A stretch of DNA of 64,000 bases from Candidatus Cloacimonadota bacterium (GTDB lineage Bacteria > Cloacimonadota > Cloacimonadia > JGIOTU-2), in assembly GCA_030613025.1 (NCBI GenBank), contig JAUWMT010000001.1, positions 16,013 through 80,012 on the forward strand. Direction: 5' to 3'. The position numbers and the translations under genes were made by a program. Below the pieces are notes generated by a model. It ran no database searches. It saw nothing but the letters and a program-made list of their open reading frames with translations, and was not told where the DNA came from. Positions within the stretch are counted from its first letter, which is position 1. Each line of letters begins with the position of its first letter. Of the stretch, positions 1-64,000 are shown one piece after another.

Positions 1-356
1 ACGGCGAAGATCAGTGTCCTCTTTTTTCTCCAGCAGACGCTTCTCTGCCCGTTCTTTTGCGCGCTCAGCTCTTTTTATATCAATGTCTTCAGGGCTCTCT
101 ATAGTCTCTGTGAAAACCCTTACCTTATCGACATCAACCATCACAAATCCATTCATTAAAGAATAGAGTTCCGGTTTATTGTTTTTATAAATTTTCAAGA
201 TGCCGGGTCTGACTGATGAGATAAATGGGGTGTGCCCGATCTGCACGCCGAAATCACCATCTGTTCCGGGTGCAACAATCTCGCTCACGTCATCTTCAAG
301 GAATATTCCTTTAGGAGTGACTATCTTCAAATGGAGTAATTGCGAATTATTAGCCA

Positions 357-357
<1 letters not shown>
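1..357 (-). CDS. atpC: ATP synthase F1 epsilon subunit. The gene is 3'-truncated at the window edge.
   Basis: The reverse-strand translation begins MANNSQLLHLKIVTPKGIFLEDDVSEIVAPGTDGDFGVQIGHTPFIS, which is typical of epsilon subunits. Its ATG at 355-357 overlaps the atpD stop in a TAATG arrangement, and it sits downstream of atpD in canonical operon order. Confidence 0.8.
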
Positions 358-2709
<2,352 letters not shown>

Positions 2710-2722
2710 AATTATCTTTCGC

Positions 2723-4411
2723 TTATGCTTCTTCGATTATTTCTTCTGCTATTACCTGATGTTCAAAGATGGTTTTCACCTTTTTGGATAATTCATGAAG
2801 CTGCTTTTCAACCTTTTCGGTCACACCTTCGGGCTTAATTAGTTCTTCCTGAAGCTTCTGATATTCTTTATCCATAATTTCGAAAAGCTCTGCCTGTACA
2901 TCCTGGATAATATCGACCGGTAGATCATCAAGATATCCTTCATAGCCCATAAAAATAATTGCTATCTGCTTAGCTACGGGAATTGGTTTATACTGTTCCT
3001 GTTTCAGGATTTCAACATATCGATATCCGCGATTGAGTTGATCCTGGGTATCTTTATCAAGTTCTGCGCCGAATTTTGCAAACGCTTCCAGTTCTCTGAA
3101 TTGTGCAAGTTCGATACGAAGTCTCCCTGCAACCTGCTTCATTGCTTTTATCTGTGCATTACCTCCAACCCTGGAAACCGAAAGAGCTGCATTGATCGCA
3201 GGACGCACGCCAGAGTAAAACAGCTTTGATTCAAGATATATCTGACCATCCGTAATTGAAATCACATTTGTAGGAATATATGCAGAAATATCGCTTGCCT
3301 GGGTTTCGATTATTGGTAACGCAGTGAGCGAGCCGCCTGTTTCCGGCAGCTTATACAGCTTATACTTATCTTCACCCAATTCTTTGAGATCTTTTTTTAG
3401 CTCTTCTGCACTCGATTTGATATGCAGCCGATATTCCTTTTTGTTCACGCCTTCTTTTGCACTCTTTTCATTTTTAGGTATAATAATATAAACCTCTTCA
3501 AGTTTAGATGCTCTCTCCAAAAGTCGTGAATGCAGATAGAATACATCTCCCGGATATGCTTCACGTCCGGGAGGTCTGCGAAGTAGGAGTGAAATCTGGC
3601 GATAGGCAACAGCATGTTTGGAAAGATCATCATAAACGACAAGAACGTGTTTTCCTCTATCGCGGAAATATTCGCCTATAGTTACACCGGAGTATGGAGC
3701 AATATATTGGATAGCAGCAGGATCAGATGCAGTTGCAGAAACAATTATCGTATAGTCCAGCGCACCGTGCTCTTTCAATGCCTCAACGACCTGGGCAACC
3801 GATGATCTCTTCTGACCAATTGCTACATAGATACAATAGACATTGGTATCTTTTTGATTTATTATCGTATCAACTGCAAGGGCTGTCTTTCCTGTTTGTC
3901 TGTCACCAATAATTAGTTCGCGCTGCCCGCGTCCAATTGGGATCATTGAATCGATCGCTTTCAGCCCGGACTGCAGCGGCTCTTTCACTGGTTGACGGGC
4001 AACCACACCGAGCGCTTTTCTTTCAACAGGCATGCTCAGCTTTGTTTTGATCGGCTCTTTTCCGTCAAGAGGTATTCCAAGCGGATTTACAATTCTTCCG
4101 AGCAACTCTTCGCCAACCGGAACCTGCACGATCTTCTTAGTCCGTTTGACAATATCACCTTCTTTGATCTTATCGCTCTCTCCAAGAATAATACAGCCGA
4201 CGTTATCCTCTTCCAGGTTCAGCGCCATACCGTATATTTCATCATTGAAAAGGACGAGTTCCGATGCCATGATATCCTGCAAGCCATATACACGTGCAAT
4301 ACCGTCACCGACTTCGATAACTCTGCCGACTTCGTCTATATCAACTTTATAGTTATACTTTTCAATCTTTTCTTTGATTATTCTACTGATTTCATCAGGT
4401 TGTATTTTCAT
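2723..4411 (-). CDS. atpA: ATP synthase F1 alpha subunit, carrying an internal insertion of about 38 aa
   Basis: The Walker A motif GDRQTGKT is present, together with the conserved stretches HSRLLERA and [13 protein letters not shown]. The protein is 562 aa against the usual ~505 aa. Confidence 0.93.
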
Positions 4412-4440
4412 AATACTCCTAAAATGATCTGCTTCATATA

Positions 4441-4971
4441 TTAAAACTTCCTTCTCATCGCTTCCAGATTATTTCTGATCGATGCATTGATCGCCAGTTC
4501 ATCATTGTATGCAAAAAAACCGCCTTTGATGTGCGGATCGATCTTATGCTGAAAAAGTACTTTCCCATCAACATATTTTGAAATAAAAATTTTAATGTTT
4601 TCAAGAGTTTTTTCATCAACCTCATGGGCAGTTACAAGTTCAAAATCGAAGATGCCAAGCTTCTGATGTATCTGTCTGATTATTTCCTTTAGAATGTATG
4701 ATATAAAGAAAATTCTTTCCTTCTCGACAAGTACATTCAGAAAATTATGCAGTATATCAGAAGCTTCGAGCTCTTCAGCAATAAGAGCAATAATTTCTTT
4801 TTTATGCTCATCTTCTACGATTGGTGAAACCAAAAATTCTTGAATCTTCGGTTCATCTTTCATAATGGTTTGCAAGGCAATGATCTCATTCTCAAGTTGT
4901 GGTAGATCTTCTTTCTTAATAAGCTCAAGAAGTGCTGATGAGTATCGTCTTGCAATGATATTCTTAATCAA
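4441..4971 (-). CDS. atpH: ATP synthase delta (OSCP) subunit
   Basis: A 176-aa protein that begins [12 protein letters not shown], in the style of OSCP subunits. It lies between the b and alpha genes. Confidence 0.8.
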
Positions 4972-5464
4972 CAGACGACTCCTTTTTGCTGCTCTCTTCT
5001 TTTATCATCTCGTTAATGAGATTAATGTCTTCATCTTCAGTAAGCTTCTTGCCGATCATCTTATCTGTCAACTCAATGACGAAGTCTCCGATCTGAGTTT
5101 GAATGCTTTCTTTTGCTTTATTCACTTCAACATCTATCACTTCCTGTGCTTCCTGAATTATCACATCTCGCTGCTCTGCTGCATCATGCAGAATTTGCTC
5201 ACCCTGAATTTTCGCAATTTTTTTCGATTCGTCTCGGATATCTCTGGCTTCTTCTTTTGCTTTTATGAGTAATTCTTTCTGCTTTTCAAGAATCTTTTCA
5301 GACTTGTCTTTATGCTCTTTTGCGCTTTTTAGGTCTTCTCGTATCTGAGATTCTCTCTTGTTTATATAATCCATAAGCGGCTTATATAAGAGCTTTTTCA
5401 TGATAATCAGCAAAATAATGAAATTCACGATTACCAGAATAAGCGTATAATCAATACTAACCAT
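4964..5464 (-). CDS. atpF: ATP synthase F0 b subunit
   Basis: An N-terminal transmembrane helix is followed by a long charged coiled coil. The protein is 166 aa and lies between the c and delta genes. Confidence 0.8.
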   Translation of the reverse strand: MVSIDYTLILVIVNFIILLIIMKKLLYKPLMDYINKRESQIREDLKSAKEHKDKSEKILEKQKELLIKAKEEARDIRDESKKIAKIQGEQILHDAAEQRDVIIQEAQEVIDVEVNKAKESIQTQIGDFVIELTDKMIGKKLTEDEDINLINEMIKEESSKKESSVD

Positions 5465-5503
5465 ACTTAAGACTCCTTCCCGATATTTCGGGAGTGCTTG
5501 TGC

Positions 5504-5743
5504 TTACACTGCGAAAATAAGTAACAGGGAAATGACCAGTGAATAAATACCTGTTGATTCTGACACTGCCTGACCTACAAGCATTGTTCTTGTGAGCAGT
5601 CCTGCGTTTTCCGGAGAACGTGCAATGCCTTCGCATGCCTTTCCTGCGGTAAAACCTTCACCGATTCCAGGTCCGATTGCACCGAATCCCATACAAATAC
5701 CAGCACCTAATAATGCTGCCGCTCTAATGATTTCACTTTCCAT
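5504..5743 (-). CDS. atpE: ATP synthase F0 c subunit (single hairpin), with a Na+-type site motif
   Basis: A 79-aa protein with a G-rich first helix GAIGPGIGEGFTAGKA and the loop ARSPE. The second helix reads GQAVSESTGIYSLV. That is almost identical to the Na+-binding c subunits of Propionigenium and Ilyobacter at the E/S/T...Y positions. Confidence 0.9.
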   Translation of the reverse strand: MESEIIRAAALLGAGICMGFGAIGPGIGEGFTAGKACEGIARSPENAGLLTRTMLVGQAVSESTGIYSLVISLLLIFAV

Positions 5744-5767
5744 GTATCCTCCTAATGGATCATAAAA

Positions 5768-6499
5768 TTATGCTACAAATAATAATAAAAATGCAATAAC
5801 TAATGCATATATCGATGTTGACTCTGACACTGCAGCGCCAACGAACATTGTTCTTACAAGTATTGATGACTGCTTTGGAAATCTACTGATACCGTCAACG
5901 GCTTTTCCTGCCACAATACCGATACCGAATCCAGGACCGAATGTGCCGAAACCCATTGCAAAAGCAGCACCGATAAAGGCAAATGATTTCACAATACTGT
6001 TCCCATCCGGTGTTGAATAAAGAAGAAGCATCGCAATAACCAAAGCAAAGATAGCTGACGTTTCTGAAAGCGCCTGCCCGATAAGCATATTTGCAGTCAG
6101 CACCTTTGACTCACGCGGCTGTCTGCCGATACCCTGGCACGCTTGCCCTCCTGCATAACCGATACCAAGACCTGTTCCCAAACTTCCTGCTCCCATCACA
6201 AGTCCTGCGCCGAATAAAGAAGCAATTCTCTGCCAACCCGCATCAGGAACTATAGAGCCGCCAAAAAGAAGAAGCATCGCAATTACAAGTGCGAAGATAG
6301 CTCCGGTCTCTGTAATTGCCTGTGCAATGAGCATTGTTCGGAGAAGTATATCGTTAGATTTCGGTTGCTTCATCATCGCGATATTCGCATTACCTGCAAT
6401 ATAACCTTCTCCTATACCAGCGCCTATTGACGAAATACCAACTGCAAGCCCTGCGCCAAGATATGCTGCAACGTGTACTAAGCTAAAAGTATCAAACAT
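5768..6499 (-). CDS. Fused triple-hairpin ATP synthase c subunit (three tandem c-subunit repeats in one polypeptide)
   Basis: The 243-aa protein consists of three consecutive c-subunit hairpins of about 80 aa each. Each hairpin has a GxGxGxG first helix, an RQP/RFP loop, and a second helix that carries the conserved Glu: TETGAIFALV, SETSAIFALV and SESTSIYALV. Confidence 0.85.
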   Translation of the reverse strand: MFDTFSLVHVAAYLGAGLAVGISSIGAGIGEGYIAGNANIAMMKQPKSNDILLRTMLIAQAITETGAIFALVIAMLLLFGGSIVPDAGWQRIASLFGAGLVMGAGSLGTGLGIGYAGGQACQGIGRQPRESKVLTANMLIGQALSETSAIFALVIAMLLLYSTPDGNSIVKSFAFIGAAFAMGFGTFGPGFGIGIVAGKAVDGISRFPKQSSILVRTMFVGAAVSESTSIYALVIAFLLLFVA

Positions 6500-6500
6500 A

Positions 6501-7331
6501 TTATTTTATTGCCACTGCCGTATAAGACAGCACAAGCATTGTGAACACAAATGCCTGCACCGTTCCGATGAACAAACCAAAAAACAGATTAAGACCAACC
6601 GGAATGAGAATAAAACGTGTAAGATTAGACACAACAAGTATGATGATCGCACCACCAAGAATATTTCCAAAAAGACGGAAGGAGAGAGAAATGCCCTTTG
6701 CAAGTTCACCAACGATATTAATGGGAAGCATAAAAGCGATCGGCTCTGCGTATTCTTTCAGATACAGTTTGATGCCTTTTTCTTTAATTGCCGAGTAATG
6801 AACGACAATAAGCGCCATAATCCCGAGCCCAAGTGGAACATTTAAATTTCTTGTTGGTTCAAGATTTCCCGGAATGGGGATCAAACCGACAATATTACAC
6901 AACCAGATAAAAACGAAAATCGTAAAAATATAAGGAGTAAAATATTTCTTTTTCTCTCCGACAGTTTCTATCACAAGACTGGAAAAGAAAGAGTATATCA
7001 TCTCGGCAACGATCTGCAATTTCCCTGGTATCAGGTGCATTTTCCGTCTGACGAGTGCTGCAAATAATATCAGGAAAAGATCAACGAAAAGAATAACGCG
7101 CAGGACACTCCAATTTATGGTAAATTTCCTAAAAAGTTTTATCATATGATATTGCTGAAATTCGTGATTTATCTGGTCTTGAATTGATTTTTCGCTTTCA
7201 ATATTTCGAATTACAAATTTACCTTCATCAAATCCGAATTGAAGCTCATGATTAAGTCCAATAGACAGAATCCCCTCAATAATGATTATTGCGAGAATGA
7301 TAAGTAGTGCTTTCTTGGACTTTTTTTTCAT
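6501..7331 (-). CDS. atpB: ATP synthase F0 a subunit
   Basis: The motif SLSFRLFGNILGG carries the essential Arg. The protein is polytopic, 276 aa, and sits in the operon position immediately upstream of the c genes. Confidence 0.9.
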   Translation of the reverse strand: MKKKSKKALLIILAIIIIEGILSIGLNHELQFGFDEGKFVIRNIESEKSIQDQINHEFQQYHMIKLFRKFTINWSVLRVILFVDLFLILFAALVRRKMHLIPGKLQIVAEMIYSFFSSLVIETVGEKKKYFTPYIFTIFVFIWLCNIVGLIPIPGNLEPTRNLNVPLGLGIMALIVVHYSAIKEKGIKLYLKEYAEPIAFMLPINIVGELAKGISLSFRLFGNILGGAIIILVVSNLTRFILIPVGLNLFFGLFIGTVQAFVFTMLVLSYTAVAIK

Positions 7332-7349
7332 ATAATAAATTTTAGATTA

Positions 7350-7733
7350 TTAAGATTCTTGATTATTTTTTCCTGCAAGAATACCATCGACGAGAACGAT
7401 AGCCGGAGCGATCAGCAAACCTGCAAGAAGAGAAAAAATATTTACTTCCAAAAATTTCACAAAAACGACTACAAAAACAACCAATATCAAATAGCGGATA
7501 TAGAAATTTTTGAAAACACTTAATTTCGCACCCGAGGGACTTAGTCCCACTCGATTTTCTGCACCCTTTGCCTGAAAATAAAAATTCAAACTTGAAAGAA
7601 TTGAACCAAGCAAATAGCCCAACCAAAGCTTCAAGTTTTGTGTGATAAGCAAAAGGGCTGGAATCTGTGTCAAGAAAATAACCCATAGAATATGATATAC
7701 ATATTTCCGAAAACTATTTGTCTGAATTTTCAT
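7350..7733 (-). CDS. atpI: AtpI-like small membrane protein (ATP synthase protein I)
   Basis: A 127-aa protein with about four transmembrane helices, directly upstream of atpB on the same strand. Confidence 0.5.
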   Translation of the reverse strand: MKIQTNSFRKYVYHILWVIFLTQIPALLLITQNLKLWLGYLLGSILSSLNFYFQAKGAENRVGLSPSGAKLSVFKNFYIRYLILVVFVVVFVKFLEVNIFSLLAGLLIAPAIVLVDGILAGKNNQES

Positions 7734-7950
7734 TTTTTTTGATAAGCTGGTAACATGAAAAGGCGCCGGAAACTACTCCACAAAAAATGCCGATTATTAT
7801 TGGAATTCCTCCAAGATTCCACTTTTTATCTATAAACAAACCGATAAAGAAAAAAATAAGAATGTTGATCACCATTGTGAGACCGAGCTGTGCTACAAGC
7901 CCGAGCCCTTCAAAAACCTCCTTATAATACCTCTTATTCTTCAACGACAT
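7714..7950 (-). CDS. atpZ: AtpZ-like small membrane protein (the family described as putative F0F1-ATPase subunit Ca2+/Mg2+ transporter)
   Basis: A 78-aa protein with two transmembrane helices and a GLGLVAQLGLTMV...GGIPIIIGIFCG pattern. It is the first gene of the atp operon. Confidence 0.45.
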   Translation of the reverse strand: MSLKNKRYYKEVFEGLGLVAQLGLTMVINILIFFFIGLFIDKKWNLGGIPIIIGIFCGVVSGAFSCYQLIKKNENSDK

Positions 7951-7955
7951 AGAGT

Positions 7956-8327
7956 TTATTTTTCTTTAGCTTTTTTGGTGCTTTTGGCAGTTTCGACCTG
8001 TTTGACACTACAATTCCCGCTAATCTGTGTTCCCGATTCCATAGAAAGGATCTTGGCAATAATGTCACCATTAATGAGCGCTGAACTTTTCAGTTCTAAT
8101 TTTTTTTCTATTGTGATATTCCCCTCAACCTTCCCGGAAATGATCGCTTCATCTGATTGAATGTCTGCTTTTATATTTGCCTTTTCTCCGATAAGTAAAA
8201 AGCCATCGCAGATTATCTTTCCATCTACTTCGCCATCAATACGAACACCGCCCTCAGAATGAATTTCTCCATTTAACTTCGTATATTCTCCAATAATAGT
8301 ATCCAGTTTATTTTCTCCGTTTTTCAC
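7956..8327 (-). CDS. Bactofilin (polymer-forming cytoskeletal protein)
   Basis: A 123-aa protein with a repetitive beta-helix signature (G.V.I.G.V.G.I..G). A Lys-rich tail is typical of bactofilins. Confidence 0.75.
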   Translation of the reverse strand: MKNGENKLDTIIGEYTKLNGEIHSEGGVRIDGEVDGKIICDGFLLIGEKANIKADIQSDEAIISGKVEGNITIEKKLELKSSALINGDIIAKILSMESGTQISGNCSVKQVETAKSTKKAKEK

Positions 8328-8340
8328 GAAAACCTCCGTC

Positions 8341-8997
8341 TCATTTTATTTTTGATTCCGGATTGATATTTTTATTATAATATAAAATTTCAAAGTGCAG
8401 ATGCGGAGCAGAACTTATGCCTGTATTTCCTACCTCTGCTATCTGCTCTCCCTTGCGCACAAAGCTTCCCACCCTCACGTTTATGTAGGAATTGTGGCCA
8501 TACCTTGTTTTATAACCATTCAGGTGATCCAACACCAAAATCTTCCCATAAATATCATCATTAAGAACAATTGTTTCAACCACTCCAGATGCCGCAGCAT
8601 AAACCGGTTCGCCAACTTTGCCTGCAAGGTCAATGCCGTAGTGATTCCTCTTTGGTAAATAGGGTTTTGTGAGTATCAGTTCAGCAAGTGGGCAGAAATT
8701 GGGGATATATTGCTGATAATTGACAAATTCTCTCATTGCATCATCAAGCTCTTTCTCGTGCAAATCAATATTATCCAAATCTTTTGAAGGAGTTACCGGT
8801 TTTTTTGTTGCTGTGGGCATTGACGCAATAACGTCTTCGAGTTGTTTGACCTTGAGATCCAAACCCTGCTTTTCCTGCTTCAAAATATCATTCTTTGAAG
8901 AAAGGTCGTTTATAAGATATAGCGATACGCCGATATACGACGCGACAACAATGATAATAATGACTGAAAGAAAAACTACTACTCTTCTATGTTTCAT
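8341..8997 (-). CDS. M23 family metallopeptidase (LytM domain) with an N-terminal transmembrane helix and coiled coil
   Basis: An N-terminal transmembrane helix and coiled coil are followed by a C-terminal domain with HxxxD-like and HLHFEI motifs (GHNSYINV ... SAPHLHFEILY). Confidence 0.8.
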   Translation of the reverse strand: MKHRRVVVFLSVIIIIVVASYIGVSLYLINDLSSKNDILKQEKQGLDLKVKQLEDVIASMPTATKKPVTPSKDLDNIDLHEKELDDAMREFVNYQQYIPNFCPLAELILTKPYLPKRNHYGIDLAGKVGEPVYAAASGVVETIVLNDDIYGKILVLDHLNGYKTRYGHNSYINVRVGSFVRKGEQIAEVGNTGISSAPHLHFEILYYNKNINPESKIK

Positions 8998-9824
8998 TTT
9001 GTTTGAAGTATCATATTGAGGATCTTTTCAAATTCATCCTCAGAATGGTAATAGATCTCAAATTTGCCTTTTTTATAGCCCTTTATTTTCACTCTTGTTC
9101 CAAACCTCTTCTCAAGGTCGTGTTCAAGAGCGACTAAATGGATATCCCTTCTTGCAGGTTTTTTCTCTTTATTAAAATTCTCAAACCGCTTTGATAACAT
9201 TTCTGCATTGTGTACGGAAATTTCGTGTTTCGCGATATATTTTGCGAAATCTATTTGCAGAGATTGGTCGACCTGTAGAATTGCACGAGCATGTCCGGCA
9301 GAAAGGATATCTTCTTTTATCATTTCAATAATCGGTTTCGGTAATTTTAAAATTCTTAATGCATTGGTTATCGCTACTCTGCTTTTACCGACAATGTATG
9401 CAATTTTCTCATGCGTGTATTTGAATTCATCCACAAACCGCTGATACGCCATTGCTTCATCAACAGCGTTGAGGTTCTCTCTTTGTATATTCTCCACAAG
9501 TGCGAGTATGAGCATTTCCTGATCTTTTGCTGTGCGAACTATTGCAGGCACCTTTGCAAATCCGGCTATTTGAGCAGCAGTTAATCGACGCTGACCGGCT
9601 ATGAGTTCATATTTATCTTTTCCTGCTTTTCGCACAATTATCGGCTGAATTATGCCATTTTCGGTTATTGAATCTGCCAGCTCCTGCAACTGTTTCTTAT
9701 TGATGGATTTTCTCGGCTGAAAGGGATTGAAAGATATATTTTCAATTGTTATCAGCTTTACGCCGGTTTTATCATCTTCATCAATTTGAACAAGTGCTTC
9801 CAAACCTTTTCCAAGTTTACTCAT
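8994..9824 (-). CDS. parB: Chromosome partitioning protein ParB
   Basis: Contains the ParB box GQRRLTAAQIAG, the N-terminal stretch ISFNPFQPRK, and an HTH. It overlaps parA by 4 nt. Confidence 0.9.
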   Translation of the reverse strand: MSKLGKGLEALVQIDEDDKTGVKLITIENISFNPFQPRKSINKKQLQELADSITENGIIQPIIVRKAGKDKYELIAGQRRLTAAQIAGFAKVPAIVRTAKDQEMLILALVENIQRENLNAVDEAMAYQRFVDEFKYTHEKIAYIVGKSRVAITNALRILKLPKPIIEMIKEDILSAGHARAILQVDQSLQIDFAKYIAKHEISVHNAEMLSKRFENFNKEKKPARRDIHLVALEHDLEKRFGTRVKIKGYKKGKFEIYYHSEDEFEKILNMILQTK

Positions 9825-10597
9825 GCGACTTCCTTTCCATCTTTTTTTAACACTTCCAGCGCAAGACGTAGATAATTTTGTGCTCCACGCGAACTTATAT
9901 CATAGGTCAAGATCGGCTTGCCATAACTCGGTGCTTCACTCAATTTCACATTACGGTCAATTATTGTATCAAAAACTATGTTCTTAAAATACCTTCGAAC
10001 TTCCTTTGCAACCTGCTCGGCTAAGATTGTTCTTCTATCATACATGGTAATAACAATTCCAAAAATGGACAGATCGGGATTTAGTTTCCTCTTGATAAGC
10101 TGAATTGTCTTGAGCAATTGGGCGATTCCCTCGAGCGCATAATATTCTGATTGGATCGGAATAAGCAGATCGTTGCTCGCGACCATTGCGTTCACAGTCA
10201 AAATATTCAGAGACGGTGGACAATCTATAATAATGTAATCAAATTTTCCATCAATATTTGAAAGCACTCTTTTCAACCGTTGCTCTTTCTTATCTGCTGT
10301 CAGGAGCTCCACTTCACAGCCAATGAGATCTATCGAAGATGGAATGATGCGCAGGTTGGCAATGCTTGTTTCATGTATTGAATCATAAACATTAGAATCT
10401 CCAAGCAAAAGATCGTATATCTGTCCATCGACGGAATGTTTATCTATTCCGATTCCGCTTGTGCAGTTTGCCTGCGGATCGAGGTCGATAAGCAGCACTT
10501 TTTGCCCGTATGACGCAAGAGAAGCAGCAAGATTAATAGCTGTTGTGGTCTTGCCGACGCCACCTTTTTGATTCGTGATCGCGAGTGCTTTAGCCAT
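9821..10597 (-). CDS. parA: Chromosome partitioning ATPase ParA
   Basis: Carries the deviant Walker A motif KGGVGKTTTAINLAA. The protein is 258 aa. Confidence 0.9.
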   Translation of the reverse strand: MAKALAITNQKGGVGKTTTAINLAASLASYGQKVLLIDLDPQANCTSGIGIDKHSVDGQIYDLLLGDSNVYDSIHETSIANLRIIPSSIDLIGCEVELLTADKKEQRLKRVLSNIDGKFDYIIIDCPPSLNILTVNAMVASNDLLIPIQSEYYALEGIAQLLKTIQLIKRKLNPDLSIFGIVITMYDRRTILAEQVAKEVRRYFKNIVFDTIIDRNVKLSEAPSYGKPILTYDISSRGAQNYLRLALEVLKKDGKEVA

Positions 10598-11231
10598 GTT
10601 TCTTTACTATTATTAAAGCTCTTTTGCCGAGCCCTGAATACTCTTTTCTGATTATTTCTGTTTTCTCACAATCCTTATACTGGTTAATCTTGTCAACTTC
10701 ATCATTATTAACCTTTGATTTATATAATATGAGTTTCCCCGAAGGTTTTAGAAGCTCAAATGCCTTCATGAAATATTCATCATTCATTTTCACTGCACGC
10801 ACAACAATGTAATCAAAACTACTGTGAAGAGTGCTGTTCAAGTCTTCAAATCGCGAGTGGATTATAGTCGTTCTTGACAGGTTAAGCTCCTGTTTTATCA
10901 ATCTAAGAAATAATACTTTCTTTCTGATTGATTCTATGCAGAATAATCCCATTGAAGGAAAAATTATTTTGAGAGGGATACCCGGGAATCCACCACCGCT
11001 TCCAAAATCCAGAACTCGAGAATTGCTAAAATCGAGAAAATCAGTAATAAGAATTGAATCAAGAAAATGTGTGAGCCAGATATTTTCAAGAGATCTTTCT
11101 GAAACCAGATTTATTTTTTTGTTTTTTTCTCGTAGGATTTTTTCATACAAAACAAACAAGTTGTAAGCACCGTCTGGAATGCTGTGCTGTTTCAGAAAGT
11201 CATAAAACTGTTTTGATTTATTTTGCATCAA
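10590..11231 (-). CDS. rsmG: 16S rRNA m7G527 methyltransferase RsmG (GidB)
   Basis: The SAM-binding motif LDFGSGGGFPGIPL is present. The protein is 213 aa and sits between mnmG and parA. Confidence 0.85.
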   Translation of the reverse strand: MMQNKSKQFYDFLKQHSIPDGAYNLFVLYEKILREKNKKINLVSERSLENIWLTHFLDSILITDFLDFSNSRVLDFGSGGGFPGIPLKIIFPSMGLFCIESIRKKVLFLRLIKQELNLSRTTIIHSRFEDLNSTLHSSFDYIVVRAVKMNDEYFMKAFELLKPSGKLILYKSKVNNDEVDKINQYKDCEKTEIIRKEYSGLGKRALIIVKKHG

Positions 11232-13047
11232 GAGTCTTTAGTTTTATAAGAAGTGCAGACACATCGGCAAAAGTTACCCCTGGTATTCGTGCTGCCTGTC
11301 CCACAGAAAGTGGCTTGACTTTTGTGAGCTTTTCTCTTGCTTCATAGGAAATAGTTTCAAATTCCATATAGTTAAAATCTGCTGGAATTGATTTATTCTC
11401 CAGATAATTAAATCGTTCTATTTCCTGCTTCTGGCGTTTAATATAACCCTCGTATTTTACTTCGAGAGATATCTTATCCTTGATCAGATCAGTAACATCA
11501 TTTCCAATTTTGTATCCAAACTTAGTCAGATCATCATAAGCAATTTCCGGTCTTCGAAGAATATCTATCATTTTGTATGCTTTGTCCGAATCTGTTTTTG
11601 CATTGGTCTTTTGAAGTTTTATTATTTCTCTATTTTTAATATTTAATGCTTCAGTAAATTTATTATATCTTTCATCGGCAATTAAACCTAAATCGTGTCC
11701 CAAAGGCATTAGGCGTTCATCTGCATTATCCTGCCGCAGGTGAAGGCGATACTCCGCACGTGCCGTGAACATTCGATAGGGTTCATCTACTCCTTTTGTG
11801 ACGAGGTCATCTATCAGCACTCCAATATAGGAATTATCTCTATGCATAACGATCGGTTCTTTTTTCATCACATAATTCACAGCATTGATACCTGCGATTA
11901 TACCCTGTGCTGCAGCTTCTTCGTAACCGGAAGTGCCGTTTATCTGACCTGCAAAAAAAAGCCCTTTTATCAACCTTGTTTCCAGACTATATTGAATATA
12001 TTCAGTTGGAATACTGTCATACTCGATCGCATATCCATAACGCATTAATTTCGCATTTTCAAGACCTTCAACAGAATGGATCATATCCAGCTGAACTTGC
12101 GGAGGAAAGCTTGTAGGCAGCCCGTTAGCGTACATTTCAAAGGTATTAAGTCCTTCGGGTTCTATAAACACTTGATGCCTATCCTTCTCCGGAAATTTCT
12201 TTATTTTATCTTCGATCGAAGGACAATACCTCGCACCAATTCCTGTGATATTTCCGCTGAACAAAGATGATTTTGTAATATTATCTGCAATGATTTTGTG
12301 GGTTCGTTTATTTGTATAAGTGAGAAAGCAACTCACATAATTTTTGGGTTCAATGTCAGTATAATATGAAAATTTTGGTGGTGGTTCATCGGGTTTTTGT
12401 TCTTCCAGTTTTACATAATCAAGTGAGCGAGAATCAAGGCGCGCAGGAGTTCCTGTTTTGAATCTTACCAATGGAAAACCGTGAGCTTTCAAAGAATCTG
12501 AAAGTTTTAAAGAAGCAAATTCACCTGCTCTTCCGGCAGAATATTTATTCTTGCCGATATGTATCGTTCCATTAAGAAATGTACCCGCAGCAATAATGAC
12601 AGTTTTGCCAAAATAAGTCTGTCCATACTGTGTCTTAACGCCTTTTATCTGCCCTTTTTGAACCAGAAGTTCTTCGACAAGGGCTTCTTTTATTTCAAGA
12701 TTTTCCTGATGCTCTACGACAGAACGCATTTCCAACTGATATTTCATTCTATCTGCTTGTGCACGAGGTGCCCATACAGCGGGACCTTTGCTCTTATTGA
12801 GCATCCTAAAATGTATTCCCGTTCTATCTATGACCTGTCCAATTGCGCCACCAAGTGCATCAACTTCACGTGTAAGATGCCCTTTTGCCAGACCTCCCAC
12901 TGCCGGATTGCAAGACATGCGCCCTATCGTTTCAAGCTTGATCATGAACATGAGCGTATCAGCACCAATTTTTGCTGCAGCCAGTGCAGCTTCACATCCT
13001 GCATGACCTGCGCCGACAACGATAACGTCATAGATTTTGGAGTGCAT
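11218..13047 (-). CDS. mnmG: tRNA uridine-5-carboxymethylaminomethyl synthesis enzyme MnmG (GidA)
   Basis: Has the FAD-binding N-terminus YDVIVVGAGHAGCEAALAAA. The protein is 609 aa, with conserved GidA blocks throughout. Confidence 0.93.
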   Translation of the reverse strand: MHSKIYDVIVVGAGHAGCEAALAAAKIGADTLMFMIKLETIGRMSCNPAVGGLAKGHLTREVDALGGAIGQVIDRTGIHFRMLNKSKGPAVWAPRAQADRMKYQLEMRSVVEHQENLEIKEALVEELLVQKGQIKGVKTQYGQTYFGKTVIIAAGTFLNGTIHIGKNKYSAGRAGEFASLKLSDSLKAHGFPLVRFKTGTPARLDSRSLDYVKLEEQKPDEPPPKFSYYTDIEPKNYVSCFLTYTNKRTHKIIADNITKSSLFSGNITGIGARYCPSIEDKIKKFPEKDRHQVFIEPEGLNTFEMYANGLPTSFPPQVQLDMIHSVEGLENAKLMRYGYAIEYDSIPTEYIQYSLETRLIKGLFFAGQINGTSGYEEAAAQGIIAGINAVNYVMKKEPIVMHRDNSYIGVLIDDLVTKGVDEPYRMFTARAEYRLHLRQDNADERLMPLGHDLGLIADERYNKFTEALNIKNREIIKLQKTNAKTDSDKAYKMIDILRRPEIAYDDLTKFGYKIGNDVTDLIKDKISLEVKYEGYIKRQKQEIERFNYLENKSIPADFNYMEFETISYEAREKLTKVKPLSVGQAARIPGVTFADVSALLIKLKTLDAK

Positions 13048-13226
13048 TGCTAATTTACTTCCTAATTTTCTGTGTAACGGAGTTTTTCAGTGCCCTGATT
13101 TTCGTCAACTATTATGAACAATGATTTTTCTTTTTTTCTCATCGTCATTTATGAGTAAAAGTAAAAAACTTGACGCAACAAATATTTATTTTCCTAAGTT
13201 CATTTATTGAAATTTGGTAAAAAATT

Positions 13227-14438
13227 ATGCTCAAAAGAATAGACACAGCTCAATCGGACGCACTTCTCAAGATTATACGGACAATTAATTCCCATCTTAA
13301 TCTTGATAAAGTGTTGGAATCTGTCATGGACGTGACCACACAGGCAATGCATGTTGAAGCATCTTCGTTAGTTCTGATCGATGAGGAAACGAACGATCTT
13401 CTATTCCATGTGACAGAAGGCGAAAAAGCAAAGATCATCAAAAAAATACGGATGAAAGCAGGTGAAGGTATTGTCGGATGGGTTATAAAAGAAGAAAAAG
13501 CGGTGCTCGTTAATGACGTGTCTAAAGACAAGCGCTTCTATAAAGCTGCTGATAAGAAAAGTGGCTTTATAACAAAATCAATACTCTGCGTTCCTATGTG
13601 CACTGCCGATAAATGCCTTGGAGCGATCGAGGTTATCAATAAGATGGATGGCAAAGATTTTGATGATGCAGATAGAATTTTTCTTGAAGCGATCTCTTCA
13701 CAGGCAGCCATTGCCATAGAAAATGCGAAACTCCACGATCGCATTGTAAAAAATGAACGGCTTGCCGCCATCGGGCAAACAGTCTCAGGACTTGCACATT
13801 GTATAAAAAACATACTAAACGGAGTCCAGGGCGGGTCTTATATTCTTGATCTTGGACTAAAGAAGGAAAATTTATCAAATGTTGGTAAGGGCTGGGGTAT
13901 CGTAAAAAAGAATAATGAATTCATCAAGGAACTCGTGCTTGACATGCTATCATATTCCAAAGAGCGAGAACCCGAATATGGAACTGTTGATGTGAACGAA
14001 CTTGTTAAAAGCGTCTGCGAACTTATGGAGCAAAAAGGTAAAGAAAAAAATGTTTCAATGCAATTTTTGCCGGAAGAATCTCTCAATGAAGTTGAGATCG
14101 ATGCTAAGGGAGTGAAACGTTGTGTTCTGAATCTCATTTCCAATGCCATCGATGCGTGTGAAGAAGTGGATAAATGCAATGTCGAGGTCTCAGTACAAAA
14201 TACAAGAGGTAAGATCTTCCGAATTCACGTTGCCGATTCCGGGGTTGGTATGTCGCCGGAAACGCAGACAAAACTATTCCAGGTTTTTTTCAGCACAAAG
14301 GGCTCAAAAGGCACAGGGCTTGGGCTTGCAGTTTCCTATAAGATCATAAAAGAGCATGGGGGAAATATTTCTGTTGACTCAGAAAAGGGGAAAGGTACAA
14401 AATTTACTATTACATTGCCAAAGAAAAGGAAAAAATAA
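13227..14438 (+). CDS. Cytoplasmic sensor histidine kinase containing a GAF domain
   Basis: An N-terminal GAF domain is followed by the H-box region LAAIGQTVSGLAHCIKN and a HATPase_c domain with the G-box GVGMSPE and GTGLGLAVS. No transmembrane helix is present. Confidence 0.85.
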   Translation: MLKRIDTAQSDALLKIIRTINSHLNLDKVLESVMDVTTQAMHVEASSLVLIDEETNDLLFHVTEGEKAKIIKKIRMKAGEGIVGWVIKEEKAVLVNDVSKDKRFYKAADKKSGFITKSILCVPMCTADKCLGAIEVINKMDGKDFDDADRIFLEAISSQAAIAIENAKLHDRIVKNERLAAIGQTVSGLAHCIKNILNGVQGGSYILDLGLKKENLSNVGKGWGIVKKNNEFIKELVLDMLSYSKEREPEYGTVDVNELVKSVCELMEQKGKEKNVSMQFLPEESLNEVEIDAKGVKRCVLNLISNAIDACEEVDKCNVEVSVQNTRGKIFRIHVADSGVGMSPETQTKLFQVFFSTKGSKGTGLGLAVSYKIIKEHGGNISVDSEKGKGTKFTITLPKKRKK

Positions 14439-14457
14439 ATAACGCCGGAGGTAAACA

Positions 14458-14856
14458 ATGGCAGATAATAAAAAGATACTTATAATTGATGACGAGCCGG
14501 ACGCAATTGCATTTTCAGAAGCAATGCTTTCTGAGCTTGGAGAATTTGAAATCGAGACTGCTATTAATGGTCTCGAAGGATTGCAGAAAGCCGAAGCGGT
14601 CAAGCCCGACCTGATCATTTTAGATGTGCAGATGCCTGTCATGAATGGTTTTCAAGTTTTTAAGGAACTTAAAAAAAATGATGTAACTGACACTATTCCC
14701 GTTATCATGCTTACCGGCATGGCAGCGACTACCGGACTTCGATATGATGCAAAAGACATGGGCATAACCCTTGGCTCCGAGCCCGAAGCTTATATCGATA
14801 AACCAGTTGAGCCAGAAGAGTTTCATAAAACCGTGAGCTCTATTCTCGGATTGTAA
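14458..14856 (+). CDS. Stand-alone response-regulator receiver (CheY-like)
   Basis: A 132-aa protein with the acidic pocket IIDDEPD, the phospho-acceptor aspartate in LIILDVQMP, and the motif YIDKP. Confidence 0.85.
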   Translation: MADNKKILIIDDEPDAIAFSEAMLSELGEFEIETAINGLEGLQKAEAVKPDLIILDVQMPVMNGFQVFKELKKNDVTDTIPVIMLTGMAATTGLRYDAKDMGITLGSEPEAYIDKPVEPEEFHKTVSSILGL

Positions 14857-14920
14857 TTAATTCATTGCTCATTTTATAATAAAAATCTTTGTATAAGCAT
14901 AAGAACTTTCTCATAATTTA

Positions 14921-17023
14921 ATGAAAAAGAAAAAACGAGGACTACAAAAGCAAATTTTAGCTCTCTATTTTTTGTTCACCTTTTCCCTTGTATTCATTCT
15001 GATCTTCAGCGTCTGGCAGCTTACCAAACTCGGTATTTCAGAATTTGAATATGAGAGAATTTCCCGCACGCTTACAAATCTAAAAACACTTCAGCTCGAT
15101 TATACAAACATGCTGAATAATTTTACCTCTGAAATCGCAACTACCCCTGATCTTATTACTTCAGCAGAAAATCAAGATGCTGTATCTATTCAATCAATAC
15201 TTAATTCCTATGATGATCATCCTCTCGCTAGCTACATGGCTCTCTTTGATGCAAATGGCACTATGCTTTATGGTGAATATTGGGAGCTTGTTGAATCTTT
15301 TCTGCCGGAAATGCTCTCTTTAGCAAAACAGAATACAACACAAGGTTTTTCTGCAAATTTTTCTAATAAGATATTCTATTTTGCCTACGCTCCGCTTTAT
15401 TCTGAAAACGATCAAGAGAAAACATTTTTAGGACTTTTTCTCAACGTAAGCCAGATCACTCCTTCTGAAATTGGAGCAGCTCGGGATCCTCAAATTTTTC
15501 TTTTGCCTTTTTCAGTGCCTCTCAATCCGGAGCAGGAGATCCTCAAGAAAATCATTCCCGAACTCGATAAAAAACTTCCCGCTGTATTAAAAACTAAAAA
15601 CCGTGAATCTGTTTTACGCTTAAATGCAGAAACTGCTGTTGGTCTTCTTATTAATTATAACATATTCGATGAGCCCGCTTCACTCACAGTGTATATTTAC
15701 GATCGAGAATTCAATAAATTCTCTCGCCAAAGCTTGCTCTTCTTTTTCCTTATTCTCCTAGCATCTACACTTGTTATCGTGAGTTTCCTTAGCAACTGGT
15801 TCAGTAGAAAAATAATGCGGCCAATAAAACAGATAAGTGAAAAAATGCAGAGGATTGAGAAAAACCCACTTGGTATTGAATATATTGAGGATGAATATGG
15901 CGGTGAGCTGAGCAATATGGTTTCTGCATTCAGCTCTATGAACAAAGCTCTTGTTGAATATCATAAATCTCTTCTGGAGTACAAAGTCCTTACTGATAAT
16001 ATTGATATTGGTGTACTGTGGATGGACTCAAAAATGAATATCCTTATTTGCAATCCAAGTGCAATGGACATTCTTGAACTCATATCCAATGATGAGATCA
16101 TCGGCAAGAATCTATCCGAATTTATCCGGTTAGATGAGGGTCTATTATCGATGGCTCATGAAGACAGCTTGACTCTTCCTCGACTCGAAATTAACTTTCC
16201 GGGGAAAAAGAAGTTCGTAAAATTCGTTATCCTGAATATTAAAGCTGTTGATGACACTATCGGCTTACGCATGGTTGCAACCATAACCGACATAACACAT
16301 GAAATAAATGAAAAAAGAGCCCGTGAAGCGCTTGAGATGGAAATCATAAAGAGTAACAAATTAGCTGAAATCGGAAGAAGGGTCGAGGGTGTGGTGCACA
16401 ATATGAACTCACCACTTAATTCAATTCTTGGGTATGCCCAGCTTGTAAAAAAAGAATATAAATACAATGACGATGTTGATAAGATAATTGATGCTGCAAA
16501 AAATATTTCACAATCCGTAAAAACTCTGTTACGAAAAGTGCAGCAGGACAATATTTCTATGATGCGCCCCATTGACATCAATCAGCTTATCGGGCAGGAA
16601 CTCGAGCTGTTGGAGCACAATCTTTTCTTTAAGCATTATGTTTTGTTAGAAAAAAATCTTTTTAAAGAACTCCCAACTGTGAAAGCGGTATATAGCGACA
16701 TTAGCCAGAGTTTTACTAACCTTGTAAATAATGCCATCGAGGCGATGCATGACAGCAAAGAACGAAATATCTGGGTACGTACATATCAAACTTCGGACTT
16801 TATCGCAATAGAAGTGCGCGATAGTGGAGAAGGTATTGAAGAGAAATATCAATCTAAGATATTTGAACCTTATTTTACATCGAAAAAGGGAAAAGAACAG
16901 GGCGGCTTTGGCCTTGGTCTTGCGATCTGTAAGAACATTGTCGAGCGTTATGGTGGTTATATTACCGTGCGCTCAGAACCGGATAAAGGAAGTACTTTTA
17001 CAATATTTCTTCCCTATGAATAA
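14921..17023 (+). CDS. Membrane sensor histidine kinase with a large extracytoplasmic domain and a PAS domain
   Basis: Two transmembrane helices flank a periplasmic domain of about 250 aa. This is followed by a PAS domain, the H-box VHNMNSPLNSILGYAQL, and a HATPase_c domain with the N and G boxes. Confidence 0.85.
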   Translation: MKKKKRGLQKQILALYFLFTFSLVFILIFSVWQLTKLGISEFEYERISRTLTNLKTLQLDYTNMLNNFTSEIATTPDLITSAENQDAVSIQSILNSYDDHPLASYMALFDANGTMLYGEYWELVESFLPEMLSLAKQNTTQGFSANFSNKIFYFAYAPLYSENDQEKTFLGLFLNVSQITPSEIGAARDPQIFLLPFSVPLNPEQEILKKIIPELDKKLPAVLKTKNRESVLRLNAETAVGLLINYNIFDEPASLTVYIYDREFNKFSRQSLLFFFLILLASTLVIVSFLSNWFSRKIMRPIKQISEKMQRIEKNPLGIEYIEDEYGGELSNMVSAFSSMNKALVEYHKSLLEYKVLTDNIDIGVLWMDSKMNILICNPSAMDILELISNDEIIGKNLSEFIRLDEGLLSMAHEDSLTLPRLEINFPGKKKFVKFVILNIKAVDDTIGLRMVATITDITHEINEKRAREALEMEIIKSNKLAEIGRRVEGVVHNMNSPLNSILGYAQLVKKEYKYNDDVDKIIDAAKNISQSVKTLLRKVQQDNISMMRPIDINQLIGQELELLEHNLFFKHYVLLEKNLFKELPTVKAVYSDISQSFTNLVNNAIEAMHDSKERNIWVRTYQTSDFIAIEVRDSGEGIEEKYQSKIFEPYFTSKKGKEQGGFGLGLAICKNIVERYGGYITVRSEPDKGSTFTIFLPYE

Positions 17024-17038
17024 AAGTGAAATTTAACT

Positions 17039-18463
17039 ATGAAAAATGATGAGATCCAGACAGAATTCTTCAAACAAAATGCCAAAATCCTCATAGTAGA
17101 TGACGAACAGGATACATTGGATATTTTCCGCCGTCACCTCGAAGATGAATATCATATCGACACAGCTCATTCTGCTGAAGAAGCACTTGAAAAGTTAGAG
17201 AACAACACCTATCATATTGCAATGACGGATATGGTTATGCCGGGAACAGACGGTATCGAGCTTCTGACACAGATAAAGAAACGCTTGCCCCATGTTGCCG
17301 TTGTTATGATAAGCGGAAAAGCTACCATCGGAATGGCTGTTGAAGCTATGAAAATCGGCGCTGAAGAATTTATAGAAAAACCGGTTGAAGATCTCGATCT
17401 GCTGAAGATCATCATAAAAAAAATCCTCAAAACCAAGTGGCAGCATGAGGAAATTAAGCGCCTTAGAAGTATTCTAGCTCAGGAATTTGACCGCACCCAG
17501 ATTATTGGCAACAGTCTTGCAATTCAAAAAGTCATGGAAAAAGTGAAGCGCATCGCCCATCTTGACACGACTATTCTTGTTACCGGTGAAACGGGAGTGG
17601 GCAAAGATCTTTTTGCCGATCTTATCTATCTTAATAGTAAAAGAAAAGCGCAAAAATTTGTAACAGTTAACTGTGGCGGATTACCAGAAAATCTTCTTGA
17701 AAGTATGCTTTTTGGTCATAAAAAGGGCTCGTTCACTGACGCTATAAGAGATAAAGTCGGCTATTTCCAGGAAGCAGACGGGGGTACGCTTTTCCTTGAT
17801 GAAATAACAGAAACCAACAAGACTTTTCAGGTAAAACTTCTGCGCGTTCTTGAGAAAGGTGTGGTCAGACCGGTCGGTGCTGATATGGATATTGAAGTTA
17901 ATGTGCGCATTATCACCTCAACAAATAAGGACATTGAAAAGGAAGTAAAAGATGGCAATTTCCGTCAGGATCTTTACTACCGCCTTAATGTCATTCATCT
18001 TCACATCCCACCTCTTCGCGAAAGAAGAGAGGATATTCCGCTTCTTACCAATGCATTTTTACGAGAGTTTAGAAAGAAATATGACAAATCAAACCTTGAA
18101 ATCTCTGATACTGTTATGTCCGTCCTTATCTCCCGGGAATGGGAAGGAAATATTCGTGAACTGAAAAATACAATCGAGCATGCGGTTGCAATGGCAACTC
18201 ATAATAAAATTGTGCTGGAAGATCTTCCGGGCAATATATATATGAAGCTTGGAGCTGTTGAGAATAAATTAAACAACCTGGTGAACTTATCTTTTTCTGA
18301 AGCGAAGGATACTTTTGAAAAGAATTATGTTGAAGAAATTCTGATAAAATGTAATGGTGATGTGACAAAAGCATCAGAACTTTCCGGTATTAAGCGTCCA
18401 AATCTCTACGAAAAATTTAACAAGCACAATATTGACGTGAACAAGTATAGAAATAATTCGTAA
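17039..18463 (+). CDS. Sigma-54-dependent response regulator (NtrC/PilR-type bacterial enhancer-binding protein)
   Basis: An N-terminal receiver domain (LIVDDEQD, with Asp in AMTDMVMPG) is followed by an AAA+ sigma-54 interaction domain with the Walker A motif GETGVGKD, the GAFTGA-like motif GHKKGSFTDA, and ESELFGHEKG-like residues. A C-terminal HTH is present. Confidence 0.9.
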   Translation: MKNDEIQTEFFKQNAKILIVDDEQDTLDIFRRHLEDEYHIDTAHSAEEALEKLENNTYHIAMTDMVMPGTDGIELLTQIKKRLPHVAVVMISGKATIGMAVEAMKIGAEEFIEKPVEDLDLLKIIIKKILKTKWQHEEIKRLRSILAQEFDRTQIIGNSLAIQKVMEKVKRIAHLDTTILVTGETGVGKDLFADLIYLNSKRKAQKFVTVNCGGLPENLLESMLFGHKKGSFTDAIRDKVGYFQEADGGTLFLDEITETNKTFQVKLLRVLEKGVVRPVGADMDIEVNVRIITSTNKDIEKEVKDGNFRQDLYYRLNVIHLHIPPLRERREDIPLLTNAFLREFRKKYDKSNLEISDTVMSVLISREWEGNIRELKNTIEHAVAMATHNKIVLEDLPGNIYMKLGAVENKLNNLVNLSFSEAKDTFEKNYVEEILIKCNGDVTKASELSGIKRPNLYEKFNKHNIDVNKYRNNS

Positions 18464-18550
18464 TCTCTTTTCCTCATGATAAAAAAGTACATCGGATACC
18501 AATAGAGCAAATGCCTGCATCCGTTCGAATAAAGCGTAACTGCGTTATGT

Positions 18551-18600
18551 TTTTATTACACCCTGTGGGTTTGTGTTATTTTTTTATTACACTCCGTGTT
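18551..18600 (+). promoter_or_regulatory. Tandem direct repeat (TTTTTATTACAC-YC-YGTG, two copies about 32 bp apart). This is a candidate upstream activator (enhancer) site for the adjacent enhancer-binding protein.
   Basis: The first copy TTTTATTACACCCTGTG lies at about 18551-18568 and the second copy TTTTTATTACACTCCGTG at about 18583-18600. They sit roughly 100-150 bp upstream of a -24/-12-like element. Confidence 0.4.
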
Positions 18601-18701
18601 GATTTCTCTAAATCCCTTATTCGTTAAATAATATAAAAATAAGCACAAAAATAGCGATAATTCTGATCATTACGAATATTTAAACAAATCATTTCAGTCT
18701 T

Positions 18702-18717
18702 TGGCACGATATTTGTA
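18702..18717 (+). promoter_or_regulatory. Candidate sigma-54 (-24/-12) promoter for the pilin-like gene
   Basis: The element reads TGGCAC-gatat-TTGT. It matches TGGCAC-N5-TTGC at the -24 GG and the correct spacing, but the -12 GC is replaced by GT. It lies about 70 nt upstream of the ATG at 18789. Confidence 0.4.
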
Positions 18718-18788
18718 TGTTAAATTGTAAATAGTTTCATAGACGTGAAATTCTTGTCTAGCGAAAATAATAAAACAAGGAGGTTCCC

Positions 18789-19190
18789 ATGGGAACTCAA
18801 CAAATTCTGCTCATTGTTTTGAGCGTAATTATCGTAGGTATCGCTGTGGCTGTTGGTATTACAATGTTTAATGCCCAGTCAGTGAATTCAAACCGCAATG
18901 CATGTATTGCTGACATGAACAACTTCGCTGCCAGTGCTCTTGCATTTTACAAAACCCCCACAAGTCATGGTGGTGCAGGTTCAACAATAGGAAATGTTGT
19001 GGATTCTACAGTTTGCAACTATATTGGTGTAGGTTATACTGCCCCTAATCAACTCAGTACTGATAATGGTACATACACTATTACATTGGCTGGCACCGTC
19101 CTTACTTTTACAGCTGCTGGAACTGAATCAGGTGTAACCCCTGTAACTACTGTTGATTTTAGTTCTAGTGCCATTGCAACTACACCATAA
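18789..19190 (+). CDS. Small pilin-like protein with an N-terminal hydrophobic helix. It is a putative major subunit of the downstream type IV filament system and has no canonical prepilin leader.
   Basis: The 133-aa protein starts MGTQQILLIVLSVIIVGIAVAVGITMF and continues into a Gly/Thr-rich, probably beta-stranded, C-terminus that contains 2 Cys. A strong ribosome-binding site AGGAGG precedes it. It is followed by an intrinsic terminator and sits directly upstream of pilC- and pilB-like genes. Confidence 0.5.
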   Translation: MGTQQILLIVLSVIIVGIAVAVGITMFNAQSVNSNRNACIADMNNFAASALAFYKTPTSHGGAGSTIGNVVDSTVCNYIGVGYTAPNQLSTDNGTYTITLAGTVLTFTAAGTESGVTPVTTVDFSSSAIATTP

Positions 19191-19224
19191 TAATTGCGTA
19201 CTACCTAAGTAATTTAAAAGGCAA

Positions 19225-19254
19225 ATATGGGAGGTTCGCACCTCCCATATTTTT
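19225..19254 (+). terminator. Rho-independent terminator
   Basis: A perfect 11-bp stem ATATGGGAGGT / ACCTCCCATAT with a 4-nt loop is followed by TTTTT. Confidence 0.8.
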
Positions 19255-19414
19255 CACCTTTTTTTCACCTAAAAGTCCACTGAACAAATATGAACCGGTG
19301 ATAAGTCAATTGTGAAATGACGTAAATTGTTTGAAACCTCATCCTAACCTTCTCCCAGTGAGGAGAAGGCAATATAAGGAATGTCAAAATTCAATTATCA
19401 CTTCCAATCTAAGC

Positions 19415-19446
19415 TTGACTTGACATTAGTATAGTTTTCATAGAAT
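19415..19446 (+). promoter_or_regulatory. Possible sigma-70-type promoter for the pilC-like gene
   Basis: An overlapping TTGACT/TTGACA lies at 19415-19425 and a TAGAAT at 19441-19446. The spacer is 15 nt, which is suboptimal. Confidence 0.25.
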
Positions 19447-19493
19447 AGATTAAGGAATTTTTGATAATCAATATTATTAGAAGTAAATAAAAA

Positions 19494-20846
19494 ATGCTCA
19501 AAGAATTTCGCTATACCGGAAACAATTCAGCCGGTAAACCCGTGCAAGGCGTTGTTCTTGCCAGTAACAAATCAAGCGCAAAAAAACTAATCCACGACAT
19601 AGAAAGCAAAGAAAGTATTTCTGTTAATAAAATTGATCAAAAGATTAATTTCAGATATAAAATAAAGCTGCCAAGCGGCAAAAAGGTAAAGGGAAAGCAA
19701 GCGGCTTTTTCCAAGCAGGAACTTTCACGGGCACTCTCCAATTTCGGATATGCCAATGCAAAGATCGAACCGGTCCTTTTTGATTTTCAATCGAAACCCT
19801 CATTTGCAAATATCCTGATGTTTGTGAACCTCAGTTCGTTTCTGCTTAAAGAAAAAATGACTTATGATAAGATCCTTCGTATGCTTGCAGATGAAGAGAC
19901 AAATCCAACGCTGAAAGCCACATTAAAGAAGATCGAAAGCGAACTCAAGAAAGGGAAGGAAGGAACAGAAGTTTTCAACCGATATGCAGATGTGTTCGGC
20001 AAGTTTCCTGCTTATATGCTTGGTCTTGCTACTAAAAGTGGAAATATGGCAGAAGTGTATGATGCTACATCCAAGTTTATGGAAAGGGATATGGAGTATA
20101 AGAAAAGTCTGCGTCAGGCACTGATGACGCCCATGTTCACAGTTATTGCGATGATAGCAGCAGTACTATACTATATTATTTCAATCTTCCCCAGCACTGC
20201 AGAACTTTTTATTAAATCCGGAATTGAGGTGCCCCCGCTGACTGCTGCAACCTTGCGGCTGAGTGATTTTTTTGGCGCTAACTGGTGGTGGATGGCGTTG
20301 ATGATCATAATACCAATTATTATTGTATTACTATGGTGGCGCACACCTGATGGGCGGGTTTGGCGTGATAGGATGATCATCAAACTGCCGATCATAGGAA
20401 AGCTTCTTCATAAATCAAGTATTGAAATTTTCTGCCGTGTTTTTGCGGCTATTTATTCCGGCTCCGAAAATAATATCGAGACTATCCAAGCTGCTGCAGA
20501 GGCATGCAGAAATGCACACATGGAAAAAAATATCAAAGAAATAACTATTCCCCTGATGTTGAAAGAAGGTATGTCCCTCGTGCCTGCGCTTGCTGCAGCA
20601 AAGGTGTTTAATCAGACAACTTTAAGCAGATTTAAAGCAGGTTCTGAAACCGGTAATGTACTCACTTCAGCTCAGCAAATCGCAAAATTTTATGAAAAAG
20701 AAACAACTTATAAAATGCAGAATTTAATTGCATCTATCCAAACACTCATTGGGGCATTTATAGGTATTGTCATAACTGCATTAACCATTGTTTCTGCGGA
20801 AGTCGCAACGGTTTCACCCAAAACACCCGGTATGCATGGTATCTAA
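19494..20846 (+). CDS. pilC: Type IV pilus / T2SS platform protein (PilC/GspF family)
   Basis: The N-terminal region FRYTGNNSAGKPVQGVVLASN is typical of PilC. Two T2SSF repeats are present, one around LLKEKMTYDKILRML and one around IFCRVFAAIYSGSENNIETI. There are three transmembrane helices and the protein is 450 aa. Confidence 0.8.
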   Translation: MLKEFRYTGNNSAGKPVQGVVLASNKSSAKKLIHDIESKESISVNKIDQKINFRYKIKLPSGKKVKGKQAAFSKQELSRALSNFGYANAKIEPVLFDFQSKPSFANILMFVNLSSFLLKEKMTYDKILRMLADEETNPTLKATLKKIESELKKGKEGTEVFNRYADVFGKFPAYMLGLATKSGNMAEVYDATSKFMERDMEYKKSLRQALMTPMFTVIAMIAAVLYYIISIFPSTAELFIKSGIEVPPLTAATLRLSDFFGANWWWMALMIIIPIIIVLLWWRTPDGRVWRDRMIIKLPIIGKLLHKSSIEIFCRVFAAIYSGSENNIETIQAAAEACRNAHMEKNIKEITIPLMLKEGMSLVPALAAAKVFNQTTLSRFKAGSETGNVLTSAQQIAKFYEKETTYKMQNLIASIQTLIGAFIGIVITALTIVSAEVATVSPKTPGMHGI

Positions 20847-20863
20847 GTAATCAAGGAAAATAT

Positions 20864-22648
20864 ATGTTAGGTAAATCACGCTTAGGAAAATCACTCGTTG
20901 ATAATGGAATCATTGATAAAGATATTCTTAACAAGGCGCTTATTATTCAGGCAGACGAGGACCCATACAATCCCAGAAGGTTAGAAGATATTCTTGTTAC
21001 GGACCTTAGGATCAAACATGATGATGTATACGGTCTTCTGGCTGATTTGTATGCTTTCAGAAAAGTTGATATTAATATAGATAAAATTGACCAAACACAA
21101 ATTGATCATACAAAAGATATACTTGCAAAATTTCCAGATGAACTGAAAAGAGAATTGCTCTATAAAAAGGTGCTTCCTTATCAGATTGCGCAAGGACGTC
21201 GATCAACACTCATCCTTCTTGCAGCTGACCCGACTGACAAAATTGTTGAGAAAATCCCACTCAATACTGAATTTAAAAAATATGAGGTTGCCTATTGTAA
21301 GCTCTCTACTATTGAAGAGCTTATCACGCTCATTGCTCCTCAAAAAAATGAATTCTTAGAACTCCTCAGCGAAGCCGGTGAGCAGATAGAGGAAGTAAAA
21401 GAAGAGGGCCAGGAAGAGAAAGTCGATGAATATGCTCTTGATGATGAGATCAATAAGAGCTTACTCGTCAATCTCTTTGAGGGTAGTCTTATTGAAGCTG
21501 TTAGAAAAGGCGCAAGTGACATTCATATCATACCATATAAACGCTCAAATGTAGACTTTTTATTCCGGGTGGATGGCAAACTTCATCAATGGCACCGACA
21601 GGAAAAAACCTCTCCTGAAGCCATTGCAGCAGTGGTAAAAGATAGGACAAACGGGATTGACAGATTTGAAAGAGATAATGCACAGGATGGTTTTGCACAG
21701 CGTATTGTTGATGGCTATTTGATCCGATTTCGTATTTCTGTTCTTCCAATTATCTCTGCTGAGTACGAACGCCGCTTTGAAAGTATCGTGATACGTGTAG
21801 TTGATGACAGAAATGTCATCACAGACCTTCAAAAATTGGGTCTTCAAAAACAAGCAGAATCAGATTTCTTAAAAGCAGTTAATAAATCAAAAGGCATTGT
21901 ACTTCTGACCGGTCCTACTGGAAGTGGTAAAAGCACGACCCTCATGGCTGCGCTTCATCATGTGATCGATCCTACTAGAAATGTGCTCACCTGCGAAGAC
22001 CCTGTCGAGTATGTTATCAAAGGAGCACGGCAATTGAAGATCGGAGCGAAGATGACCTTTGAGCAGGCAATTCGCTCAATCCTTCGTCATGATCCGGATA
22101 TTGTAATGGTTGGTGAGATTCGTGATAAGATCACCGCAGATGTAGCAGTAAAACTTGCAAATACCGGCCATTTAACTTTCTCTACACTACACACAAATGA
22201 TGCCCCAAGTGCGATATCCCGTTTATATAAAATGGGTGTTGAGACCTTCCTTCTTGCCTATGCAATGAATATTATTATTGCCCAGCGTCTTGTCAGAAAA
22301 CTCTGCCCCGAATGCAGGCGTCCACTTTCGCGAGACAAATACAAAGGAGCTCTCGAACTGGGTCTCACGGAACAAGATTTGAAAAAGGGGTTAGTATATG
22401 AAGCTGGTCCCGGCTGTAAAAAATGTATGGATGGTTATAAAGGACGCGTGAACATCTGCGAAGCTCTATATTTTACAGATGAGATCAGAAAAGCGATCAT
22501 GGAATCCGGTAAAGAAATCGACGAAGATAAAATCCGCAAAATTGCAGAAAGTCAAGGCATGCTTTCTCTTCATGATTCCGGACTGGATAGAATCCGCAAA
22601 GGACTTACCTCTGTTTCTGAGGTGTCCTATGCGACTTCTGAAGGATAA
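20864..22648 (+). CDS. pilB: Type IV pilus assembly ATPase (PilB/GspE family)
   Basis: An N-terminal GspE_N-like domain is followed by the Walker A motif LLTGPTGSGKSTTL, Asp and His boxes (VGEIRD), and the tetracysteine motif CPECRR...CKKCMDGY. The protein is 594 aa. Confidence 0.9.
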   Translation: MLGKSRLGKSLVDNGIIDKDILNKALIIQADEDPYNPRRLEDILVTDLRIKHDDVYGLLADLYAFRKVDINIDKIDQTQIDHTKDILAKFPDELKRELLYKKVLPYQIAQGRRSTLILLAADPTDKIVEKIPLNTEFKKYEVAYCKLSTIEELITLIAPQKNEFLELLSEAGEQIEEVKEEGQEEKVDEYALDDEINKSLLVNLFEGSLIEAVRKGASDIHIIPYKRSNVDFLFRVDGKLHQWHRQEKTSPEAIAAVVKDRTNGIDRFERDNAQDGFAQRIVDGYLIRFRISVLPIISAEYERRFESIVIRVVDDRNVITDLQKLGLQKQAESDFLKAVNKSKGIVLLTGPTGSGKSTTLMAALHHVIDPTRNVLTCEDPVEYVIKGARQLKIGAKMTFEQAIRSILRHDPDIVMVGEIRDKITADVAVKLANTGHLTFSTLHTNDAPSAISRLYKMGVETFLLAYAMNIIIAQRLVRKLCPECRRPLSRDKYKGALELGLTEQDLKKGLVYEAGPGCKKCMDGYKGRVNICEALYFTDEIRKAIMESGKEIDEDKIRKIAESQGMLSLHDSGLDRIRKGLTSVSEVSYATSEG

Positions 22649-22650
22649 TA

Positions 22651-23085
22651 ATGACATCCGGACAAATATTCCTCATTCTTCTTGCAATGATTCTGTTTTC
22701 AACCATCTATCTGACAACGTACAACAGTCTCTTTGATCAGGCGGATATTGCGTATAAAGGGATGTATCTTTTGAACGGACAGAAAATTACCGATAAATAT
22801 TTTCAGGAGATCGAAGCAAATATACTTGGAGAAATAGTATTGTTTGATTCATTGCAGCATATCTATAACGGTTTGTCAGACACCCTTACTGTCTCTGATA
22901 TAGTCTATAATATAAACATTTCTACAACTCCATGCACTCAAAGCGGTGCAGATACGACTACCGTAACACCTGAATTCATTCGAATAGATATAAGCATGTG
23001 GGCAATCCACCCCGGCGGAGACACGCTCTGGATAGGTATGCCCGAATTTCCGATAAGTAAAGTTTTTGTGGACCTGTATTATTAA
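22651..23085 (+). CDS. Minor pilin-like protein with an N-terminal hydrophobic helix
   Basis: The 144-aa protein starts MTSGQIFLILLAMILFSTIYL and is immediately downstream of pilB. Confidence 0.4.
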   Translation: MTSGQIFLILLAMILFSTIYLTTYNSLFDQADIAYKGMYLLNGQKITDKYFQEIEANILGEIVLFDSLQHIYNGLSDTLTVSDIVYNINISTTPCTQSGADTTTVTPEFIRIDISMWAIHPGGDTLWIGMPEFPISKVFVDLYY

Positions 23086-23087
23086 TT

Positions 23088-23642
23088 ATGATTACATTAT
23101 TAGAATCAATCGCCGCAACGATAATTGGTGGAATATTTATTCTCACCATGATCACCTCGATCATTAATATTCAAGCGGTTGGTGTGAATACAAGTCAGCA
23201 GATTCAGCTGGTAGAAATTTCCGAAGATGTGGTCTCTGTGATAGAAAGTTATCTTTCTCTTGTGGGTGCCGGCGTGGCAGATTCAGTTGATGCGATCATA
23301 TCTACTCAAGACACCTTATTCAGCTACTCCTATGCTGATAGCGTTGGAGGATCTCCACACGTTGTTAATATGACGCAAGAAAATATTAACGGAGCAAAAC
23401 AGCTCTCTGTGTACGTAGATGGTAGCGTAACTCCTGCTCTTGGTCCCTTTGAATTATCTGATTTTGGTATTCAGTTCACCTATTATGATATTAATGACAA
23501 TCCAAATCCGGCAGATTCTCTTGTACGTTATGTTCAAATGATTATGGAATTTGAATATGATACCTACCGAGAGGATATAGATAAAAGATTTATTCGTCAT
23601 CGAATTCGAATCTGGAAATATTTTAAGAATCTATATTTATAG
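23088..23642 (+). CDS. Minor pilin-like protein with a TLLE (T-L-I-E-like) N-terminus
   Basis: The 184-aa protein starts MITLLESIAATIIGGIFILTMI. A Glu at position +5 relative to Ile2 mimics the mature type IV pilin N-terminus F-T-L-I-E, but only Met precedes it. Confidence 0.45.
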   Translation: MITLLESIAATIIGGIFILTMITSIINIQAVGVNTSQQIQLVEISEDVVSVIESYLSLVGAGVADSVDAIISTQDTLFSYSYADSVGGSPHVVNMTQENINGAKQLSVYVDGSVTPALGPFELSDFGIQFTYYDINDNPNPADSLVRYVQMIMEFEYDTYREDIDKRFIRHRIRIWKYFKNLYL

Positions 23643-23725
23643 TAATATGTATTTATTAATAAAAGTATTGACAAAAAGGCAAATAAAATGTCTTTTGCTG
23701 GTAGAAAATATTTTTTGATTAGGGG

Positions 23726-25594
23726 GTGCCCATGGGCAAAGCAGTTTTGATAATGATAATACTCCTTGCCGTGATCGTCGTTGTGGCGACTGTAACTGTT
23801 TCAGTTGAAAGAAAGGCTGATGTTATTCCAGAAAAGCTCGCAGAGAATGAAGTACGATCCGACCTGATAAATCTTGGAGCTTATGCTCTCAAGTGGGGTA
23901 TTAAACAAGTCCGCAATGAAAATATCACCGAATCAAATTCATCCATTTTTGATGATGAAAGTAGTTCTTATCATTATGCATTTTTTGATGTTCCTGCTCT
24001 TGACGGAAGTATCGATATGATCACCTATGAATTTGGCGATACTCTGACTGTCGAAGGAGGTGGTGGTGAAGGAGAGGAAGAAGAAGAGGAGGAAGAAGGC
24101 GTTACAATACCATCTCTTGATATGGTTTTTGCAAATGGAGCAATTACTCTTACCGGCAGCGCGAGTATCAATGGAACAACAGGAACTAACTCCACTGTTG
24201 ATAACAGTGTTAATTTTGCATGGAGCACACAGGTTGATGGTGATTTTTATGTAGGACCCGGCGCTGATTATACAAGTGTGATCAACTCTGCTGGGTGGGG
24301 ACGTGTACCAGAGGATAACATTACGGGTACAATTTCTAATCTACCTGCAACGAGAACTTATCCTCTTCCCACTTATCCTAATTTCCCGGAACTAACCGAT
24401 CAAGGTTCTTTCAGTACACCATGGACTCCTTCAGGAGAATATCTTATTGATGATGACGGATATTATTCTTCAATAAGTGCCACAAGCAGCAGAACGATCA
24501 CGATCGATGTGGGATCCGGTACCAGAAGAATAGTTGTCGGAAGTCTTAGTGTTGGGCAAGGATATATTGAACTTCTGGGAACCGGCGATCTTATATTTTA
24601 TGTTGAAAATTCATTTTCCCTTACAGGAAGCAGTATTATCAATACCGGCGGTGATGCAAGCAAGGTTCATATGTACTACTCGGGTGCAACAGACCTGAAT
24701 TTCGCCGGTGCGACCGCATATAATGGTTCTATTTATATTGAAACTGCCAATATTCACATAGGTGGTTCGGGCGGTATTACTGGTCATATTATTTGTGGCG
24801 GCTCAACGGTTGACGTCACTGGTGCAGCAAATGCCTATGTGAGAGCACTGTATGCCCCAAACGCAGCAGCATCAATTACCGGCTCCGGAAGTATTAGCGG
24901 AATCCTTGTAGCAAACACCATTTCTGTTTCTGGCAGTGGAAATATAACTGCTGATAACAGCTGGGCAGATCCGGTACCCGACATCGAAGATGATGAAGAT
25001 GAAGAAGCTTCAGAAGTTGCTGGATTTTATACAGTCCAGCTTGACATCACGGCACTTGTAAGTGAAGATGAATATGGAAATGAAACGGATCATACAAGCT
25101 TCGCAACTGTTCTCTTCAGCTATTCCGGCGGTGAATCAGAAGAGGAAGAAGAAACTCCAGCCCTTTCAATGGAAGCAGATCTTCATATAAATCCCACAAA
25201 CAATTCTTCTAAACGTTTTCAGATGCAAACGCCAAGTGGGCAGATAGATAGAGGAACGCTCCTTTCGGGCGGTTCATCATATACATACTCTGGTTCTGCA
25301 ACAGAAATTAGACTACAACCAAAATCAGACGGAAGAACTATTACTGTAAATGGAAGCGACATAACCCTCGCCACAAGTACCGCTTATACAATAACCTCAG
25401 ACAGCATGACCGTAAATCTTAGAAACTCTCACGGACCTGGAAATGCAATGGGTCATTGGTGGATTGAAATAACCTGCACCGACCCGACAGTTTCACCAGA
25501 TCCGGGGCTTCCTGAACCTGAAGAGGAAGAACCGGAAGAAGAAATTGGAGAAATAACCTTAGAGGACATCGAAATCCTCTACTGGCAACCGTAA
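23726..25594 (+). CDS. Large pilin-like or tip-associated protein with poly-Glu tracts and Gly/Ser/Thr-rich beta-helix-like repeats
   Basis: The 622-aa protein has an N-terminal transmembrane helix MPMGKAVLIMIILLAVIVVVATV. It contains acidic runs (GGGGEGEEEEEEEEG, DIEDDEDEEASE, ESEEEEET, PEPEEEEPEEE) and a repetitive region (ITGSGSISGILVANTISVSGSGNITAD). A strong ribosome-binding site AGGGGGTG precedes it. Confidence 0.5.
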   Translation: MPMGKAVLIMIILLAVIVVVATVTVSVERKADVIPEKLAENEVRSDLINLGAYALKWGIKQVRNENITESNSSIFDDESSSYHYAFFDVPALDGSIDMITYEFGDTLTVEGGGGEGEEEEEEEEGVTIPSLDMVFANGAITLTGSASINGTTGTNSTVDNSVNFAWSTQVDGDFYVGPGADYTSVINSAGWGRVPEDNITGTISNLPATRTYPLPTYPNFPELTDQGSFSTPWTPSGEYLIDDDGYYSSISATSSRTITIDVGSGTRRIVVGSLSVGQGYIELLGTGDLIFYVENSFSLTGSSIINTGGDASKVHMYYSGATDLNFAGATAYNGSIYIETANIHIGGSGGITGHIICGGSTVDVTGAANAYVRALYAPNAAASITGSGSISGILVANTISVSGSGNITADNSWADPVPDIEDDEDEEASEVAGFYTVQLDITALVSEDEYGNETDHTSFATVLFSYSGGESEEEEETPALSMEADLHINPTNNSSKRFQMQTPSGQIDRGTLLSGGSSYTYSGSATEIRLQPKSDGRTITVNGSDITLATSTAYTITSDSMTVNLRNSHGPGNAMGHWWIEITCTDPTVSPDPGLPEPEEEEPEEEIGEITLEDIEILYWQP

Positions 25595-25598
25595 AATC

Positions 25599-26489
25599 AT
25601 GGGAAAAGCAATTCTTGTCATCTCTCTTTTGTTACTTACCGTCGTAGTAGGCATTGTCATCTCCAGCGGTAAACGTGGCGGTGACGTTCCGGAAATCATC
25701 ACTGATGATATTGCACAGATACAAGCACGCTCACTTTCAAATTATGCGCTTCAATATGGTATAAGACAGCTTCTGAAGGGAAATGTCACATTTGTAGACA
25801 GCACGCGCGGTACAATTAATAACTTTGCACCCCTCGATGTTTTAGATGGTACTATAGATAGTATTATTTATTCACCTGCTACCGATGGAACGATCCGTGT
25901 AGATTCTTATGTGAGTTATCTCGAGTTGGAATCTCTGGTTAGTCATCACGGTTATGCACGATTTGGTTTTTATACAGACGAGGGGGCGGTTCTTAGCATC
26001 ACCGCTGCAATTGTTACGGGTGGTTCAATAACTGTTAAAGCCCAAGCAGTTATTAGTGGTATAGTTGTTGAAGATTCCACCTTCGATTTTGCCGGTGTTT
26101 TCGGTATGACAGAACAAGAATTTAAGGATGAGTGTATCTCGCGGGGCTCGTATATTGAAACTCCTGCCAATAATGAACCAATGCCTGATAGTCTGACCTG
26201 GATGAATGACGATTTACGAGTCCAGAGTAACTGGTCAGGGGCAGGAATTCTCGTTGTGAATGGTGATTTTAATGCAACTGCTCAAATTACTTTTGACGGA
26301 ATACTGGTCGTTTTTGGCGAACTCACCATTGGGGCTCACTCTAATATCACCGGTGCTGTGTATGTGATAGGGGATGCAACAGTTGGTGCTCATGCTGTTA
26401 TTAGCTTCGATGCAGATGTTGTTTCGGACGCCTTTGATGCTCTTCCTATAAACATCTCTTTAGAAATAGCGGAGTGGAATGAAGGATAA
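25599..26489 (+). CDS. Paralogue of the preceding protein (pilin-like N-terminus, beta-helix-like C-terminus)
   Basis: The 296-aa protein starts MGKAILVISLLLLTVVVGIVISS, which resembles the MPMGKAVLIM... start of its neighbour. Its C-terminus ITGAVYVIGDATVGAHAVISFDADVV is similar to repeats in the neighbour. Confidence 0.5.
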   Translation: MGKAILVISLLLLTVVVGIVISSGKRGGDVPEIITDDIAQIQARSLSNYALQYGIRQLLKGNVTFVDSTRGTINNFAPLDVLDGTIDSIIYSPATDGTIRVDSYVSYLELESLVSHHGYARFGFYTDEGAVLSITAAIVTGGSITVKAQAVISGIVVEDSTFDFAGVFGMTEQEFKDECISRGSYIETPANNEPMPDSLTWMNDDLRVQSNWSGAGILVVNGDFNATAQITFDGILVVFGELTIGAHSNITGAVYVIGDATVGAHAVISFDADVVSDAFDALPINISLEIAEWNEG

Positions 26490-26514
26490 AAAATAAATAA
26501 ATAAGGATAAACTT

Positions 26515-27414
26515 ATGGAGCAAATTAGATTATTAGATTCGGAAAAATTGATGTTTTTCTGGTGGTTAAAAATTCGCTGGTTTATTGTGCTCATACTTTT
26601 TGCGATCGGCTTACTTCGCATTGGCATGGTTAGCCAAACTATTCCTGTAGTCGTTTTTGTTGGTGCATTCCTCGGTATAAGCGTTCTCAATATTCTTTTT
26701 CATCTTCAGATCATTACTTCCAATAATATTATCGGAGCTACTCAGATCGTGCTAGATATTATTTTTGGAACCATAGTTGTTCATCTTACTGGTGGACTTG
26801 ACAGCTCGTTCGTTTGGATTTACCTCGTTGCGGTTGTCACTGCGAGTTTATCGATCGAAAAAGCAGGTGGTTTTATTGCGGCTATGATCGGAGGTATGAG
26901 CTTGCTGGTGCTAATTTTAATGTATAACTTCGGCTGGCTTTTGCCCGTTAATGGTAATGTATATAATTCAGATGTTGCGATCCAGACGATCTTTCTTATA
27001 TCCTACACGGGATTGTTCACTGTAATTGCTTTCATCTCAAGCTATACCAGCAATATAGTTAGAAAGCTTTCACTTAAAGTGCTGGAAGCGAATGACAAGC
27101 TCAAGAACCAGGAAGATTATTTACTGGATAAGGAAAAAAAGATGGTTATCGATGAAAAGCAAATCAAGGATTATAAAGAAGTCGTGCAAGTTTCGTCAAA
27201 TCTTGCTGGAATCGACCATGATATCAATAATCCTCTAAGCATCATCTCGCTTTCTTTAAGCAGAGTAAAAAGAGCGGCAAGCGAATATAATGATGAAAAG
27301 CTTCACAAATCCAGCAATCAAATTACAGAAGCGATAAATAAGATCAATGGTATCCTCGTACGGCTGCAAGATTTGAAGCGGCTACCTCTGATCAAGCAGG
27401 CAAGAAAAAAATAA
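26515..27414 (+). CDS. Polytopic membrane protein with a C-terminal HisKA (dimerisation/phosphoacceptor) domain and no ATPase domain
   Basis: About 5-6 transmembrane helices are followed by a coiled coil and the H-box NLAGIDHDINNPLSIISLSLSRV. The ORF ends about 60 aa later, so no HATPase_c domain is present. Confidence 0.6.
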   Translation: MEQIRLLDSEKLMFFWWLKIRWFIVLILFAIGLLRIGMVSQTIPVVVFVGAFLGISVLNILFHLQIITSNNIIGATQIVLDIIFGTIVVHLTGGLDSSFVWIYLVAVVTASLSIEKAGGFIAAMIGGMSLLVLILMYNFGWLLPVNGNVYNSDVAIQTIFLISYTGLFTVIAFISSYTSNIVRKLSLKVLEANDKLKNQEDYLLDKEKKMVIDEKQIKDYKEVVQVSSNLAGIDHDINNPLSIISLSLSRVKRAASEYNDEKLHKSSNQITEAINKINGILVRLQDLKRLPLIKQARKK

Positions 27415-27432
27415 ATCTGTCAGGATATTTAT

Positions 27433-28284
27433 ATGCAAAAACACATTTTAATCATCGATGACGAGGAAAGCATCAGAGAGCTGTGTAAAGAATTTTTGGA
27501 AGAAGACGGCTATAAGGTCACTCTTGCTGTTGACGGTCAAGATGGTCTTGATAAAATGAACTATGATGACTTTGATCTCTACATGATTGATATGGTCATG
27601 CCCCGCCTGGATGGGCTGGAAACCATGAAGCGTATCAAGAAGAAGCAACCCCTTGCCGTGATCATCATCACTACAGGATTTTCCAGTATCGAAGGTGCGG
27701 TAAAAGCAGTTCATGCTGGTGCGTTTCAGTATCTTTCCAAACCCATCAATGCAGAAGAACTTCTCGAAGCAGTAAAAAAGGGGGTGCAATATGGAGAAGA
27801 TCTATACGGTCCTCTTCAAAAAGCCTTTGAACCCGGAACTGAAGGCACAAAAAATGAGCCGGCTATGCTGCATGGATTCACCAAAGAAGAGAAGGTTGAT
27901 TTTTTGGCAATTGGAAGGGCACGCAAATTTGAAGCCGGTCAAACTATTGCTCTTGATAACGAAAACTCTGATTCAATCGTGCTTGTAGAATCCGGTGAAG
28001 TATCCATCTGGCTAAGTAATAACACCGTTGACTATCTCCGAAAGAATGATTCCTGGGCAGAAGAAAACTTCATACTGGCAAATTCCGAATTCACTACTCT
28101 TCGATCCGAAACAGCATGTATGATACGTTTTTTCGAAAGAAAGAAGCTTCTTGACTTCTTCGCCTACAAGGGCGAGCGTCTGATGAAACGGTTCATGATC
28201 AACCTCATTAATTGTCTCTTTTCAAAATGGAGAAAATCCATTCAACGTATTGTCATGCTCAAGCTCGTAACCGGAGAAAAATAA
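27433..28284 (+). CDS. Response-regulator receiver domain fused to a cyclic-nucleotide-binding-like (cNMP/Crp-type) domain
   Basis: The receiver domain has ILIIDDEES, the acceptor aspartate in LYMIDMVMP, and YLSKPI. The C-terminal ~120 aa (FLAIGRARKFEAGQTIALDNENSDSIVLVESGEVSIW...) resemble a cNMP-binding beta-barrel. Confidence 0.6.
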   Translation: MQKHILIIDDEESIRELCKEFLEEDGYKVTLAVDGQDGLDKMNYDDFDLYMIDMVMPRLDGLETMKRIKKKQPLAVIIITTGFSSIEGAVKAVHAGAFQYLSKPINAEELLEAVKKGVQYGEDLYGPLQKAFEPGTEGTKNEPAMLHGFTKEEKVDFLAIGRARKFEAGQTIALDNENSDSIVLVESGEVSIWLSNNTVDYLRKNDSWAEENFILANSEFTTLRSETACMIRFFERKKLLDFFAYKGERLMKRFMINLINCLFSKWRKSIQRIVMLKLVTGEK

Positions 28285-28358
28285 TCTTTCTTCAAGATCA
28301 ATTTATTTATGATATTGAATATGATAATCAACAATAACAAAGCATAGGCAGGTCTGCT

Positions 28359-29573
28359 ATGGGTTTATCATTTACACCGGAATTGCTTGTTGGTTTACCC
28401 GAATACTTAACTGGAACAAACCGTTTCCAGAACATTAATAAAATCATAACCTACAATGCTGCGTGGCGTGAAGAAGCATACGAACATCTTCGTAAACTTC
28501 TCAAGTACATGCGGGAAATAGATGCTTCTGACCTTGATATTGGCGGTCCCGGCTCAAACAATAATGTGTGGTACAGAATTTACGGAACTAAATCGCCCAA
28601 CAAGGAGATGCCTCATTATAATAACGATGAGGTAACAGCGATCCTTCTCAGCGTGCTTTCCGATGACCAGAAAGTGCTTCTTTTTAAAGATAAAAACGTT
28701 GACCTTTCTGTCGGTATGGTTCTTGAAGAAGGAGAACGATCGAGCAGGTTCCGTAGCGATATCTATTATGAAAGCAATGTACTTGTAGGAAACTTCCGTA
28801 GGATCAATCAAAATCTCTTTAAAATTGAATCTCTTGGATTTCCACTACCGATCATGCAAAGAATGGATCTGCAATATGAAAAATCCGGGCTCATCCTCAT
28901 TACCGGTATTACCGGTTCGGGAAAGAGCAGCACTTTGGATTCTATTATAGACATGAACAATCATAATAATGATGCACATATTATAATTCTTGGCGCACCC
29001 ATTGAGTATGTTCATAAGTCTGATAGGTGTATTCTTCGTCACAGGGAGGTCGGTGAAGATGTGCTTTCCTTTAAGAATGGTGTTGTTCAAGCTTTACGGC
29101 AAGATCCCGACATTATAATTGTCGGCGAGATGAGAGAGCCGGACACCATCGCCAGAGTGCTGGAAGCAACAGACAGTGGACATAAAGCATTTTCAACTCT
29201 GCATACAAGCTCTGCTATTGATAGTATTCATAGAATTGTAGGTGAATTCCCGACAAGAGAACAGGAGCGAATTCGTCTTCGCCTTGCTGATACGCTCTCT
29301 GTCATTATTTCTCAAAAATTGGTCCCAAATATACAAGGCAAACGAAGTCTCGCAAAAGAAATTCTTTCTGTGACACCTTCTGTAAAAGCAGCAATCCGAA
29401 ATCAGAATATTAATGAGATATATCAGATGATCACTGAAGGAAAAAAATACGGCATGATAACACTCGAACAGGATCTTTTCAATCTGCATAAGAAAGGTGA
29501 AATCTCAAAAGAGGTTGCTATGAACTACTCTAATAATAGAAAAAGAATGCAGCAGCTTCTAACTTACTCATAA
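28359..29573 (+). CDS. pilT: Type IV pilus retraction ATPase (PilT/PilU family)
   Basis: Contains the Walker A motif LILITGITGSGKSSTL, the Asp box GEMRE, and the His box AFSTLHTSSA. The protein is 404 aa with an N-terminal extension of about 60 aa and no tetracysteine motif. Confidence 0.85.
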   Translation: MGLSFTPELLVGLPEYLTGTNRFQNINKIITYNAAWREEAYEHLRKLLKYMREIDASDLDIGGPGSNNNVWYRIYGTKSPNKEMPHYNNDEVTAILLSVLSDDQKVLLFKDKNVDLSVGMVLEEGERSSRFRSDIYYESNVLVGNFRRINQNLFKIESLGFPLPIMQRMDLQYEKSGLILITGITGSGKSSTLDSIIDMNNHNNDAHIIILGAPIEYVHKSDRCILRHREVGEDVLSFKNGVVQALRQDPDIIIVGEMREPDTIARVLEATDSGHKAFSTLHTSSAIDSIHRIVGEFPTREQERIRLRLADTLSVIISQKLVPNIQGKRSLAKEILSVTPSVKAAIRNQNINEIYQMITEGKKYGMITLEQDLFNLHKKGEISKEVAMNYSNNRKRMQQLLTYS

Positions 29574-29580
29574 TTATATA

Positions 29581-32421
29581 ATGAAAATAAGCAAAAAAGA
29601 AAAAACTGCACTTGGCATATTTCAAGATGGAATGACTATCAAGGTCGCCCAGCTTACGCTCGTCAACGGTAAGGTAAATCTCGCCGAGCTTACGGAAACG
29701 ACTCTCTCCCTTCCGCTTTTCCCTCATGATGAAACGCTTGTTGAGCCACAGGCAACTACTCCAACAGAACCTGAAGAAGCTGCTCCGATCCCTGACCTTG
29801 CAGACTTTGATGAAGATTTCAAGATACCCGATCTTGCAGAACTTGAAGAATCTGAGATCGAGCCAATAGCAGGAGCTGAACCTGTCATGACAAGTAGGCA
29901 GGAATTTCACAATCTTATCTCACAATTTCCTCTTGACTCATGCAAGATATCAATGAATGCTCCTGAAGAAAACATTTCATTCACACAGTTTGATGAAACT
30001 TTTGCCAGATCTCGCTCCCTCTCAAAAATAAAAAAACAATTACGTGATGAGATTCTTACAAAAGAAGATCTAAAAAACAAGAATTTTACTTTTGATTTTA
30101 TTAGAAACAAGGATAACTCGCTTCTTGCTTTTGTGGAAAGAGGAAAAAACGATATTATTCATGCGTTGCAGGATATAAATCCGCTTATTTCCAAAAAGAG
30201 ATTTTTCTACAGCTATGTTGAGCCAACTGAAATTTCTCTTATGAATCTTGTTCGCAATAATTACAATTTCTCTGATGAAGACTATGTTTTGATAATCTTT
30301 ATTGGCGTCGACACTAAATTCGGCATTGTGATGAAGGGAAATGATTTCGTGAAGAGCTTCCCCCTAATAGTACCGGATACTGACATCGAGCACATGCGAC
30401 AGGTTATATACTCCAAGATAATGCTTGAGCAGGATACTTCTAACGTGAATATCACAAGTAATATACTTTTTACAGGAGAAATGGCAAAAGATGACGATGT
30501 TGAGTATTTCCGCAGCAGGATCAATTCCGGTGCTAATATTTCCAGAATTACCCTTGATAAGCTCCATATTCCTCAGGCAAAAGAACAAGCTTTCACGCCT
30601 GAAAGAATCGCCGATTACTGTATTCCAATAGCACTTGCATGGAAATCTTTGGAAGGACGAAATAAAAACTTTTATCCCTGCAACCTTTTATCATCCCAAA
30701 TAATTGAAAGCCAGAAACCCTTCAAAATAGCGTGGCACGGCTTTATTATCATGACTGCGATATTTTATATTGCCTTTTCTGCTACTTTTAAAAATCTAAA
30801 CATCAGTAAAGAAATCATAGATGTAAATCGTAACAACAGCCAGGTTGAGCTCGAATTAAGACAAAACCGCACAATTGTAACAAAATTGCAGCAGGTTCAA
30901 AATGAGATCGAAGCACTACAAGTAAATCTCCAAAAAGTTGGTGGCTTAGTTGGTAATAAAAATCAATGGTACTATATATTGAATGTCATCTCAAATTCTT
31001 TTAAAGAGCATAAGGTCAGCTGGCTTAATACTCTGAACGGTCTGGATAATACCTTTAAGATAAGCGGCTTCACAACAAGAAAGCGAAACGTTATCCCATT
31101 CTCGAATCTCTTTCCCAATGGAATGATTGCGAAGATAACAGAAAACACAATACAAAATGTGAGCGTCTGGCAATATGACATTACATTCGGATATCCTGAT
31201 CCTCTTGAAATTGCAAAGCAGAAAAAAGAAGGTGAGCCGGGTATTGAATTCATCAAAGACAAAGAACAACTAAAATCGCCACGTGTTCAAATAGATAAGA
31301 TCAAACCTGCCAAAGAGAAGCAAGAAAAGCCGGCGATAAAAACTCAGGCAATTTCAAATAATGATAGAATTCGTTATCAACAAATCACCGATCTCTACTT
31401 TTCCGAGCAATATCAGCAAGCATATGATAAATTTAAACAGTTCCTTATTGAATTTCCAGATAGCAAATATACAAACAGTGCAAGTTACCTGATGGGTGAA
31501 TGTCTTTATCAAATGGATGATATCGATCAGGCAATTCTTGTTTTTAATAAGATCCTCGAGCAGAAAGGTCTGAAAACTCCTGATGCCCTTATGATGCTCG
31601 GTAATGCCTATGCCAAAAATCAAAATATTCCTCAGGCAAAGATCTATTGGAATAGAATTATCGCTGAATATCCTAATAATAGATTAGCACCCATTGCAAA
31701 AAATAAGATTAAATATCATACTCAAATTGCTCCTCAAACTCAAGAAAATAATACCGAGATGCTTTACGAACTCCAACTCTATGCTGACAGCAACTATGAT
31801 ACTGTTCTCAACGAACAAAATAAACTAAAGGTTTTAGGATATAACACTAAATTAATGCCTATGTCCACGAGTAACGGAATTATCTACATACTACGTATTG
31901 ATGACCTGTTCTCTCGAGACGACGCTCTTGCTCTTGGTGAAAAGATAAGTACTCAGCATAATGCATATCATGATTTCTTGATCACCGAGGCAATGCGCGC
32001 GCAAGAACCTGTTGATAAAAGCGTAGAAATCCCAAATATAAACGATAAGAAAAAGATCCAAAAAGAATACTCGGTTATACTTGATAAATATTTTTCAAAT
32101 GATTATCAGGGCGCCTATAACGGCTTCTATTCATTCACTAAGAAATACCCCGATAGTGAGCTTACTGCAAATGCTCAGTATTTCTTGGGAGAAACACAGT
32201 ATCAGATGGATAATATCCCTGAAGCAATTACTATTTTTGAATTTGTTGTTGAGCAGAATTCAGTCAAAACTCCTGATGCCTTGATGATGCTTGGCAATTC
32301 TCATGCCCAGCTCAAGGAAATTGATAAAGCTCTTTATTATTGGAATGAGTTGATGTCACGTTATCCAAAACATCGGCTTTCGGATATTGCTCAGCTCAAA
32401 GCAATTGAGATAAAGGATTGA
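29581..32421 (+). CDS. A 946-aa fusion. A PilM-like cytoplasmic domain is joined through a transmembrane helix to a PilN-like coiled coil and periplasmic domain, then to a TPR (YbgF/CpoB-like) module, a SPOR domain, and a second TPR module.
   Basis: The N-terminus ALGIFQDGMTIKVAQLTLVNGKVNLAEL resembles PilM and carries an acidic PDLA[DE]-repeat insertion. The transmembrane helix is IAWHGFIIMTAIFYIAFSATF, followed by a coiled coil. Two internally duplicated YbgF-like TPR blocks are present (KTPDALMMLGNAYAKNQ...EYPNNRLAPIA and KTPDALMMLGNSHAQLK...RYPKHRLSDIA). They flank a SPOR-like block, LYELQLYADSNYDTVLNEQNKLKVLGYNTKLMP. Confidence 0.6.
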   Translation: MKISKKEKTALGIFQDGMTIKVAQLTLVNGKVNLAELTETTLSLPLFPHDETLVEPQATTPTEPEEAAPIPDLADFDEDFKIPDLAELEESEIEPIAGAEPVMTSRQEFHNLISQFPLDSCKISMNAPEENISFTQFDETFARSRSLSKIKKQLRDEILTKEDLKNKNFTFDFIRNKDNSLLAFVERGKNDIIHALQDINPLISKKRFFYSYVEPTEISLMNLVRNNYNFSDEDYVLIIFIGVDTKFGIVMKGNDFVKSFPLIVPDTDIEHMRQVIYSKIMLEQDTSNVNITSNILFTGEMAKDDDVEYFRSRINSGANISRITLDKLHIPQAKEQAFTPERIADYCIPIALAWKSLEGRNKNFYPCNLLSSQIIESQKPFKIAWHGFIIMTAIFYIAFSATFKNLNISKEIIDVNRNNSQVELELRQNRTIVTKLQQVQNEIEALQVNLQKVGGLVGNKNQWYYILNVISNSFKEHKVSWLNTLNGLDNTFKISGFTTRKRNVIPFSNLFPNGMIAKITENTIQNVSVWQYDITFGYPDPLEIAKQKKEGEPGIEFIKDKEQLKSPRVQIDKIKPAKEKQEKPAIKTQAISNNDRIRYQQITDLYFSEQYQQAYDKFKQFLIEFPDSKYTNSASYLMGECLYQMDDIDQAILVFNKILEQKGLKTPDALMMLGNAYAKNQNIPQAKIYWNRIIAEYPNNRLAPIAKNKIKYHTQIAPQTQENNTEMLYELQLYADSNYDTVLNEQNKLKVLGYNTKLMPMSTSNGIIYILRIDDLFSRDDALALGEKISTQHNAYHDFLITEAMRAQEPVDKSVEIPNINDKKKIQKEYSVILDKYFSNDYQGAYNGFYSFTKKYPDSELTANAQYFLGETQYQMDNIPEAITIFEFVVEQNSVKTPDALMMLGNSHAQLKEIDKALYYWNELMSRYPKHRLSDIAQLKAIEIKD

Positions 32422-32425
32422 TGCC

Positions 32426-33301
32426 ATGCCTTATGCAATAAGAAACTCTATTGTTCTTGGTTTACTGCTTATCCTCGTATTTGTGGGAGGGCTGCTTTCA
32501 AATTCTCAATCTGTAAAGCGGCTTGAAAAGTACAAAACGGCATTGGTGAAAAACCAGAAAACACTCGCCCAGCTCAATAAAACTTATCCCGATCTTTGTA
32601 AAACGGACGAGATCATTGCATCATTAGATGACATGAAAAAAAAGGCACTTGAAGATTATAAAATAATTCTCAAAAATGACAATCCCAGCCAAACATATCA
32701 ATACCTCATTGACATAACCGAAACCTTTACTCCAGACTTTAATTTTGACTTTAAGGTCGCCCAGGTGGGCAAAAAGGGTGATCTTTCCTATAATTCATAT
32801 ACTTTGAATGGTTCGGGAAATGTTGAGTCGCTGCATTTCTTTATTTATCAGGTTGAATATCAGGCACCACTTTATATTATCGAATCCGTAAGAATTTCAG
32901 AAACATCAGTTGCTCTTAAAGATACAGTCGATTTTTCCATGAAGCTGATTGTATATTATGACCAACAAACCGGCACCTCAATTTCAGAAATTCCTTTCAG
33001 AAGTTTCAGTTACTCAAACCTGGTTTATAATCCCTTCTGCTCACAGATCCATGCACCGATAGATCGATCTGAGGAAGAAAAGTATATCAACATAAATACC
33101 GCTCTTATAATTGGTCTAACCCCGGATAAGATTTTCCTTCGGGACATTAATGGTATGATCGTAACCCTTGTCCCGGGTTCGAGAGTGGCATATGGATATC
33201 TTAACTATATTAACTGGAAACAGCAATGTGCTGTATTTAATATTAATCGAATTGGTATTACACAGGAAATCAAAATATATTTACAAGGAAATGAATTATG
33301 A
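32426..33301 (+). CDS. PilO/PilN-like bitopic inner-membrane protein
   Basis: The 291-aa protein has the N-terminal transmembrane helix SIVLGLLLILVFVGGLL followed by a coiled coil. It lies between the PilM/N-like gene and the secretin. Confidence 0.45.
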   Translation: MPYAIRNSIVLGLLLILVFVGGLLSNSQSVKRLEKYKTALVKNQKTLAQLNKTYPDLCKTDEIIASLDDMKKKALEDYKIILKNDNPSQTYQYLIDITETFTPDFNFDFKVAQVGKKGDLSYNSYTLNGSGNVESLHFFIYQVEYQAPLYIIESVRISETSVALKDTVDFSMKLIVYYDQQTGTSISEIPFRSFSYSNLVYNPFCSQIHAPIDRSEEEKYININTALIIGLTPDKIFLRDINGMIVTLVPGSRVAYGYLNYINWKQQCAVFNINRIGITQEIKIYLQGNEL

Positions 33302-34494
33302 AAAAAATAATTCTATTACTTTTAATTTCATCACTTTTCGCAGGTTCTTTATCCGCACAGTGGATCTATGAAGATTTTTCATATCAGGAACTGGTTTCCA
33401 TGACCCGCGACACACCTTTCCCGGAAGCGGTAAGGGCGCTCGAGATAATGTCCGCTCAGTTTGAAGGCAAAAAGATCATTAACATGAGTACTTTCCCCGG
33501 AGAGATCGGCGTTCCAATTAAAGAAGTGTACTGGAAGAATGCACTCTTTCTTATCATTAATTTCAATGATCTTGTGCTCGAAGACCTTCCCGGTTCATAT
33601 CTTATTACCGATGCGGCTGAAGCTATCGAAGAAGAATTAGAAAAGGATGCCGAGATAACGCCGGATACCAAACAAGTTAAAATAACTTCAATCTTTTTTA
33701 AAGCAGACAGGTCTGTACTGAAAAGCGTTGGTATTGACTGGTCCACTCTTATCAATGGCAAGGTCATTGCATCTATTAACTTCAAAGGTAGTGGTGTTGG
33801 ACAGGAGATTTTCAATGCTACTGCTGCCACAAAGTTAGAGTCTGGAGATATCTCAATTGATATTAATACACTCTTCAGCATTCTGGAATCTCATCAGAAA
33901 GGTGCTATTATTGCACGTCCATCCATTGTTGTTGTTTCCGGTAAAACAGGTCAGATCCAGGTTGGTCAGGATTTCTCTGTGAAAAAGAAAGATGATGCTG
34001 GTAATGTAACTGATGAATTCTTCCAGACTGGTGTCATCATGACAGTAACTCCTACGGTTGTCGAAAATGAAGATTTTGAAGCAATTCATCTTGAAGTAAG
34101 CGTACAAAAAAGTTCTGCTACTCCCGGCGAGCTTAGCACTATCATTAATAAAAGCGAATCTATTACAGAAGTTTTGCTTTATGACGGTGAAGAAACTGTT
34201 ATGGGTGGTTTATATGATACGGATGAAACGGTTACCCGCATTGGTATTCCCATTCTCAAGGATCTTCCATGGTGGGTTTTGGGCATACGCTACCTGACGG
34301 GCTCAAACAGGCATGAAACCAATGTTCGAGAAATGATTGTCATCATAAAAGCTGAAATTTCTAAACCTATCAACGAGCGAAAGAAAGAAGCACTTTCCAC
34401 ACAGCAGCAAATTGAAGAACATCGTCTTAAGAACCAGAATGCTAAAGACCTTTTTAAAAATGATGAGGAAGACAATGATACAAAGAATAAATAG
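33298..34494 (+). CDS. pilQ: Short secretin (GspD/PilQ family C-terminal domain)
   Basis: A signal peptide MKKIILLLLISSLFAGSLSAQ is followed by the secretin signature RIGIPILKDLPWWVLGIRYLTGSNRHETNVREMIVIIKAEI. The protein is only 398 aa. Confidence 0.75.
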   Translation: MKKIILLLLISSLFAGSLSAQWIYEDFSYQELVSMTRDTPFPEAVRALEIMSAQFEGKKIINMSTFPGEIGVPIKEVYWKNALFLIINFNDLVLEDLPGSYLITDAAEAIEEELEKDAEITPDTKQVKITSIFFKADRSVLKSVGIDWSTLINGKVIASINFKGSGVGQEIFNATAATKLESGDISIDINTLFSILESHQKGAIIARPSIVVVSGKTGQIQVGQDFSVKKKDDAGNVTDEFFQTGVIMTVTPTVVENEDFEAIHLEVSVQKSSATPGELSTIINKSESITEVLLYDGEETVMGGLYDTDETVTRIGIPILKDLPWWVLGIRYLTGSNRHETNVREMIVIIKAEISKPINERKKEALSTQQQIEEHRLKNQNAKDLFKNDEEDNDTKNK

Positions 34495-36304
34495 ATACGG
34501 TTTCCTTCTCTTACTTCTCTGCTGTGCAGGATTATTCTTTTTCCTTGTGAGCTGTGATCTTAAGCTCACAGATCCTGATCTTACCAATGCTCCCTCAAAC
34601 CTCAAATTAAAAAAATTGGATGACGGCAGAATCGAGATAACATGGACCTATCATATCCCAGATCATGCTGATTCTGATACGCTTTATTTTGTTATAGGCA
34701 AGAAGGTTGGTACTGGTAATTGGAATGATAATTATCAGTATATTTCAACACTGTACAATGCGTATCCTGATAACATACCTACTAATGACAGTCTTGTGTA
34801 TGCGTATAAGATAAAATTTTATAATAAAACATCCGACGAATCCTCCCCTTATTCTGAAGTAATTGCTTTCATGTCCCATCATTGTGATCCCAGCGACCTT
34901 ATTATCGAACAGAAAACCCAGACACAGGTTGAGGTAAGCTGGCAAGACCATTGCGTTGGCGAAGAGGGATATTATATCGATAAGAAAATCGGGACCGGTA
35001 GCTGGACAAGCAAATACAGAACTCTCAGTGCAAACGCAACATCTTTCACGGATGATGTAAATCTGTTTGAAGAAGTGTATTACCGAGTCAAAGCATTTGT
35101 GGGCACCACTACATCTAATTCAATAGAGCACTCAATTGTACCGACATTTTTAGCTCCTTCAAATCTCGCATTGCAGAAACTCGATCAAAATAAGATCAAG
35201 CTGACATGGCAGGATAACAGTGAAGGTGAGATCGGCTTCCATATCGATAAAAAGATCGGCAGCACCGACTGGGTCACCAGTTATGCTACTGTAGATAGCA
35301 ACACGGTTTCTTTTATTGATAACATCACAGAGCCCTGCGGAACGTTTTATTATAGAGTGAAAGCTTATTCCAGCACTTATACCTCTGCAAATAGTAATGA
35401 AGCACAGATAAATATTCGTCTCGATCTAATCGGTTCTGTCAATACGCCAGGGGTTGCTCAAGATATTATTACTTCCGGCTGGTACGCTTATGTTCCGGAT
35501 AATTATAATGGATTACAGGTCATATATTTTGGAAATCCCGAAAACCCGAATATCGTGCATACAATGTATGACTTTGAAGATCGAGTGCTCTCTGCCGATA
35601 TTGAAGACGATTTTATGTATGTAACCAGTCATAGCGGCAGCACTACTCCGGGAGTTATCACCTCTGTTGATATTACAAATCCACCTAATCCTCAAATATC
35701 AGGCAGCAGCTTGACATCAGGAATTCCCTATGATATCGAAGTGGTTGGAGATTTTGCCTATATTGCAGATGGGGATAATGGACTTACTATTTTCTTTATA
35801 TCAAATTCCACTCCCGATTTTGTAACAAACATAGCCACGGGCGGTCATGCACAGAGTATTTGTGTTGACGGCACAAATGCTTATGTTGCTCAGGGTTTGA
35901 ACGGAATTGCAATTTTTGATATTTCAGATCCCTACAATCCTACCTTAAGTACCACATACGCAACCACCGGTGCCAAAGATATTTTTGTTCAAAATAACTA
36001 TGCCTATATTGCAAACAGCGAGGATGGGCTTCTTGTTCTCGATGTCTCAAATCCTGTTTCTCCAATATTTGTTGCAGAGGTAGATACAGACGGTTTTGTA
36101 AACGGTGTTCATGCAAATGACACTTATATTTATATGACGGATTCGGAAAACGGATTAATAGTTGTTGATAACTCTTTAATTATAAGTCCCTTTATTCTTG
36201 GAAACTATGAAATGACTACAGAACCTTCTTCGTTAACCCTTGCCGGCAGTTATGCACTGCTGATCGATAACGAGGGCATGAAGATTGTTCAGGTAATCCC
36301 TTAA
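34475..36304 (+). CDS. Lipoprotein with three fibronectin type III-like repeats and a C-terminal LVIVD-repeat beta-propeller
   Basis: A lipobox FFFLVSC is present. Three repeats each have a W-anchored Fn3 pattern (IEITWTY, VEVSWQDH, IKLTWQDN). Repeated YAYVA-GLNGIAIFDISDPYNP, LLVLDVSNPVSP and GLIVVDNS motifs identify the LVIVD repeats. The start was moved from 34412 to the Met at 34475 so that the signal peptide is at the N-terminus. The gene still overlaps the secretin gene by 20 nt. Confidence 0.6.
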   Translation: MIQRINRYGFLLLLLCCAGLFFFLVSCDLKLTDPDLTNAPSNLKLKKLDDGRIEITWTYHIPDHADSDTLYFVIGKKVGTGNWNDNYQYISTLYNAYPDNIPTNDSLVYAYKIKFYNKTSDESSPYSEVIAFMSHHCDPSDLIIEQKTQTQVEVSWQDHCVGEEGYYIDKKIGTGSWTSKYRTLSANATSFTDDVNLFEEVYYRVKAFVGTTTSNSIEHSIVPTFLAPSNLALQKLDQNKIKLTWQDNSEGEIGFHIDKKIGSTDWVTSYATVDSNTVSFIDNITEPCGTFYYRVKAYSSTYTSANSNEAQINIRLDLIGSVNTPGVAQDIITSGWYAYVPDNYNGLQVIYFGNPENPNIVHTMYDFEDRVLSADIEDDFMYVTSHSGSTTPGVITSVDITNPPNPQISGSSLTSGIPYDIEVVGDFAYIADGDNGLTIFFISNSTPDFVTNIATGGHAQSICVDGTNAYVAQGLNGIAIFDISDPYNPTLSTTYATTGAKDIFVQNNYAYIANSEDGLLVLDVSNPVSPIFVAEVDTDGFVNGVHANDTYIYMTDSENGLIVVDNSLIISPFILGNYEMTTEPSSLTLAGSYALLIDNEGMKIVQVIP

Positions 36305-36340
36305 TTAAATGTTTAAAAAATATTCATGCAGGAGGATGCA

Positions 36341-39300
36341 ATGAAAAAAATAATATTTCTCATTAGTATGACCTTACTATTTACGTCTTTGCTTACAGCT
36401 CAAACACATATTCCGGCAGGTAATGTGAACGGCACATGGAATGTGGCTGGAAGTCCATACATCATCGATGGAGAGATCCAGATCATCTCCGGAGATCAGC
36501 TTACAATCGATCCCGGTGTAGCTGTTGAATTCTCAGGACATTACAAGTTCATTATCTACGGAAGATTGCTCGCAGAAGGTATAACCGGAAATACAATTAC
36601 CTTCTCAACTCAAACCCCCTTCACAGAATGGCATGGATTACGCTTCATTGACACGAACACAAATGGTCAGGACGGTTCAAAAATTGTGTATTGTGAAATC
36701 GAAGATGGAAAAGCAACTGGAACTTCTCCAGATTATAGGGGTGGTGGAATATATTGCCTTAATTCATCCGATATCCTCATTCAGAATTCAACGTTATCCA
36801 ATAATTCTGCTATCAGCAATGGTGGAGCGATTTACCTTTCAGAATCTGATGTGGTCTTGGATAATGTGATAATTACAGACAATACCGCAAGCGGAGCTGG
36901 TGGTGGGATTTATCTTTATGATTCTGATCCGGTTCTTAATGAAGTGATCATTTCTAATAATAGTGCTACTTATGATGGTGGTGGTATCAATTGCTACAAT
37001 TCTAATCCTACTTTCACATGGTCCCAGATCTATGGCAATACAACGCAATGGAATGGTGCCGGAATTTCATGTTACAATAATTCTGCTCCAATAATTCAAA
37101 ATTCCACATTTAGCAATAACCTTGCCTTTCAAAATGGCTCAGCTATTGCTGTTCTCTATAATTCTGATGTTACATTGCTGAATTGTATTATTTGGAATAA
37201 TGCAAGTAACGGCATCTACGTTGAAACAGCGAGCTCGATTATAGCAACCTACTCGGACATTATGAACGGCACTGGGCAAACCTACTTTGGAGAAGGATGT
37301 ATTGATGAAGATCCTCTCTTTGCTGATCCTGCAAATGAAGACTTCCAGATAACCTGGGCTAATTTCCCTACTCAGGACTCAACAAAATCCCCATGCATAA
37401 ACTCCGGCGATCCAGCTTCTCCTCCCGATCCGGATGGCACACGAGCTGATATGGGTGCACTGACATTCCTTCAATCTGGTATAAGTGGAATAATTACACT
37501 TCAAGGAGGAACTGGGAATGTACAGTATGTCGAAGTGAGTGCAGGTGGCGTTTCTGTTAACCCGGATGCTGCTGGAGAGTATCTTATTACTCTTGCACCC
37601 GGCACTTATACTGTTACTGCTACATTAGAAGGATATACGGCAGATCCTGTCACGGGTGTTATAGTTAATCCGGGACAGGTTACTACCGGTACCGATATAA
37701 CTCTAAATGAAATTTTACCCGGCGAGATTGTTGGTCAAGTTGATCTTGAAGGACTTGGAAATGTTCCTGAAGTCCAGATTACCGCTGGTGGAGAGAGTAC
37801 AAATCCGTATCCTGTTTATGATCCCTATTCTGGCATTTTGCTTTACTATGAATACATTCTCGAGCTACCTCAGGGTACTTATGATGTCACTGCAACAAAA
37901 GCAGGATATCAGGATTCCACAATCACTGATGTGGTGGTTGTTTCGGGACAGCAGACAACCGGTATAAATTTCCTCCTTCTACTCATAAAATATGATGGTT
38001 GGATCTCGGGGACAATTACACTTAAAGATGGTGCAGGTGATGTTACAAATGTTGAAGTAACTTCAGATACTGCTTCAGTTAATCCTGATGCTACTGGATA
38101 TTATGAGATACTTCTTGAAAATGGAACTTACGATGTGACAGCATCACTGGATGATTACACAACAGTTACTATCGAAAATGTAGAAGTAATTGCGAATGAT
38201 ACTACAATGGTAGATATCACACTTTTAAACTGGGAAGTTATTCCAGGAACCCAATATACAATGATGGCTTATGTTACTACTTCATTAGATGGTAAATATC
38301 TTACAAACACTGGAAGCAATCAATTCGCTGCCTTTGGTTCCGGAGGAACTTCTGATTGCCGTGGAATTGCAACCTGGAATGAGGGAAATTATAATTGTCC
38401 CCCATACTTTGGATGGGATGGTTATTATGACCTTGATGGATACTGGTATATAACCATTGTGAGTAATAATGACTCCGGAACAGATACTCTCAGCTTCAAG
38501 ATGTATGACACTGATACTGACAGTATTTATGATTGTTATGAAACGATTATCTTTGAAGATTGCACGGTCACACATTTCGATGTCATAGCACAGAATGAGG
38601 TAGATCAAGATTTTTCTCTTATTGCTGAGTGGAACTGGATTTCTTTTAATGCTCATCCTGAAGACACTTCTATCAACTCTGTTCTTGCACCCCTTGGAAG
38701 CAATGGCTTACAGATAAAGAATCAAACCCAATCAGCAAACTATATCGATCCTCCAGGAACGTGGGTAGGTACACTTACTAGTATTACTGATGGAGAAGGA
38801 TATCTTCTTAATATGTTGAATCCGGTTGATCCTTTTACTGTGACAGGATATCGAATAAATCCAGAAACACATCCGATACCATTGTATTATGCACCTGTGA
38901 ACTCGTACAACTGGAATTGGGTCGGGTATTATCCAACTGTAGAGCTCACGCTGTACGAAGCACTCGCGAGTCTAGGCAGTAATGTTAAGGCAATAAAGAC
39001 ACAGTCAAAATCTGCAGTGTATTATAACAGTACTTGGATTGGAGACCTTCTTACTATGCAACCCTGTGTGAGTTATAAGATCAACATGGGTTCGGCAGGC
39101 ACGCTTACATATCCAATTGCCGAATCTTCAAAAGATAATCCTCTCATTACTACAATCAGCAATCCAATTGGCTGGGAAGTCTTAACCGGTTGTGATAAGA
39201 ATATGATCGCAATAATCAATCTTATCAACATTGAGAATCCTTCTTCGATCTCGATTGGCGTCTTTGATGACAATGGAATTTGCCACTCAATAGGATCCTA

Positions 39301-39766
39301 TCAAAACGAGGTGTGGTATTTCACAATTGTAGGAACTGAATCTCAAGTCCTTCATTTCGAAGCAGTTGATAATGTATCTGGAAAATATCTCACATCTTAT
39401 CAGTCAATTAGCTTCGAAAATGACATTATACTTGGACACATGGCAGAGCCGCTTGAAATAAGTTTAGAAACGACTGCACACTCAAACCATGTTATTGAAC
39501 TTTATAGAAATCATCCGAATCCAGTCTATCTTTCAACATCGATACACTATTACATTCCAGAATCCTCTCATGTAGAACTTACTATTTACAATATTCTTGG
39601 TCAAAAGGTTAAGACGCTTATTTCTACCAAACAGGATGCAGGAGAATATGCGTTAACATGGAATGGCTTAGATGAGAACGGTAATCGTCTTTCAAGTGGA
39701 ATTTACTTCTATAAACTCACTGCAAATGCATCTTCCGTAGTTAAAAAGATGCTAATAATAAAATAA
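36341..39766 (+). CDS. Large secreted protein with parallel beta-helix repeats, three CarbopepD_reg-like domains and a T9SS C-terminal sorting domain
   Basis: The signal peptide is MKKIIFLISMTLLFTSLLTAQ. PbH1 repeats are present (NNSAISNGGAIYLSESD..., TDNTASGAGGGIYLYDSD...). CarbopepD_reg-like units are present (AGEYLITLAPGTYTVTATLEGY). The C-terminus ELTIYNILGQKVKTL...SGIYFYKL is a T9SS CTD. The start was set at the ATG that is 5 nt after a GGAGGA ribosome-binding site. Confidence 0.8.
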   Translation: MKKIIFLISMTLLFTSLLTAQTHIPAGNVNGTWNVAGSPYIIDGEIQIISGDQLTIDPGVAVEFSGHYKFIIYGRLLAEGITGNTITFSTQTPFTEWHGLRFIDTNTNGQDGSKIVYCEIEDGKATGTSPDYRGGGIYCLNSSDILIQNSTLSNNSAISNGGAIYLSESDVVLDNVIITDNTASGAGGGIYLYDSDPVLNEVIISNNSATYDGGGINCYNSNPTFTWSQIYGNTTQWNGAGISCYNNSAPIIQNSTFSNNLAFQNGSAIAVLYNSDVTLLNCIIWNNASNGIYVETASSIIATYSDIMNGTGQTYFGEGCIDEDPLFADPANEDFQITWANFPTQDSTKSPCINSGDPASPPDPDGTRADMGALTFLQSGISGIITLQGGTGNVQYVEVSAGGVSVNPDAAGEYLITLAPGTYTVTATLEGYTADPVTGVIVNPGQVTTGTDITLNEILPGEIVGQVDLEGLGNVPEVQITAGGESTNPYPVYDPYSGILLYYEYILELPQGTYDVTATKAGYQDSTITDVVVVSGQQTTGINFLLLLIKYDGWISGTITLKDGAGDVTNVEVTSDTASVNPDATGYYEILLENGTYDVTASLDDYTTVTIENVEVIANDTTMVDITLLNWEVIPGTQYTMMAYVTTSLDGKYLTNTGSNQFAAFGSGGTSDCRGIATWNEGNYNCPPYFGWDGYYDLDGYWYITIVSNNDSGTDTLSFKMYDTDTDSIYDCYETIIFEDCTVTHFDVIAQNEVDQDFSLIAEWNWISFNAHPEDTSINSVLAPLGSNGLQIKNQTQSANYIDPPGTWVGTLTSITDGEGYLLNMLNPVDPFTVTGYRINPETHPIPLYYAPVNSYNWNWVGYYPTVELTLYEALASLGSNVKAIKTQSKSAVYYNSTWIGDLLTMQPCVSYKINMGSAGTLTYPIAESSKDNPLITTISNPIGWEVLTGCDKNMIAIINLINIENPSSISIGVFDDNGICHSIGSYQNEVWYFTIVGTESQVLHFEAVDNVSGKYLTSYQSISFENDIILGHMAEPLEISLETTAHSNHVIELYRNHPNPVYLSTSIHYYIPESSHVELTIYNILGQKVKTLISTKQDAGEYALTWNGLDENGNRLSSGIYFYKLTANASSVVKKMLIIK

Positions 39767-39776
39767 ATAATACTTT

Positions 39777-39810
39777 GGGAAGGGAGCTAATGCTTCCTTC
39801 CCTCTTTTAT
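39777..39810 (+). terminator. Rho-independent terminator
   Basis: A stem GGGAAGGGA / TCCCTTCC(C) is followed by TCTTTTA, immediately after the stop of the 1141-aa gene. Confidence 0.6.
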
Positions 39811-39828
39811 AGAAATACAGGGACAACC

Positions 39829-40545
39829 ATGAAGAGAAAAAGCTTTATTTTACTATCAATTTTTGTTCTCTCGGTAACGACTCTTTTTTCTTCACCACCT
39901 GACTGGGAGCCAATTCAGGGCACTCAATATTCCATGGTTTTATTTGGAGAGATCTACCTCTATAGTGTAACATTTACCGGAACAGATAGTAGTAATATTG
40001 CTGCGGCTTTTGGTCCTGGCGGAGAATTGGATTGTCGATCTATTGGAGCATGGCAACCTGACAATCCCCCATATTGGGATGGATACTGGTATTTCACAAT
40101 AGTTGGTAACGATAATGGCGATCCAATTTCTTTTAAAATCTATAATTCGAATAACGACTCGGTTTATAATTGTAATGAAACAATAAACTTTGAAGATGGT
40201 ACAACAACTGGCAATCCTGTAAATCCTTATAATCTTACGGTGGGACAAATAAGTGTTAACTATCTTATTAGCGGGACATTAGGGGTTTCAACATACCCCA
40301 ATCCTTTCAGCCACACCATTACTTTTGACCTCTCTCAAATGCAAGAGCACTTATTGAATTTATCAATTTATGATATTAAGGGACGTCTTATTAGAAAATT
40401 TACTAATAACGACTTCAATGACTTATCTATTTTGAATTGGACAGGATTCGATTCAAAAGGTAAATCAATTTCACCCGGGATATATTTTTATAAAATAGAA
40501 ACGTCTAAAATTAATTCATTGGGAAAAATAATATATCTCCAATAA
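39829..40545 (+). CDS. Secreted protein with a T9SS C-terminal sorting domain. Its N-terminal domain is paralogous to an internal domain of the upstream large protein.
   Basis: The signal peptide is MKRKSFILLSIFVLSVTTLFS. The block QGTQYSMV...AAFGPGGELDCRSIGAW...YWDGYWYFTIVGNDNGDPISFKIYNSNNDSVYNCNETINFED aligns with the block GTQYTMMA...AAFGSGGTSDCRGIATW...YWYITIVSNNDSGTDTLSFKMYDTDTDSIYDCYETIIFED in the upstream protein. The CTD reads LSIYDIKGRLIRKF...GIYFYKI. Confidence 0.7.
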   Translation: MKRKSFILLSIFVLSVTTLFSSPPDWEPIQGTQYSMVLFGEIYLYSVTFTGTDSSNIAAAFGPGGELDCRSIGAWQPDNPPYWDGYWYFTIVGNDNGDPISFKIYNSNNDSVYNCNETINFEDGTTTGNPVNPYNLTVGQISVNYLISGTLGVSTYPNPFSHTITFDLSQMQEHLLNLSIYDIKGRLIRKFTNNDFNDLSILNWTGFDSKGKSISPGIYFYKIETSKINSLGKIIYLQ

Positions 40546-40596
40546 AAAAATATAATTATCATTGTGTTTTCATAATCTTTCGAATAAAGGATTTCA

Positions 40597-42174
40597 ATGA
40601 ATGAAATAGAAAAAACAACTCTCCTCAGTAAAGAAGAAGAATATCTCCAGCTTAAAAAAGCAGTAGAAACAATGAAATTAGGTGTTACTATTTCAAACAC
40701 AAAGGGTGAAATACTATACACTAATCCTGCAGATGCACATATGCATGGATGTGAACCCGATGAATTAATCGGCAAAGATGTTCGTATTTTTGCTACTACA
40801 AAGAAATTACAGCCATGGAAGATGGACCAAGTTATGGAATGGAAAGGTATGACAAGGGAAAGTAATAATATCACTCAGAATGAAAAGTCCTTTCCGGTTC
40901 GTCTTGTTTCAGATATAGTGAGAAATGCCGAGGGTTTTCCGATCGCTGTTGTTACCATATGTGAAGATATTACAGAATCCAAAAAACTTGAGCAAGAGTT
41001 AAAGGAAAGTGAAGAGAAACTTCGTCAAACACAAAAGATGGAAACTATAGGTCGTCTTGCCGGTGGAGTTGCGCACGATTTCAATAATCTCCTCACGGCA
41101 ATAAATGGACGCTGCGATCTTCTCCTTCGGAAATTGAATGAATCAGATCCGATGCATGGTGAGCTGAAAGAAATCCGCAAAGCCGGTGGCAGAGCGGCTT
41201 CATTGACTAAGCAACTTCTCACTTTCAGCAGGCAGCAAATAATCGAACCAAGTACCCTCAATCTAAATAAAGTAATTGAAGATGTTCGAGATATGCTTCA
41301 AAGATTGATTGGCGAGGACATAATTTTAAATACTGAGTTTGAGGATAATGTATTTATAAAAGCAGATAGTAATCAGATTGATCAGATCCTCATGAACCTT
41401 GCTGTGAATGCGAGAGATGCTATTCATAATGGTGGAAAACTTACAATTAAAACCTATTCTTATACTATTCATGACGGTGAAATTATTGGACACGTTGAAT
41501 CACTTAGTCCAGGGAATTATGCTGTCATTGACGTGACTGATACCGGTTCCGGGATGAATAAGGATACTATTTCTCGAATATTTGAGCCCTTCTTTACAAC
41601 AAAGAAAGTAGGCAAAGGTACTGGACTCGGTCTTGCAACTGTATATGGGATCATAAAGCAAAGTAATGGCGGAATCGAAGTTGACAGCCAAATTGGTAAA
41701 GGTACTACTTTCAGAATCTATTTTCCCCGAATTGAACCGGTTGAGGAAGAAGTCTTTGAGCATGAAAAAACAGAGATCACCCCAATTGAGTCAGCATCTG
41801 TAGATAAACAATATACTATTCTACTTGTCGAAGACCAGGAGATGGTTCGGGACCTCGTTACAGAAATTCTTGAATACGAGGGTTTCAAGGTTATTACCGC
41901 TTATAACGGCTTAAATGCACTTGAAGTCACAAAAGAGTATACAGATACAATCGACCTTATGCTTACTGATGTTATTATGCCGGAAATGAACGGAAGAGAA
42001 CTGGCTAAAAGAATAGAGGTCGAAAAGCCTGAACTCAAAATTATTTTCATGTCCGGCTATACCGGCGAAGAGATGCGAAATCGGGGTGTGCTCGAACCGG
42101 GGACTAATTTTATTCAAAAGCCCTTTACTCCTGATGCTTTAGTAGATAAAGTACGTGAAGTTCTTAACAGCTAA
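40597..42174 (+). CDS. Hybrid sensor histidine kinase (PAS, HisKA, HATPase_c and a C-terminal receiver domain)
   Basis: A PAS domain (ILYTNPADAHMHGCEPDELIGKDV) is followed by the H-box LAGGVAHDFNNLLTAI, a HATPase_c domain (DTGSGMNKDT; GTGLGLATV), and a receiver domain (ILLVEDQEMVRD...LMLTDVIMPEMNG...IFMSGY). Confidence 0.85.
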   Translation: MNEIEKTTLLSKEEEYLQLKKAVETMKLGVTISNTKGEILYTNPADAHMHGCEPDELIGKDVRIFATTKKLQPWKMDQVMEWKGMTRESNNITQNEKSFPVRLVSDIVRNAEGFPIAVVTICEDITESKKLEQELKESEEKLRQTQKMETIGRLAGGVAHDFNNLLTAINGRCDLLLRKLNESDPMHGELKEIRKAGGRAASLTKQLLTFSRQQIIEPSTLNLNKVIEDVRDMLQRLIGEDIILNTEFEDNVFIKADSNQIDQILMNLAVNARDAIHNGGKLTIKTYSYTIHDGEIIGHVESLSPGNYAVIDVTDTGSGMNKDTISRIFEPFFTTKKVGKGTGLGLATVYGIIKQSNGGIEVDSQIGKGTTFRIYFPRIEPVEEEVFEHEKTEITPIESASVDKQYTILLVEDQEMVRDLVTEILEYEGFKVITAYNGLNALEVTKEYTDTIDLMLTDVIMPEMNGRELAKRIEVEKPELKIIFMSGYTGEEMRNRGVLEPGTNFIQKPFTPDALVDKVREVLNS

Positions 42175-42179
42175 TTCAA

Positions 42180-43520
42180 TTATTTTCCTACACAAAATCT
42201 ATCAAATATAGAGTTAATAATATCCTCACTGCTGATTTTACCTATTATTTCCTCAAGATATTCACTCGCTTCATGGAGGTCAAATGCGATGAACTCAAGT
42301 CCCCTCTTGACTTCTGTCGTTTCTATTGCCTGATTGATTGCTTTCAAGCTTTTCTCTGCTGCGCTGAGCTGTCGCGAGTTAGTAATCAAACCACCAGTTA
42401 TATCAAATTTCTGTATATCAATATTTTTAATTATTTCTTGCTTGATCCGGTTTATTCCATTGCCCGTTTTGGCTGAAACGAGGATTGATTCTCCCACCAC
42501 TATTTCATTCTTTTCAATCAAATCCGATTTATTAAAAACAGAAATCAATTTTGTGTCTTTCAAACTCGGAATTGATGTTTCACGTGAAACAGTACAATCT
42601 TCAATCCACAAAATAAGATGTGCTTTCTTCAAAATCTTATATGCTTTTTCTATGCCAAATTGCTCAATTTCATCAGCCCTTTCTCTTAATCCCGCAGTAT
42701 CGAATACTTTTACCAGATAGCCCTCAAGGGCAATATTTTCTTCAATATAATCCCTTGTGGTTCCTGGAATTTCTGTCACTATCGCTCTTTCGTTCTCAAT
42801 TATTCTATTGAACACACTCGACTTTCCTGCATTTGGAGGACCTGCTATCACAACCCTATAACCATCATGCAGGATCATGCCCTCTTGTGCTGTGTTGACC
42901 AGTTTTCCAATCTTGCTTTTTATCTCTATGAGATCTTTTACGTATTCTTCTGATTTTTTATATTCTAATCCCTGATCGGAAAAATCTATATCCATTTCTA
43001 TCTCAGCTCTTATTGTAGAAATTTCATCGAGAATTAATTTAATGGCATGGTGCAGCTTTCCTTCCAGTTGAAATAGCGCTGATTCGAGAGAATGCTTTGT
43101 CGATGCCTGTATGAGGTCTATCACTGCCTCTGCTTCGGTCAGATCAATTTTCCCATTGAGGAATGCTCTTTTAGTGAATTCACCTTTTACTGCATGCCGA
43201 GCACCATTCTTCAGAATTGTCTGAAGTACTCGTTGGGTAACGAAGGAACCGCCGTGACAGCTTATTTCTAAAACATCCTCTCCCGTAAAACTATTTGGCT
43301 TTTTGAAAACCGACACAAGGACTTCGTCAATTAGTGCCTTCTCATCATAAATTTTCCCATAGTATATATGATGTGATCGCATTTCTTCTGGTTTTGTGCT
43401 GGTTGTGAATATTTTCTGCAAAACTTGTAGGCATTCGGATCCGCTTATTCTTATGATTGAAATTCCACCAATTCCAGGCGGTGTCGAAACAGCAGCTATT
43501 GTATCGTTGTGGCTTATCAT
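42180..43520 (-). CDS. mnmE: tRNA modification GTPase MnmE (TrmE)
   Basis: Contains the G1 motif GPPNAGKSS, the motif TEIPGTTRD, and the C-terminal CVGK. The protein is 446 aa. Confidence 0.9.
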   Translation of the reverse strand: MISHNDTIAAVSTPPGIGGISIIRISGSECLQVLQKIFTTSTKPEEMRSHHIYYGKIYDEKALIDEVLVSVFKKPNSFTGEDVLEISCHGGSFVTQRVLQTILKNGARHAVKGEFTKRAFLNGKIDLTEAEAVIDLIQASTKHSLESALFQLEGKLHHAIKLILDEISTIRAEIEMDIDFSDQGLEYKKSEEYVKDLIEIKSKIGKLVNTAQEGMILHDGYRVVIAGPPNAGKSSVFNRIIENERAIVTEIPGTTRDYIEENIALEGYLVKVFDTAGLRERADEIEQFGIEKAYKILKKAHLILWIEDCTVSRETSIPSLKDTKLISVFNKSDLIEKNEIVVGESILVSAKTGNGINRIKQEIIKNIDIQKFDITGGLITNSRQLSAAEKSLKAINQAIETTEVKRGLEFIAFDLHEASEYLEEIIGKISSEDIINSIFDRFCVGK

Positions 43521-45385
43521 AAATTAAGAATATGTGAATAAATATTTTTAGCAGTCAGTCCGATCTTCTCTCTTAATATATCCGCATTTCCATAGGTTAC
43601 AAATTCATCTGGAAGTCCAAAACGAGTGATATTAAACGAGAGATTCAATTCGTTGCAACTTTCTATAACTGCGGACCCAAATCCACCATAAAGTGCATTT
43701 TCCTCAATCGTAATAATGTTTTTAACTTTCTGCTCATGTAGATTCTTCAACATATCCGTATCAATAGGTTTAATGAACCGGGCATTTATAAGGAATGTGT
43801 TTATCTTTTTGTTCTTAAGCTTATTATAAACCTCAAACCCGATCTTGAAACTTGTTCCGGCGCAGATAATTGCTGTTTTTTCTCCTTTATAGATAACTTC
43901 CGCTCTACCCAAGCTAATTCTTTGTCTGTCAAAATCATATACATCTATCTGACCCCTTGGATAGCGGATAGCAATTGGTCCTTTTTGATATTTATTCATA
44001 AATAGAAGCATTCTCTCCAGTTCATCTCCATCTTTGGGAGCGATAATAACCATATTTGGGATGCAGTTCATATAAGAGATATCAAAAGCGCCATGGTGGG
44101 TCGGTCCGTCTTCGCCTACCAGCCCACTTCTATCTATTGCGAATTTCACAGGAAGCTTCTGCAGGGCAACATCATGAATTATCTGATCAAACGCTCGCTG
44201 TAGAAACGTAGAATAAATTGCCACATAGGGTTTCAAGCCCTCGGTAGCCATTCCCGCCGCAAAGGTTACAGCATGCTGCTCTGCAATACCCACGTCATAA
44301 AATCTATCTGGAAAGCTATTTCGGAATTCATTCAGACCTGTTCCATCGCACATTGCTGCAGTTATCGCAACTACATCTTGATCCTTTCGTGCTATCTCGG
44401 TCAGTGTATCCCCAAACACCTTAGAATACGAAGGTAATGGATGTTTAACACGTACTTTGTTGATCTCGCCGGTTATGTTGTTGAATGATGATATACCATG
44501 AAATTTTATCGCATCATTTTCGGCAAATTCATATCCCTTCCCCTTTTTCGTAATTACGTGTATAAGTACAGGTTCGCTAATATTATTTCGAACCTGTTTC
44601 AATATTTTTATTGTAGTCTGAAGATCATGTCCGTTGATCGGTCCTACATATCTGAAACCCAGATCCTCGAAGAGACTATTTGGTATGACCATATTGAGTA
44701 TGCTCTCTTCAAATCTGCGTGCACCTGTTATGATCTTGTTTCTTATAATTCTCGGTAGTGTCTGCACCATATCCCATACATCTTTTTTGATCCTGTTGTA
44801 ATGATGCCCTGAAAGCACATTTGCTAAATAATGATGCATTCCACCAACATTCTTTGATATTGACATGGAATTATCGTTCAGGATCACAATAATGTCTTTT
44901 TTCAAACCGCCAATATTATTAAGCCCTTCAAATGCTTCTCCGGCAGTTAGAGCACCGTCTCCTATTACTACGATTACTTTTTCTGGTCTTTTTTTGTGCT
45001 CTTTTGCTACAGAAATACCCAGCGCAGCAGAAAGCGATGTGCTGCTATGCCCCACTCCAAAAGCATCATACTTACTTTCATAGATTGAATTAAAACCACT
45101 TAAACCGCCGTATTGCCGCAAGTTCTCAAATGCTTCATTTCGTTCCGTTAATATTTTATATGCATAAGATTGATGGCCGACATCCCAGATAATTCTATTC
45201 TTGAGTGGATCAAATACATTTAAAAGAGCAACTGTAAGTTCGACAACCCCAAGACTCGGGGCAAGATGACCCCCTGTTTTTGACGTAACTTCAATAATTC
45301 TATGTCTTAAATCTTTGCATAGTTTTTTTAATTCAAGCAAATCCAACTTTTTTAGATCTTCTGGATTTTTCACTTTTTCTAACAT
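43517..45385 (-). CDS. dxs: 1-deoxy-D-xylulose-5-phosphate synthase
   Basis: The TPP-binding region GHSSTSLSAALG is present, together with GDGALTAGEAFEGLNN and transketolase-like C-terminal blocks. The protein is 622 aa. Confidence 0.9.
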   Translation of the reverse strand: MLEKVKNPEDLKKLDLLELKKLCKDLRHRIIEVTSKTGGHLAPSLGVVELTVALLNVFDPLKNRIIWDVGHQSYAYKILTERNEAFENLRQYGGLSGFNSIYESKYDAFGVGHSSTSLSAALGISVAKEHKKRPEKVIVVIGDGALTAGEAFEGLNNIGGLKKDIIVILNDNSMSISKNVGGMHHYLANVLSGHHYNRIKKDVWDMVQTLPRIIRNKIITGARRFEESILNMVIPNSLFEDLGFRYVGPINGHDLQTTIKILKQVRNNISEPVLIHVITKKGKGYEFAENDAIKFHGISSFNNITGEINKVRVKHPLPSYSKVFGDTLTEIARKDQDVVAITAAMCDGTGLNEFRNSFPDRFYDVGIAEQHAVTFAAGMATEGLKPYVAIYSTFLQRAFDQIIHDVALQKLPVKFAIDRSGLVGEDGPTHHGAFDISYMNCIPNMVIIAPKDGDELERMLLFMNKYQKGPIAIRYPRGQIDVYDFDRQRISLGRAEVIYKGEKTAIICAGTSFKIGFEVYNKLKNKKINTFLINARFIKPIDTDMLKNLHEQKVKNIITIEENALYGGFGSAVIESCNELNLSFNITRFGLPDEFVTYGNADILREKIGLTAKNIYSHILNL

Positions 45386-46011
45386 ATAACATCTCCATTC
45401 TTAACTGACTCAATAATTTGCCCGATCCACTGTAATATTTCTTCTCTACCGATCTTTGATTTTGAAGAAAATCCAATGATTTCGTGATGCGGCAATAATA
45501 AAAATTGATCTTTTAGCATCCTTATCTTTATTGCTGCTTGGGATTTGCTTAACTTGTCCGCTTTTGTGGGAACAAGCAATATTTCTTTTCCATGAGACAC
45601 GATCCATTCTTTTGCTTCAATATCTTTTTTATCGGCATCATGCCGTATATCCACTATCAATACTAACCCGCAAAGATTTTTTCTTTTTGAAATATAATTA
45701 TCGATTAGCGTTTTCCATGCCTGTTGCATCTTCTTAGGAATTTTTGCATAGCCATATCCGGGAAGATCAGCAAAGTTAAGTTTTCCTGTTTGTTCACCAT
45801 ATCGGTATGACACCTCGAAAATGTTTATCGTTCTGGTTTTACCGGGCTTCTTGCTTATTTGTGCGAGATTCTTTCTTTGAAGTAATGCATTGATTAGAGA
45901 CGATTTACCAACATTGGAACGACCAATGAATGCGATCTCCGGAAATTCACTTGGCGAAAGATCAGAAAACTTATATGCGCTCTCAACAAATCTGGAATCA
46001 AGAATTTTCAT
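45379..46011 (-). CDS. engB: Ribosome biogenesis GTP-binding protein YihA/EngB
   Basis: Contains the G1 motif GRSNVGKSSLINAL and the motif DLPGYGY. The ORF-track start at 46122 would overlap queD. The Met at 46011 gives a protein of about 211 aa, which fits the family. Confidence 0.75.
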   Translation of the reverse strand: MKILDSRFVESAYKFSDLSPSEFPEIAFIGRSNVGKSSLINALLQRKNLAQISKKPGKTRTINIFEVSYRYGEQTGKLNFADLPGYGYAKIPKKMQQAWKTLIDNYISKRKNLCGLVLIVDIRHDADKKDIEAKEWIVSHGKEILLVPTKADKLSKSQAAIKIRMLKDQFLLLPHHEIIGFSSKSKIGREEILQWIGQIIESVKNGDVIC

Positions 46012-46378
46012 GAGGTCTATAAATAACAGAATATTTTTCTGATTCGCATACTTCGATTTCACATACTGAAGTGCTCTCGTTATTAAAAACCAACTGAGCT
46101 TTTTGAAAAATCTTTTGTGCAATTATTTCAGAAGTTGGATTGCAATTGTTAAAGCACTCTAAACTATTAAGATTTTCATGGTCGAATTCTTGCAAAAGGT
46201 TGTTAAATTCCTTCTTCAATATCTTGAAATCAATAGTCATTCCAAGCTCATCAATTTTAGTACATCTAAGTGCAAGACGAACATTCCAGTTGTGTCCATG
46301 CACCTTTGCGCAGTCACCTTTATAGCCCACAAGATTATGGGCAGCGCTGAAATTACTTTTAATATTAATTATAAACAT
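45998..46378 (-). CDS. queD: 6-carboxy-5,6,7,8-tetrahydropterin synthase (QueD)
   Basis: Contains the zinc/catalytic motif CAKVHGHNWNV and a conserved Glu/His in the second half. The protein is 126 aa. Confidence 0.8.
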   Translation of the reverse strand: MFIINIKSNFSAAHNLVGYKGDCAKVHGHNWNVRLALRCTKIDELGMTIDFKILKKEFNNLLQEFDHENLNSLECFNNCNPTSEIIAQKIFQKAQLVFNNESTSVCEIEVCESEKYSVIYRPHENS

Positions 46379-46490
46379 TGCTACCTCAACATATAAGCTT
46401 ATTTATTTGTGCAATTTGTTGTCAAAATATTCTACACTTTCTTGACAGTAATGTCCACTTTTGAAGTCTGAGCACAGTCACGGAGGTACA

Positions 46491-47882
46491 ATGATAAAAA
46501 AATCAATAATTGAACGAGTCCTTCAAAAAGCACTCTCAAACGGAGCAGATTTTTCTGAACTTTTTTTGGAGGATTCAATCAGCTCTACTATTCAGTTACT
46601 CGACAGCAAAATAGTAAAGTCCATCAATGGAAATGATTACGGGGCTGGGATACGAGTTTTTTACGGGCATAAAGCGATCTATGCTTTTACAAATGATGTT
46701 TCAGAAAAGGGACTTCTAAAAGCAGCAGAAGCTGTAAACAAGGCACAGATTGGAGACAAATCTTTAGAAATCATCGATTTAACTGAAATATTATACGATT
46801 CTCCACACAAAATCCTCATTCCTTTTGACTCTGTTCCCCATCAGGATAAAATTGCATTAATTCATTTAATTGATTCTGCATCACGAAATTTCTCTGCTTA
46901 TATTTCACAGGTAAGTATTAATTATTTGGAAAAAGTCCAGCAAGTAATGATTGCAAATAGTGAAGGATTATTTACTCAAGATCAGAGAACTTATGCGCGT
47001 GTATATGTAAGCTCAATTGCACATAAGGACAACCAGATGCAGACGGGTTCAGAAGGTCCCGGGGCTCTGATGGGTTACGAATTCATCAATAATCTTAACC
47101 CTGAAGAACTCGGCAGAACAACAGCAGAAAGAGCTGTAAAAATGCTTCTCGCTGATTATGCTCCAAGTGGTAAATTTCCCATCATTATTGGAAATGCCTT
47201 TGGGGGAGTAATATTCCATGAGGCGTGCGGACATTCTCTTGAAACCACATCTGTTGCAAAGGGGGCTTCCGTATTTGCCGATAAGCTTGAGACACAAATT
47301 GCCAACTCGTGCCTTACTGCGATAGATGATGGAACAATTCCAAATAAATGGGGATCAAGTACAATCGATGATGAAGGGAGTCCCACTAAGAGAACTGTTC
47401 TGATAGATAAAGGTGTTCTCAAATCCTTCATGATCGACAAACTCGGTGGAATTAAAATTGGTATTCCATCCACTGGAAGCGGAAGAAGGCAATCATACAA
47501 ATTTGCACCGACATCTCGTATGAGAAATACCTACATCGATACAGGAACAGACACAATCGATGATATGATCTCTTCGATCAATTACGGAATTTATGCCAAA
47601 AAGATGGGCGGCGGTTCCGTGCAGCCAGGAACTGGTGATTTCAATTTCTCTGTAGGTGAAGGATACCTTATTGAAAACGGAAAGGTTTCAAAACCTGTTC
47701 GCGGTGCTACTTTGATTGGCAACGGTCGTGATATCTTAAAGAAGATAAGCATGATAAGCAATGATCTGGAAATGGCAGAAGGAATGTGCGGTTCTCAGAG
47801 CGGCAGTATCCCCACATGTGTTGGACAGCCAACTATCAAGGTTGATGAGATCGTTGTCGGTGGAAGGAAGAAAAATGCTTAA
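46491..47882 (+). CDS. tldD: TldD/PmbA (peptidase U62) family protein, TldD-like
   Basis: Conserved blocks are IIIGNAFGGVIFHEACGHSLE (HExxxH-like) and GDFNFSVGEGYLIENGK. The start was set at the ATG at 46491, which is preceded by a GGAGGT ribosome-binding site, not at the upstream ATG at 46461. Confidence 0.8.
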   Translation: MIKKSIIERVLQKALSNGADFSELFLEDSISSTIQLLDSKIVKSINGNDYGAGIRVFYGHKAIYAFTNDVSEKGLLKAAEAVNKAQIGDKSLEIIDLTEILYDSPHKILIPFDSVPHQDKIALIHLIDSASRNFSAYISQVSINYLEKVQQVMIANSEGLFTQDQRTYARVYVSSIAHKDNQMQTGSEGPGALMGYEFINNLNPEELGRTTAERAVKMLLADYAPSGKFPIIIGNAFGGVIFHEACGHSLETTSVAKGASVFADKLETQIANSCLTAIDDGTIPNKWGSSTIDDEGSPTKRTVLIDKGVLKSFMIDKLGGIKIGIPSTGSGRRQSYKFAPTSRMRNTYIDTGTDTIDDMISSINYGIYAKKMGGGSVQPGTGDFNFSVGEGYLIENGKVSKPVRGATLIGNGRDILKKISMISNDLEMAEGMCGSQSGSIPTCVGQPTIKVDEIVVGGRKKNA

Positions 47883-48060
47883 CCACGAAACACACGAAAT
47901 TAATAAAATAACGTTTAAAAAATATGTTCTCTTAAAACCCGTTTTCGTGTTTTTAGCCTACCCTGTTGGATTTGTTTTTTATTCGACTGGGGTGCTTTTC
48001 GCCTGCAACGGTGTAACGTAGTGAAGACGTGTAGTAAAAATATTATATGTAGGAGAAGTA

Positions 48061-49395
48061 ATGTTTGAAAAAGAATTTCAGCACATACAAGAACTTGCCA
48101 AAAAGCATGGCATACAGCATTATGATGTGTATCTTTCGAAATCTAAAGCATTTTCTGTAAAGATCTTCAGGCGGGATATTGACAGCTTTAATTATTCAGA
48201 TTCGATCGGACTTGGAATTAGAGTTGTTCTTGATGATATTACCGGCTATTCATACACAGAAAAACTAGATCGAGAATCGTTAGAATCAGCACTTCTCAAT
48301 GCAATTAAAAATGCAAAAATCGTTGATTTTAAAGAAAAAGTTGTTCTCGAAAACTATCCTTCGATCAATGAAGATCTCGACATTTACAATAAAGACCTTT
48401 TAGGAATTCCAGTTGAGGATAAGATCAAGAAGGCAAAGGAGCTTGAAAAAATTGCACTCGATTATGACAAAAGAATAGTCAATGTACCTCATGCGCTTAT
48501 TGGCGATAATGAATCTTTTTTTAAAATTGCAAACTCAAGCGGTTTGAACAAAGAATATTCCACAAATGCATGCTATGGTTTTTCTTTTTGTCTTGCAAAA
48601 GAAGGAGAGGAAACAAAGTCTGGCTACTTCGAAGCTCTATCTCGCGATTTTAATGATATCAAACCTCAGAATATAAGCAATGAAGCAGCCCAAAAAGCAC
48701 TTGAATTATTAGGCGCCAGAGAGATTAAGTCCGGTAACTATCCTATCCTTTTTAACAACGAAATGGCAGCTACTTTATTGAGCACTTTCTGGAGAATATT
48801 TTCAGCAAAAATCGTTCAGGAAGGTCAATCGCTTCTGAAGGGGCAACTCGGCAACAATATTACTCACTCCATCGTAAATATCATTGATGATGCACTGCTC
48901 AATAATGGTTATAATACTCGTCCTTTCGATGATGAGGGCTATCCTTCTCAAAAAACTGAACTGATTTCTGATGGTGTGCTGCAGTCTTTTCTTCATAACA
49001 CAATTACCGCTCTGAAGGACGACACAAATTCAACCGGTAATGCAAGCCGATCATATAAAAGTACAATAAATATTTCACCTTCGAATTTGTACATTAAGCC
49101 AGGTTTATCTTCCAAGAACGACCTTTATTCTAAATTTCCAAAATGCCTTGAAATCGTCCAATTGTCAGGCATGCACAGCGGATGCAATACAATATCCGGA
49201 GATTTTTCAATGGGTGCTCAGGGTTTTTATTGCGAAAACGGGCAAAGGAAATATCCTATTCACAACTTTACTGTTTCTGGAAATTTCCTCCAACTAATGA
49301 AGCAAATCGTTGGTATTGCTGCTGATCTAAAATTTAAGCTCTCTGCAATTGGAGCTCCTTCAATTCTAGTTGAAGATCTTTCGATCAGCGGATAA
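48061..49395 (+). CDS. pmbA: TldD/PmbA family protein, PmbA/TldE-like
   Basis: A 444-aa protein with the motif GDFSMGAQGFYCENGQ near the C-terminus. It is paired with the tldD-like gene. Confidence 0.75.
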   Translation: MFEKEFQHIQELAKKHGIQHYDVYLSKSKAFSVKIFRRDIDSFNYSDSIGLGIRVVLDDITGYSYTEKLDRESLESALLNAIKNAKIVDFKEKVVLENYPSINEDLDIYNKDLLGIPVEDKIKKAKELEKIALDYDKRIVNVPHALIGDNESFFKIANSSGLNKEYSTNACYGFSFCLAKEGEETKSGYFEALSRDFNDIKPQNISNEAAQKALELLGAREIKSGNYPILFNNEMAATLLSTFWRIFSAKIVQEGQSLLKGQLGNNITHSIVNIIDDALLNNGYNTRPFDDEGYPSQKTELISDGVLQSFLHNTITALKDDTNSTGNASRSYKSTINISPSNLYIKPGLSSKNDLYSKFPKCLEIVQLSGMHSGCNTISGDFSMGAQGFYCENGQRKYPIHNFTVSGNFLQLMKQIVGIAADLKFKLSAIGAPSILVEDLSISG

Positions 49396-49399
49396 TATT

Positions 49400-50185
49400 A
49401 TGCGAGTAGGATTTCTTCAATTCTATCCCGAACTGTTTCACGAGAAACAGAACCTCGATAAAATATCCTTGATGTTGCAGAATTGCAACACCGATCTTGT
49501 CGTTCTTCCCGAGCTTTGCACAAGTGGTTATTCATACGAATCCAAAGAAGAAATGGACCCCCTTTCATCAACAGGTAACGGCAGAATTCCTGAATTTTTC
49601 AAACATATTGCTGAATGTGAAGGGACCGCTCTTGTTGCTGGATTTCTTGAAAAAGATGGAGAGCTGTTCTATAATTCTCAAATTCTTGTTGACCCTTTTG
49701 GGAATCAGACAATCTATCGTAAAACCCATCTATTTCTGAACGAGAAGGATATTTTCGCTCCCGGAAATACGGGTTTTAAAGTGGCAAAATATAAGAATGC
49801 AGCTCTTGGGCTTATGGTATGTTTTGACTGGATATTTCCGGAATCTGCACGCACGCTGTCAGTTATGGGTGCGGACATATTGTGTCATTCTGCTAATCTC
49901 GTTTTACCTTTCTGCCAAAAAGCTATGGTCACTCGATCAATAGAAAATCATGTATATACCATAACCAGTAATCGGATCGGGTCTGAAAGAAATAGGGATC
50001 AAACACTTACTTTCACGGGAATGAGCCAGATAACTGATCCTCAGGGAAATATTATGGTTCAAGCAGATCAAACTGAAGAAGTGCTCATGTCAGTTGACAT
50101 TGATCCTGAAATTGCAAGAAATAAAATGATCACAGAAAAAAATCACCTGTTCGAGGATAGAAGAAAAGAATTTTACGATTTATAA
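49400..50185 (+). CDS. Carbon-nitrogen hydrolase (nitrilase superfamily)
   Basis: The N-terminus MRVGFLQF is followed by an LPEL-type Glu motif (VVLPELC) and a catalytic Cys region (LGLMVCFDWIFPE). The start was moved to 49400, 5 nt after the pmbA stop, which gives the canonical N-terminus. Confidence 0.7.
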   Translation: MRVGFLQFYPELFHEKQNLDKISLMLQNCNTDLVVLPELCTSGYSYESKEEMDPLSSTGNGRIPEFFKHIAECEGTALVAGFLEKDGELFYNSQILVDPFGNQTIYRKTHLFLNEKDIFAPGNTGFKVAKYKNAALGLMVCFDWIFPESARTLSVMGADILCHSANLVLPFCQKAMVTRSIENHVYTITSNRIGSERNRDQTLTFTGMSQITDPQGNIMVQADQTEEVLMSVDIDPEIARNKMITEKNHLFEDRRKEFYDL

Positions 50186-50292
50186 ATATTTCTTACATTA
50201 CTAAATACTTGTAATTCTAAGACGTCAAAAACTTGACACCAAATCAGGGCTCTCAGAATTGCACATTCTAAAGTACATCTGGAGGTTTAGCT

Positions 50293-50427
50293 GTGAAAAG
50301 AACGTTTCAGCCGCATAATAAACCGAAAAAAAGTTCTCATGGTTTTCGTAAAAGAATGAAAACCAAAGATGGTCGGGCGATATTAAAACGCCGCCGTGCA
50401 AAACGTCGTAAAAGACTTTCTATATAA
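50293..50427 (+). CDS. rpmH: 50S ribosomal protein L34
   Basis: A GTG start follows a GGAGGT ribosome-binding site. The translation is [44 protein letters not shown] (44 aa). It is not in the ORF track because it is under 60 aa. Confidence 0.9.
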
Positions 50428-50433
50428 TGAAGC

Positions 50434-50754
50434 GTGAAGAGAATTACTTCTCAGGCAGAATTTGATGCATTAAAGAAACATGGTAAACGTAAACGTGCTC
50501 CATATTTTGACATTGTTTCATGTGCTATCAATAAGGGCAATGATTTCGGTCTTGCCGTTATTGTTTCAAAAAAAATTGCAAATGCCGTGAAAAGAAATAA
50601 GATTAAGCGCTGGATTAAGAACTTTGCTCATATTCATAGTGATTTGTTTCGTATAAATTATGACTATCTCGTAATAACTAAACATGGTATTTATGAATTC
50701 GGTCGTGACAATATATATAACGAACTTGAAAAAGTTCTTGAAGAACGTGAATAA
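50434..50754 (+). CDS. rnpA: RNase P protein component
   Basis: A 106-aa basic protein with a GTG start, immediately downstream of rpmH. The blocks KRKRAPYFDIV...GLAVIVSKKIANAVKRNKIKR are typical of RnpA. Confidence 0.85.
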   Translation: MKRITSQAEFDALKKHGKRKRAPYFDIVSCAINKGNDFGLAVIVSKKIANAVKRNKIKRWIKNFAHIHSDLFRINYDYLVITKHGIYEFGRDNIYNELEKVLEERE

Positions 50755-50968
50755 AATCATAAATAGTTTTTTCATACTTTTGATAACAGTTTATCAGAAA
50801 ATTATCTCGCCAATTTTCCCTGACACATGCCGCTTTTATCCATCATGTTCCGCTTATGCCAAGAATGCATTTCATAAATATGGTTTTTTAAAAGCGATGT
50901 ACTTATCTTCCTGGCGCATACTTAGGTGCAATCCATGGTCAAGGGGAGGATATGATCCACTACTTTAA
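50747..50968 (+). CDS. yidD: Membrane protein insertion efficiency factor YidD
   Basis: The conserved block YQKIISPIFPDTCRFYPSCSAYA...NPWSRGGYDP is present. A GTG start at 50747 overlaps the rnpA stop and gives a protein of about 73 aa. Confidence 0.8.
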   Translation: MNKIINSFFILLITVYQKIISPIFPDTCRFYPSCSAYAKNAFHKYGFLKAMYLSSWRILRCNPWSRGGYDPLL

Positions 50969-50984
50969 AGGATAAATAAAATTT

Positions 50985-52616
50985 ATGGATAAAAAAACAA
51001 TTATTGCCCTCATCTTGATATTCGTCGTATTTTATTTGAGCAGCAAATTTATGTGGAAACAACCAGCACAACCTCAAACACAGCAATCCCCTACAAAAAG
51101 TTCTGAGCAGGTTGTAAAACCACCAAAACCCTATGTATCTCAAGACGAAAAAGAGATCGTGGTTGATGCTACTCCATTTGGGCTGCAATCCGACATACCG
51201 TTAAATGATGCAATAATCCTTGAGAATGAGGATGTAAAAATAATTCTTACAAATCGTGGTGGCAACATTAAACAGGTTGTTTTAAAAAATATAATAAATG
51301 AAACTCGCGAAAGTGCGGTGAATCTCTTTATCAAAGAAAAGGGCATGTTCAATACCGTGTTTTATACGAGCAGCGATACTATCGATTTCAGAAAACAGAA
51401 CCTTAAATGCACTTATGATGAGTTAACTGCTACTTTCTTTATAGAAAAAGACGGAAAAAGAATTTTTGAAAAGCAGTATTCCCTCGATAATAGTTATACG
51501 TTGAATATTGCCATAAAAGCAGATGAAATAGGTTTTATTGATGCTTATGATATTCAGCTCGATGCGGGTATCTACTATGATCAAAAAGGTGATAAGCGTT
51601 ACAAGACCTATATTGATGTAGTATCCTTTGTTGACAATAAGCTCGATAAGGTCACATTGAAAAAAGCATCCTCAGGTGCTTTTCAATACGGGAATATAAC
51701 CTGGACTGCGCTTAAATCAAAATATTTCATGGTTGCAACAATTCCTGAGCGAACAGTAAAACTACGAGAGATATATGCTTCTGCAGATAATAATGCAATT
51801 ATGGAAAATTTAAAAATCGAAGTAGGAAGAAATTCTATTGATCATTCATTCCAATTTTATTGCGGACCGGTTGATTATGACCGCTTGCGTGCTTTTAACA
51901 TTGGGCTGGAAGAAACAATGAATTTTGGCTGGAAGCCGCTTCGTCCTATCAGTAAATTGATCCTTAAACTATTAAAATTCATTTACTCCCTCATTCCAAA
52001 TTACGGTATTGCGATCATTATTCTCTCGACCATCATCAAATTCGTATTTTACCCTTTAACTCATAAAAGCTTCACCTCTGCGCAAAAAATGCAACAAGTA
52101 CAGCCGTACTTAAAAGAACTGCAAGCACAGCATAAAGGGAACCCCCAGAAGCTTCAGAAGGAAACCATGAAGCTTTATAAAGAGCATGGAGTCAGTCCGT
52201 TAGGTGGTTGCTTGCCACTGCTCATTCAGTTCCCATTTCTTTTTGCTTTATATCCTGTCCTCCAATCCACTATCGAGCTTCGTCATGCTGGCTTTATCTT
52301 CTGGCTGAAGGATCTTTCCATTCCGGATCCCTATTATATTTTGCCTATTCTCATGGGTATCACCATGTTCTTTCAGCAAAAGTTGATGACCCAGCAACCA
52401 ACTCCTAATATGGATGAAAAGCAACTTGCACAGCTCAAAACCCAGAAACTCATGATGTATGGCATGCCTGTTTTCTTCGTTTTCATTTTCAAATCTTTAC
52501 CTGCAGGACTTGTTCTTTACTGGTTTACATATAATATACTTTCTGTGATGGAGCAGCTTTCAATCCGAAAAAAAACTCAAGCACGTTCAAAAGAAATTAT
52601 AATCAATAAAAAATAA
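50985..52616 (+). CDS. yidC: Membrane protein insertase YidC
   Basis: A 543-aa protein with an N-terminal transmembrane helix, a large periplasmic domain, and the C-terminal 5-TM core GIAIIILSTIIKFVFYPLT...LPLLIQFPFLFALY. Confidence 0.9.
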   Translation: MDKKTIIALILIFVVFYLSSKFMWKQPAQPQTQQSPTKSSEQVVKPPKPYVSQDEKEIVVDATPFGLQSDIPLNDAIILENEDVKIILTNRGGNIKQVVLKNIINETRESAVNLFIKEKGMFNTVFYTSSDTIDFRKQNLKCTYDELTATFFIEKDGKRIFEKQYSLDNSYTLNIAIKADEIGFIDAYDIQLDAGIYYDQKGDKRYKTYIDVVSFVDNKLDKVTLKKASSGAFQYGNITWTALKSKYFMVATIPERTVKLREIYASADNNAIMENLKIEVGRNSIDHSFQFYCGPVDYDRLRAFNIGLEETMNFGWKPLRPISKLILKLLKFIYSLIPNYGIAIIILSTIIKFVFYPLTHKSFTSAQKMQQVQPYLKELQAQHKGNPQKLQKETMKLYKEHGVSPLGGCLPLLIQFPFLFALYPVLQSTIELRHAGFIFWLKDLSIPDPYYILPILMGITMFFQQKLMTQQPTPNMDEKQLAQLKTQKLMMYGMPVFFVFIFKSLPAGLVLYWFTYNILSVMEQLSIRKKTQARSKEIIINKK

Positions 52617-52629
52617 TAAAGTTTGAATA

Positions 52630-52897
52630 GGGTGTGCTAGGCGGGAAGCCAGCGGTGTCCTGTAACCTGCAATCCGCTATAGCAGGGCTGAATTCCAATC
52701 TGCGAGATTTGATGTCTGTCTGTTTGTTATGCAAGTGGTGTTGAGAGTCAAGTCTAACGCAATCGGGCTCTGCGAATCTTGTCAGGACCGGAAGGTAGCA
52801 GCAATAAGCAGTTCGTCTGATGTGCCGTTAGTAATCTTGGCTTGAGCTAACTACATAGTGCCTTTCAGAATAGAATTTCAATGTGCGGTGCACACCC
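52630..52897 (+). ncRNA. ffs: Signal recognition particle RNA (ffs), long form with an Alu-like domain
   Basis: The domain IV consensus GTCAGGACCGGAAGGTAGCAGCAATAAGCAG matches GUCAGGUCCGGAAGGAAGCAGCCAAGGCAG of the E. coli 4.5S RNA. A closing helix pairs GGGTGTGC with GCACACCC and is followed by a T-run. The region is GC-rich, non-coding, and about 268 nt long. Confidence 0.7.
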
Positions 52898-52960
52898 ATT
52901 TTTTTGCTATGAATAATAAAATTTCTACGGTTGAAATAAGATTACTTTTTTTGTTTTAAC

Positions 52961-53899
52961 ATGAAATATAAACATCTCTTTGGACCAGTTCCATCACGCC
53001 GGCTCGGCTTATCGCTTGGTATCGATCCTATTCCCTATAAAACCTGCTCCTTTGATTGTGTGTACTGCGAATGTGGAGCAACAACAAACCTTACAGCAGC
53101 ACGGAAGGAATATATTCCAGTTGATGAAATTATTTCAGAACTCGATTCCTTTCTCTCAAACAATCCAACACTTGATTATATTACCTTCTCAGGTTCGGGT
53201 GAGCCAACGCTGAATATTGGAATAGGAAGAATAATCTCATTTCTTAAAAAGAAATTTCCGCAATATAAGATCGCAGTGCTCACAAACAGTTCTCTTTTTT
53301 CCGATCCTGAAGTTCGCAAAGAATTATTACTTGCAGATGTGATAATGCCTTCTTTAGATGCTGTTTCTGAGAGTATCTTTCAAAAAATAAACAGACCTGT
53401 TAAGGGGATTAGAGCAGTTGATGTCATTCAAGGACTTATTAGCTTCCGCGAGGAGTTTCCAGGAAAAATTTGGCTCGAAATATTTATCATACCCGATATT
53501 AATGACACAGATGAAGAAATTGAAAAATTGTATGCTGTCCTGAGGAAAATCAATCCTGATCTGATCCAGTTGAACTCTCTTGACAGACCCGGCACAGAAA
53601 ATTGGGTCGTTCCTGCTGATGAAGAAATTCTCATTAAGATTAAGAACAGATTTACGGATTTACCAATTGTCACAATTAGTAACTACCAAAAAAGAGAGAC
53701 GGTTAAATCCTATAATTTTAAAATCGAAGATGCAATTCTTGCAACCATCTCACGGCGACCCTGTACTGCGGATGACCTTTCCGAAATTCTGGATATTCAT
53801 CTTGCTGAACTGAACAAATATCTTGATGCCTTACATGAAAAAGATATGATCGAAGCAGTGAAAAGACCTCGTGGACTGTTCTTCAGAGCAAAGGTATAG
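52961..53899 (+). CDS. Radical SAM domain protein
   Basis: Contains the CxxxCxxC motif CSFDCVYC about 30 aa from the N-terminus and a glycine-rich SAM motif FSGSGEPTL. The protein is 312 aa. Confidence 0.7.
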   Translation: MKYKHLFGPVPSRRLGLSLGIDPIPYKTCSFDCVYCECGATTNLTAARKEYIPVDEIISELDSFLSNNPTLDYITFSGSGEPTLNIGIGRIISFLKKKFPQYKIAVLTNSSLFSDPEVRKELLLADVIMPSLDAVSESIFQKINRPVKGIRAVDVIQGLISFREEFPGKIWLEIFIIPDINDTDEEIEKLYAVLRKINPDLIQLNSLDRPGTENWVVPADEEILIKIKNRFTDLPIVTISNYQKRETVKSYNFKIEDAILATISRRPCTADDLSEILDIHLAELNKYLDALHEKDMIEAVKRPRGLFFRAKV

Positions 53900-53900
53900 T

Positions 53901-55097
53901 ATGCCAATTCTGCTTATCTGGATTGGTTTCTTCTTTTCGCTGGCTATTATGATACTTATCGCGAGAAAGAACCTGTGGCTCGGCTTCATAATCGGTGCAC
54001 TGATATTAGGTTTTATCAATCTCAAACCTGTTGTTATCTTTCAGCAGATCAAAGGCACTATTCTAAACCCTTCAATACTATTACTGGGTATTGCAGTTAG
54101 CGTTATATCCCTCATCGGGGGTGTGTTGGAAGAATCTGGTTTAATGGAGGGATTGTTCAAAAATCTACGGCTGAAACGCAAGCTATTTCTGATTTTTGGA
54201 CCTGCATTTCTGGGAATGCTGCCTATGCCCGGCGGTGCACTTCTTTCTGCTCCTCTCGTTCTTAGAGCGGGTGACGATATTTCCGACAAGCAATATACTG
54301 CGATCAATGTATGGTTCCGCCATGCTTTGATACTGATCTACCCGCTCGGCGCACTGCTTGTTACAAGTAAGATGGCTGGCTTATATTTATACAAAGCCCT
54401 ATTGTATTTGATACCCGGCTTTCTTCTTATGATAGTTCTCGGTTTTATATTTTTATTGAAAGGGATCAAAGGCAATCTTCCCACACAAAAACATCTTAAT
54501 TATAAAGCTCTCTTTATACCAATCTGGATTATTATAGCAGCTCCGCTTACCCATCTTCTCTTGATGACCCTTTTTCCTGATATTCTTACAGAAATTCCTC
54601 TTATTATCGGTGTTTCTGTCAGTCTTGTCCTGGCTCTGCTTTTTGGAAAGATGAAACCTCTCGATCTGATTTCAGTTATCAAAAAAATGAAACCGCTCAA
54701 ATACTTCCTTATCATTATCGGAATGTTCCTTTTTCTAAACATTTTTAAGGCGTCGAATATTTCTGCGATAATTGCGGAGATAGCTATCTCAAAGAGCTTT
54801 ACTATTGTTGTGATCGCTGCATTCCTCGGTTTTGTAACTGGACGAGTTCAGATGCCTTTTGCTATCGCTCTCCCAATATTTTATTCTCGCTTCGGCACTG
54901 ATGCTATGTCCTACCTGCTTTTTGCAATTATGTTCTTCTCTACATATATGGGTTATATCGTTTCTCCTATACATCCATGTGTGTCGGTATCAATTGAATT
55001 TTTCGGGTCCAGTCTCAAGGGTTTTTACAAAAAATTATTTTGGCCTGTTTTTATTTCACTGGCAACTTCCTTCTTAGTTGCCATTTTATTTGTATAA
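53901..55097 (+). CDS. Polytopic integral membrane protein, possibly a transporter-like DUF family
   Basis: A protein of about 398 aa with at least 10 predicted transmembrane helices. The start was set at the ATG at 53901, which follows the radical SAM stop and is preceded by AAGGTA. Confidence 0.5.
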   Translation: MPILLIWIGFFFSLAIMILIARKNLWLGFIIGALILGFINLKPVVIFQQIKGTILNPSILLLGIAVSVISLIGGVLEESGLMEGLFKNLRLKRKLFLIFGPAFLGMLPMPGGALLSAPLVLRAGDDISDKQYTAINVWFRHALILIYPLGALLVTSKMAGLYLYKALLYLIPGFLLMIVLGFIFLLKGIKGNLPTQKHLNYKALFIPIWIIIAAPLTHLLLMTLFPDILTEIPLIIGVSVSLVLALLFGKMKPLDLISVIKKMKPLKYFLIIIGMFLFLNIFKASNISAIIAEIAISKSFTIVVIAAFLGFVTGRVQMPFAIALPIFYSRFGTDAMSYLLFAIMFFSTYMGYIVSPIHPCVSVSIEFFGSSLKGFYKKLFWPVFISLATSFLVAILFV

Positions 55098-55098
55098 G

Positions 55099-55536
55099 AT
55101 GAAACAAAAAATAATCGCAGTTATCGGTGGGAGTGAAGCTGATAAGCATTTCTATGATTTTGCGTATCAGGTTGGAAAACTCATTGCTGTCCATAGCTGC
55201 ATTATGATTTGCGGTGGGCTTGGCGGAGTTATGGAAGCTGCTGCAAAAGGTGCATACGAAAACGAAGGAATGACTATTGGAATTCTTCCCGGTTTTGAGA
55301 AAAAGGATGCTAATCCCTATATTTCCATACCTATTATTACTGGCTTATCAACTGCACGGAATGCAATTATTGCGAGAACCTGCGATATTGCAGTTGCTAT
55401 CGATGGCAAATATGGAACTCTTTCCGAAATTGCATATTGCCTTGATTTTGGTAAAACCGTCCTTGGTTATCAAACTCATAATATAGATAAAGTAATTCCA
55501 ATCAAGAAACCTGAAGATATCATCAAATACTTGTAG
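55099..55536 (+). CDS. LOG/TIGR00725-family Rossmann-fold protein
   Basis: Starts IIAVIGGSEAD and contains GGLGGVMEAAAKGA and ITGLSTARNAII...AIDGKYGTLSE. The start is the ATG 1 nt after the upstream stop. Confidence 0.6.
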   Translation: MKQKIIAVIGGSEADKHFYDFAYQVGKLIAVHSCIMICGGLGGVMEAAAKGAYENEGMTIGILPGFEKKDANPYISIPIITGLSTARNAIIARTCDIAVAIDGKYGTLSEIAYCLDFGKTVLGYQTHNIDKVIPIKKPEDIIKYL

Positions 55537-55959
55537 TCTTAAGACTAATATCTATTTGTAATTAGAAATTAGGCACTTAAAAAATGAAACTTACCAACAA
55601 GTTGTCGTGAAAATAAAGATTCTCGCAAAGACGCAAAGAACGCAAAGGAAAAATGAGAAATATTTTTTTTAAAAATCAATAACCAACACCTTTAGGTGTG
55701 GAAAGCTACTACCGTTTCACAGGAATGCTCGTTTACAAATTATATTTGGGAATGTTATTTTCTGAAAAGTTTTTCTTTGATTCTTTTTCTTTAACAATTG
55801 TGTTCCCAAATGTCCCGAATGCTTTCGGGAGGAACAAGAAGGAATTCCCTCATCATTGGATATTCCGTGCCTGCCGAGCCATAGCCTAAGCGACGGCTGG
55901 TCGGATATTGGATATTCATTTTAAACTTACCCACTTAATTCTTCAAAGAGCCAAGTAAT

Positions 55960-56973
55960 TTAGAAATTTGCTATTATTCCAATCCTGTGTGAATTTCCCA
56001 AATTCGTATGCGTGACAAGCGCATAATTTATCATGAACTGTCGATATCGAAATCCCAACCCTGCAGTAAAATGCTCTTCATATAAACCTGACCGGACTGA
56101 CAATATATTCTTGTAAGTAAATTCCACCCCGAGATTTTTTGAATACTCATAGACATCGCTCCAGTCAAATGCGAGTATCATTCTGGAATTGATGAAAGAC
56201 ATCGGTTGCTCAAGAGCTAACCCAAACCTTGGTGTTGTAATGATCTCGTCAACGTGCTTAGAGCGGGTATCCCAGGTGATCTTCGTTCCTCCAATATCTT
56301 GAAGATTAAAGGCAATTTTTATCTTACCAAGCCATGGAAGATCGGTCAGCATTCCAAGGTCACTGCGCACCATGAAGGATATATCTCCGCCCATTCCTGT
56401 ACCCATGTTTTCATATACATCACGTTTGATATATTTGAATACGCCGCCAATATAATAATCAATCGGCAGATCGAATAGTTCCCATCCGAGATTTACAATT
56501 CGCGAAAAATTCTTTGCAAAAGCAAATTCAAATAATTGGTCCGAGCTTGAAAAATACCCATCAGGAATACCGGTAAGCTGTAAATCTACATTTGATGAAC
56601 GAAGAAATACGTTTGAATTCTTGATCCAGTCCTCATCATACAATGGAATATTATCAACAGAAAGCTGTGTAAAGCTGATGCCGATCGTGGTACTCGCTGG
56701 CAGGGGAATGCAAAATGAGAAGAAATCATATGAAGCGAGATTATCAAAAAGGAAGGCATGCATGAATTCTGCTTCAATATCCGTAATTTGGGCAATTCCC
56801 GAAGCATTCCAATAAATCGCACTTCCATTATCTGCAACTGCGGAGAATGCACCACCCATTCCAAGAGGTCGGACGCCGCTTCCGAGCAGAATGAAATCGC
56901 CTGCATATCGTCCGGCATACAAGGACAACGGTAACAAAATAAGCAGAATAAGTATTACAGTTTTTTTCATCAT
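55960..56973 (-). CDS. Outer-membrane beta-barrel protein, PorV/PorP(SprF)-like T9SS component
   Basis: A signal peptide MMKKTVILILLILLPLSLYA is followed by alternating hydrophobic beta-strand patterns, and the C-terminus ends in Phe (IGIIANF). Its start overlaps the stop of the upstream C25-like gene by 4 nt. Confidence 0.5.
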   Translation of the reverse strand: MMKKTVILILLILLPLSLYAGRYAGDFILLGSGVRPLGMGGAFSAVADNGSAIYWNASGIAQITDIEAEFMHAFLFDNLASYDFFSFCIPLPASTTIGISFTQLSVDNIPLYDEDWIKNSNVFLRSSNVDLQLTGIPDGYFSSSDQLFEFAFAKNFSRIVNLGWELFDLPIDYYIGGVFKYIKRDVYENMGTGMGGDISFMVRSDLGMLTDLPWLGKIKIAFNLQDIGGTKITWDTRSKHVDEIITTPRFGLALEQPMSFINSRMILAFDWSDVYEYSKNLGVEFTYKNILSVRSGLYEEHFTAGLGFRYRQFMINYALVTHTNLGNSHRIGIIANF

Positions 56974-59900
56974 CGCAGAATCGCCATCTTTTTGATCTTC
57001 TCTATTCTTTTACTTCCCTTTTGGGCAATTATTTTATAGAAGTACACACCGTTTGCAAGTTTGCGCCCGTCGCGATCAACGCACTCCCACCCTCTAAACT
57101 CATGTGGATATTCGTGGTAGCCAACAGTTGTTCGCATGTCTTTGATCACATTCACCAATCGCCCTGAAACTGTGTATATCTCGATCTTTACTACATCAGC
57201 ATCGTCGGTGAGGGTGTAAGTGAATCGGGTTCTTCCTTCGTTGTTTGGATCAGTTGTTTCAAGGGAAATTGGATTCGGATAGTTCCCCATATTTATGATA
57301 TTAAATTCTTTTTGAACTGTGAAGTTCACAACCTTCTCATGATAATTTCCATTCACATCAGTTGCGGAAATAATCAGTGTATAAGAACCGGCATCAACAT
57401 CGATTTGATATTTTACAGGTATTGATGTTATAGTATTGGTTGATAAGGTATAATTAGTTACGGTTTCACCGTTCAGGAATATTCTTATCTTTTCTATATT
57501 AATGCCATTTTTATCCTGAATAATAAATGAGAACTGTGCATTGTTATCGACATAGCCACCGTTGGTAAACTCCTGCCCTTCTACATTAACATCAATAGAT
57601 GGTACGGTTGTATCATTATTATTGAACAAGCTATAAACGCCTGGCTTTGATATATAAGCATAAGCTACATTTTTATCCTGAAGGTTGGTATCGCCACCGA
57701 TCATGAACCAGCATTTAGTATTATCATTGTATCTATACAGCTTGAAATTGCCATGCTTTGCGAGCTCCTGTATAGCAATATCAATAATTGTATAATTGAA
57801 TAATAATGAGATGTCCTTTTTAAAGGTTTCCTGTTGCGCCAAACAGGATGAATCAAATGGTGCGATTTTATAACTCATGAGAGTACCGGACAATAACGGG
57901 ATCGCTTCTATATCAGGAAGAAGATTTGTGGTATCCAAAACTGCCGGTTGAATGTAAAACATTGCATCCTGATCGACTACGCCAGAAGCAAAAGATGCAA
58001 CAAGATTTGAATCAAGACTTGCATGAACAAGAGCAGTATTATGGGGAACGGTAAAGGTATTTATTTCAAAGCTTTTTGTGGAATAATTATTATAATAATT
58101 GAGTTCGAGATAGGATGTGTCAGGATTGGCATAAACAGTTAAGTTATACTGAGATGGAGGTAAAGTGCAGTTAAAGGAAATCTTTCCCCTGTCAAGAGCC
58201 CCGATCGCACTGGTAGTCGTTGAGTCAAGAATTGTTGAGCCGTTCTTGAGAATGACTTTCGTTGGAGGTGTTGGTAACTTTCCTATATTTAAAAGTTCTA
58301 TTTCAAAAACTGTTCCCGTAGCAGCAAAATTCATATTGTATGTTTCTATAGAAATATCTGGACCTGATATCTCAAATGATACTTCGTTTGAAATTGTGGT
58401 TCCCCCATCAGAAGTATGCACCTCGATATAATATTCAATGGTTGTTTCAGTATCAAATACCCCTACTGGCTCAATTGTTATATATCCAAGAGTGTCTCCC
58501 TCGGATTTATTCATAGGAGAATTATATTGATATTGAGGTGAGTTATATTTCCACCATATACAATTGACGGAATCAATCCCGGCTTTATCATACGCCTTTG
58601 ATGAAATGAAAACAGAATCTCCAATTGCAGGTATTTCCGGTATTGACTGCATATGAAACACTGCTGCTTTTCCAACGCTGAACTCAGTATATCCAACATA
58701 ATCCGAATAAGAATCATAGCCGTAGGTTCTTACTATACGCGTAAACTCGGATGAAGTTTCCAGAGTGTCAATTACATATTCGTAACCCGATGGAGTATAG
58801 GATTCTCTCTCAATATTATTCAGTTCGACCTGAACAAACTCTTCCGGATTATAAGGATTTCGAATTAGATCTTCTTCATCGGTAACATAATATGAAATTC
58901 TATTGAGCGTTGAACCTTCATTATCAATAAATACAGAAACAGTATCACCTTTTATGAATTGATAGCTGTCAAGAGTTGTCTCAAGCTCTTGAACGGGCAG
59001 TACAATATCGATTGCAGGGTCACCCATATAATTGAATGAGCGCAAAAATACAAGACGAGCGGTATCCCAGTATTTGAGTGCATATTCAGTTTTTGCGATA
59101 TTGCATATTGTCGCAATATTTCTCTCATCATACGTAAAAATGCTCTGCAGGAAGAATGCGCCAAGATATTCGTCCTTATAGAGAAATCCCTTGCCTGCCC
59201 CTCCGAAGAAACCAATTGCTCCTTTGCCGGCTTCCAGCACAAAAGCTTCCGCAAGGCAACTTATGCCCGGATATTCAAAGTTAGAAGTATAACAGGTCAA
59301 GCTGCTGATTATCGGATAGTTATCATTAAAAAGCGTTGAGATATTTCCCAAATTCATAAGATTAAGATCAGACCAGACCTGTCCCCCGCCGTGACCCATA
59401 AATTGAATGAAAGCCGTTCCGTCATCGATATAATCTTGAATATCCGTTGTGCTGCCCCAGTATGGATCATCGTGATCTGCCTGTGCATAAATGCGTGAAA
59501 CACGAAAACTTTTGGGAATGTAATTCTTGTTCAAGCGTTGACTCTGATCTTCAAATACTCCCGAGCCACCGGCAATGAGCATCAGGTGATTTCGCCAGTT
59601 ATCATTGAAATTCGGTTGTGTATTATACTGGATCGTTTTCGCAAAAACTGGGAGTATCTGCTCTGTTTCCCAGATCGGGATTCTGCCTATTGCAAGGTCC
59701 GGAAGCTCGTCATCTCCAACTATTGCCACAAACCAGTTATCATCAACTGTCGCTCCTACATGGTAAGACCAGCTCATATGGGTGGGTACAATACTGTATT
59801 CTTTTCTGGGTGAACTTGGTCTCTCGTCATAGCAGCCATCACCGAGCAGAAGAACATATTGTGGAGCCGGTTCCTGCCAATTATTATATGCGTAGGAAAT

Positions 59901-61895
59901 GAGATCTTTGACCGCCTGATCGGAGCAAAGTCCATAATTAAATTCATCGTAAATTGCTTCTGTGGAAACGGTTTTGACGATTAATCCTTTTTCATCATAC
60001 CAATGTGCAGCAAAATCATACAAAATGTCCTCTTCGAGAAATTCTCGCTTGGATATCACGATATAATCTGCCTGTTCACCAGGATTTCTGATATTGCTTG
60101 GATAATCCGGAAGCACTTCTTTCGGGATCAGTTTTTGTGAATTACTTACTGCTATATACTTGGTGTTGTTATCCAAAACCTGATCTTGAAATATAAGTAA
60201 ATAAGGAGCGCCCCCTTCAGGTAGTCCGGACTCAATACTCAGATTTTCAAACTTGCTTACTCCAATTTTATATACATCTATATGAGGAACTGTAAATTCA
60301 TTGATCTCGAATTGCATCAAGCCGGGTGAAAAGGAGGTGGGTTTGTTGAATTCCAGCATATCCTCGTGAGCAATACAATCGCGCCAATAATTGATATCAA
60401 TATAATCCAAAAGAATTCGATCGTAGGAGGCTTCGGTATCGCCGGGAAGGGAAATATAAATTTGGTTACTCCCATTATTCAGCCTATCATTGCTCATCGT
60501 GCCGGTCATGACCTTTTCATCCTGCCCGTACCAGTACTCCGAGCCGATCTGTGAAGAATTTATGTATGACAACGCATGATGCTCGCCTGTATTTTCATCA
60601 CTTGCATAGGTTTCGCCAAAGAAACAAATTTTTACGTCAGCGCTTCTCGCATTGCTTTGAAGGGGATTGTAAAGCTTGATCGTAAAATTCGTCATATTTG
60701 GCGCGCTGATCTGCTGCCAGAACCACAGATCTTCCCGAACCTGCGTGACCTGACTCAATTTCGAGTATATACTTTGATTTTCGAAATGGACATTCGTATC
60801 AAAATTATATATTTTTCGATAACTATATGGGTCCGTTTCGTACAAACCGCCATCCTCGATTGCAAGGCGTGTGCCGAGTGTTCCTTCATCATAGCTCAAG
60901 AAATATACATTTTCCCAGGAAAAGGGGTTATAAAAACAGTCCTCTCCATGGTGGATGTCTGCGTAGAATTCAAAATAATCTCCCTCATCAAAGGATTCAT
61001 CGTCCTGACCATAAAAATAAATTGGAACCTGCTCTCCCAGGTTATGAAGCTGCAAATATTTCGGATTGATCTCATCAATTTGAAGAAGTACATCATACTC
61101 GGTTTCGAGAGAATCTATCCAGGTCTGCAAAGTATCCTTGAGAAAATCATAAGTGATCTTGTATATTCCTTCTTCATCGATCATGAACTTGAATTGCGAT
61201 ATTTCCGTCTCGTTCTGCCTTTTGTAAGATGCCGATTCCGGCTCCTTCTCTTTGCGCCAGTACTTTGAGAACTCATCATTGACGATCATCTTATCTGCAA
61301 ATCCATCTAAATAATTCGCACTTCCGCTGTAGCCCTTAGTCTTATCACCCTTAATATGAATTTGAACTACCAGATCGGTATAGAGCTTTGCTGTTTTTTG
61401 TGCGTGGTTATATTGAATCGGAAAAATACGAAATGACCCAAGATACCTATTCCCAATATAGCCAACTGCCTGAGTTTCTACGATATTTTCCGGATAATAA
61501 TCCCTTGTTGGAAAATCAATAACCTGCCGGGAAGGATCAGGAACTAAAATACCTTCATCTTTATATGGATGGTTGATCGGTATAGAAACTCCTGACAGAA
61601 GTATGAATTGCTGTGAAATAATACTCGCACTTACTTTGCCTTCGGTAGGAATTCCAATATTTTCTGAGAGAAAAGGCAGCTCCGGCAAACCCTCTGTATT
61701 TATGAAAAATGTTTCCAAATCGGGCAAAGACAGATTCTGTGTGGTTTTATCTGACGTTTTAGGAATGTGGTACTCGTCGATCTTCAGGTGAACCTGAATA
61801 TAATCTTCGGTAACTTTTTCTATTTCAAAGCTATTTGTTCCCCATAATGAGGACACAAAAAAGCAAAACAGAATTACTGTAAAAACCTTCTTCAT
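56970..61895 (-). CDS. Very large C25 (gingipain-like) cysteine peptidase with a T9SS C-terminal domain, PorU-like
   Basis: The C25 catalytic dyad context is present, with FMGHGGGQVWSD (His) and ISSLTCYTSNF (Cys). The C-terminal CTD reads VKIEIYTVSGRLV...GVYFYKII. The start was set at the Met at 61895 because the signal peptide MKKVFTVILFCFFVSSLWG begins there. The ORF-track start at 62021 would overlap purD. Confidence 0.65.
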   Translation of the reverse strand: MKKVFTVILFCFFVSSLWGTNSFEIEKVTEDYIQVHLKIDEYHIPKTSDKTTQNLSLPDLETFFINTEGLPELPFLSENIGIPTEGKVSASIISQQFILLSGVSIPINHPYKDEGILVPDPSRQVIDFPTRDYYPENIVETQAVGYIGNRYLGSFRIFPIQYNHAQKTAKLYTDLVVQIHIKGDKTKGYSGSANYLDGFADKMIVNDEFSKYWRKEKEPESASYKRQNETEISQFKFMIDEEGIYKITYDFLKDTLQTWIDSLETEYDVLLQIDEINPKYLQLHNLGEQVPIYFYGQDDESFDEGDYFEFYADIHHGEDCFYNPFSWENVYFLSYDEGTLGTRLAIEDGGLYETDPYSYRKIYNFDTNVHFENQSIYSKLSQVTQVREDLWFWQQISAPNMTNFTIKLYNPLQSNARSADVKICFFGETYASDENTGEHHALSYINSSQIGSEYWYGQDEKVMTGTMSNDRLNNGSNQIYISLPGDTEASYDRILLDYIDINYWRDCIAHEDMLEFNKPTSFSPGLMQFEINEFTVPHIDVYKIGVSKFENLSIESGLPEGGAPYLLIFQDQVLDNNTKYIAVSNSQKLIPKEVLPDYPSNIRNPGEQADYIVISKREFLEEDILYDFAAHWYDEKGLIVKTVSTEAIYDEFNYGLCSDQAVKDLISYAYNNWQEPAPQYVLLLGDGCYDERPSSPRKEYSIVPTHMSWSYHVGATVDDNWFVAIVGDDELPDLAIGRIPIWETEQILPVFAKTIQYNTQPNFNDNWRNHLMLIAGGSGVFEDQSQRLNKNYIPKSFRVSRIYAQADHDDPYWGSTTDIQDYIDDGTAFIQFMGHGGGQVWSDLNLMNLGNISTLFNDNYPIISSLTCYTSNFEYPGISCLAEAFVLEAGKGAIGFFGGAGKGFLYKDEYLGAFFLQSIFTYDERNIATICNIAKTEYALKYWDTARLVFLRSFNYMGDPAIDIVLPVQELETTLDSYQFIKGDTVSVFIDNEGSTLNRISYYVTDEEDLIRNPYNPEEFVQVELNNIERESYTPSGYEYVIDTLETSSEFTRIVRTYGYDSYSDYVGYTEFSVGKAAVFHMQSIPEIPAIGDSVFISSKAYDKAGIDSVNCIWWKYNSPQYQYNSPMNKSEGDTLGYITIEPVGVFDTETTIEYYIEVHTSDGGTTISNEVSFEISGPDISIETYNMNFAATGTVFEIELLNIGKLPTPPTKVILKNGSTILDSTTTSAIGALDRGKISFNCTLPPSQYNLTVYANPDTSYLELNYYNNYSTKSFEINTFTVPHNTALVHASLDSNLVASFASGVVDQDAMFYIQPAVLDTTNLLPDIEAIPLLSGTLMSYKIAPFDSSCLAQQETFKKDISLLFNYTIIDIAIQELAKHGNFKLYRYNDNTKCWFMIGGDTNLQDKNVAYAYISKPGVYSLFNNNDTTVPSIDVNVEGQEFTNGGYVDNNAQFSFIIQDKNGINIEKIRIFLNGETVTNYTLSTNTITSIPVKYQIDVDAGSYTLIISATDVNGNYHEKVVNFTVQKEFNIINMGNYPNPISLETTDPNNEGRTRFTYTLTDDADVVKIEIYTVSGRLVNVIKDMRTTVGYHEYPHEFRGWECVDRDGRKLANGVYFYKIIAQKGSKRIEKIKKMAILR

Positions 61896-61911
61896 CGAAG
61901 AACTACTTTTC

Positions 61912-63171
61912 TCATAACCTGCGTATTCCCTTTTGGGCGATGTCAGTTCTGTAATAACTGTTCGTAAAGGATACTTTTTCAACTTCTTTATACACCTTTT
62001 CCTGCGCATCCCGAAGATCATTTCCCAAAGCTGTCAGGGATAACACTCTACCTCCGTTTGTGAGCAATGTATCTTTCTCTTTTTTTACTCCAGCAAAGAA
62101 TACTAATGTATCATCAGAAACCTTATCAAGTCCTTTGATCGGAAATCCTTTTTCATAAGCGCTCGGGTAACCGCCTGAGGCAATGACCACATTCACGGCA
62201 CTCTTATTTTTCCACTTCAAATCAACCTCATTGATGCTTTCATTTAGGATAGCTTCACACACATTAATGAGATCATTGTCAAGAAGTGGAAGAATTACTT
62301 GCGTTTCCGGGTCACCCAAACGGCAGTTAAATTCCAAAACCTGCGGACCTTTTTCTGTAAGCATAACACCTGCATAAAGGATTCCCTTGAAGGTTCGCCG
62401 TTCTTTTCGCATCCCCTTCAAGGTTGGAGCAATGACCTTTTGGTCGATCTGCTTCTTTAGATCTTTTGTGAAAAGTGCAGGCGCGTATGCTCCCATGCCG
62501 CCGGTGTTTGGTCCCTGGTCGCCATTTAGAAGCTGCTTATGATCCTGGGATAAAATCGTAGATACGAAATTTATTCCGTCTGTAAAAGCAAAGAGCGAAG
62601 CTTCTTCACCCCGAAGACATTCTTCGATCACAATCTGTGATCCCGCGTCACCGAAAATTCTGTAGTTTATAATATGATTGAGAATCATTTCTGCTTCTGT
62701 ATAATTATCACATATGAAAACCCCCTTGCCGGCAGCCAGCCCATCAACTTTTATAACAAGCGGGAAATCTTTTTTCAGGATATAGGTCAAGGCAGGTACT
62801 ATCTCATCAAAAATCTGGAAATCTGCAGTTGGGATATGATATTTCTTCATGAATGTTTTTGCAAAAACCTTGCTGCCCTCTATTTCGGCAGCCAGTTTAG
62901 AAGGTCCGATCACTGCGAGGTTTGCTTTCAAGAATTCATCGGCAAGTCCTTCTGCAAGGGGTTGTTCCGGACCGATAATAGTAAACCGGATCCCTTCGGA
63001 TTTTACAAACCTGATAAGTTCTTCTGCATCATGTAGCTGGATGAGTTGGGCAACATTTTCCATGCCGGGATTTCCCGGTGCAACAAAGACCTTTTCGACC
63101 TTTTGACTTTGTGCACATTTCCATGCGATGGCATGCTCTCTGCCGCCGCTTCCTACAATTAAAACCTTCAT
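61912..63171 (-). CDS. purD: Phosphoribosylamine--glycine ligase
   Basis: The N-terminus MKVLIVGSGGREHAIAWK is followed by ATP-grasp blocks. The protein is 419 aa. Confidence 0.9.
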   Translation of the reverse strand: MKVLIVGSGGREHAIAWKCAQSQKVEKVFVAPGNPGMENVAQLIQLHDAEELIRFVKSEGIRFTIIGPEQPLAEGLADEFLKANLAVIGPSKLAAEIEGSKVFAKTFMKKYHIPTADFQIFDEIVPALTYILKKDFPLVIKVDGLAAGKGVFICDNYTEAEMILNHIINYRIFGDAGSQIVIEECLRGEEASLFAFTDGINFVSTILSQDHKQLLNGDQGPNTGGMGAYAPALFTKDLKKQIDQKVIAPTLKGMRKERRTFKGILYAGVMLTEKGPQVLEFNCRLGDPETQVILPLLDNDLINVCEAILNESINEVDLKWKNKSAVNVVIASGGYPSAYEKGFPIKGLDKVSDDTLVFFAGVKKEKDTLLTNGGRVLSLTALGNDLRDAQEKVYKEVEKVSFTNSYYRTDIAQKGIRRL

Positions 63172-63175
63172 TTAA

Positions 63176-64000
63176 TTACAACTTTATCTGCACTCCGAAA
63201 CTGTACGTTGTCTTTGTTTCATCATCGTCAGTTATCTTGCCATCACCGTTTAGGTCAACATAATAAACTTTGTAATCCCAGACAAGAAGGGTTACTGGCG
63301 TGATCTCATAGCCGATCTGGGCTTCAATAACTGCATTCGGGCTTTTCCATGTAGTGAATTTTTCTACCTGTGTTTGTGAATATCGAGCATAAGCATAATC
63401 CAATCCGGGAATAAAGGTCTTTTTCAATCTGACTTCACCAAGTATTGATTTTCCCATGTCATAATCTTTTCCATGAATATCTTCGTATGCAACAGTAATA
63501 TCAATGATGTTAAAGAAATGAGAAACGAGTTGTCCGCGCCATCCCTGAGATTTATTGATGCCCTTTAGTGTACTACGCTTGGTTACAATAGAATCTCCGA
63601 CTACCAAAGCACGCTCGTTATTATAGAGATAGTTAAAGAAGTTCGATTCGAAATCTTCACCAAAGAAACGATAATCCATTGTAGCATCAAAGATGAGAAA
63701 TTTTGCACCAAATCCCGGGAACACAGCACCTGTGCCGTAATCCAGTATCTTGGCTGCTTCTGCATAATGATACAGCTTGAATAGTTTTGTGTTCACAAGC
63801 GGAAGTGTGTAATCAGCACCGATAATTGTGACGCTTTCTTTCTTACCTAATTTATAAACATTCTTAAGATATTCATACAGATTATTCCAGCCCTGATTAA
63901 TATCGATCTCATTATTATTATCTGCATCGAGGTCGATTATACCGCTTCCTGTATCCAGGGAGTCCTCATTCGCAGGATCGGGCCAGCCATCACCATCTGT
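63176..64000 (-). CDS. Hypothetical protein, possibly outer-membrane or secreted. It is 5'-truncated at the window edge.
   Basis: The reading frame stays open upstream of the track's Met as far as position 64000 (…TDGDGWPDPANEDSLDTG…). The C-terminus YSFGVQIKL is beta-strand-like. Confidence 0.4.
   Translation of the reverse strand, partial: TDGDGWPDPANEDSLDTGSGIIDLDADNNNEIDINQGWNNLYEYLKNVYKLGKKESVTIIGADYTLPLVNTKLFKLYHYAEAAKILDYGTGAVFPGFGAKFLIFDATMDYRFFGEDFESNFFNYLYNNERALVVGDSIVTKRSTLKGINKSQGWRGQLVSHFFNIIDITVAYEDIHGKDYDMGKSILGEVRLKKTFIPGLDYAYARYSQTQVEKFTTWKSPNAVIEAQIGYEITPVTLLVWDYKVYYVDLNGDGKITDDDETKTTYSFGVQIKL

Follow-up and report, generated by a model that had tools for sequence, protein, structure and literature searches.

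What does an F-type ATP synthase gain from a c subunit in which three hairpins are fused into one protein, when a canonical single-hairpin c subunit is encoded directly after it? In a rotary ATP synthase, the count of ion sites in the c ring fixes how many ions are moved per ATP, and this ion/ATP ratio decides whether ATP can be synthesised near the thermodynamic limit or a steep gradient be built by ATP hydrolysis. To our knowledge, A. woodii has the only characterised F-type enzyme in which a fused c subunit lowers the ratio; C. aceticum offers a parallel at the genome level. The locus considered here lies in a 64,000-nt stretch of DNA (the window) from a marine member of the Cloacimonadota, fermenting and syntrophic anaerobes that are important in digesters and anoxic marine basins. 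We propose that the two adjacent genes, the fused c3x and the single c1x, are a conserved pair whose products probably form a hybrid Na+-type F1Fo c ring, the ion count of which would be tuned through the fused subunit.

The genes belong to a complete F-type operon in the order atpZ, atpI, a, c3x, c, b, delta, alpha, gamma, beta, epsilon, with the following features in the direction of transcription.

7714..7950, minus strand: atpZ-like small membrane protein (ATPase_gene1), first gene of the operon (PF09527, E 4.4e-11)
7350..7733, minus strand: atpI, c-ring assembly factor (PF03899, E 1.4e-8)
6501..7331, minus strand: atpB, Fo subunit a, 276 aa (PF00119, E 7.8e-49; TIGR01131 above cut-off)
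5768..6499, minus strand: c3x, fused triple-hairpin F-type c subunit, 243 aa (three ATP-synt_C stretches; above cut-off for F0F1 subunit C equivalogs)
6248..6499, minus strand: hairpin 1 (H1) of c3x, aa 1-84 (helix-2 motif ITETGAIF)
6005..6247, minus strand: hairpin 2 (H2) of c3x, aa 85-165 (motif LSETSAIF)
5768..6004, minus strand: hairpin 3 (H3) of c3x, aa 166-243 (motif VSESTSIY)
5747..5753, minus strand: Shine-Dalgarno sequence AGGAGGA preceding c1x (from the sequence)
5504..5743, minus strand: c1x, canonical single-hairpin c subunit, 79 aa (one Pfam ATP-synt_C match)
4964..5464, minus strand: atpF, subunit b (PF00430)
4441..4971, minus strand: atpH, delta/OSCP (PF00213)
2723..4411, minus strand: atpA, alpha, 562 aa, with a clade-specific insertion of ~49 aa (TIGR00962, 777 bits)
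1843..2709, minus strand: atpG, gamma (placed by operon order; its 288-aa counterpart in the near-identical locus L001 has PF00231)
357..1862, minus strand: atpD, beta, 501 aa (TIGR01039, 843 bits)
1..357, minus strand: atpC, epsilon, N-terminal 119 codons, extending past the window start (translation; L001 counterpart PF02823/PF00401)

A first-pass annotation had described a 243-aa ORF of three tandem c hairpins beside a 79-aa atpE, and the ORFs, Pfam and AlphaFold2 all bear this description out. Pfam ATP-synt_C (PF00137) matches c3x in three stretches (E 1.2e-45), and the AlphaFold2 model (pLDDT 93.2, pTM 0.87) has the six helices that the annotation had expected of a topology check, arranged as three hairpins (residues 4-44/46-79, 89-126/128-161 and 169-206/208-242) with short polar loops of the R/K-x-P type (KQP, RQP and RFP). 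By model score the protein is F-type, reaching 169.7 bits with NF005521 (cut-off 122). Identity as a V/A-type proteolipid (NtpK, M. jannaschii K) was rejected, as the V-type K model NF004913 gives 70 bits, far under its cut-off of 211, and the operon is a canonical F1Fo operon; N-ATPase identity was rejected as well, the alt-F1F0 c model scoring 128, below its cut-off of 130.85. The nearest solved relative of c3x is A. woodii c1 (4bem_J; sequence E 1.8e-26, fold rmsd 1.6 Å), and the PDB matches of c1x are A. woodii c1, I. tartaricus 1yce (E 4e-21) and F. nucleatum 3zk1 (E 6.4e-21).

Aligned with I. tartaricus, every c3x hairpin has a carboxylate in the middle of its C-terminal helix at the position of E65, namely E64 (codon 6308-6310), E146 (6062-6064, GAA) and E226 (5822-5824), which confirms the ion-binding Glu that had been annotated in all three second helices. 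Position 32 is filled by E31 in H1 (6407-6409), I113 in H2 (6161-6163) and I193 in H3 (5921-5923). Written as residue 32 followed by residues 63-70 in I. tartaricus numbering, the signatures are E/ITETGAIF for H1, I/LSETSAIF for H2, I/VSESTSIY for H3 and E/VSESTGIY for c1x. Among these four hairpins the E-S-T...Y set occurs only in H3 and c1x, the two for which a Na+ constellation had been claimed, and in the alignment each of its residues falls precisely on a Na+-site position of I. tartaricus and F. nucleatum. Equally present is the second, helix-1 carboxylate claimed for the single c and the first hairpin, as Glu takes the position of Gln32 in c1x (E29) and H1 (E31); H2 and H3 have Ile there, and H1 and H2 have Phe rather than Tyr at position 70. 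With E29, E62, S63, T64 and Y67, c1x holds, as far as sequence can tell, the complete two-carboxylate Na+ motif, and its signature is kept in 75 of 78 species. On this alignment the helix-1 Glu is the already known two-carboxylate Na+ motif of F. nucleatum (PMC3692424) and not a new one.

How such residues combine into a site is known from three enzymes. In F. nucleatum, Glu32 and Glu65 of one hairpin are joined by the Val63 carbonyl, Ser66, Thr67 and Tyr70 of the neighbour (PMC3692424); in I. tartaricus, the site combines E65 and Q32 from subunit A with S66 and V63 from subunit B, and E. hirae NtpK binds Na+ through Glu139 and Gln110 of its second hairpin together with Leu61 and Thr64 of its first (PMC2359735). 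We derived the site geometry of c3x from homology to NtpK and I. tartaricus and from covariation: in a set of 185 different multi-hairpin proteins, a Tyr70 in hairpin n is predictive of E65 together with E/Q32 in hairpin n+1 ([[379,3],[0,26]], p = 4e-38, a value that ignores phylogeny, with all 26 positive cases coming from four- and five-hairpin proteins). Read across neighbours, the two-carboxylate site is predicted to be complete for c1x, and for H1 if its neighbour is H3 or c1x, and to be incomplete for H2 and H3 (Ile32, Phe70 donor). The annotation had credited all hairpins with Na+-type residues; at the level of assembled sites this would hold for c1x and H1 but not for H2 and H3, where position 32 is Ile and the donors offer Phe70 with Gly or Ser67.

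The triple-hairpin gene itself, which the annotation had taken to be unusual, proved to be the rule in Cloacimonadota: it is present in all of the best 80 species-level genomes, 79 of them named Cloacimonadota, as ORFs of 240-257 aa where c genes of about 240 aa had been suggested as the object of a search, and in these genomes the single c gene comes next wherever the contig extends. The order a / multi-hairpin c / single c / b is found in 78 of 78 loci with both c genes on the contig, and again in five-hairpin loci and one Margulisiibacteriota locus. Each Cloacimonadota fused subunit has between 0 and 3 carboxylates; where c3x is carboxylate-free (P0067, L044), the operon is otherwise intact and a complete single c adjoins. 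Four- and five-hairpin F-type c subunits are encoded in uncultured Desulfobacterales, Hydrogenedentota and others (P0014, P0016, P0033, P0035, P0123). Some Cloacimonadota genome papers name the enzyme a Na+ F-type ATP synthase and pass over the fused subunit; our full-text literature searches turned up no account of an F-type c subunit with three hairpins, although an earlier mention is possible.

An exact look-up of the window's c3x protein returned no record, and the 97%-identical P0001 stood in for it. Intact ORFs for a 97%-identical protein that shares the E/E/E pattern lie in the same operon on 19 contigs, from at least 8 independent samples in all. Between c3x and four species-level relatives dS is 0.5-1.3 and dN 0.014-0.026, omega (dN/dS) is 0.01-0.04 in all three hairpins, and the E146 codon GAA is unchanged; judged by these rates, c3x is kept by purifying selection. 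The hairpins share 44-51% protein identity and only ~54% DNA identity with one another, so the triplication is old.

That all three carboxylates are intact, as annotated, is true of the window but not typical of its relatives, as the H2 position is Gln in 71 of 78 species and Glu, giving the all-Glu state, in 7. In most relatives H2 has Asn, Ser or Ala at position 32 together with Gln65 (CAA), and H3 keeps its Glu in ~73 of 78 species with the same Ile32 surroundings. The unusual trait of this lineage is, on the sequences compared, Glu in hairpin 2, the maximal three-carboxylate allele. Glu and Gln alleles of H2 occur within genomes that are ~90% identical over the operon, and comparison with the closely related genome L015 delimits one further feature.

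5917..6317, minus strand: mosaic tract comprising the end of H1, the whole of H2 and the start of H3 (identity contrast with L015)

Over this tract identity to L015 is 70%, against 91% in the flanks, and the c3x tree conflicts with the trees of the flanking genes. We infer that the tract is a recombination cassette carrying either a Glu/Ile or a Gln/Asn hairpin 2, and H2 appears to have been swapped by recombination among close relatives, a mosaic pattern that strain chimerism in the metagenome-assembled genomes could inflate. Wherever H2 is of the Glu type, Ile32 and a restored GxGxGxG motif in helix 1 accompany it, both in the window clade and in L019, whose Glu-type H2 is not a copy of that of the window clade. 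The simpler explanation of a point reversion to Glu on the c3x tree is weakened by the mosaic nature of c3x and by the conflict with the flanking genes.

A mixed ring of 3x and 1x subunits is most likely, as the most reasonable reading of the gene pair. In this model c3x and c1x would co-assemble into a heteromeric ring, on the pattern of c1 and c2/c3 in A. woodii, and the hybrid ring would rotate against subunit a. In each turn every loadable hairpin carboxylate would carry one ion, and hairpins whose carboxylate is missing or unusable would cross the stator empty, giving a lower ion/ATP ratio. Each site would lie across neighbours, with Glu65 and residue 32 supplied by hairpin n and residues 63, 66, 67 and 70 by hairpin n-1. 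The c1x and H1 sites would then have E32 and E65 with V63, S66, T67 and Y70 of a preceding c1x or H3 as donors, and would be full Na+ sites, and the H2 and H3 sites, with I32 and E65 and the donors T66, G/S67 and F70, would be ligand-poor and expected to bind Na+ more weakly and to be more H+-selective. Na+ binding at such Ile32/Phe70 sites is still conceivable, as is a complete lack of ion exchange. A carboxylate-free c3x beside a complete single c, as in some relatives, would be sensible only if both co-assemble.

The translation signals bear on the proportions of such a ring. The c3x start lies 1 nt past the atpB stop (junction TAA-T-ATG) and, unlike c1x, c3x in the window is without a Shine-Dalgarno site; across 81 loci a GGAGG-type site precedes c1x in 72 and c3x in 18. 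Downstream of c3x, c1x would be strongly translated, and this bias, together with the position of the c3x start, suggests few copies of c3x and many of c1x, Shine-Dalgarno strength being a weak proxy for stoichiometry. Na+ pumps of the Rnf, Nqr and decarboxylase kinds were looked for in the rest of the 64,000-nt window and none was found.

The hybrid ring could also be had with fewer working sites. It is rather unlikely that the Glu of H2, and perhaps of H3, buried beside Ile32 and Phe70, is a protonated, Gln-like residue that takes no part in transport, which would reduce the Na+/ATP ratio as in the Gln-type relatives and A. woodii. GAA and CAA are one nucleotide apart, Gln in H2 suffices for 71 of the 78 species, H2 and H3 are without a position-32 ligand and their donor helix is without Tyr70 and Thr67; in F. 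nucleatum, moreover, the second Glu is constitutively protonated (PMC3692424). A dispensable carboxylate is nevertheless difficult to reconcile with conservation of E146 across dS > 1 at an omega of ~0.02, or with a Glu that always arrives with Ile32 and GxGxGxG, which indicates a co-adapted functional site, and the Glu that H3 keeps beside Ile32 in ~73 of 78 species argues that Ile32/Glu65 sites are used.

If the H2 and H3 sites are used, they need not carry the same ion. A Glu with fewer polar ligands around it should be the more H+-selective, and two clearly distinct site types do stand in one operon, so that c1x and H1 could carry Na+ and H2 and H3 carry H+, both ions being moved in every turn and the rotor coupled to both gradients. 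We regard this as unlikely: one subunit-a channel must serve both ions, and marine Na+ so far exceeds H+ that weak Na+ sites may still carry Na+, although graded selectivity, and a promiscuous enzyme in M. acetivorans, are discussed by Schulz et al. (PMC3692424).

Two distinct c genes share the operon and co-assembly is deduced from the genes, from which one might instead suppose alternative homomeric rotors, all-c3x or all-c1x, made under different conditions. This is highly improbable, as independent regulation is not obvious within a single operon, some relatives conserve a c3x with at most one carboxylate, too few to power a rotor built of c3x only, and A. woodii, with the same gene order, forms a mixed ring. 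Finally, the possibility that assembly or sequencing errors joined three c genes into the 243-aa ORF, or that the ORF is a pseudogene in decay, can in practice be set aside, as tandem c genes do occur elsewhere (A. woodii atpE2/E3) but no support for a fusion was found here, and against it stand the intact ORFs in 80 species-level genomes, the near-identical intact protein on 19 independent contigs, an omega of 0.01-0.04, hairpins whose ~54% DNA identity makes repeat collapse impossible, and a confident AlphaFold2 model that spans the linkers.

The hybrid c3x/c1x ring thus stands as our preferred reading, and the phylum appears to have a three-hairpin version of the Acetobacterium-type mixed rotor, with 0 to 3 carboxylates in the fused subunit. 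A broader form of the model, which we offer tentatively and as possible rather than probable, is that Cloacimonadota, some Desulfobacterales, Hydrogenedentota and Margulisiibacteriota have hybrid rotors with c subunits of 3-5 hairpins, in which carboxylate number (0 to 3 or more) would be an evolvable gear. Marine Cloacimonadota would shift this gear through the H2 cassette, Glu/Ile versus Gln/Asn, and the window would hold a 'high-gear' allele with two site types, possibly for Na+ and H+. If true, rotor 'gearing' is a widespread and evolvable trait, with four- and five-hairpin versions in other lineages, and the Glu and Gln alleles of H2 are a natural series in which site number and chemistry can be set against coupling ratio and ion selectivity.

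Fusion of several c hairpins into one chain, with sites kept or lost, is familiar from the archaeal A1Ao proteolipids, which reach three hairpins in Methanocaldococcus jannaschii and 13 in Methanopyrus kandleri (PMC2359735, PMC9171764); those are A/V-type enzymes, whereas c3x is an F0F1 subunit C in an F1Fo operon. The Desulfobacterales and Hydrogenedentota c subunits of 4-5 hairpins share the operon position of c3x, first and last hairpins that resemble H1 and H3, and internal Gln, but 'dead' internal hairpins are more numerous in them, and each set of 4-5 hairpins has only 1-2 carboxylates. With the homomeric c11 ring of F. nucleatum (3ZK1) the window shares Glu32 and Glu65 in c1x and H1, and the c1x motif GPGIGEG...ESTGIYSLV is common to both; that ring is built of single hairpins, whereas here Glu32 occurs in only two of four hairpin types. 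The c11 rings of I. tartaricus and P. modestum (1YCE) have E65-S66-T67...Y70 in register with c1x and H3, but are homomeric with Gln32, where the window has Glu or Ile.

The closest counterpart is the hybrid rotor of A. woodii (PDB 4BEM), in which c1 forms a mixed ring with c2/c3 whose presumed role is a lower Na+/ATP ratio (PMC9171764, PMC7911925). There too a multi-hairpin c gene follows atpB and is itself followed by a Na+-motif single c, a gene order seen as well for c1/c2 of Clostridium aceticum (PMC7911925), and A. woodii c1 has Gln in hairpin 2 and Phe70 in the preceding hairpin, as do most Cloacimonadota relatives. The A. woodii ring has been characterised; the Cloacimonadota ring is a prediction from the genes. 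The hairpins of the two do not group together: H1, H2 and H3 of Cloacimonadota are each monophyletic (100% bootstrap), and A. woodii c1-H1, c1-H2 and c2 cluster apart from them with F. nucleatum and I. tartaricus (100% bootstrap), the deep branches between Cloacimonadota and Desulfobacterales multi-hairpin genes having bootstraps of 14-46%. A. woodii c1 therefore stems from a separate duplication, and its likeness to c3x is one of function, not of descent. A. woodii c1 has two hairpins with one site lost, and the window's c3x has three, all with Glu, with Ile rather than Gln at position 32 in H2 and H3 and, in H1 and the single c, Glu32 in place of Gln32. Having lost no carboxylate, the window's c3x can be seen as a member of the A. 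woodii-type family minus its defining 'V-type' loss.

We propose a model in which the 243-aa fused triple-hairpin c subunit (c3x; hairpins H1-H3) and the neighbouring 79-aa single c subunit (c1x) probably co-assemble as a hybrid rotor, that is, a ring mixing multi-hairpin and single-hairpin c subunits as A. woodii c1 does with c2/c3, with the site count per turn setting the ion/ATP ratio. Both genes lie in an F-type operon, with atpZ-like to atpB genes assigned from Pfam/NCBIfam:

7714-7950, minus strand: atpZ-like gene
7350-7733, minus strand: atpI
6501-7331, minus strand: atpB, subunit a
5768-6499, minus strand: c3x, 243-aa ORF, three ATP-synt_C matches
5504-5743, minus strand: c1x, 79-aa c subunit, one ATP-synt_C match
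3' of c1x in the operon, minus strand: atpF, atpH, atpA, atpG and atpD
Last operon gene, truncated by the window start, minus strand: atpC

The three Pfam matches in the 243-aa protein (E 1.2e-45), the single match in the 79-aa protein and the F-type operon context confirm the arrangement described in the first-pass annotation. NCBIfam F0F1 subunit C equivalogs exceed their cut-offs on the 243-aa protein, while V-type K models fall far under theirs and the N-ATPase c model just under its own. The six transmembrane helices expected by that annotation are present, as three hairpins, in an AlphaFold2 model built with 91 homologues (pLDDT 93.2, pTM 0.87). The best solved match is A. woodii c1 (4bem_J), both in sequence (E 1.8e-26) and in fold (rmsd 1.6 Å over 165 columns), and no PDB entry spanning all three hairpins was found by sequence and fold search.

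The reading of c3x as an assembly artefact can be rejected. Look-up of the exact protein returned no database record, and a protein 97% identical to it, with matching key residues, has an intact ORF in this operon on all 19 contigs that carry it, which come from at least eight independent samples. The hairpins share 44-51% identity in protein and only ~54% in DNA, so that repeat-induced misassembly is no concern and the triplication is ancient. Comparison with four species-level relatives gives dS of 0.5-1.3 and dN of 0.014-0.026, with omega at 0.01-0.04 in each hairpin.

A search of 5.8 billion proteins returned 584 relatives, of which those of 240-255 aa belong to Cloacimonadota/Cloacimonetes in every named case, and the four-hairpin (321-327 aa) and five-hairpin (401-405 aa) forms to named Desulfobacterales. 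The ~240-aa gene sought in other Cloacimonetes was recovered in the best 80 loci of a species-level genome collection, all from Cloacimonadota MAGs except one bin labelled Armatimonadota, and in every complete locus among them it is directly followed by the single c gene. The order a / multi-hairpin c / single c / b also holds for five-hairpin genes and a three-hairpin gene from Margulisiibacteriota, and corresponds to the atpB-atpE1-atpE2 order of A. woodii and C. aceticum (PMC7911925). In an exhaustive HMMER search of 1.84 billion cluster representatives, 81 clusters passed E <= 1e-30; their hairpin numbers are 2, 3, 4, 5, 7 and 11-13, and one of them is from Hydrogenedentota. Four-/five-hairpin c subunits in F-type operons of Desulfobacterales-like organisms (loci L010 7001-8218 and L011 7001-8209; proteins P0014, P0016, P0033 and P0035) keep only one or two carboxylates (e.g. 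E,Q,Q,Q,E or E,Q,Q,Q,Q) and precede a complete single c, which would give very low ion/ATP ratios if several copies were incorporated. Metagenomic proteins with 7-13 tandem hairpins (P0137, 968 aa; P0173, 1139 aa; P0223, 1042 aa; P0258, 784 aa; P0171, 524 aa) keep Glu65 in nearly all hairpins and resemble the single-chain rotor of Methanopyrus kandleri.

The ion-site residues of the window proteins are as follows.

Signatures in I. tartaricus numbering (residue 32, then residues 63-70)
Single c: E, VSESTGIY
H1: E, ITETGAIF
H2: I, LSETSAIF
H3: I, VSESTSIY

Alignment places Glu65 in every hairpin of c3x (E64, E146 and E226) and the E-S-T...Y residues of H3 and the single c in register with the Na+-site positions, as first noted. 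The helix-1 Glu of the single c and H1 is likewise present, but it belongs to the already solved two-carboxylate Na+ motif of F. nucleatum, in which Glu32 remains protonated and assists Na+ coordination (PMC3692424). Overlooked at first were Ile, in place of Gln/Glu, at position 32 of H2 and H3, and Phe (not Tyr) at position 70 with Gly/Ser at position 67 in H1 and H2. To hold Na+, the I. tartaricus ring combines Gln32 and Glu65 from one subunit with Ser66 and the Val63 carbonyl from the adjacent one, and Leu61 and Thr64, both in hairpin 1 of the fused NtpK of E. hirae, complete the Glu139/Gln110 pair of its hairpin 2 (PMC2359735); residues 63/66/67/70 of hairpin n-1 thus serve the carboxylate of hairpin n. 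Covariation across 185 distinct multi-hairpin proteins bears this neighbour rule out: internal hairpins with Tyr70 precede a hairpin with Glu65 and Glu/Gln32 in 26/26 cases, against 3/382 of those without it (table [[379,3],[0,26]], p = 4e-38, a value that ignores phylogenetic kinship). A. woodii c1 also obeys it, as ETSGIF in its hairpin 1 lies opposite the inactive Gln site in hairpin 2. By this rule the window would encode two site types. Complete Na+ sites would centre on the single c and H1 (Glu32 and Glu65, with VSEST.IY from the preceding single c or H3), and ligand-poor carboxylate sites on H2 and H3 (Ile32, with Thr66, Gly/Ser67 and Phe70 as donors). The earlier claim that all hairpins carry Na+-type residues would therefore hold only in part, for the sites centred on the single c and H1 and not for those centred on H2 and H3.

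Residue counts over the 78 species loci holding both c genes show how variable the fused subunit is. The single c is nearly invariant (Glu32 with VSESTGIY in 75/78, Q32 in 3/78), and H3 keeps Ile32/Glu65 in ~73/78. H1 has Glu32/Glu65 in ~42/78 and Ser32 with Gln/Gly65 in ~30/78, and the H2 carboxylate position is Gln, as in A. woodii c1, in 71/78; the fused subunit thus carries 0, 1, 2 or 3 carboxylates. The all-Glu pattern occurs in only 7/78 species (L012 NIOZ-UU3, L013 MAG213-F140, L014, L018, L019, L073 and L087). H2 Glu in the window clade and L019 co-occurs with Asn32 to Ile32 and with helix 1 G[AP]A[FL]GNGY to GTGLGIGY, the codons being GAA vs CAA for Glu/Gln and ATC/ATT vs AAT for Ile/Asn. 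Carboxylate-free triple-hairpin subunits occur in intact operons of some Cloacimonadota (L044; L093 5001-5753, P0067; P0111), with Ser32 and ASQTAGIF, Ala32 and LAQTSAIF, and Ile32 and ISQSTAIY. Many Cloacimonadota, including L026, L037, L038, L042, L043, L045 and L063-L071, have Asp67 in H2 (LAQTDAIF), which by the neighbour rule would face the H3 Ile32/Glu65 site as a possible alternative second carboxylate.

The c3x gene tree differs from the species tree. Judged by the other operon genes, the window genome lies at a similar distance from L012, L015 and L016 (roughly 85-96% nucleotide identity), with L013, L017 and L018 further off (roughly 77-85% in most of these genes); c3x departs from this pattern, with 79.6% identity to L015 and 72.2% to L016, whose c3x is L017-like. 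Sliding windows and maximal chi-square place the tract divergent from L015 at 5917-6317, running from late H1 through the whole of H2 into early H3 (70% identity inside, 91% outside; chi2 = 142). Between the sisters L019 (Glu) and L020 (Gln) identity falls from ~93% to ~76% across H2 only. From this mosaicism an H2 cassette, Glu/Ile or Gln/Asn, appears to have been swapped by recombination among close relatives, with strain chimerism of MAGs as a caveat. Gln is clearly the majority H2 state across the phylum; inside the window clade the change may have run in either direction. A second mosaic tract at 5642-5767 (c3x-c1x spacer and start of c1x) has 71% identity to L012, elsewhere ~92%.

Other features of the operon include a ~49-aa Lys/Glu-rich insertion (residues ~313-361, after LLERASKL) in the nucleotide-binding domain of F1 alpha (2723-4411, minus strand, 562 aa), confined to the window genome and L012, L013 and L015-L018 (562-572 aa) and absent in other Cloacimonadota (~499-525 aa). 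Beta (357-1862, minus strand, 501 aa; relatives 506-519 aa) has ~15 extra N-terminal residues and a ~26-residue charged C-terminal tail, the atpD model matching residues 16-475. A bactofilin gene (7956-8327, minus strand) lies directly upstream of the operon, as in Cloacimonadota loci L001, L009 and L093 and the five-hairpin locus L011. Also upstream are gidA/gidB/parA/parB and an M23 peptidase, which with MnmE and YidC elsewhere in the window suggest an origin-proximal region. A type II secretion / type IV pilus-like cluster (19494-36304, plus strand) contains T2SSF, two T2SSE ATPases, a secretin, a TPR protein and an LVIVD-repeat protein, flanked by two-component and sigma-54 regulators.

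Co-assembly of c3x with the single c is argued for by the retention of the gene pair in every complete locus, by the conservation of c3x with one or no carboxylate beside a complete single c, and by their different translation signals: a GGAGG-type Shine-Dalgarno precedes the single c in 72/81 loci and c3x in 18/81, and the window c3x starts 1 nt past the subunit a stop, lacking one. The family would serve to fix how many ion sites pass in each turn, and with it the Na+/ATP ratio, a control by site number argued for A. woodii and V-type c subunits (PMC9171764). The window allele would contribute one carboxylate per hairpin, with two of its three sites ligand-poor; these may be Na+ carriers, H+ carriers or permanently protonated. 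Na+ F-type rings known in 2013 all had 11 hairpins (PMC3692424) and, speculatively, such a ring could be c3x(1)c1x(8), c3x(2)c1x(5) or c3x(3)c1x(2).

The triple-hairpin F-type c subunit is real, probably a variant of hybrid-rotor c, and apparently undescribed. Papers from 2021-2026 describe F-type c subunits with one hairpin or, in A. woodii, two (PMC9171764, PMC7911925), and no description of a triple-hairpin form was found in the literature searched, which did not cover the 2015 hybrid-rotor review, so that an earlier mention is possible. Triple hairpins are already known from archaeal A-type enzymes (PMC2359735), whereas c3x is F-type. The lost carboxylate of the A. woodii-type hybrid rotor is not a feature of the window c3x but is seen in its relatives. 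The A. woodii hairpins cluster with A. woodii c2 and Fusobacteria c subunits, and each of the H1, H2 and H3 sets from Cloacimonadota is monophyletic, all at 100% bootstraps, which places c3x outside the A. woodii rotor lineage. We therefore liken c3x to the A. woodii F/V hybrid rotor in its probable working, and regard the two as separate by descent.

Follow-up and report, generated by a model that had tools for sequence, protein, structure and literature searches.

The 325-bp intergenic region upstream of the gene for a major pilin-like protein, within the type IV pilus cluster of an uncultured Cloacimonadota bacterium, very probably constitutes a complete enhancer-dependent promoter for that gene. 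The window, i.e., the whole stretch of 64 kb (64,000 nucleotides) that was analysed, is a low-G+C segment of the chromosome of this bacterium. Members of this phylum abound in anaerobic digesters and anoxic waters. The activator gene, the kinase and receiver genes preceding it, the pilin-like gene and the regulatory elements described below are all placed on the + strand of the window.

According to the mechanism that we propose, sigma-54 RNA polymerase would wait as a closed complex on TGGCAC-N5-TTGT (18702-18716), and dimers of the activator encoded at 17039-18463 would bind, via a Fis-type HTH, to two like-oriented dyads at 18543-18560 and 18574-18591, which are 31 bp (three helical turns) apart and hence lie on the same face of the DNA. 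Once the receiver domain is phosphorylated, presumably by one or more of the adjacent histidine kinases, the AAA+ domains would form an active ring; the AT-rich 100-bp spacer would loop, ATP hydrolysis would open the promoter, and transcription would start near 18728. The expected product is a monocistronic pilin mRNA ending at the terminator at 19229-19254. This is an enhancer-promoter unit of the PilR/pilA-like and NtrC/glnAp2-like kind, a known type of control and not a new mechanism. Its value lies in giving the type IV pilus locus of this uncultured phylum a concrete and testable regulatory annotation (a promoter, two sites, a consensus dyad and a 31-bp geometry). It would extend the PilR / sigma-54 / pilin paradigm outside Proteobacteria, and the motif could be used to predict the regulon of the activator in complete genomes.

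The −24/−12 element and its conservation

An 18-mer of the intergenic sequence, TTTTTATTACACYCYGTG, is found exactly twice across the 64 kb (18550-18567 and 18581-18598). The initial annotation had described two such 18-bp copies about 32 bp apart; both matches are exact, but their start-to-start spacing is 31 bp and the coordinates had been off by one. The repeat reaches 27 nt without gaps by extension in the 5' direction (18541-18567 and 18572-18598, 85% identity). Further downstream lies TGGCACGATATTTGT (TGGCAC-GATAT-TTGT, a GG-N10-GT element; 18702-18716), the sole TGGCAC-N5-TTGY in the window. Its distances from the second 18-mer copy (103 nt) and from the ATG at 18789 (72 nt, with the element on the 5' side) agree well with the earlier estimates of about 100 bp and about 70 nt. 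Compared with the TGGCAC-N5-TTGC consensus, the spacing is right and a single mismatch (C to T) falls at −12; the transcription start is predicted at about 18726-18730. The other sites in the window that match TGGCAC-N5-TTGC with at most one mismatch were judged to be chance occurrences, since every one of them lies within an ORF.

The window alone does not make either the repeat or the promoter string statistically compelling. At least one TGGCAC-N5-TTGY appeared by chance in 19 of 100 shuffles of the window, and at least two matches to the 18-mer at up to three mismatches appeared in 3 of 100. The phylum-consensus dyad introduced below, searched for at the stringency of the window dyads (2-3 mismatches), is found seven times in the whole window against 3.8 expected, and is thus not enriched. 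Since chance within the window is not negligible, the case for these elements being more than fortuitous rests on comparative data.

The comparative set comprised 15 genome loci fetched via the activator and 80 metagenome loci fetched via the pilin. Pilin genes were located as every ORF starting with MG[TM]QQ, and their 400-bp upstream regions were collected (95 distinct). TGGCAC-N5-TTGC with at most one mismatch is present on the coding strand in 66 of these 95 Cloacimonadota regions (34 perfect sites and 32 with one mismatch), mostly 56-151 nt 5' of the ATG, and the reverse strand of the same regions, used as a control, contains it in only 2 of 95. Most regions devoid of the site precede a pilin copy that is not the first of its tandem array. 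The mismatch at −12 is itself shared: TTGT recurs in L029, L031, L034 and L040, and TTGA is found in L002, L019-21 and L066, the closest relative, L001, having TTGC. In alignment A3, which covers nine loci, TTTGGCAC and the TTG of the −24/−12 element are invariant. The contrast between the two strands, together with the shared TTGT and TTGA variants, indicates that the −24/−12 element is real and conserved across the phylum. The original reading of this string as a near-consensus sigma-54 promoter with one mismatch at −12 is thus upheld by its correct spacing, by the recurrence of TTGT in the clade and by the conservation of the element.

A scan of the + strand of the intergenic region returned no sigma-70-like promoter and no terminator, and the same scan also missed the terminator that follows the pilin gene, which was found separately. 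No rpoN gene is present in the window or in any fetched locus, and no RpoN-box motif occurs in the six-frame translations of all 487 kb of fetched DNA. We infer that this genome encodes sigma-54 from its intact activators carrying the Sigma54_activat domain. Our search for literature on sigma-54 in Cloacimonadota found none.

Paired dyads upstream of the pilin promoter

The enhancer search covered the 350 nt upstream of 54 non-redundant promoters and started from an unbiased 6-mer count. ATGACA/TGTCAT is present in 28 of the 54 regions against 11 expected, and the dyad TGTCAT-N6-ATGACA with up to two mismatches occurs 42 times against 1.4 expected. Two dyads 30-33 bp apart are found in 24 of the 54 regions, the distance being exactly 31 bp in 18 of them, while in 200 shuffles the mean number of such pairs was 0.05 and the maximum 1. 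The count matrix built from 48 sites reads TGT[C/A/T]AT, a T-rich N6 and AT[G/T]ACA, often followed by C. The T-rich spacer makes the dyads directional, and because all of them share the same orientation they are seen as a direct repeat.

In the window, the predicted upstream activating site 1 is the dyad CGTTAT-GTTTTT-ATTACA (CGTTATGTTTTTATTACA; 18543-18560), with three mismatches to TGTCAT-N6-ATGACA, and the predicted site 2 is the dyad TGTTAT-TTTTTT-ATTACA (TGTTATTTTTTTATTACA; 18574-18591), with two; the latter widens to a 20-bp near-palindrome, GTGTTAT-N6-ATTACAC, at 18573-18592. Site 1 begins 159 nt before the T of TGGCAC, which puts its centre at about −176 from the predicted start, and site 2 begins 128 nt before it, with the centre at about −145. 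The same offsets of 159 and 128 nt are found in L001, L002, L031, L034 and L040, and the spacing of 31 bp is that of 18 other non-redundant loci. The suggestion that the copies are about three helical turns apart therefore holds, given this spacing and the conserved pair in relatives. In alignment A3, both dyads stand out as islands of conservation, as do TTTGGCAC...TTG, a motif in the 5' UTR and the ribosome-binding site, with divergent AT-rich DNA between them.

The dyads do not coincide with the repeat as it was first described. The conserved unit is shifted 7 nt to the 5' side, so that the 18-mer consists of the right half of each dyad plus a non-conserved flank, and only the 5' 11 nt of each copy lie inside a dyad. 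Were the recognised unit the direct repeat TTTTTATTACAC[C/T]C[T/C]GTG, including its small CAC-N3-GTG palindrome, the exact match of both window copies to it would be accounted for. This is nonetheless very unlikely. L001 has an activator 97% identical to that of the window and the very same dyads, but not the same CAC-N3-GTG tails: its 3' parts read CCTCGTT and GCAAGG, and the 5' extension (C/T)GTTAT, which lies outside the 18-mer, is conserved. The window's own 3' parts, CCCTGTG and CTCCGTG, are conserved neither in L001 nor in L002; CAC-N3-GTG is absent near the dyads of the other loci; and the conserved columns over the 48 sites are TGTnAT-N6-ATnACA(C). The comparison of sequences thus makes an 18-20 bp dyad, (G)TGTnAT-N6-ATnACA(C), the most likely functional unit. 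The initial annotation had made its reading depend on the conservation of the repeat in relatives, and there the dyad pair and the −24/−12 element do recur, but the tail of the 18-mer does not.

The modest statistics within the window and the AT-rich character of the sequence would be compatible with repeats that have no regulatory role, either as a chance duplication in T-rich intergenic DNA or as a 3' element (e.g., a terminator) of the activator gene. This has very little to commend it and is, if anything, even less probable than recognition of the 18-mer. The conservation of the dyads, their fixed 31-bp spacing and their fixed distance from the promoter persist across lineages in which the flanking DNA cannot be aligned, and the + strand contains no terminator-like hairpin at the repeats. 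Moreover, the pair goes with the pilin promoter and not with the end of the activator gene when other genes intervene. In the genomes of L003, L006, L007 and L014, the activator gene is followed by two paralogous membrane-protein genes (531 and 768 aa; L006 5439-9342) whose products are about 38% identical to each other. With these two genes inserted, the dyad pair remains about 158/127 nt upstream of the pilin promoter, some 4 kb away from the activator gene; the order 768-aa gene end, dyad pair, promoter and pilin gene is seen in L029, L031, L034, L037, L040, L042 and L066. The enhancer therefore travels with the pilin promoter. All 40 dyad pairs detected in 487 kb lie between activator and pilin genes, or at a contig end in that position.

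In a distant clade, mostly from digester-type samples, the dyad takes the variant form TGTCCC-N6-GGGACA and keeps a fixed position at −171 to −175. The generic TGTC-N10-GACA, allowing up to one mismatch, was counted 42 times where 4.3 were expected and is spread over 32 of the 54 regions. The dyads of some relatives are 220-740 nt away from the promoter, and some clades have them at −220 to −330. The presumed looping spacer of the window (18599-18701) is AT-rich, with 24% G+C, and is little conserved in A3. The window has no match to the IHF consensus WATCAANNNNTTR over the 125 nt preceding the promoter, nor is a conserved IHF site shared among the first 30 of the 54 non-redundant loci. A Rayleigh test of whether the proximal dyad is in helical phase with the promoter gave p values of 0.002-0.04, depending on the period assumed; as the loci are not phylogenetically independent, this is no more than suggestive.

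Two further features were observed in a clade represented by L004, L005, L008 and L010, with dyads 220-330 nt upstream. The extra DNA there (about 110-170 nt 5' of the promoter) holds a perfect conserved hairpin, CCTTCTCTCCAGAGAAGG. It also contains, directly 5' of the −24 element, a conserved TTGACAG and then an A-rich block.

The activator, the adjacent kinases and known systems

The gene immediately upstream of the intergenic region (17039-18463) encodes an NtrC-family sigma-54 enhancer-binding response regulator, functionally PilR-like, with the Pfam domains Response_reg, Sigma54_activat (E 8e-66), AAA_lid_14 and HTH_8, the C-terminal HTH spanning about residues 410-474. The claim that the activator is encoded next to the repeats is confirmed by this ORF, which combines a REC domain, a sigma-54 AAA+ domain and HTH_8. 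Its loop reads GSFTDA, a variant of GAFTGA. Among solved structures, its nearest homologues are Aquifex NtrC4 and NtrC1 (PDB 4l4u, 3dzd and 1ny5), matched over the whole length with an E value of 1.8e-87; the REC / AAA+ / HTH architecture is the same as in the Aquifex aeolicus proteins, which have different targets, and no orthology is implied. The best NCBIfam matches are AtoC, a PEP-CTERM regulator, GlrR, NtrX and NtrC, each scoring far under its cut-off; the models listed include none for PilR. Orthologues with 55-97% identity were found in 13 Cloacimonadota genomes (MAGs), and the activator-pilin gene order is retained in about 30 loci.

The activator gene is preceded by three further signalling genes. 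A GAF-domain histidine kinase (13227-14438; Pfam GAF and HATPase_c) is a candidate for the cassette's sensor. Next comes a stand-alone receiver (REC) protein (14458-14856; Pfam Response_reg), for which a REC-like tblastn match occupies the same relative place upstream of the activator gene in L001, L005, L006 and L007. The gene adjoining that of the activator (14921-17023) encodes a membrane HAMP/PAS histidine kinase (Pfam HAMP, PAS_9, HisKA and HATPase_c, without 6TM_PilS), which is likely to be the cognate kinase of the activator. A separate pair of genes lies 8 kb downstream: a 299-aa protein (26515-27414) combines a PilS-like 6-TM domain (6TM_PilS) with HisKA, with no HATPase detected, and is directly followed by a protein with REC and cyclic-nucleotide (cNMP)-binding domains (27433-28284). 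This pair may constitute a second, pilin-sensing signalling module.

Position and synteny suggest that the neighbouring activator is the protein that binds the dyads. Their symmetry suits an HTH dimer, and they form a same-face pair at −159 and −128 from TGGCAC, inside the range of roughly 80-200 bp upstream of a promoter that is expected of an NtrC-type enhancer. The HTH recognition helix and the half-site vary together to some degree, the RPN/KFNK clade favouring ATTACA and the RQN/KFKK clades ATGACA; this covariation is weak, as it amounts to a single phylogenetic event and is confounded by phylogeny. A different possibility is that the sigma-54 promoter is real and the dyads are bound by another dimeric regulator, either Crp/Fnr-like or another HTH co-activator or repressor, with the neighbouring activator acting elsewhere or from solution. 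The TGT...ACA arms do resemble many dimeric HTH operators, such as that of Crp, TGTGA-N6-TCACA, and the cluster encodes the REC and cNMP-binding protein at 27433-28284. However, only about 39 residues follow the cNMP domain of that protein and no HTH was detected in it, and the arms, at TGT-N12-ACA, stand 2 bp further apart than those of a Crp site. A same-face pair of sites 100-150 bp upstream of a −24/−12 element is the classical geometry of an enhancer-binding protein, and dyad pairs were found only between activator and pilin genes. We consider such a regulator improbable, and binding by the neighbouring activator remains the preferred reading. The combination of an upstream activating sequence and a sigma-54 promoter proposed earlier for the pilin-like gene is well matched by the conserved promoter, the 31-bp site pair and the activator-pilin synteny, as far as sequence comparison can tell.

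Comparable arrangements are known for type IV pili elsewhere. In Geobacter, pilR lies immediately upstream of the RpoN-dependent pilA (PMC2725144), and in Xanthomonas pilA is under the control of PilRX with RpoN2 (PMC8657755). The PilR sites of Pseudomonas, described as NifA-like TGT-N11-AGA plus GTCT elements (PMC6058289), are close to the TGT-N12-ACA / TGTC-N10-GACA pattern seen here. As in the PilS-PilR/pilA systems of Pseudomonas aeruginosa, Geobacter sulfurreducens, Xanthomonas and Myxococcus, an NtrC-type regulator would act here on an RpoN-dependent major pilin promoter, and both the gene order, with the regulator beside the major pilin gene, and the conserved promoter architecture agree with such control. 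In contrast to those systems, there is no adjacent kinase with the 6-TM, HisKA and HATPase domains, the adjoining kinases being of the GAF and HAMP/PAS types; the pilin has no canonical leader, Gly-1 or Glu+5, and none of the NCBIfam equivalog cut-offs is reached by the activator. Given these kinases and the missed cut-offs, it is not established that the system belongs to the PilS-PilR family proper. The type IV pilus genes of Cloacimonadota were noted previously (bioRxiv 10.1101/2021.10.08.463351), and our search of the literature on their regulation found nothing.

The dyad geometry has its closest counterpart in another NtrC-type system. At E. coli glnAp2, NtrC binds through Fis-type HTHs to two dyads about 32 bp (three turns) apart and ~100-140 bp upstream of the −24/−12 element, which serve as a platform for the AAA+ ring. 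The pair described here likewise has two dyads about three turns apart, but the NtrC half-sites are TGCACC-N5-GGTGCA, the sites here lie somewhat further upstream (centres at about −145 and −176), and the target gene is a different one. The NifA upstream activating sequence, TGT-N10-ACA, shares the outer TGT...ACA arms upstream of a sigma-54 promoter; the arms here are separated by N12, and the activator has a receiver domain where NifA has a GAF domain.

The pilin-like gene and its surroundings

The target gene (18789-19190) encodes a major pilin-like protein of 133 aa with the N-terminus MGTQQILLIVLS, preceded by a Shine-Dalgarno sequence, AAGGAGG (18777-18783), which is evident in the sequence itself and does not vary in A3. 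By computational analysis, the protein has a type IV pilin fold, with a long N-terminal hydrophobic helix packed on a beta-sheet. A class III signal peptide, i.e., a basic leader, Gly-1, N-methylated Phe/Met+1 and Glu+5, is not present: the N-terminus is MGTQQIL..., an in-frame stop lies six codons upstream of the start, and the leader comprises at most two residues, with no Glu5. The protein has no match to Pfam N_methyl, and no Peptidase_A24 (prepilin peptidase) is encoded in the window. Those of its homologues that carry an organism name are all from Cloacimonadota.

The 5' UTR contains a conserved motif, TAGACGTGAA (18740-18749), invariant in A3. In the form TAGAnGTGAA, it is present in most Cloacimonadota pilin leaders (most of the loci L001-L095), 21-59 nt from TGGCAC and 139 nt from it in L010, a variable distance which indicates that the motif is not tied to the promoter. 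An Rfam scan of 18400-19500 gave only sub-threshold chance matches, and RNAalifold assigned the 5' UTR a structure of −2 kcal/mol with one covarying pair, which is not convincing. The absence of a real leader (MG-TQQ, no Glu5) and of a peptidase in the cluster, taken together with TAGAnGTGAA, raises the tentative and rather doubtful idea of a non-canonical type IV filament subject to a second, post-transcriptional control. If both were true, Cloacimonadota would possess a distinct scheme of pilin maturation and regulation under dedicated sigma-54 control. A post-transcriptional layer acting via a leader motif could be a feature not described so far for pilin genes. In L010 (5970-6215), an insertion of about 100 nt, bordered by inverted GGGGGTGAAAT / ATTTCACCCCC, separates the sigma-54 promoter from the UTR motif and may represent a small inserted element in the leader.

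Directly after the pilin gene lies an intrinsic terminator, GGGAGGT-TCGC-ACCTCCC with a T-run (19229-19254). The fold of 19215-19262 has an energy of −21.8 kcal/mol (z −6.8), and none of 200 shuffles was as good. About 240 nt of non-coding DNA separate this terminator from the PilC-like gene, and both features indicate that the pilin gene is transcribed alone, i.e., as a monocistronic unit. At L008 (6153-9425), at least six pilin paralogues are arranged in tandem, with the sigma-54 promoter and the dyad pair at the first one only.

Downstream of the pilin ORF, the cluster encodes a T2SSF/PilC protein and a T2SSE/PilB ATPase and, further on, small membrane-anchored proteins, a DUF7305 protein, the 6TM_PilS+HisKA and REC+cNMP proteins, a PilT-like ATPase, a TPR protein and a secretin. 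The pilus secretin gene is directly followed by genes for large surface proteins (34412-40545), whose domains include LVIVD repeats, a beta-helix, CarboxypepD_reg and the type IX secretion sorting domain Por_Secre_tail. The flanking segments, 357-13047 and 42180-52616, carry an F-type ATP synthase operon, bactofilin, an M23 peptidase, parB, parA, gidB and gidA, then mnmE, dxs, a tldD/pmbA pair and yidC, a neighbourhood that looks like an origin-proximal region.

Follow-up and report, generated by a model that had tools for sequence, protein, structure and literature searches.

A type IV pilus-like gene cluster of Cloacimonadota with apparently leaderless pilins

Background

To our knowledge, a prepilin peptidase is considered universal for type IV filaments. 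In canonical pilins the Glu at position 5 contacts the N-terminal amine in the filament core, and archaeal subunits carry a cleavable leader that is processed by PibD/FlaK/EppA. The PilQ of the model systems has AMIN and N1 domains besides N0, and in the canonical T4aP and T2SS the HR domain of PilP/GspC docks on the N0 domain of the secretin. Within the Bacteroidetes a 'T2SS' has been described, the CHU_3191-3201 cluster of Cytophaga hutchinsonii (Wang et al. 2017, PMC5553014), and this Bacteroidetes 'T2SS' was grouped with the T4aP (Denise et al. 2019, PMC6668835). The Cytophaga cluster comprises a Peptidase_A24 gene and a gene for a T2SSG-domain pseudopilin, and a PilT was not described for it (PMC5553014). 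The loci for MSH pili provide a precedent for borrowing PilD from another locus (PMC6668835), and for syntrophic Cloacimonadota e-pili have been proposed in a speculative manner (PMC8892533).

Gene content and conservation of the cluster

The window, a stretch of 64 kb, originates from a Cloacimonadota MAG, and its positions 18789-36304 constitute a single gene cluster (Table 1). The original prediction described a contiguous, same-strand and T4P-like cluster, and all ORFs that it listed were recovered at their positions on the + strand. The encoded proteins include a pilin, PilC, PilB, four further pilin-like proteins, a PilS-like membrane protein, a REC-cNMP protein, PilT, a PilN-containing fusion, a PilO-PilP fusion, a 398-aa secretin and an Fn3/LVIVD lipoprotein, and everything of the pilus system is encoded at this one locus. 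A synteny comparison with Cloacimonadota made clear that the gene order is kept in around 19 loci, and a reduced core was found in Balneolaceae, KSB1 and one unassigned metagenome lineage; this conservation excludes a chance arrangement. The Fn3/LVIVD gene is always located 3' of the secretin gene in Cloacimonadota (synteny L002-L019). The T9SS cargo genes that had been predicted downstream are both present, and the beta-helix gene is a syntenic neighbour of the cluster in Cloacimonadota.

In our view these genes of an uncultured organism probably specify a full retractile pilus, T4aP-like in kind and lineage-specific in design. The original prediction spoke of a type IV filament machine that is divergent, has been little described and belongs to the FCB group or a candidate phylum, and this description holds with respect to both the source organism and the core assignments.

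Table 1. Features of the pilus-like cluster and its surroundings
Feature	Coordinates	Strand	Characteristics
GAF-HK	13227-14438	+	Pfam
REC protein	14458-14856	+	Pfam
Membrane sensor histidine kinase	14921..17023	+	HAMP-PAS-HisKA-HATPase (Pfam)
NtrC-type response regulator/sigma-54 activator	17039..18463	+	REC + Sigma54_activat + HTH_8 (Pfam); PilR analogue
Predicted sigma-54 (-24/-12) promoter	18702..18717	+	TGGCACGATATTTGTA; ends 72 nt 5' of pilin ATG
Major pilin	18789..19190	+	133 aa; leaderless; N-terminus MGTQQILLIVLSVIIVGIAVAVGITMFN
Predicted intrinsic terminator	19216..19268	+	3' of pilin gene; 13-bp perfect hairpin followed by U-rich tract
PilC/GspF-family inner-membrane platform	19494..20846	+	Pfam T2SSF, E = 5e-23, two stretches
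PilB-type assembly ATPase	20864..22648	+	T2SSE, E = 4e-99; Walker A, CxxC...CxxC zinc motif
Putative minor pilin 1	22651..23085	+	144 aa; M-x-x-G-Q5, then hydrophobic helix
Putative minor pilin 2	23088..23642	+	184 aa; M-x-[STA]-[LIM]-[LI]-[E/D], then hydrophobic helix (16-orthologue alignment)
Putative large minor pilin/tip protein	23726..25594	+	622 aa; Pfam DUF7305, E = 1e-13; acidic linkers
Putative minor pilin 4	25599..26489	+	296 aa; MGKAILV...; paralogue of N-terminal part of 622-aa protein
Putative PilS-like six-TM protein	26515..27414	+	DHp (HisKA), lacks catalytic ATPase domain; H-box H-D-I-N-N-P-L
Receiver-cNMP fusion	27433..28284	+	Response_reg + cNMP_binding (Pfam)
PilT/PilU-family retraction ATPase	28359..29573	+	TIGR01420, 315.7 bits (cutoff 319.1), residues 44-395
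PilN-containing fusion	29581..32421	+	946 aa; N-terminal cytoplasmic domain (putative PilM/GspL-like), TM, PilN periplasmic domain, two YbgF/CpoB-type TPR modules split by an insert
PilO-PilP fusion	32426..33301	+	291 aa; TM + coiled coil, ferredoxin-like PilO core (~87-178), linker, C-terminal PilP/GspC HR-type beta domain (~227-285)
Minimal PilQ-type secretin	33298..34494	+	398 aa; signal peptide, N0, secretin core; Pfam Secretin, E = 6.5e-28
Fn3/LVIVD beta-propeller protein	34412..36304	+	Lipobox-like LVSC; Pfam LVIVD, E = 2e-38, five stretches; fn3 weak
T9SS-secreted beta-helix surface protein	36326..39766	+	Beta_helix, CarboxypepD_reg, Por_Secre_tail (Pfam)
T9SS cargo	39775-40545	+	Pfam

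The major pilin and its relatives

Apart from DUF7305 in the 622-aa protein, no Pfam or NCBIfam matches were obtained for the pilin-like ORFs of the cluster. Structure modelling of the first of these resulted in a type IV pilin fold, in which the long hydrophobic alpha-1 helix at the N-terminus packs against a beta-sheet and the globular head is a full one of around 80 residues. The protein thus models as a true pilin and not as a plain membrane anchor, and the original prediction has withstood the first of the refuting conditions that it had set for itself. Counted from Met1, residues 1-28 are invariant or nearly so among 35 homologues. In-frame stops are found just 3 codons 5' of the pilin ATG in two related loci (L010 and L026) and an AGGAGG precedes the ATG; judging by the sequence, an upstream start codon is impossible.

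An exhaustive profile search recovered 1,750 clusters of the pilin family (50% identity) at E<=1e-3, and in 143 of the best 150 of these the first position of the profile aligned to residue 1 of the protein. The family signature is an invariant M1-G2-x-x-Q5, and the M-G-x-x-Q5 was kept in the full-length members inspected. A further search yielded at least 4,746 clusters at 90% identity, whose named members are all annotated as 'hypothetical' or generically and for which a Pfam domain was not found. When the major pilin and the canonical pilins are aligned on G14/P22/Y24, the canonical E5 comes to stand opposite Leu8 and not Gln5; the register between the two is ambiguous, which counts against the reading of Gln5 given below. 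In a Balneolaceae locus the pilin gene is adjoined by a Wzy_C (O-antigen-ligase family) gene, an arrangement of pilin-glycosylating T4aP systems.

The four minor pilin-like proteins are putative pilins. M1, G4 and Q5 of the first are invariant in 14 orthologues, and hhalign places its residues 1-19 in register with the major-pilin family at a low probability (33%). It may be that the invariant Gly2 of the major pilin and Gly4 of minor pilin 1 belong to a peptidase site of minimal size. Minor pilin 2, for which a PDB or Pfam match was not found, has an N-terminus that resembles the canonical xTLxE, with nothing before it except the Met. The likely start of the 622-aa protein is M3 at 23732 (MGKAVL...), as its orthologues begin with MGK or MGR followed by a hydrophobic stretch. 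No Pfam or NCBIfam family was matched by minor pilin 4.

Expression of the pilin gene

The pilin gene is predicted to be a separate transcriptional unit directly 3' of the gene for an NtrC-type activator; it has its own sigma-54 promoter and intrinsic terminator, and its RBS is strong. The promoter has the form TGGCAC-N5-TTGTA and is the sole match to TGGCAYN5TTGYW in the 64-kb window. In eight of the nine Cloacimonadota orthologues examined, TGGCA[CT]-N5-T[TA]G[CT] is located 66-117 nt 5' of the pilin gene, and locus L007 has the variant TGGCAC-N5-TTGAC. The RNA of the terminator folds with -22.1 kcal/mol (z = -5.3), and none of 200 shuffled sequences folded as well.

The presence of sigma-54 regulatory genes upstream, as anticipated in the original prediction, was confirmed (13227-18463). 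Given that the promoter before the pilin gene is kept in most of the orthologous Cloacimonadota loci, we assign these upstream genes to the pilus system. Loci L007, L010 and L012 likewise have the activator gene immediately 5' of that for the pilin. On account of its position, the membrane sensor kinase is a candidate partner of the activator, in a role like that of PilS, and the two would together control the expression of the pilin.

Leaderless starts and the prepilin peptidase

The lack of canonical prepilin leaders had been noted before, and in fact there is no leader whatever, which applies to a family of very large size. The hydrophobic helix starts straight from Met1 in the major pilin as well as in its four minor pilin-like companions, and these proteins have neither a positively charged leader nor the G(-1)/F(+1)/E(+5) signature. 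A class III signal peptide, in which a leader that is short and charged is cut off behind a Gly at -1 and a Glu stands at +5, is not recognizable in the cluster pilins, and the minor pilin-like proteins are leaderless in all orthologues compared, including those of KSB1. A gene for the peptidase had been noted as missing from the cluster, and indeed none of the ORFs in the 64-kb window with a length of 120 aa or more encodes a Peptidase_A24; moreover, neither the active-site motif of PilD nor a canonical prepilin motif occurs in the around 0.68 Mb made up by the window and 38 related loci.

Considering that the pilins begin at the hydrophobic helix without a leader or Glu5, a prepilin peptidase is perhaps not needed and the system may do without one. 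The pilins would be made essentially in mature form, making cleavage superfluous, and Gln5 in combination with an N-terminus that is uncharged or carries another modification would replace the contact between Glu5 and the N-terminal amine.

Alternatively, the pilins could still be substrates of a prepilin peptidase, a PilD homologue whose gene is located in another part of the genome and which cuts after Gly2 (between MG and TQQ) or Gly4 (between MxxG and Q). The system would in this case be a T4aP of the ordinary sort, whose leaders are extremely short and uncharged. The invariance of both glycines is in line with this, as is the observation that other TFF loci without a peptidase of their own, e.g. 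MSH, use one that is encoded elsewhere (PMC6668835). However, the other Bacteroidota TFF cluster holds its A24 gene within the locus (PMC5553014), and an A24 gene or motif was found neither in the 38 related loci nor in the window. Furthermore, minor pilin 2 (M-I-T-L-L-E) has no Gly close to its N-terminus, a cut at Gly2 would leave no Glu at +5, and the positively charged leader is absent, all of which renders this explanation unlikely.

The preferred reading, in which the pilins are translated in mature form, leads to a wider proposal that we make tentatively: an entire clade of bacterial type IV pili, comprising thousands of loci in Cloacimonadota, Balneolales/Rhodothermia, KSB1 and other uncultured lineages from marine, sediment and digester environments, including MAGs labelled Marinimicrobia, may have dropped the prepilin leader, the peptidase processing and the Glu5 chemistry, with the invariant (f)Met-Gly-x-x-Gln5 acting as an uncharged substitute for the contact between Glu5 and the N-terminal amine. 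At present Pfam, NCBIfam and the pilin-finding tools do not see this family of pilins and therefore, if this proposal is true, the phyla that carry it are being scored as lacking major pilins.

Motors, platform and signalling proteins

The ATPase, platform and secretin assignments, said to be solid in the original prediction, are upheld by Pfam and NCBIfam. PilB scored 405 bits against TIGR02538 versus 376 bits against GspE, and its tetracysteine motif is visible in the translation. The match of PilT to TIGR01420 extends over the full length and misses the curated cutoff by 3 bits; its translation contains the AIRN motif, and a PilT was found in every related locus. PilB and PilC are accordingly annotated as the assembly motor and PilT as the retraction motor.

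The cluster was also thought to carry its own signalling proteins, a HisKA-only membrane protein and a receiver-cNMP protein, and both are there, with a weak HisKA match. The former is a putative PilS-like protein on the basis of two sub-threshold Pfam matches, 6TM_PilS (23.9 bits) and HisKA (26.5 bits), both just under the gathering cutoff; HATPase_c was absent according to Pfam. It shows 41-88% identity across the Cloacimonadota loci and may sense pilin in the membrane and work as a phosphatase. In Balneolaceae the slot of the REC-cNMP protein is occupied by a protein with a cNMP domain only.

The alignment complex and the secretin

The alignment complex is condensed to two fusions, [cytoplasmic domain]-PilN-TPR and PilO-PilP, and hence includes both bitopic alignment proteins, PilN and PilO. 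The first of these had been taken for a PilM/N fusion. Its PilN half stands, since the orthologue profile matches M. xanthus PilN (E = 1e-5) and Pfam PilN matches 12 of the 25 orthologues. The PilM half is a candidate: the 370-aa cytoplasmic domain gave no Pfam or PDB match, and its hhalign alignment to P. aeruginosa PilM (E = 0.086) is collinear but confined to a C-terminal stretch. The TPR modules match TIGR02795 (YbgF, E = 3e-47) and might stand in for separate envelope-anchoring or pilotin factors.

PilP was believed to be missing, but the 291-aa 'PilO' turned out to bear a C-terminal PilP/GspC-type HR beta-domain, structurally closest to GspC. Similarly, of the supposed lack of a PilP/long-PilQ arrangement only the shortness of the secretin remains: AMIN and N1 are absent from the 398-aa protein and N0 is joined straight to the secretin core, yet it is of the PilQ type. 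The orthologue profile favoured M. xanthus PilQ (3e-23) and P. aeruginosa PilQ (5e-21), followed by GspD (3e-18) and RcpA (1e-9), and the N0 region aligns, with the N. meningitidis PilQ N-terminal fragment 4ar0 at 2e-5. The PilP-like domain would dock onto this N0, as in the canonical T4aP and T2SS.

Pilus or secretion device

The machine could also be a T2SS-like secretion device, in which a short pseudopilus pushes proteins through the small secretin and no external pilus is formed. The GspL architecture of the PilM/N-type fusion, the short secretin and the almost equal score of PilB against GspE agree with such a device, and the Bacteroidetes own a T4aP-derived 'T2SS' (PMC6668835). Nevertheless, the Cytophaga-type system is equipped with an A24 peptidase and, as described, with no PilT (PMC5553014), whereas here a PilT-family retraction ATPase is present at every locus. 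The secretin profile favours PilQ over GspD and the GspD-type N1-N3 domains are absent; a T2SSG pseudopilin domain was not detected by Pfam, the strong promoter, RBS and terminator of the pilin gene itself are typical of an abundant filament subunit, and in Balneolaceae the Wzy_C gene adjoins the pilin gene. The combination that defines a T2SS (GspG-type PF08334, GspD N0-N3 and no retraction ATPase) is thus not encountered, and we regard a secretion device as very unlikely.

For a T4aP-like pilus, surface or particle adhesion, or twitching, would be the likely function. That the filament mainly serves DNA uptake (competence pilus) or extracellular electron transfer (e-pili) instead is highly improbable: T4aP machines with PilT commonly mediate transformation and reviews speculate that Cloacimonetes pili are e-pili (PMC8892533), but genes for DNA uptake, e.g. 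comEA, comEC or dprA, were not identified in or beside the cluster, ORF 55078-55536 has a sub-threshold DNA_processg_A match only, and the globular head of around 80 residues contrasts with the truncated Geobacter-type e-pilins.

Comparison with known systems

The system is probably a variant form of type IV pilus. With the T4aP (Pil of P. aeruginosa and M. xanthus) it shares PilB, PilC and PilT, the PilN-, PilO- and PilP-type domains, a PilQ-type secretin with N0, the pilin fold of the major subunit and four genes in a block for minor pilin-like proteins, as well as a pilin gene, predicted to be sigma-54 dependent, beside an NtrC-type regulator, and a PilS-like six-TM protein. It differs in that the pilins lack the leader, G(-1)/F(+1)/E(+5) and the N_methyl motif, neither the locus nor its vicinity contains pilD, PilO forms a single protein with PilP, and PilN one with a cytoplasmic domain and TPR modules. 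Furthermore, AMIN and N1 are absent from the secretin and the ATPase domain from the PilS-like protein, and the whole system resides at one locus.

The Bacteroidetes 'T2SS' is likewise a divergent, T4aP-derived single-locus TFF of the FCB group, with PilM/N/O/P-like proteins that are not recognized by Pfam, but the present cluster has no Peptidase_A24 and T2SSG and always a PilT. The T2SS (GspC/L/M/D) is similar in the layout of a GspL-like cytoplasmic domain, TM and PilN-like domain and in the HR domain, and differs from the cluster, which has PilT, a PilQ-like secretin without N1-N3, no GspG-type pseudopilin and pilins without leader or E5. Finally, the archaeal type IV pilins and archaellins also have subunits without Glu5; in contrast to these, the cluster pilins are leaderless, and the ATPase, platform and secretin form a set of the bacterial T4aP type.

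Composition of the gene cluster

The cluster is real, as had been read from the sequence in the original prediction. It comprises 14 consecutive ORFs, all on the plus strand and separated by short gaps or none, and Pfam/NCBIfam models matched PilC, PilB, the PilT family, the secretin and the LVIVD protein (see the table), as well as the sigma-54 activator and the T9SS cargo that had been noted upstream and downstream, respectively. The PilB translation shows a Walker A and a CxxC...CxxC motif. The type IV pilus-like reading is supported, with corrections to the items on the secretin and PilM/N, and there is good support for a machine of the T4aP type that has a true pilin.

Features of the pilus cluster, its flanks and other parts of the window
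Feature	Position	Strand	Evidence or remark
Upstream flank: GAF-HK, REC, HAMP-PAS-HK, NtrC-type sigma-54 activator			Pfam/NCBIfam
Direct repeats	18540-18600		two copies, ~33 nt apart
Sigma-54 site	18702-18717		-24/-12 consensus
Whole cluster	18789-36304	+	14 ORFs
Major pilin	18789-19190	+	133 aa
PilC	19494-20846	+	Pfam T2SSF
PilB	20864-22648	+	T2SSE E = 4e-99; TIGR02538 405 bits vs 376 for GspE
Minor pilin-like protein 1	22651-23085	+	M-x-x-G4-Q5
Minor pilin-like protein 2	23088-23642	+	M-x-[STA]-[LIM]-[LI]-[E/D]
Minor pilin-like protein 3	23726-25594	+	M-G-K
Minor pilin-like protein 4	25599-26489	+	M-G-K
Six-TM PilS-like protein	26515-27414	+	HisKA without ATPase domain; both matches weak
REC and cNMP-binding protein	27433-28284	+	Pfam/NCBIfam
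PilT/PilU-family ATPase	28359-29573	+	TIGR01420 315.7 bits (cutoff 319.1)
PilN fusion	29581-32421		946 aa
PilO-like protein	32426-33301		PilO-PilP fusion
Secretin	33298-34494	+	Pfam/NCBIfam
Fn3/LVIVD protein	34412-36304	+	Pfam/NCBIfam
Downstream flank: T9SS cargo			Pfam/NCBIfam
F-type ATP synthase operon	357-7733
ATP synthase alpha subunit	2723-4411	-	562 aa
ATP synthase c subunit	5768-6499	-	243 aa; three ATP-synt_C stretches (Pfam)
Housekeeping genes and bactofilin/M23 peptidase pair	8341-13047, 42180-43520, 50985-52616
Gingipain-like Peptidase_C25 protein	56970-62021	-	1,683 aa

The secretin had been noted to be short, and N1 and AMIN domains are absent. The secretin is of the PilQ type: a profile built from 20 orthologues matched the T4aP PilQ proteins best (M. 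xanthus 3e-23, P. aeruginosa 5e-21), ahead of GspD (3e-18) and RcpA (1e-9), and the alignment places residues ~37-115 on the N0 domain of PilQ. Since N0 is kept, the canonical PilP(HR)-N0 contact can be retained in a minimal form. For the PilO-like protein, a profile search of the PDB returned noise only, and its model, based on a shallow alignment, has an overall pLDDT of only 69.

The presumed PilM/N fusion was upheld for one half. The PilN part of the 946-aa protein is confirmed by a profile match to M. xanthus PilN (E = 1e-5) and by the Pfam PilN domain, which was recovered in 12 of 25 orthologues. The N-terminal cytoplasmic domain of 370 aa, however, could not be demonstrated to be PilM: neither Pfam nor a PDB profile search confirmed that identity, and hhalign aligned no more than a collinear C-terminal stretch with P. 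aeruginosa PilM (a sequence 100% identical to 5EOX), at E = 0.086. The C-terminal extension consists of two YbgF/CpoB-type TPR modules, which some but not all Cloacimonadota have and Balneolaceae lack. The fusion protein also carries a long acidic, proline-rich insertion within its cytoplasmic domain (residues ~45-105) and an insert of ~100 residues between the TPR modules (~715-815). The latter looked SPOR-like by eye, an assignment that was dropped as Pfam gave no match.

Conservation across lineages

The PilT-like protein showed 99% identity to that of a Black Sea Cloacimonadota MAG (NIOZ-UU3), 67-95% to relatives in around 19 other Cloacimonadota genomes and around 50% to those in Balneolaceae, KSB1 and Rubricoccaceae. 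Gene-by-gene BLAST indicated that, within contig limits, the Cloacimonadota loci largely share one gene order between the pilin and the T9SS cargo. The core found in Balneolaceae and KSB1 comprises the pilin, PilC, PilB, (the cNMP protein), PilT, the PilN fusion, the PilO-like protein and the secretin; the same core surrounds a distant pilin homolog on a 356-kb metagenome contig, and a related arrangement is present in Marinimicrobia-labelled MAGs. Because the arrangement recurs in all of these, the cluster represents a conserved system and not a chance juxtaposition. In the Marinimicrobia-labelled loci L037/L038 (10471-11412) no PilC gene was called between pilin and PilB; it may have been lost or degraded, or may lie elsewhere.

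A family of leaderless pilins

The first 28 residues of the major pilin, MGTQQILLIVLSVIIVGIAVAVGITMFN, are invariant or nearly so from Met1 onwards among 35 homologs. In the orthologous loci an in-frame stop lies 3-12 codons upstream of the ATG, and in two fetched loci (L010 and L026, the latter from Balneolaceae) only three non-start codons separate the two; an AGGAGG ribosome-binding site immediately precedes the ATG. An exhaustive profile search over 1.84 billion representatives yielded 1,750 clusters (50% identity) at E<=1e-3 and 1,010 at E<=1e-10, and in 143 of the 150 best of the 1,750 the first profile position coincided with residue 1 of the protein. The full-length members sampled start with MGTQQ, MGQQQ, MGMQQ, MGLQQ, MGTSQ or MGINQ, thus M1-G2-x-x-Q5, followed by a hydrophobic helix. 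A second search recovered at least 4,746 clusters (90% identity), in which no member carried a Pfam domain and all named members, which come from Cloacimonadota, Ca. Syntrophosphaera and Marinimicrobia, had 'hypothetical' or generic names. Against the PDB, the pilin profile gave only a spurious match to RavD and a weak match to the Geobacter PilA helix.

Several family members (P0218, P0202, P0213, P0221 and P0244) are fusions of the pilin head domain to a different N-terminal part. In P0218, a Ser/Thr protein kinase is followed by a TM segment and then the pilin domain; others begin with zinc-ribbon/TM or lipoprotein-like sequence and do not show the M-G-x-x-Q start. In L026 (Balneolaceae/Aliifodinibius MAG) a polytopic Wzy_C protein (O-antigen ligase family; 4274-5752) is encoded directly 3' of the leaderless pilin gene. 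In some T4aP systems, enzymes for pilin O-glycosylation are encoded directly after the pilin gene.

The four pilin-like ORFs that follow PilB are also leaderless in all orthologs. The N-terminus of minor pilin 2 corresponds to the canonical xTLxE motif with only a Met before it; its sequence profile retrieved only noise from the PDB. Between PilB and PilT, the KSB1 locus L024 (4570-9721) carries leaderless minor pilin-like genes as two triplets in tandem, with starts MNTGQ.. / MNTILD.. / MGGQ.. and MGGGQ.. / MNSMLD.. / MFGKG.., respectively.

No prepilin peptidase found in the window and related loci

For type IV filament subunits, whether of bacterial pili, T2SS or archaella, three features are generally taken as defining and universal: a leader peptide, the dedicated aspartic peptidase step that removes it and N-methylates the subunit, and Glu5. 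Pilin-finding software is built on them. The pilins of the Cloacimonadota system lack two of these superfamily hallmarks, the leader and Glu5. The cluster had been noted to lack PilD and canonical leaders, and within the sequence searched both points hold: no Peptidase_A24 was found among the window ORFs of at least 120 aa, and regular-expression screens of ~0.68 Mb, the window plus every fetched locus, recovered neither the prepilin motif G-[FMLIVY]-[TS]-[LIVM]-x-E nor the PilD-like G-x-G-D-x-K. The invariant Gly2 of the major pilin and Gly4 of minor pilin 1 may mark a minimal cleavage site, but the most likely reading, if not a proven one, is that the system works without a prepilin peptidase. 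A large natural family with a true pilin fold, set in complete PilB/C/T/N/O/P/Q loci and beginning at the hydrophobic helix with Gln5, would mean that membrane insertion, extraction and polymerization do not mechanistically depend on leader processing, and would serve as a natural experiment on what Glu5 does. Such a family would also bring to light pili in uncultured anaerobes that are abundant, Cloacimonadota and Marinimicrobia-labelled MAGs among them, whose ecology centres on attachment to particles or syntrophic partners.

Regulation of the pilin gene

The sequence TGGCACGATATTTGTA fits the sigma-54 consensus, ends 72 nt before the pilin ATG and has no second match anywhere in the 64-kb window. 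In eight of the nine Cloacimonadota orthologous loci examined, a site of the form TGGCA[CT]-N5-T[TA]G[CT] precedes the pilin gene by 66-117 nt; the fetched locus L007 carries a variant, TGGCAC-N5-TTGAC. No such site was found upstream of the pilin in the KSB1 (L024) and Balneolaceae (L026) loci. The pilin gene is followed by a 13-bp hairpin and a U-tract (-22.1 kcal/mol, z = -5.3). Control by PilS/PilR/RpoN is known from the T4aP of P. aeruginosa and M. xanthus, and by analogy the sigma-54 site together with the NtrC-type activator directly upstream would reproduce the logic of these models. The PilS-like protein keeps the H-box H-D-x-x-N-P-L and has no ATPase domain; it could act as a pilin-sensing phosphatase. 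Two direct repeats, TTTTTATTACAC(C/T)C, are located 100-160 nt upstream of the sigma-54 promoter and are candidate enhancer sites for the NtrC-type activator.

Other features of the window

The c subunit of the ATP synthase consists of three fused hairpins, with the carboxylate kept in each and the Na+-type motif Q...E-T/S in two; a triplicated F-type c subunit is unusual. The nucleotide-binding domain of the alpha subunit was matched in two separate stretches, which suggests an insertion. The C-terminus of the gingipain-like protein, the usual place of a T9SS sorting domain, has a FlgD_ig match. The housekeeping genes are origin-proximal (gidA, gidB, parA, parB, mnmE, yidC).

Comparison with known systems

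Literature searches on leaderless or PilD-independent pilins, DUF7305 and Cloacimonadota/Balneolaceae pili returned general statements only: for Cloacimonadota, T4P genes are noted as present or e-pili are speculated on. The survey of type IV filaments by Denise et al. (2019) takes the class III signal peptide as the defining feature and contains no leaderless pilin class. It notes a peculiar T4aP-derived 'T2SS' in Bacteroidetes (PMC6668835). This Cytophaga-type cluster is a different system, as it encodes both a Peptidase_A24 and a T2SSG pseudopilin, and PilT is not described for it (PMC5553014). The component content spoke against Tad/Flp, MSH and archaeal-type readings, which were rejected. 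Among known kinds, the T4aP comes closest: the Cloacimonadota system is a T4aP-like retractile pilus, and its PilO-PilP fusion, PilN-TPR fusion and minimal N0-secretin make up a compact, fused T4aP architecture that would suit structural work.

Follow-up and report, generated by a model that had tools for sequence, protein, structure and literature searches.

We report that five pilin genes of a Cloacimonadota bacterium sit inside a complete type IVa-like pilus cluster, within the 64-kb stretch of DNA analysed here (the window). The explanation that best joins our observations, and which we hold to be reasonably probable, is a type IVa-like pilus locus whose pilins carry almost no leader throughout the phylum and may be matured by PilD. 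The five proteins probably belong to a type IV pilus, one as its major subunit and four as minor ones, rather than to a new kind of filament. As judged from homologous sequences, the near-absent leader is a fixed, phylum-wide trait, one that is unusual among pilins.

A PilB-type ATPase, PilC, PilT and a secretin are encoded together in this locus (PF00437, PF00482, TIGR01420 and PF00263, respectively). At its upstream edge, a GAF kinase (13227-14438) and a single-domain response regulator (14458-14856) precede the gene of a sensor histidine kinase with HAMP-PAS-HisKA-HATPase architecture (14921..17023; Pfam); from this gene onwards, all features given here lie on the plus strand. The kinase is followed by a PilR-like sigma-54-dependent response regulator (17039..18463) made up of REC, Sigma54_activat and HTH_8 domains (PF00158, E=8e-66; PF00072; PF02954). 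The major pilin gene (18789..19190; 133 aa, N-terminus MGTQQILLIVLSVIIVGIAVAVGITMFN) has a candidate sigma-54-type promoter, TGGCACGATATTTGTA (18702..18717), 87 nt 5' of its start, and an intrinsic-terminator-like hairpin, ATATGGGAGGT-tcgc-ACCTCCCATAT followed by TTTTT (19225..19254), on its 3' side, both read from the sequence. Motifs of the same class were found 55-101 nt upstream of 34 of the 102 major-pilin copies in other loci, an enrichment over the expected frequency of 0.007 per 250 nt.

Downstream lie a PilC/GspF-type platform protein (19494..20846; PF00482, E=5e-23; TIGR02120 and the PilC models at about 1e-41, under their curated cut-offs) and a PilB-type assembly ATPase (20864..22648; PF00437, E=4e-99; best NCBIfam model TIGR02538, PilB, at 405 bits against a 676-bit cut-off). 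The four minor-pilin genes come next, followed by a protein with a PilS-like six-helix membrane domain and HisKA (26515..27414; PF25323 6TM_PilS, E=4e-05, and PF00512, E=7e-06, both slightly below cut-offs), in which Pfam detected no ATPase domain. A response regulator with a cyclic-nucleotide-binding domain (27433..28284; PF00072, E=2e-30; PF00027, E=3e-07) separates it from a PilT-type retraction ATPase (28359..29573; TIGR01420, E=4e-94, 315.7 bits against a 319.1-bit cut-off). Since all the equivalog models score under their curated cut-offs, the PilB, PilC and PilT proteins are divergent members of their families. The cluster continues with a 946-aa protein matched only by C-terminal TPR repeats (29581..32421), a candidate for the PilM/N/O place by position, a 291-aa membrane-anchored protein with an N-terminal hydrophobic segment and no Pfam family (32426..33301), and, directly 3' of the latter, a short secretin of the PilQ/GspD family (33298..34494; PF00263, E=6.5e-28). 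Neither the N-terminal 560 aa of the 946-aa protein nor the 291-aa protein gave any Pfam match, and no PilM/N/O/P alignment subcomplex was recognised; by position, both proteins are candidates for this role.

Such a gene set could also be read as a type II secretion system or a competence pseudopilus, with the five proteins as pseudopilins. GspE and GspF models score the ATPase and the platform protein almost as well as the PilB and PilC models do, the minor set corresponds to GspI-J-K, and the secretin is short. Against this stand the PilT-family retraction ATPase inside the cluster, the sigma-54 promoter at the major pilin together with PilS/PilR-like regulators, the absence of GspC/L/M or ComEA/EC nearby in Pfam searches, and the tandem arrays of major-pilin paralogues seen in some relatives; we consider this reading very improbable. 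Tad/Flp or archaeal-type pilins were also considered and rejected: PilB and PilT are the best-scoring models for the ATPases, TadA reaching only E=7e-16 and FlaI E=2e-13. The Flp motif (G/A-TAIEY) was absent from the ORFs.

Returning to the type IVa-like pilus, structural models of the 133- and 184-aa proteins predict a pilin fold, with the N-terminal α-helix of about 50 residues packed on an antiparallel β-sheet by which type IV pilins are recognised; in the model of the 184-aa protein (23088..23642; MITLLES) this helix leads into the two-sheet fold of GspJ/PilW. The 144-aa (22651..23085; MTSGQIFLILL), 620-aa (23732..25594; MGKAVLIM) and 296-aa (25599..26489; MGKAILVIS) proteins we infer to be pilins from their operon positions and N-termini. 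The identification of all five as pilins in the initial annotation is thus upheld, by predicted fold for two of them and by position and N-terminus for the other three. Its further suggestion of a distinct family of filament subunits is not borne out, the predicted folds being those of an ordinary type IV pilin and GspJ and the genes lying amid those for PilB, PilC, PilT and the secretin.

One may ask instead whether these are unrelated envelope proteins whose N-terminal stretches serve as ordinary Sec signal peptides or signal anchors, or whether they form a filament other than a type IV pilus. None of the five is matched by a pilin model of Pfam or NCBIfam, Foldseek against the PDB returned nothing significant, and a signal peptidase I site might conceivably be seen in an A-V-G motif of the helix. 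Conservation of the major pilin is, however, greatest in its first ~28 residues, the opposite of what is seen in a signal peptide: 24 of its 133 positions are invariant among 29 homologues, and 18 of these fall in the first 30 residues. The placement of the genes between pilB/pilC and pilT likewise argues against another type of filament, and we give this explanation hardly any credence.

All five ORFs exist as annotated, and in each 1-4 residues precede a hydrophobic helix of about 20 residues. The initial annotation had itself raised the concern that mis-assigned starts might hide true leaders upstream. In-frame stop codons lie only 5, 3, 9, 3 and 12 codons upstream of the 133-, 144-, 184-, 620- and 296-aa ORFs, respectively, which rules out a hidden leader, and no ATG, GTG or TTG occurs between stop and start in any of the five, except a GTG two codons before ATG 23732. 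That GTG (23726) had been taken as the start of a 622-aa ORF. It overlaps the ribosome-binding site AGGGGG (23721-23726), located 5 nt ahead of ATG 23732, and the latter is therefore more likely to be the true start, giving a 620-aa protein. The corrected start, MGKAVLIM, agrees with the MGKAIL of the 296-aa protein and with the MG[KR] found in 59 of 62 PilX-like relatives.

Start-codon calls are in general prone to error, and two candidate starts for one ORF might seem to favour longer, canonical leaders upstream of those called. Besides the upstream stops and the lack of alternative start codons, strong Shine-Dalgarno sites at the correct spacing oppose this idea, as do the copies of the major pilin in other genomes, 92 of 105 of which lack an upstream start and 99 of 105 of which are preceded by a Shine-Dalgarno-like site. 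Residue 1 also coincides with profile position 1 in nearly all of the 150 cluster representatives listed. The chance that leaders are concealed in this way is therefore negligible, and only the use of a non-standard initiation codon by the organism could still rescue the idea; the starts hold.

The N-termini are kept in homologues from 79 independently assembled loci, retained from 182 relatives found and nearly all labelled Cloacimonadota. Essentially all major-pilin copies of these loci begin MG-x-Q-Q, as do 131 of 145 newly listed cluster representatives, out of 1750 representatives that match. Within the window the feature also exceeds what chance would give: 10 of 49 genes encode a strongly hydrophobic 19-residue stretch beginning within the first 8 residues. 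They include the genes of all five pilin-like proteins; among the other five, Lys or Arg comes before the stretch in four (MKKKSKK, MKHRR, MDKK and MPYAIR), the ATP synthase b subunit having none.

What precedes the helix is Met-Gly in the major and PilX-like pilins, Met-x-x-Gly in the 144-aa protein and Met alone in the 184-aa protein. The statement in the initial annotation that none has Gly at -1 was half right: Gly stands directly ahead of the helix in four of the five (MG|TQQ, MTSG|QIF, MG|KAV and MG|KAI), and its conservation is confined to two families, being invariant in the major pilins and nearly so in the PilX-like proteins (Gly2 in 59 of 62) and unconserved in the 144- and 184-aa families. 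In the Gly-bearing proteins the leaders are just 2-4 residues long and contain no Lys or Arg; on sequence grounds, this looks like a class III signal peptide that has lost its charged leader. The N_methyl motif (PF07963/TIGR02532) was matched in none of the five at E<=1 with Pfam or NCBIfam, and the prepilin motifs of these databases were also absent from 24 relatives of the 144-aa protein and 10 PilX-like relatives. Glu5 is replaced by Gln in the major pilin (M-G-x-Q-Q), an acidic residue (D/E) occurs at position 6 from Met in the 184-aa family, and Q, E or D at position 4-5 in the 144-aa family; the PilX-like proteins, like GspK, have no acidic residue at this place. The description of the leaders as minimal and non-canonical is thereby confirmed.

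Among the minor pilins, the 144-aa protein occupies the GspI/PilV position of the operon. Its family aligns as M-x-x-(x)-[Q/E/D] followed by the hydrophobic helix, position 5 from Met being acidic or Gln (for example MNLMEM and MNMMDM) in a register that varies, with Q at 4 or 5; neither this protein nor the 24 relatives searched matched any Pfam or NCBIfam model. The 620- and 296-aa proteins are paralogues (phmmer cross-matches, E ~3e-07) that both take the GspK/PilX position. Their location last in the minor block and the missing acidic residue fit GspK/PilX, and no Pfam match to PilX_N (PF14341) or T2SSK was obtained in the PilX-like proteins. The 620-aa protein contains a DUF7305 module (PF23981, E=1e-13) and poly-Glu linkers, the 296-aa protein has no Pfam match, and the C-terminal modules of PilX-like relatives are Laminin_G_3 or DUF7305. 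Both are most likely modular proteins of the pilus tip whose C-terminal modules are variable and adhesin-like.

How such pilins would mature is less certain. No prepilin peptidase of the A24 family is encoded in the window or in the 79 related loci (1.17 Mb). Among 558 Cloacimonadota genomes, a standard pilD orthologue (K02654) has been reported in 451-475, a frequency close to that of pilC (457-499); gspG has been reported in ~8, and KOs for cpaA, comC and pilE are missing from the list (PMC13082233 supplementary tables), so that no other obvious PilD substrate is known. The atypical peptidase proposed in the initial annotation is therefore not required. That an unlinked PilD, of the kind reported for most Cloacimonadota genomes, continues to act on these pilins has in our estimation close to an even chance. 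The major and PilX-like pilins would thereby lose their Met-Gly dipeptide, and the 144- and 184-aa families, without a conserved Gly, may go uncleaved. Met-Gly would be, to our knowledge, the shortest leader for this enzyme class, and we know of no substrate with a leader as short as two uncharged residues that has been shown to be cleaved. With a cut after Gly2, the +1 residue would be Lys or Arg in the PilX-like proteins and variable in the major pilin.

The pilins could, alternatively, be truly leaderless, with translation starting at the mature +1 residue, Met1 in place of Phe1/Met1 and Gln5 or Glu5 at the canonical position 5. No endoproteolysis would then occur beyond possible deformylation or Met excision, and PilD would serve N-methylation or undetected substrates. 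We regard this as possible though rather unlikely. The N-terminus of the major-pilin family is strictly M1-G2-x3-Q4-Q5, with one representative reading M-G-N-Q-E, and Q, E and D appear at column 5 from Met in the 144-aa family, so that Gln or an acidic residue at this position fits an uncleaved register; the 144- and 184-aa families also lack any basic residue or conserved Gly. None of the 79 loci has a linked peptidase, and the leaders fall below the 3-residue minimum for the archaeal peptidase PibD, which cleaves leaders as short as 3 residues (3-4 when engineered; PMC4307647). The retention of pilD about as often as pilC, with no other known class of substrate, nevertheless speaks for cleavage, as does the invariant Gly2, precisely the residue that PilD requires at -1. 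The register in the minor pilins is moreover loose, with Q at 4 or 5 in the 144-aa family and an acidic residue at 6 in the 184-aa family. In the systems studied, the methyltransferase function of PilD can be dispensed with, and methylation is therefore a weak reason to keep the enzyme.

The closest known systems are the type IVa pili of Pseudomonas aeruginosa, Myxococcus xanthus and Thermus thermophilus (PilA with the minor pilins FimU-PilVWX, PilB/C/T/Q, and regulation by PilS-PilR/sigma-54), which share the same gene set: an assembly ATPase, a platform protein, a retraction ATPase, a secretin, a sigma-54 activator and a PilS-like domain. They also share a single small major pilin under a promoter of its own, a minor-pilin block downstream, and the predicted pilin and GspJ/PilW folds. 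The Cloacimonadota locus differs from them in having 1-4 uncharged residues before the helix instead of a basic leader of 5-25 residues, Gln for Glu5 in its major pilin, no N_methyl/TIGR02532 match, an unlinked pilD, and a 946-aa TPR protein where PilM/N/O/P are not recognisable by Pfam. Compared with the GspI-GspJ-GspK tip complex (PDB 3ci0) and the Thermus PilW-like TTHA1219 (5g23), its proteins have no T2SSI/J/K Pfam match, and the K position is taken by two paralogues with DUF7305 or lectin-type modules. Modular pilins are known from Streptococcus sanguinis, where PilB bears a vWA module (PDB 7b7p) and PilC a lectin module, but these have canonical PilD-cleaved leaders, other module types and belong to another phylum. 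The class III signal peptides of archaea, substrates of PibD, FlaK or EppA, resemble ours in their very short leaders, often with Gln at +1 and no strict Glu5, whereas they retain Lys or Arg before a Gly/Ala cleavage site; the machinery here is of the bacterial T4aP type, with PilT and a secretin, and the leader of the major pilin is at most Met-Gly.

By analogy with what is established for type IV pili, the system most likely works as follows. The sigma-54 promoter and the PilR-like activator would drive transcription of the major pilin, the N-terminal helix would anchor each pilin in the inner membrane, the priming and tip complex would consist of the four minor pilins, polymerisation of the major pilin through the secretin would be the task of PilB and PilC, and PilT would retract the pilus. 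Should the pilins prove to be leaderless, the whole phylum Cloacimonadota would build retractile type IV pili without a cleavable leader, with Met as mature residue 1 and Gln5 replacing the 'universal' Glu5. Assembly would then be independent of prepilin-peptidase cleavage, and PilD would be kept for other purposes, such as N-methylation.

The pilus locus occupies a single plus-strand region at 13.2-34.5 kb of the window. It begins with two sensor kinases and a response regulator, followed by a sigma-54-dependent activator, the gene of the 133-aa protein (18789..19190), PilC/GspF and then PilB/GspE, after which come the 144-aa (22651..23085), 184-aa (23088..23642), 622-aa (ending at 25594) and 296-aa (25599..26489) proteins, in that order. 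Two regulatory genes come next, both inside the pilus operon between the minor pilins and pilT: 26515-27414 encodes a six-helix membrane domain of PilS-like type joined to HisKA, in which no ATPase domain was detected, and 27433-28284 encodes a response regulator that carries a cyclic-nucleotide-binding (cNMP) domain. PilT is followed by a 946-aa TPR protein, a 291-aa membrane protein and, as the last gene, the secretin. Pfam searches detected no PilM, PilN or PilO in the 946- and 291-aa proteins, and extension of the window through Logan contigs yielded no further genes of interest. All equivalog models for the locus machinery scored under their curated cut-offs, indicating a pilus machine that is divergent but recognisable. 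In function and architecture it is a type IVa pilus (T4aP): PilB/C/T/Q are present, control is of the sigma-54/PilR type, and the major pilin is accompanied by a set of minor ones resembling GspI-J-K. The assignment of the locus to a type IVa-like pilus with one major (133-aa) and four minor pilins is well supported. A type II secretion (T2SS) reading was considered and rejected. Expression of pilus genes has been reported in a digester Cloacimonadota (PMC13082233). Directly 3' of the secretin gene, the stretch 34412-40545 encodes an LVIVD-repeat/fn3 protein, whose ORF overlaps the end of the secretin gene, together with a pair of proteins bearing type IX secretion C-terminal sorting domains, of which one is a 1146-aa beta-helix/CarboxypepD_reg protein.

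The initial annotation had described all five pilins as starting with very few residues ahead of a hydrophobic helix, and an ORF listing, which gives the earliest possible start after a stop, returned the five starts as it had written them. In-frame stops lie 5, 3, 9, 3 and 12 codons 5' of the five starts, with no alternative start codon between apart from the GTG of the 622-aa ORF discussed below, so that the starts are secure and the mis-called starts that it had raised as a possibility are excluded. The 133-aa gene additionally has an AAGGAGG site 7 nt ahead of its ATG, a sigma-54-type promoter, TGGCACGATATTTGTA, at 18702-18717 and a terminator hairpin at 19225-19254. For the 622-aa ORF the start codon should probably be moved: the GTG at 23726 overlaps the AGGGGG ribosome-binding site, which makes the ATG at 23732 the likelier start (620 aa, MGKAVLIM). 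A strongly hydrophobic stretch beginning within the first eight residues was found in 10 of the 49 window genes, five of which are the pilins; among the other five, Lys or Arg precedes the stretch in four, the exception being the ATP synthase b subunit. A Sec-type signal peptide was likewise excluded, since conservation in the major pilin is highest over its N-terminal 28 residues, which the model shows as a single unbroken helix. As a separate observation at 5768-6499 of the window (minus strand) and at L081:5364-6359, the F-type ATP synthase operon carries a gene for a 243-aa c subunit with three ATP-synt_C hairpin matches, followed by a separate, ordinary 79-aa c-subunit gene; this combination of triplicated and single c subunits is unusual.

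The short N-terminus of the major pilin is conserved well beyond this metagenome-assembled Cloacimonadota genome. Among 29 homologues with overall identities of 50-78%, the first 30 positions include 18 that never vary, M1, G2, T3, Q4 and Q5 among them. Named homologues carry the labels Cloacimonetes or Cloacimonadota; scanning a single genome for each GTDB species gave 182 relatives, and the 79 loci kept are nearly all labelled Cloacimonadota. In these loci 105 MG-x-QQ start sites were scanned, of which 99 have a Shine-Dalgarno-like site 5' and 92 no possible upstream start. Of 102 major-pilin copies, 34 have a sigma-54 promoter motif 55-101 nt 5' of them, where 0.007 per 250 nt would be expected. 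A HMMER search of 1.84 billion cluster representatives recovered 1750 members at E<=0.001; 131 of the 145 newly listed representatives start with MG-x-Q-Q, and one MGNQE start was seen. One typical MGTQQ pilin cluster, L033 (JAOZSR010000007.1), is labelled Candidatus Neomarinimicrobiota; this may reflect misbinning or a wrong label, or else hint at the trait outside the phylum. In some Cloacimonadota genomes MGTQQ major-pilin paralogues stand in tandem, up to six to an array, as at L029:6159-10958 (CAXXDU010000002.1) and in four further loci (L054, L025, L037 and L077). The 3.44-Mb contig CAXXDU010000002.1 carries at least seven MGTQQ pilin genes, with an additional copy or copies about 60 kb from its array.

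The minor pilins follow related but looser patterns. Members of the PilX-like family, to which the 620- and 296-aa proteins belong, start with MG[KR] in 59 of 62 cases. The 144-aa family begins M-x-x-(x)-[Q/E/D] and then the helix, with Gly before the polar residue only in some members and Glu or Asp at position 5 in Cloacimonadaceae-type sequences (MNLMEM...), and the 184-aa family begins M-x-x-h-h-[D/E], Gly not being conserved. On gene order, size and N-termini, we provisionally assign the 144-aa protein to the GspI/PilV position and the 620- and 296-aa proteins to the GspK/PilX position; GspK likewise has no acidic residue near its N-terminus, as in both MGK- proteins here. The 620-aa protein contains DUF7305 (E=1e-13), and in other genomes its relatives have as their module DUF7305 or Laminin_G_3, which is concanavalin-like; such C-termini follow the pattern of modular tip pilins. 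The module at the PilX position differs between genomes, being Laminin_G_3 in some and DUF7305 in others (L005, L045, L060, L029 and L033 versus window 23732-25594 and L063), and this swapping suggests exchangeable tip adhesins. The 620-aa protein also has Glu runs (GGGGEGEEEEEEEEG, DEDEEASE/EEEEE and EPEEEEPEEE), located at about 24045-24100 and at two further sites within 23732-25594, which appear to separate its modules.

Neither Pfam nor NCBIfam assigned any of the five proteins to a pilin family, and all five families are absent from both databases. Against PDB sequences, the major-pilin profile gave a weak match to the geopilin helix (E=0.6) and, as the best match, a borderline alignment (E=0.002) of residues 34-132 (window 18888-19184) with residues 69-163 of the Legionella effector RavD (PDB 6njd/6nii), which is probably due to chance; a profile search with the 184-aa family found no match in PDB sequences. 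The globular head of the major pilin also occurs C-terminally in longer proteins with unrelated N-termini (cluster representatives P0256, P0273, P0274, P0285 and P0310), among them zinc-ribbon/TM, kinase-like and lipoprotein-like ones.

How such N-termini mature depends on whether a prepilin peptidase acts on them. Three approaches found no A24 prepilin peptidase in the window or in the 79 related loci, 1.17 Mb altogether: Pfam on the mid-sized window ORFs (about 210-310 aa, the size class of the enzyme), phmmer with a possibly inexact P. aeruginosa PilD query against every ORF from the window and the 79 loci, and a scan for the GxGDxK motif. Neither was there a credible case of the canonical prepilin motif G-[FM..]-[ST]-L-x-E among the 6560 ORFs of this 1.17 Mb. 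Gly2 is invariant in the major family and nearly so (59/62) in the PilX-like family, and Gly at -1 is the sole residue that PilD requires, which speaks for clipping of Met-Gly by PilD. KEGG tables in the supplement to a survey of 558 genomes (ISME J 2026, PMC13082233) indicate that Cloacimonadota encodes a prepilin peptidase of the standard kind, at a site not linked to the pilin locus: two annotation methods called pilD (K02654) in 451 and 475 genomes, respectively, essentially the frequency of pilC (457 and 499), a retention that further favours cleavage. In the same tables gspG is found in about eight genomes and the cpaA, comC and pilE KOs are absent; these pilins are the only obvious substrates of PilD in the phylum. 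In addition, the archaeal homologue PibD accepts three-residue leaders (PMC4307647). Set against this, PilD would have to act on a leader of just two uncharged residues, and every substrate demonstrated so far is longer; the conserved Gly is missing in two of the four families, and cleavage would leave the PilX-like proteins with Lys or Arg at +1. At position 5 from Met stands a polar or acidic residue (generally Q5, but E5 in MGNQE and among 144-aa proteins of the MNLME type), which fits Met1 as mature residue 1, as expected if the pilin N-terminus undergoes no endoproteolysis at all. Weighing these points, we give clipping of Met-Gly by PilD close to an even chance and regard the complete lack of endoproteolysis as less likely, mixed or other maturation schemes taking up the remainder.

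Our literature searches, which covered leaderless pilins and, in main texts, a Cloacimonadota prepilin peptidase, found no description of shortened pilin leaders, and published work on the phylum offers only pilus gene lists or speculation on conductive pili. The motif tests for a class III signal peptide failed here: there is no N_methyl match, the leader is uncharged and the major pilin does not have Glu5. As KEGG recognises pilA in only 13 of the 558 Cloacimonadota genomes (PMC13082233) and Pfam and NCBIfam do not recognise these pilins, statements on 'e-pili' or direct electron transfer in the phylum rest on poorly characterised pilins. In Cloacimonadota, nature has cut the leader to Met-Gly or less and put Gln for Glu5 in the major subunit, while the remaining machine is conventional. 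The type IV filament superfamily as a whole is taken to be defined by Glu5 in the subunit and by a leader that a dedicated aspartic peptidase cuts off. The lineage offers a direct test of what both are needed for, be it membrane orientation, assembly timing or charge neutralisation in the filament core, and also of what the minimal substrate of PilD is.
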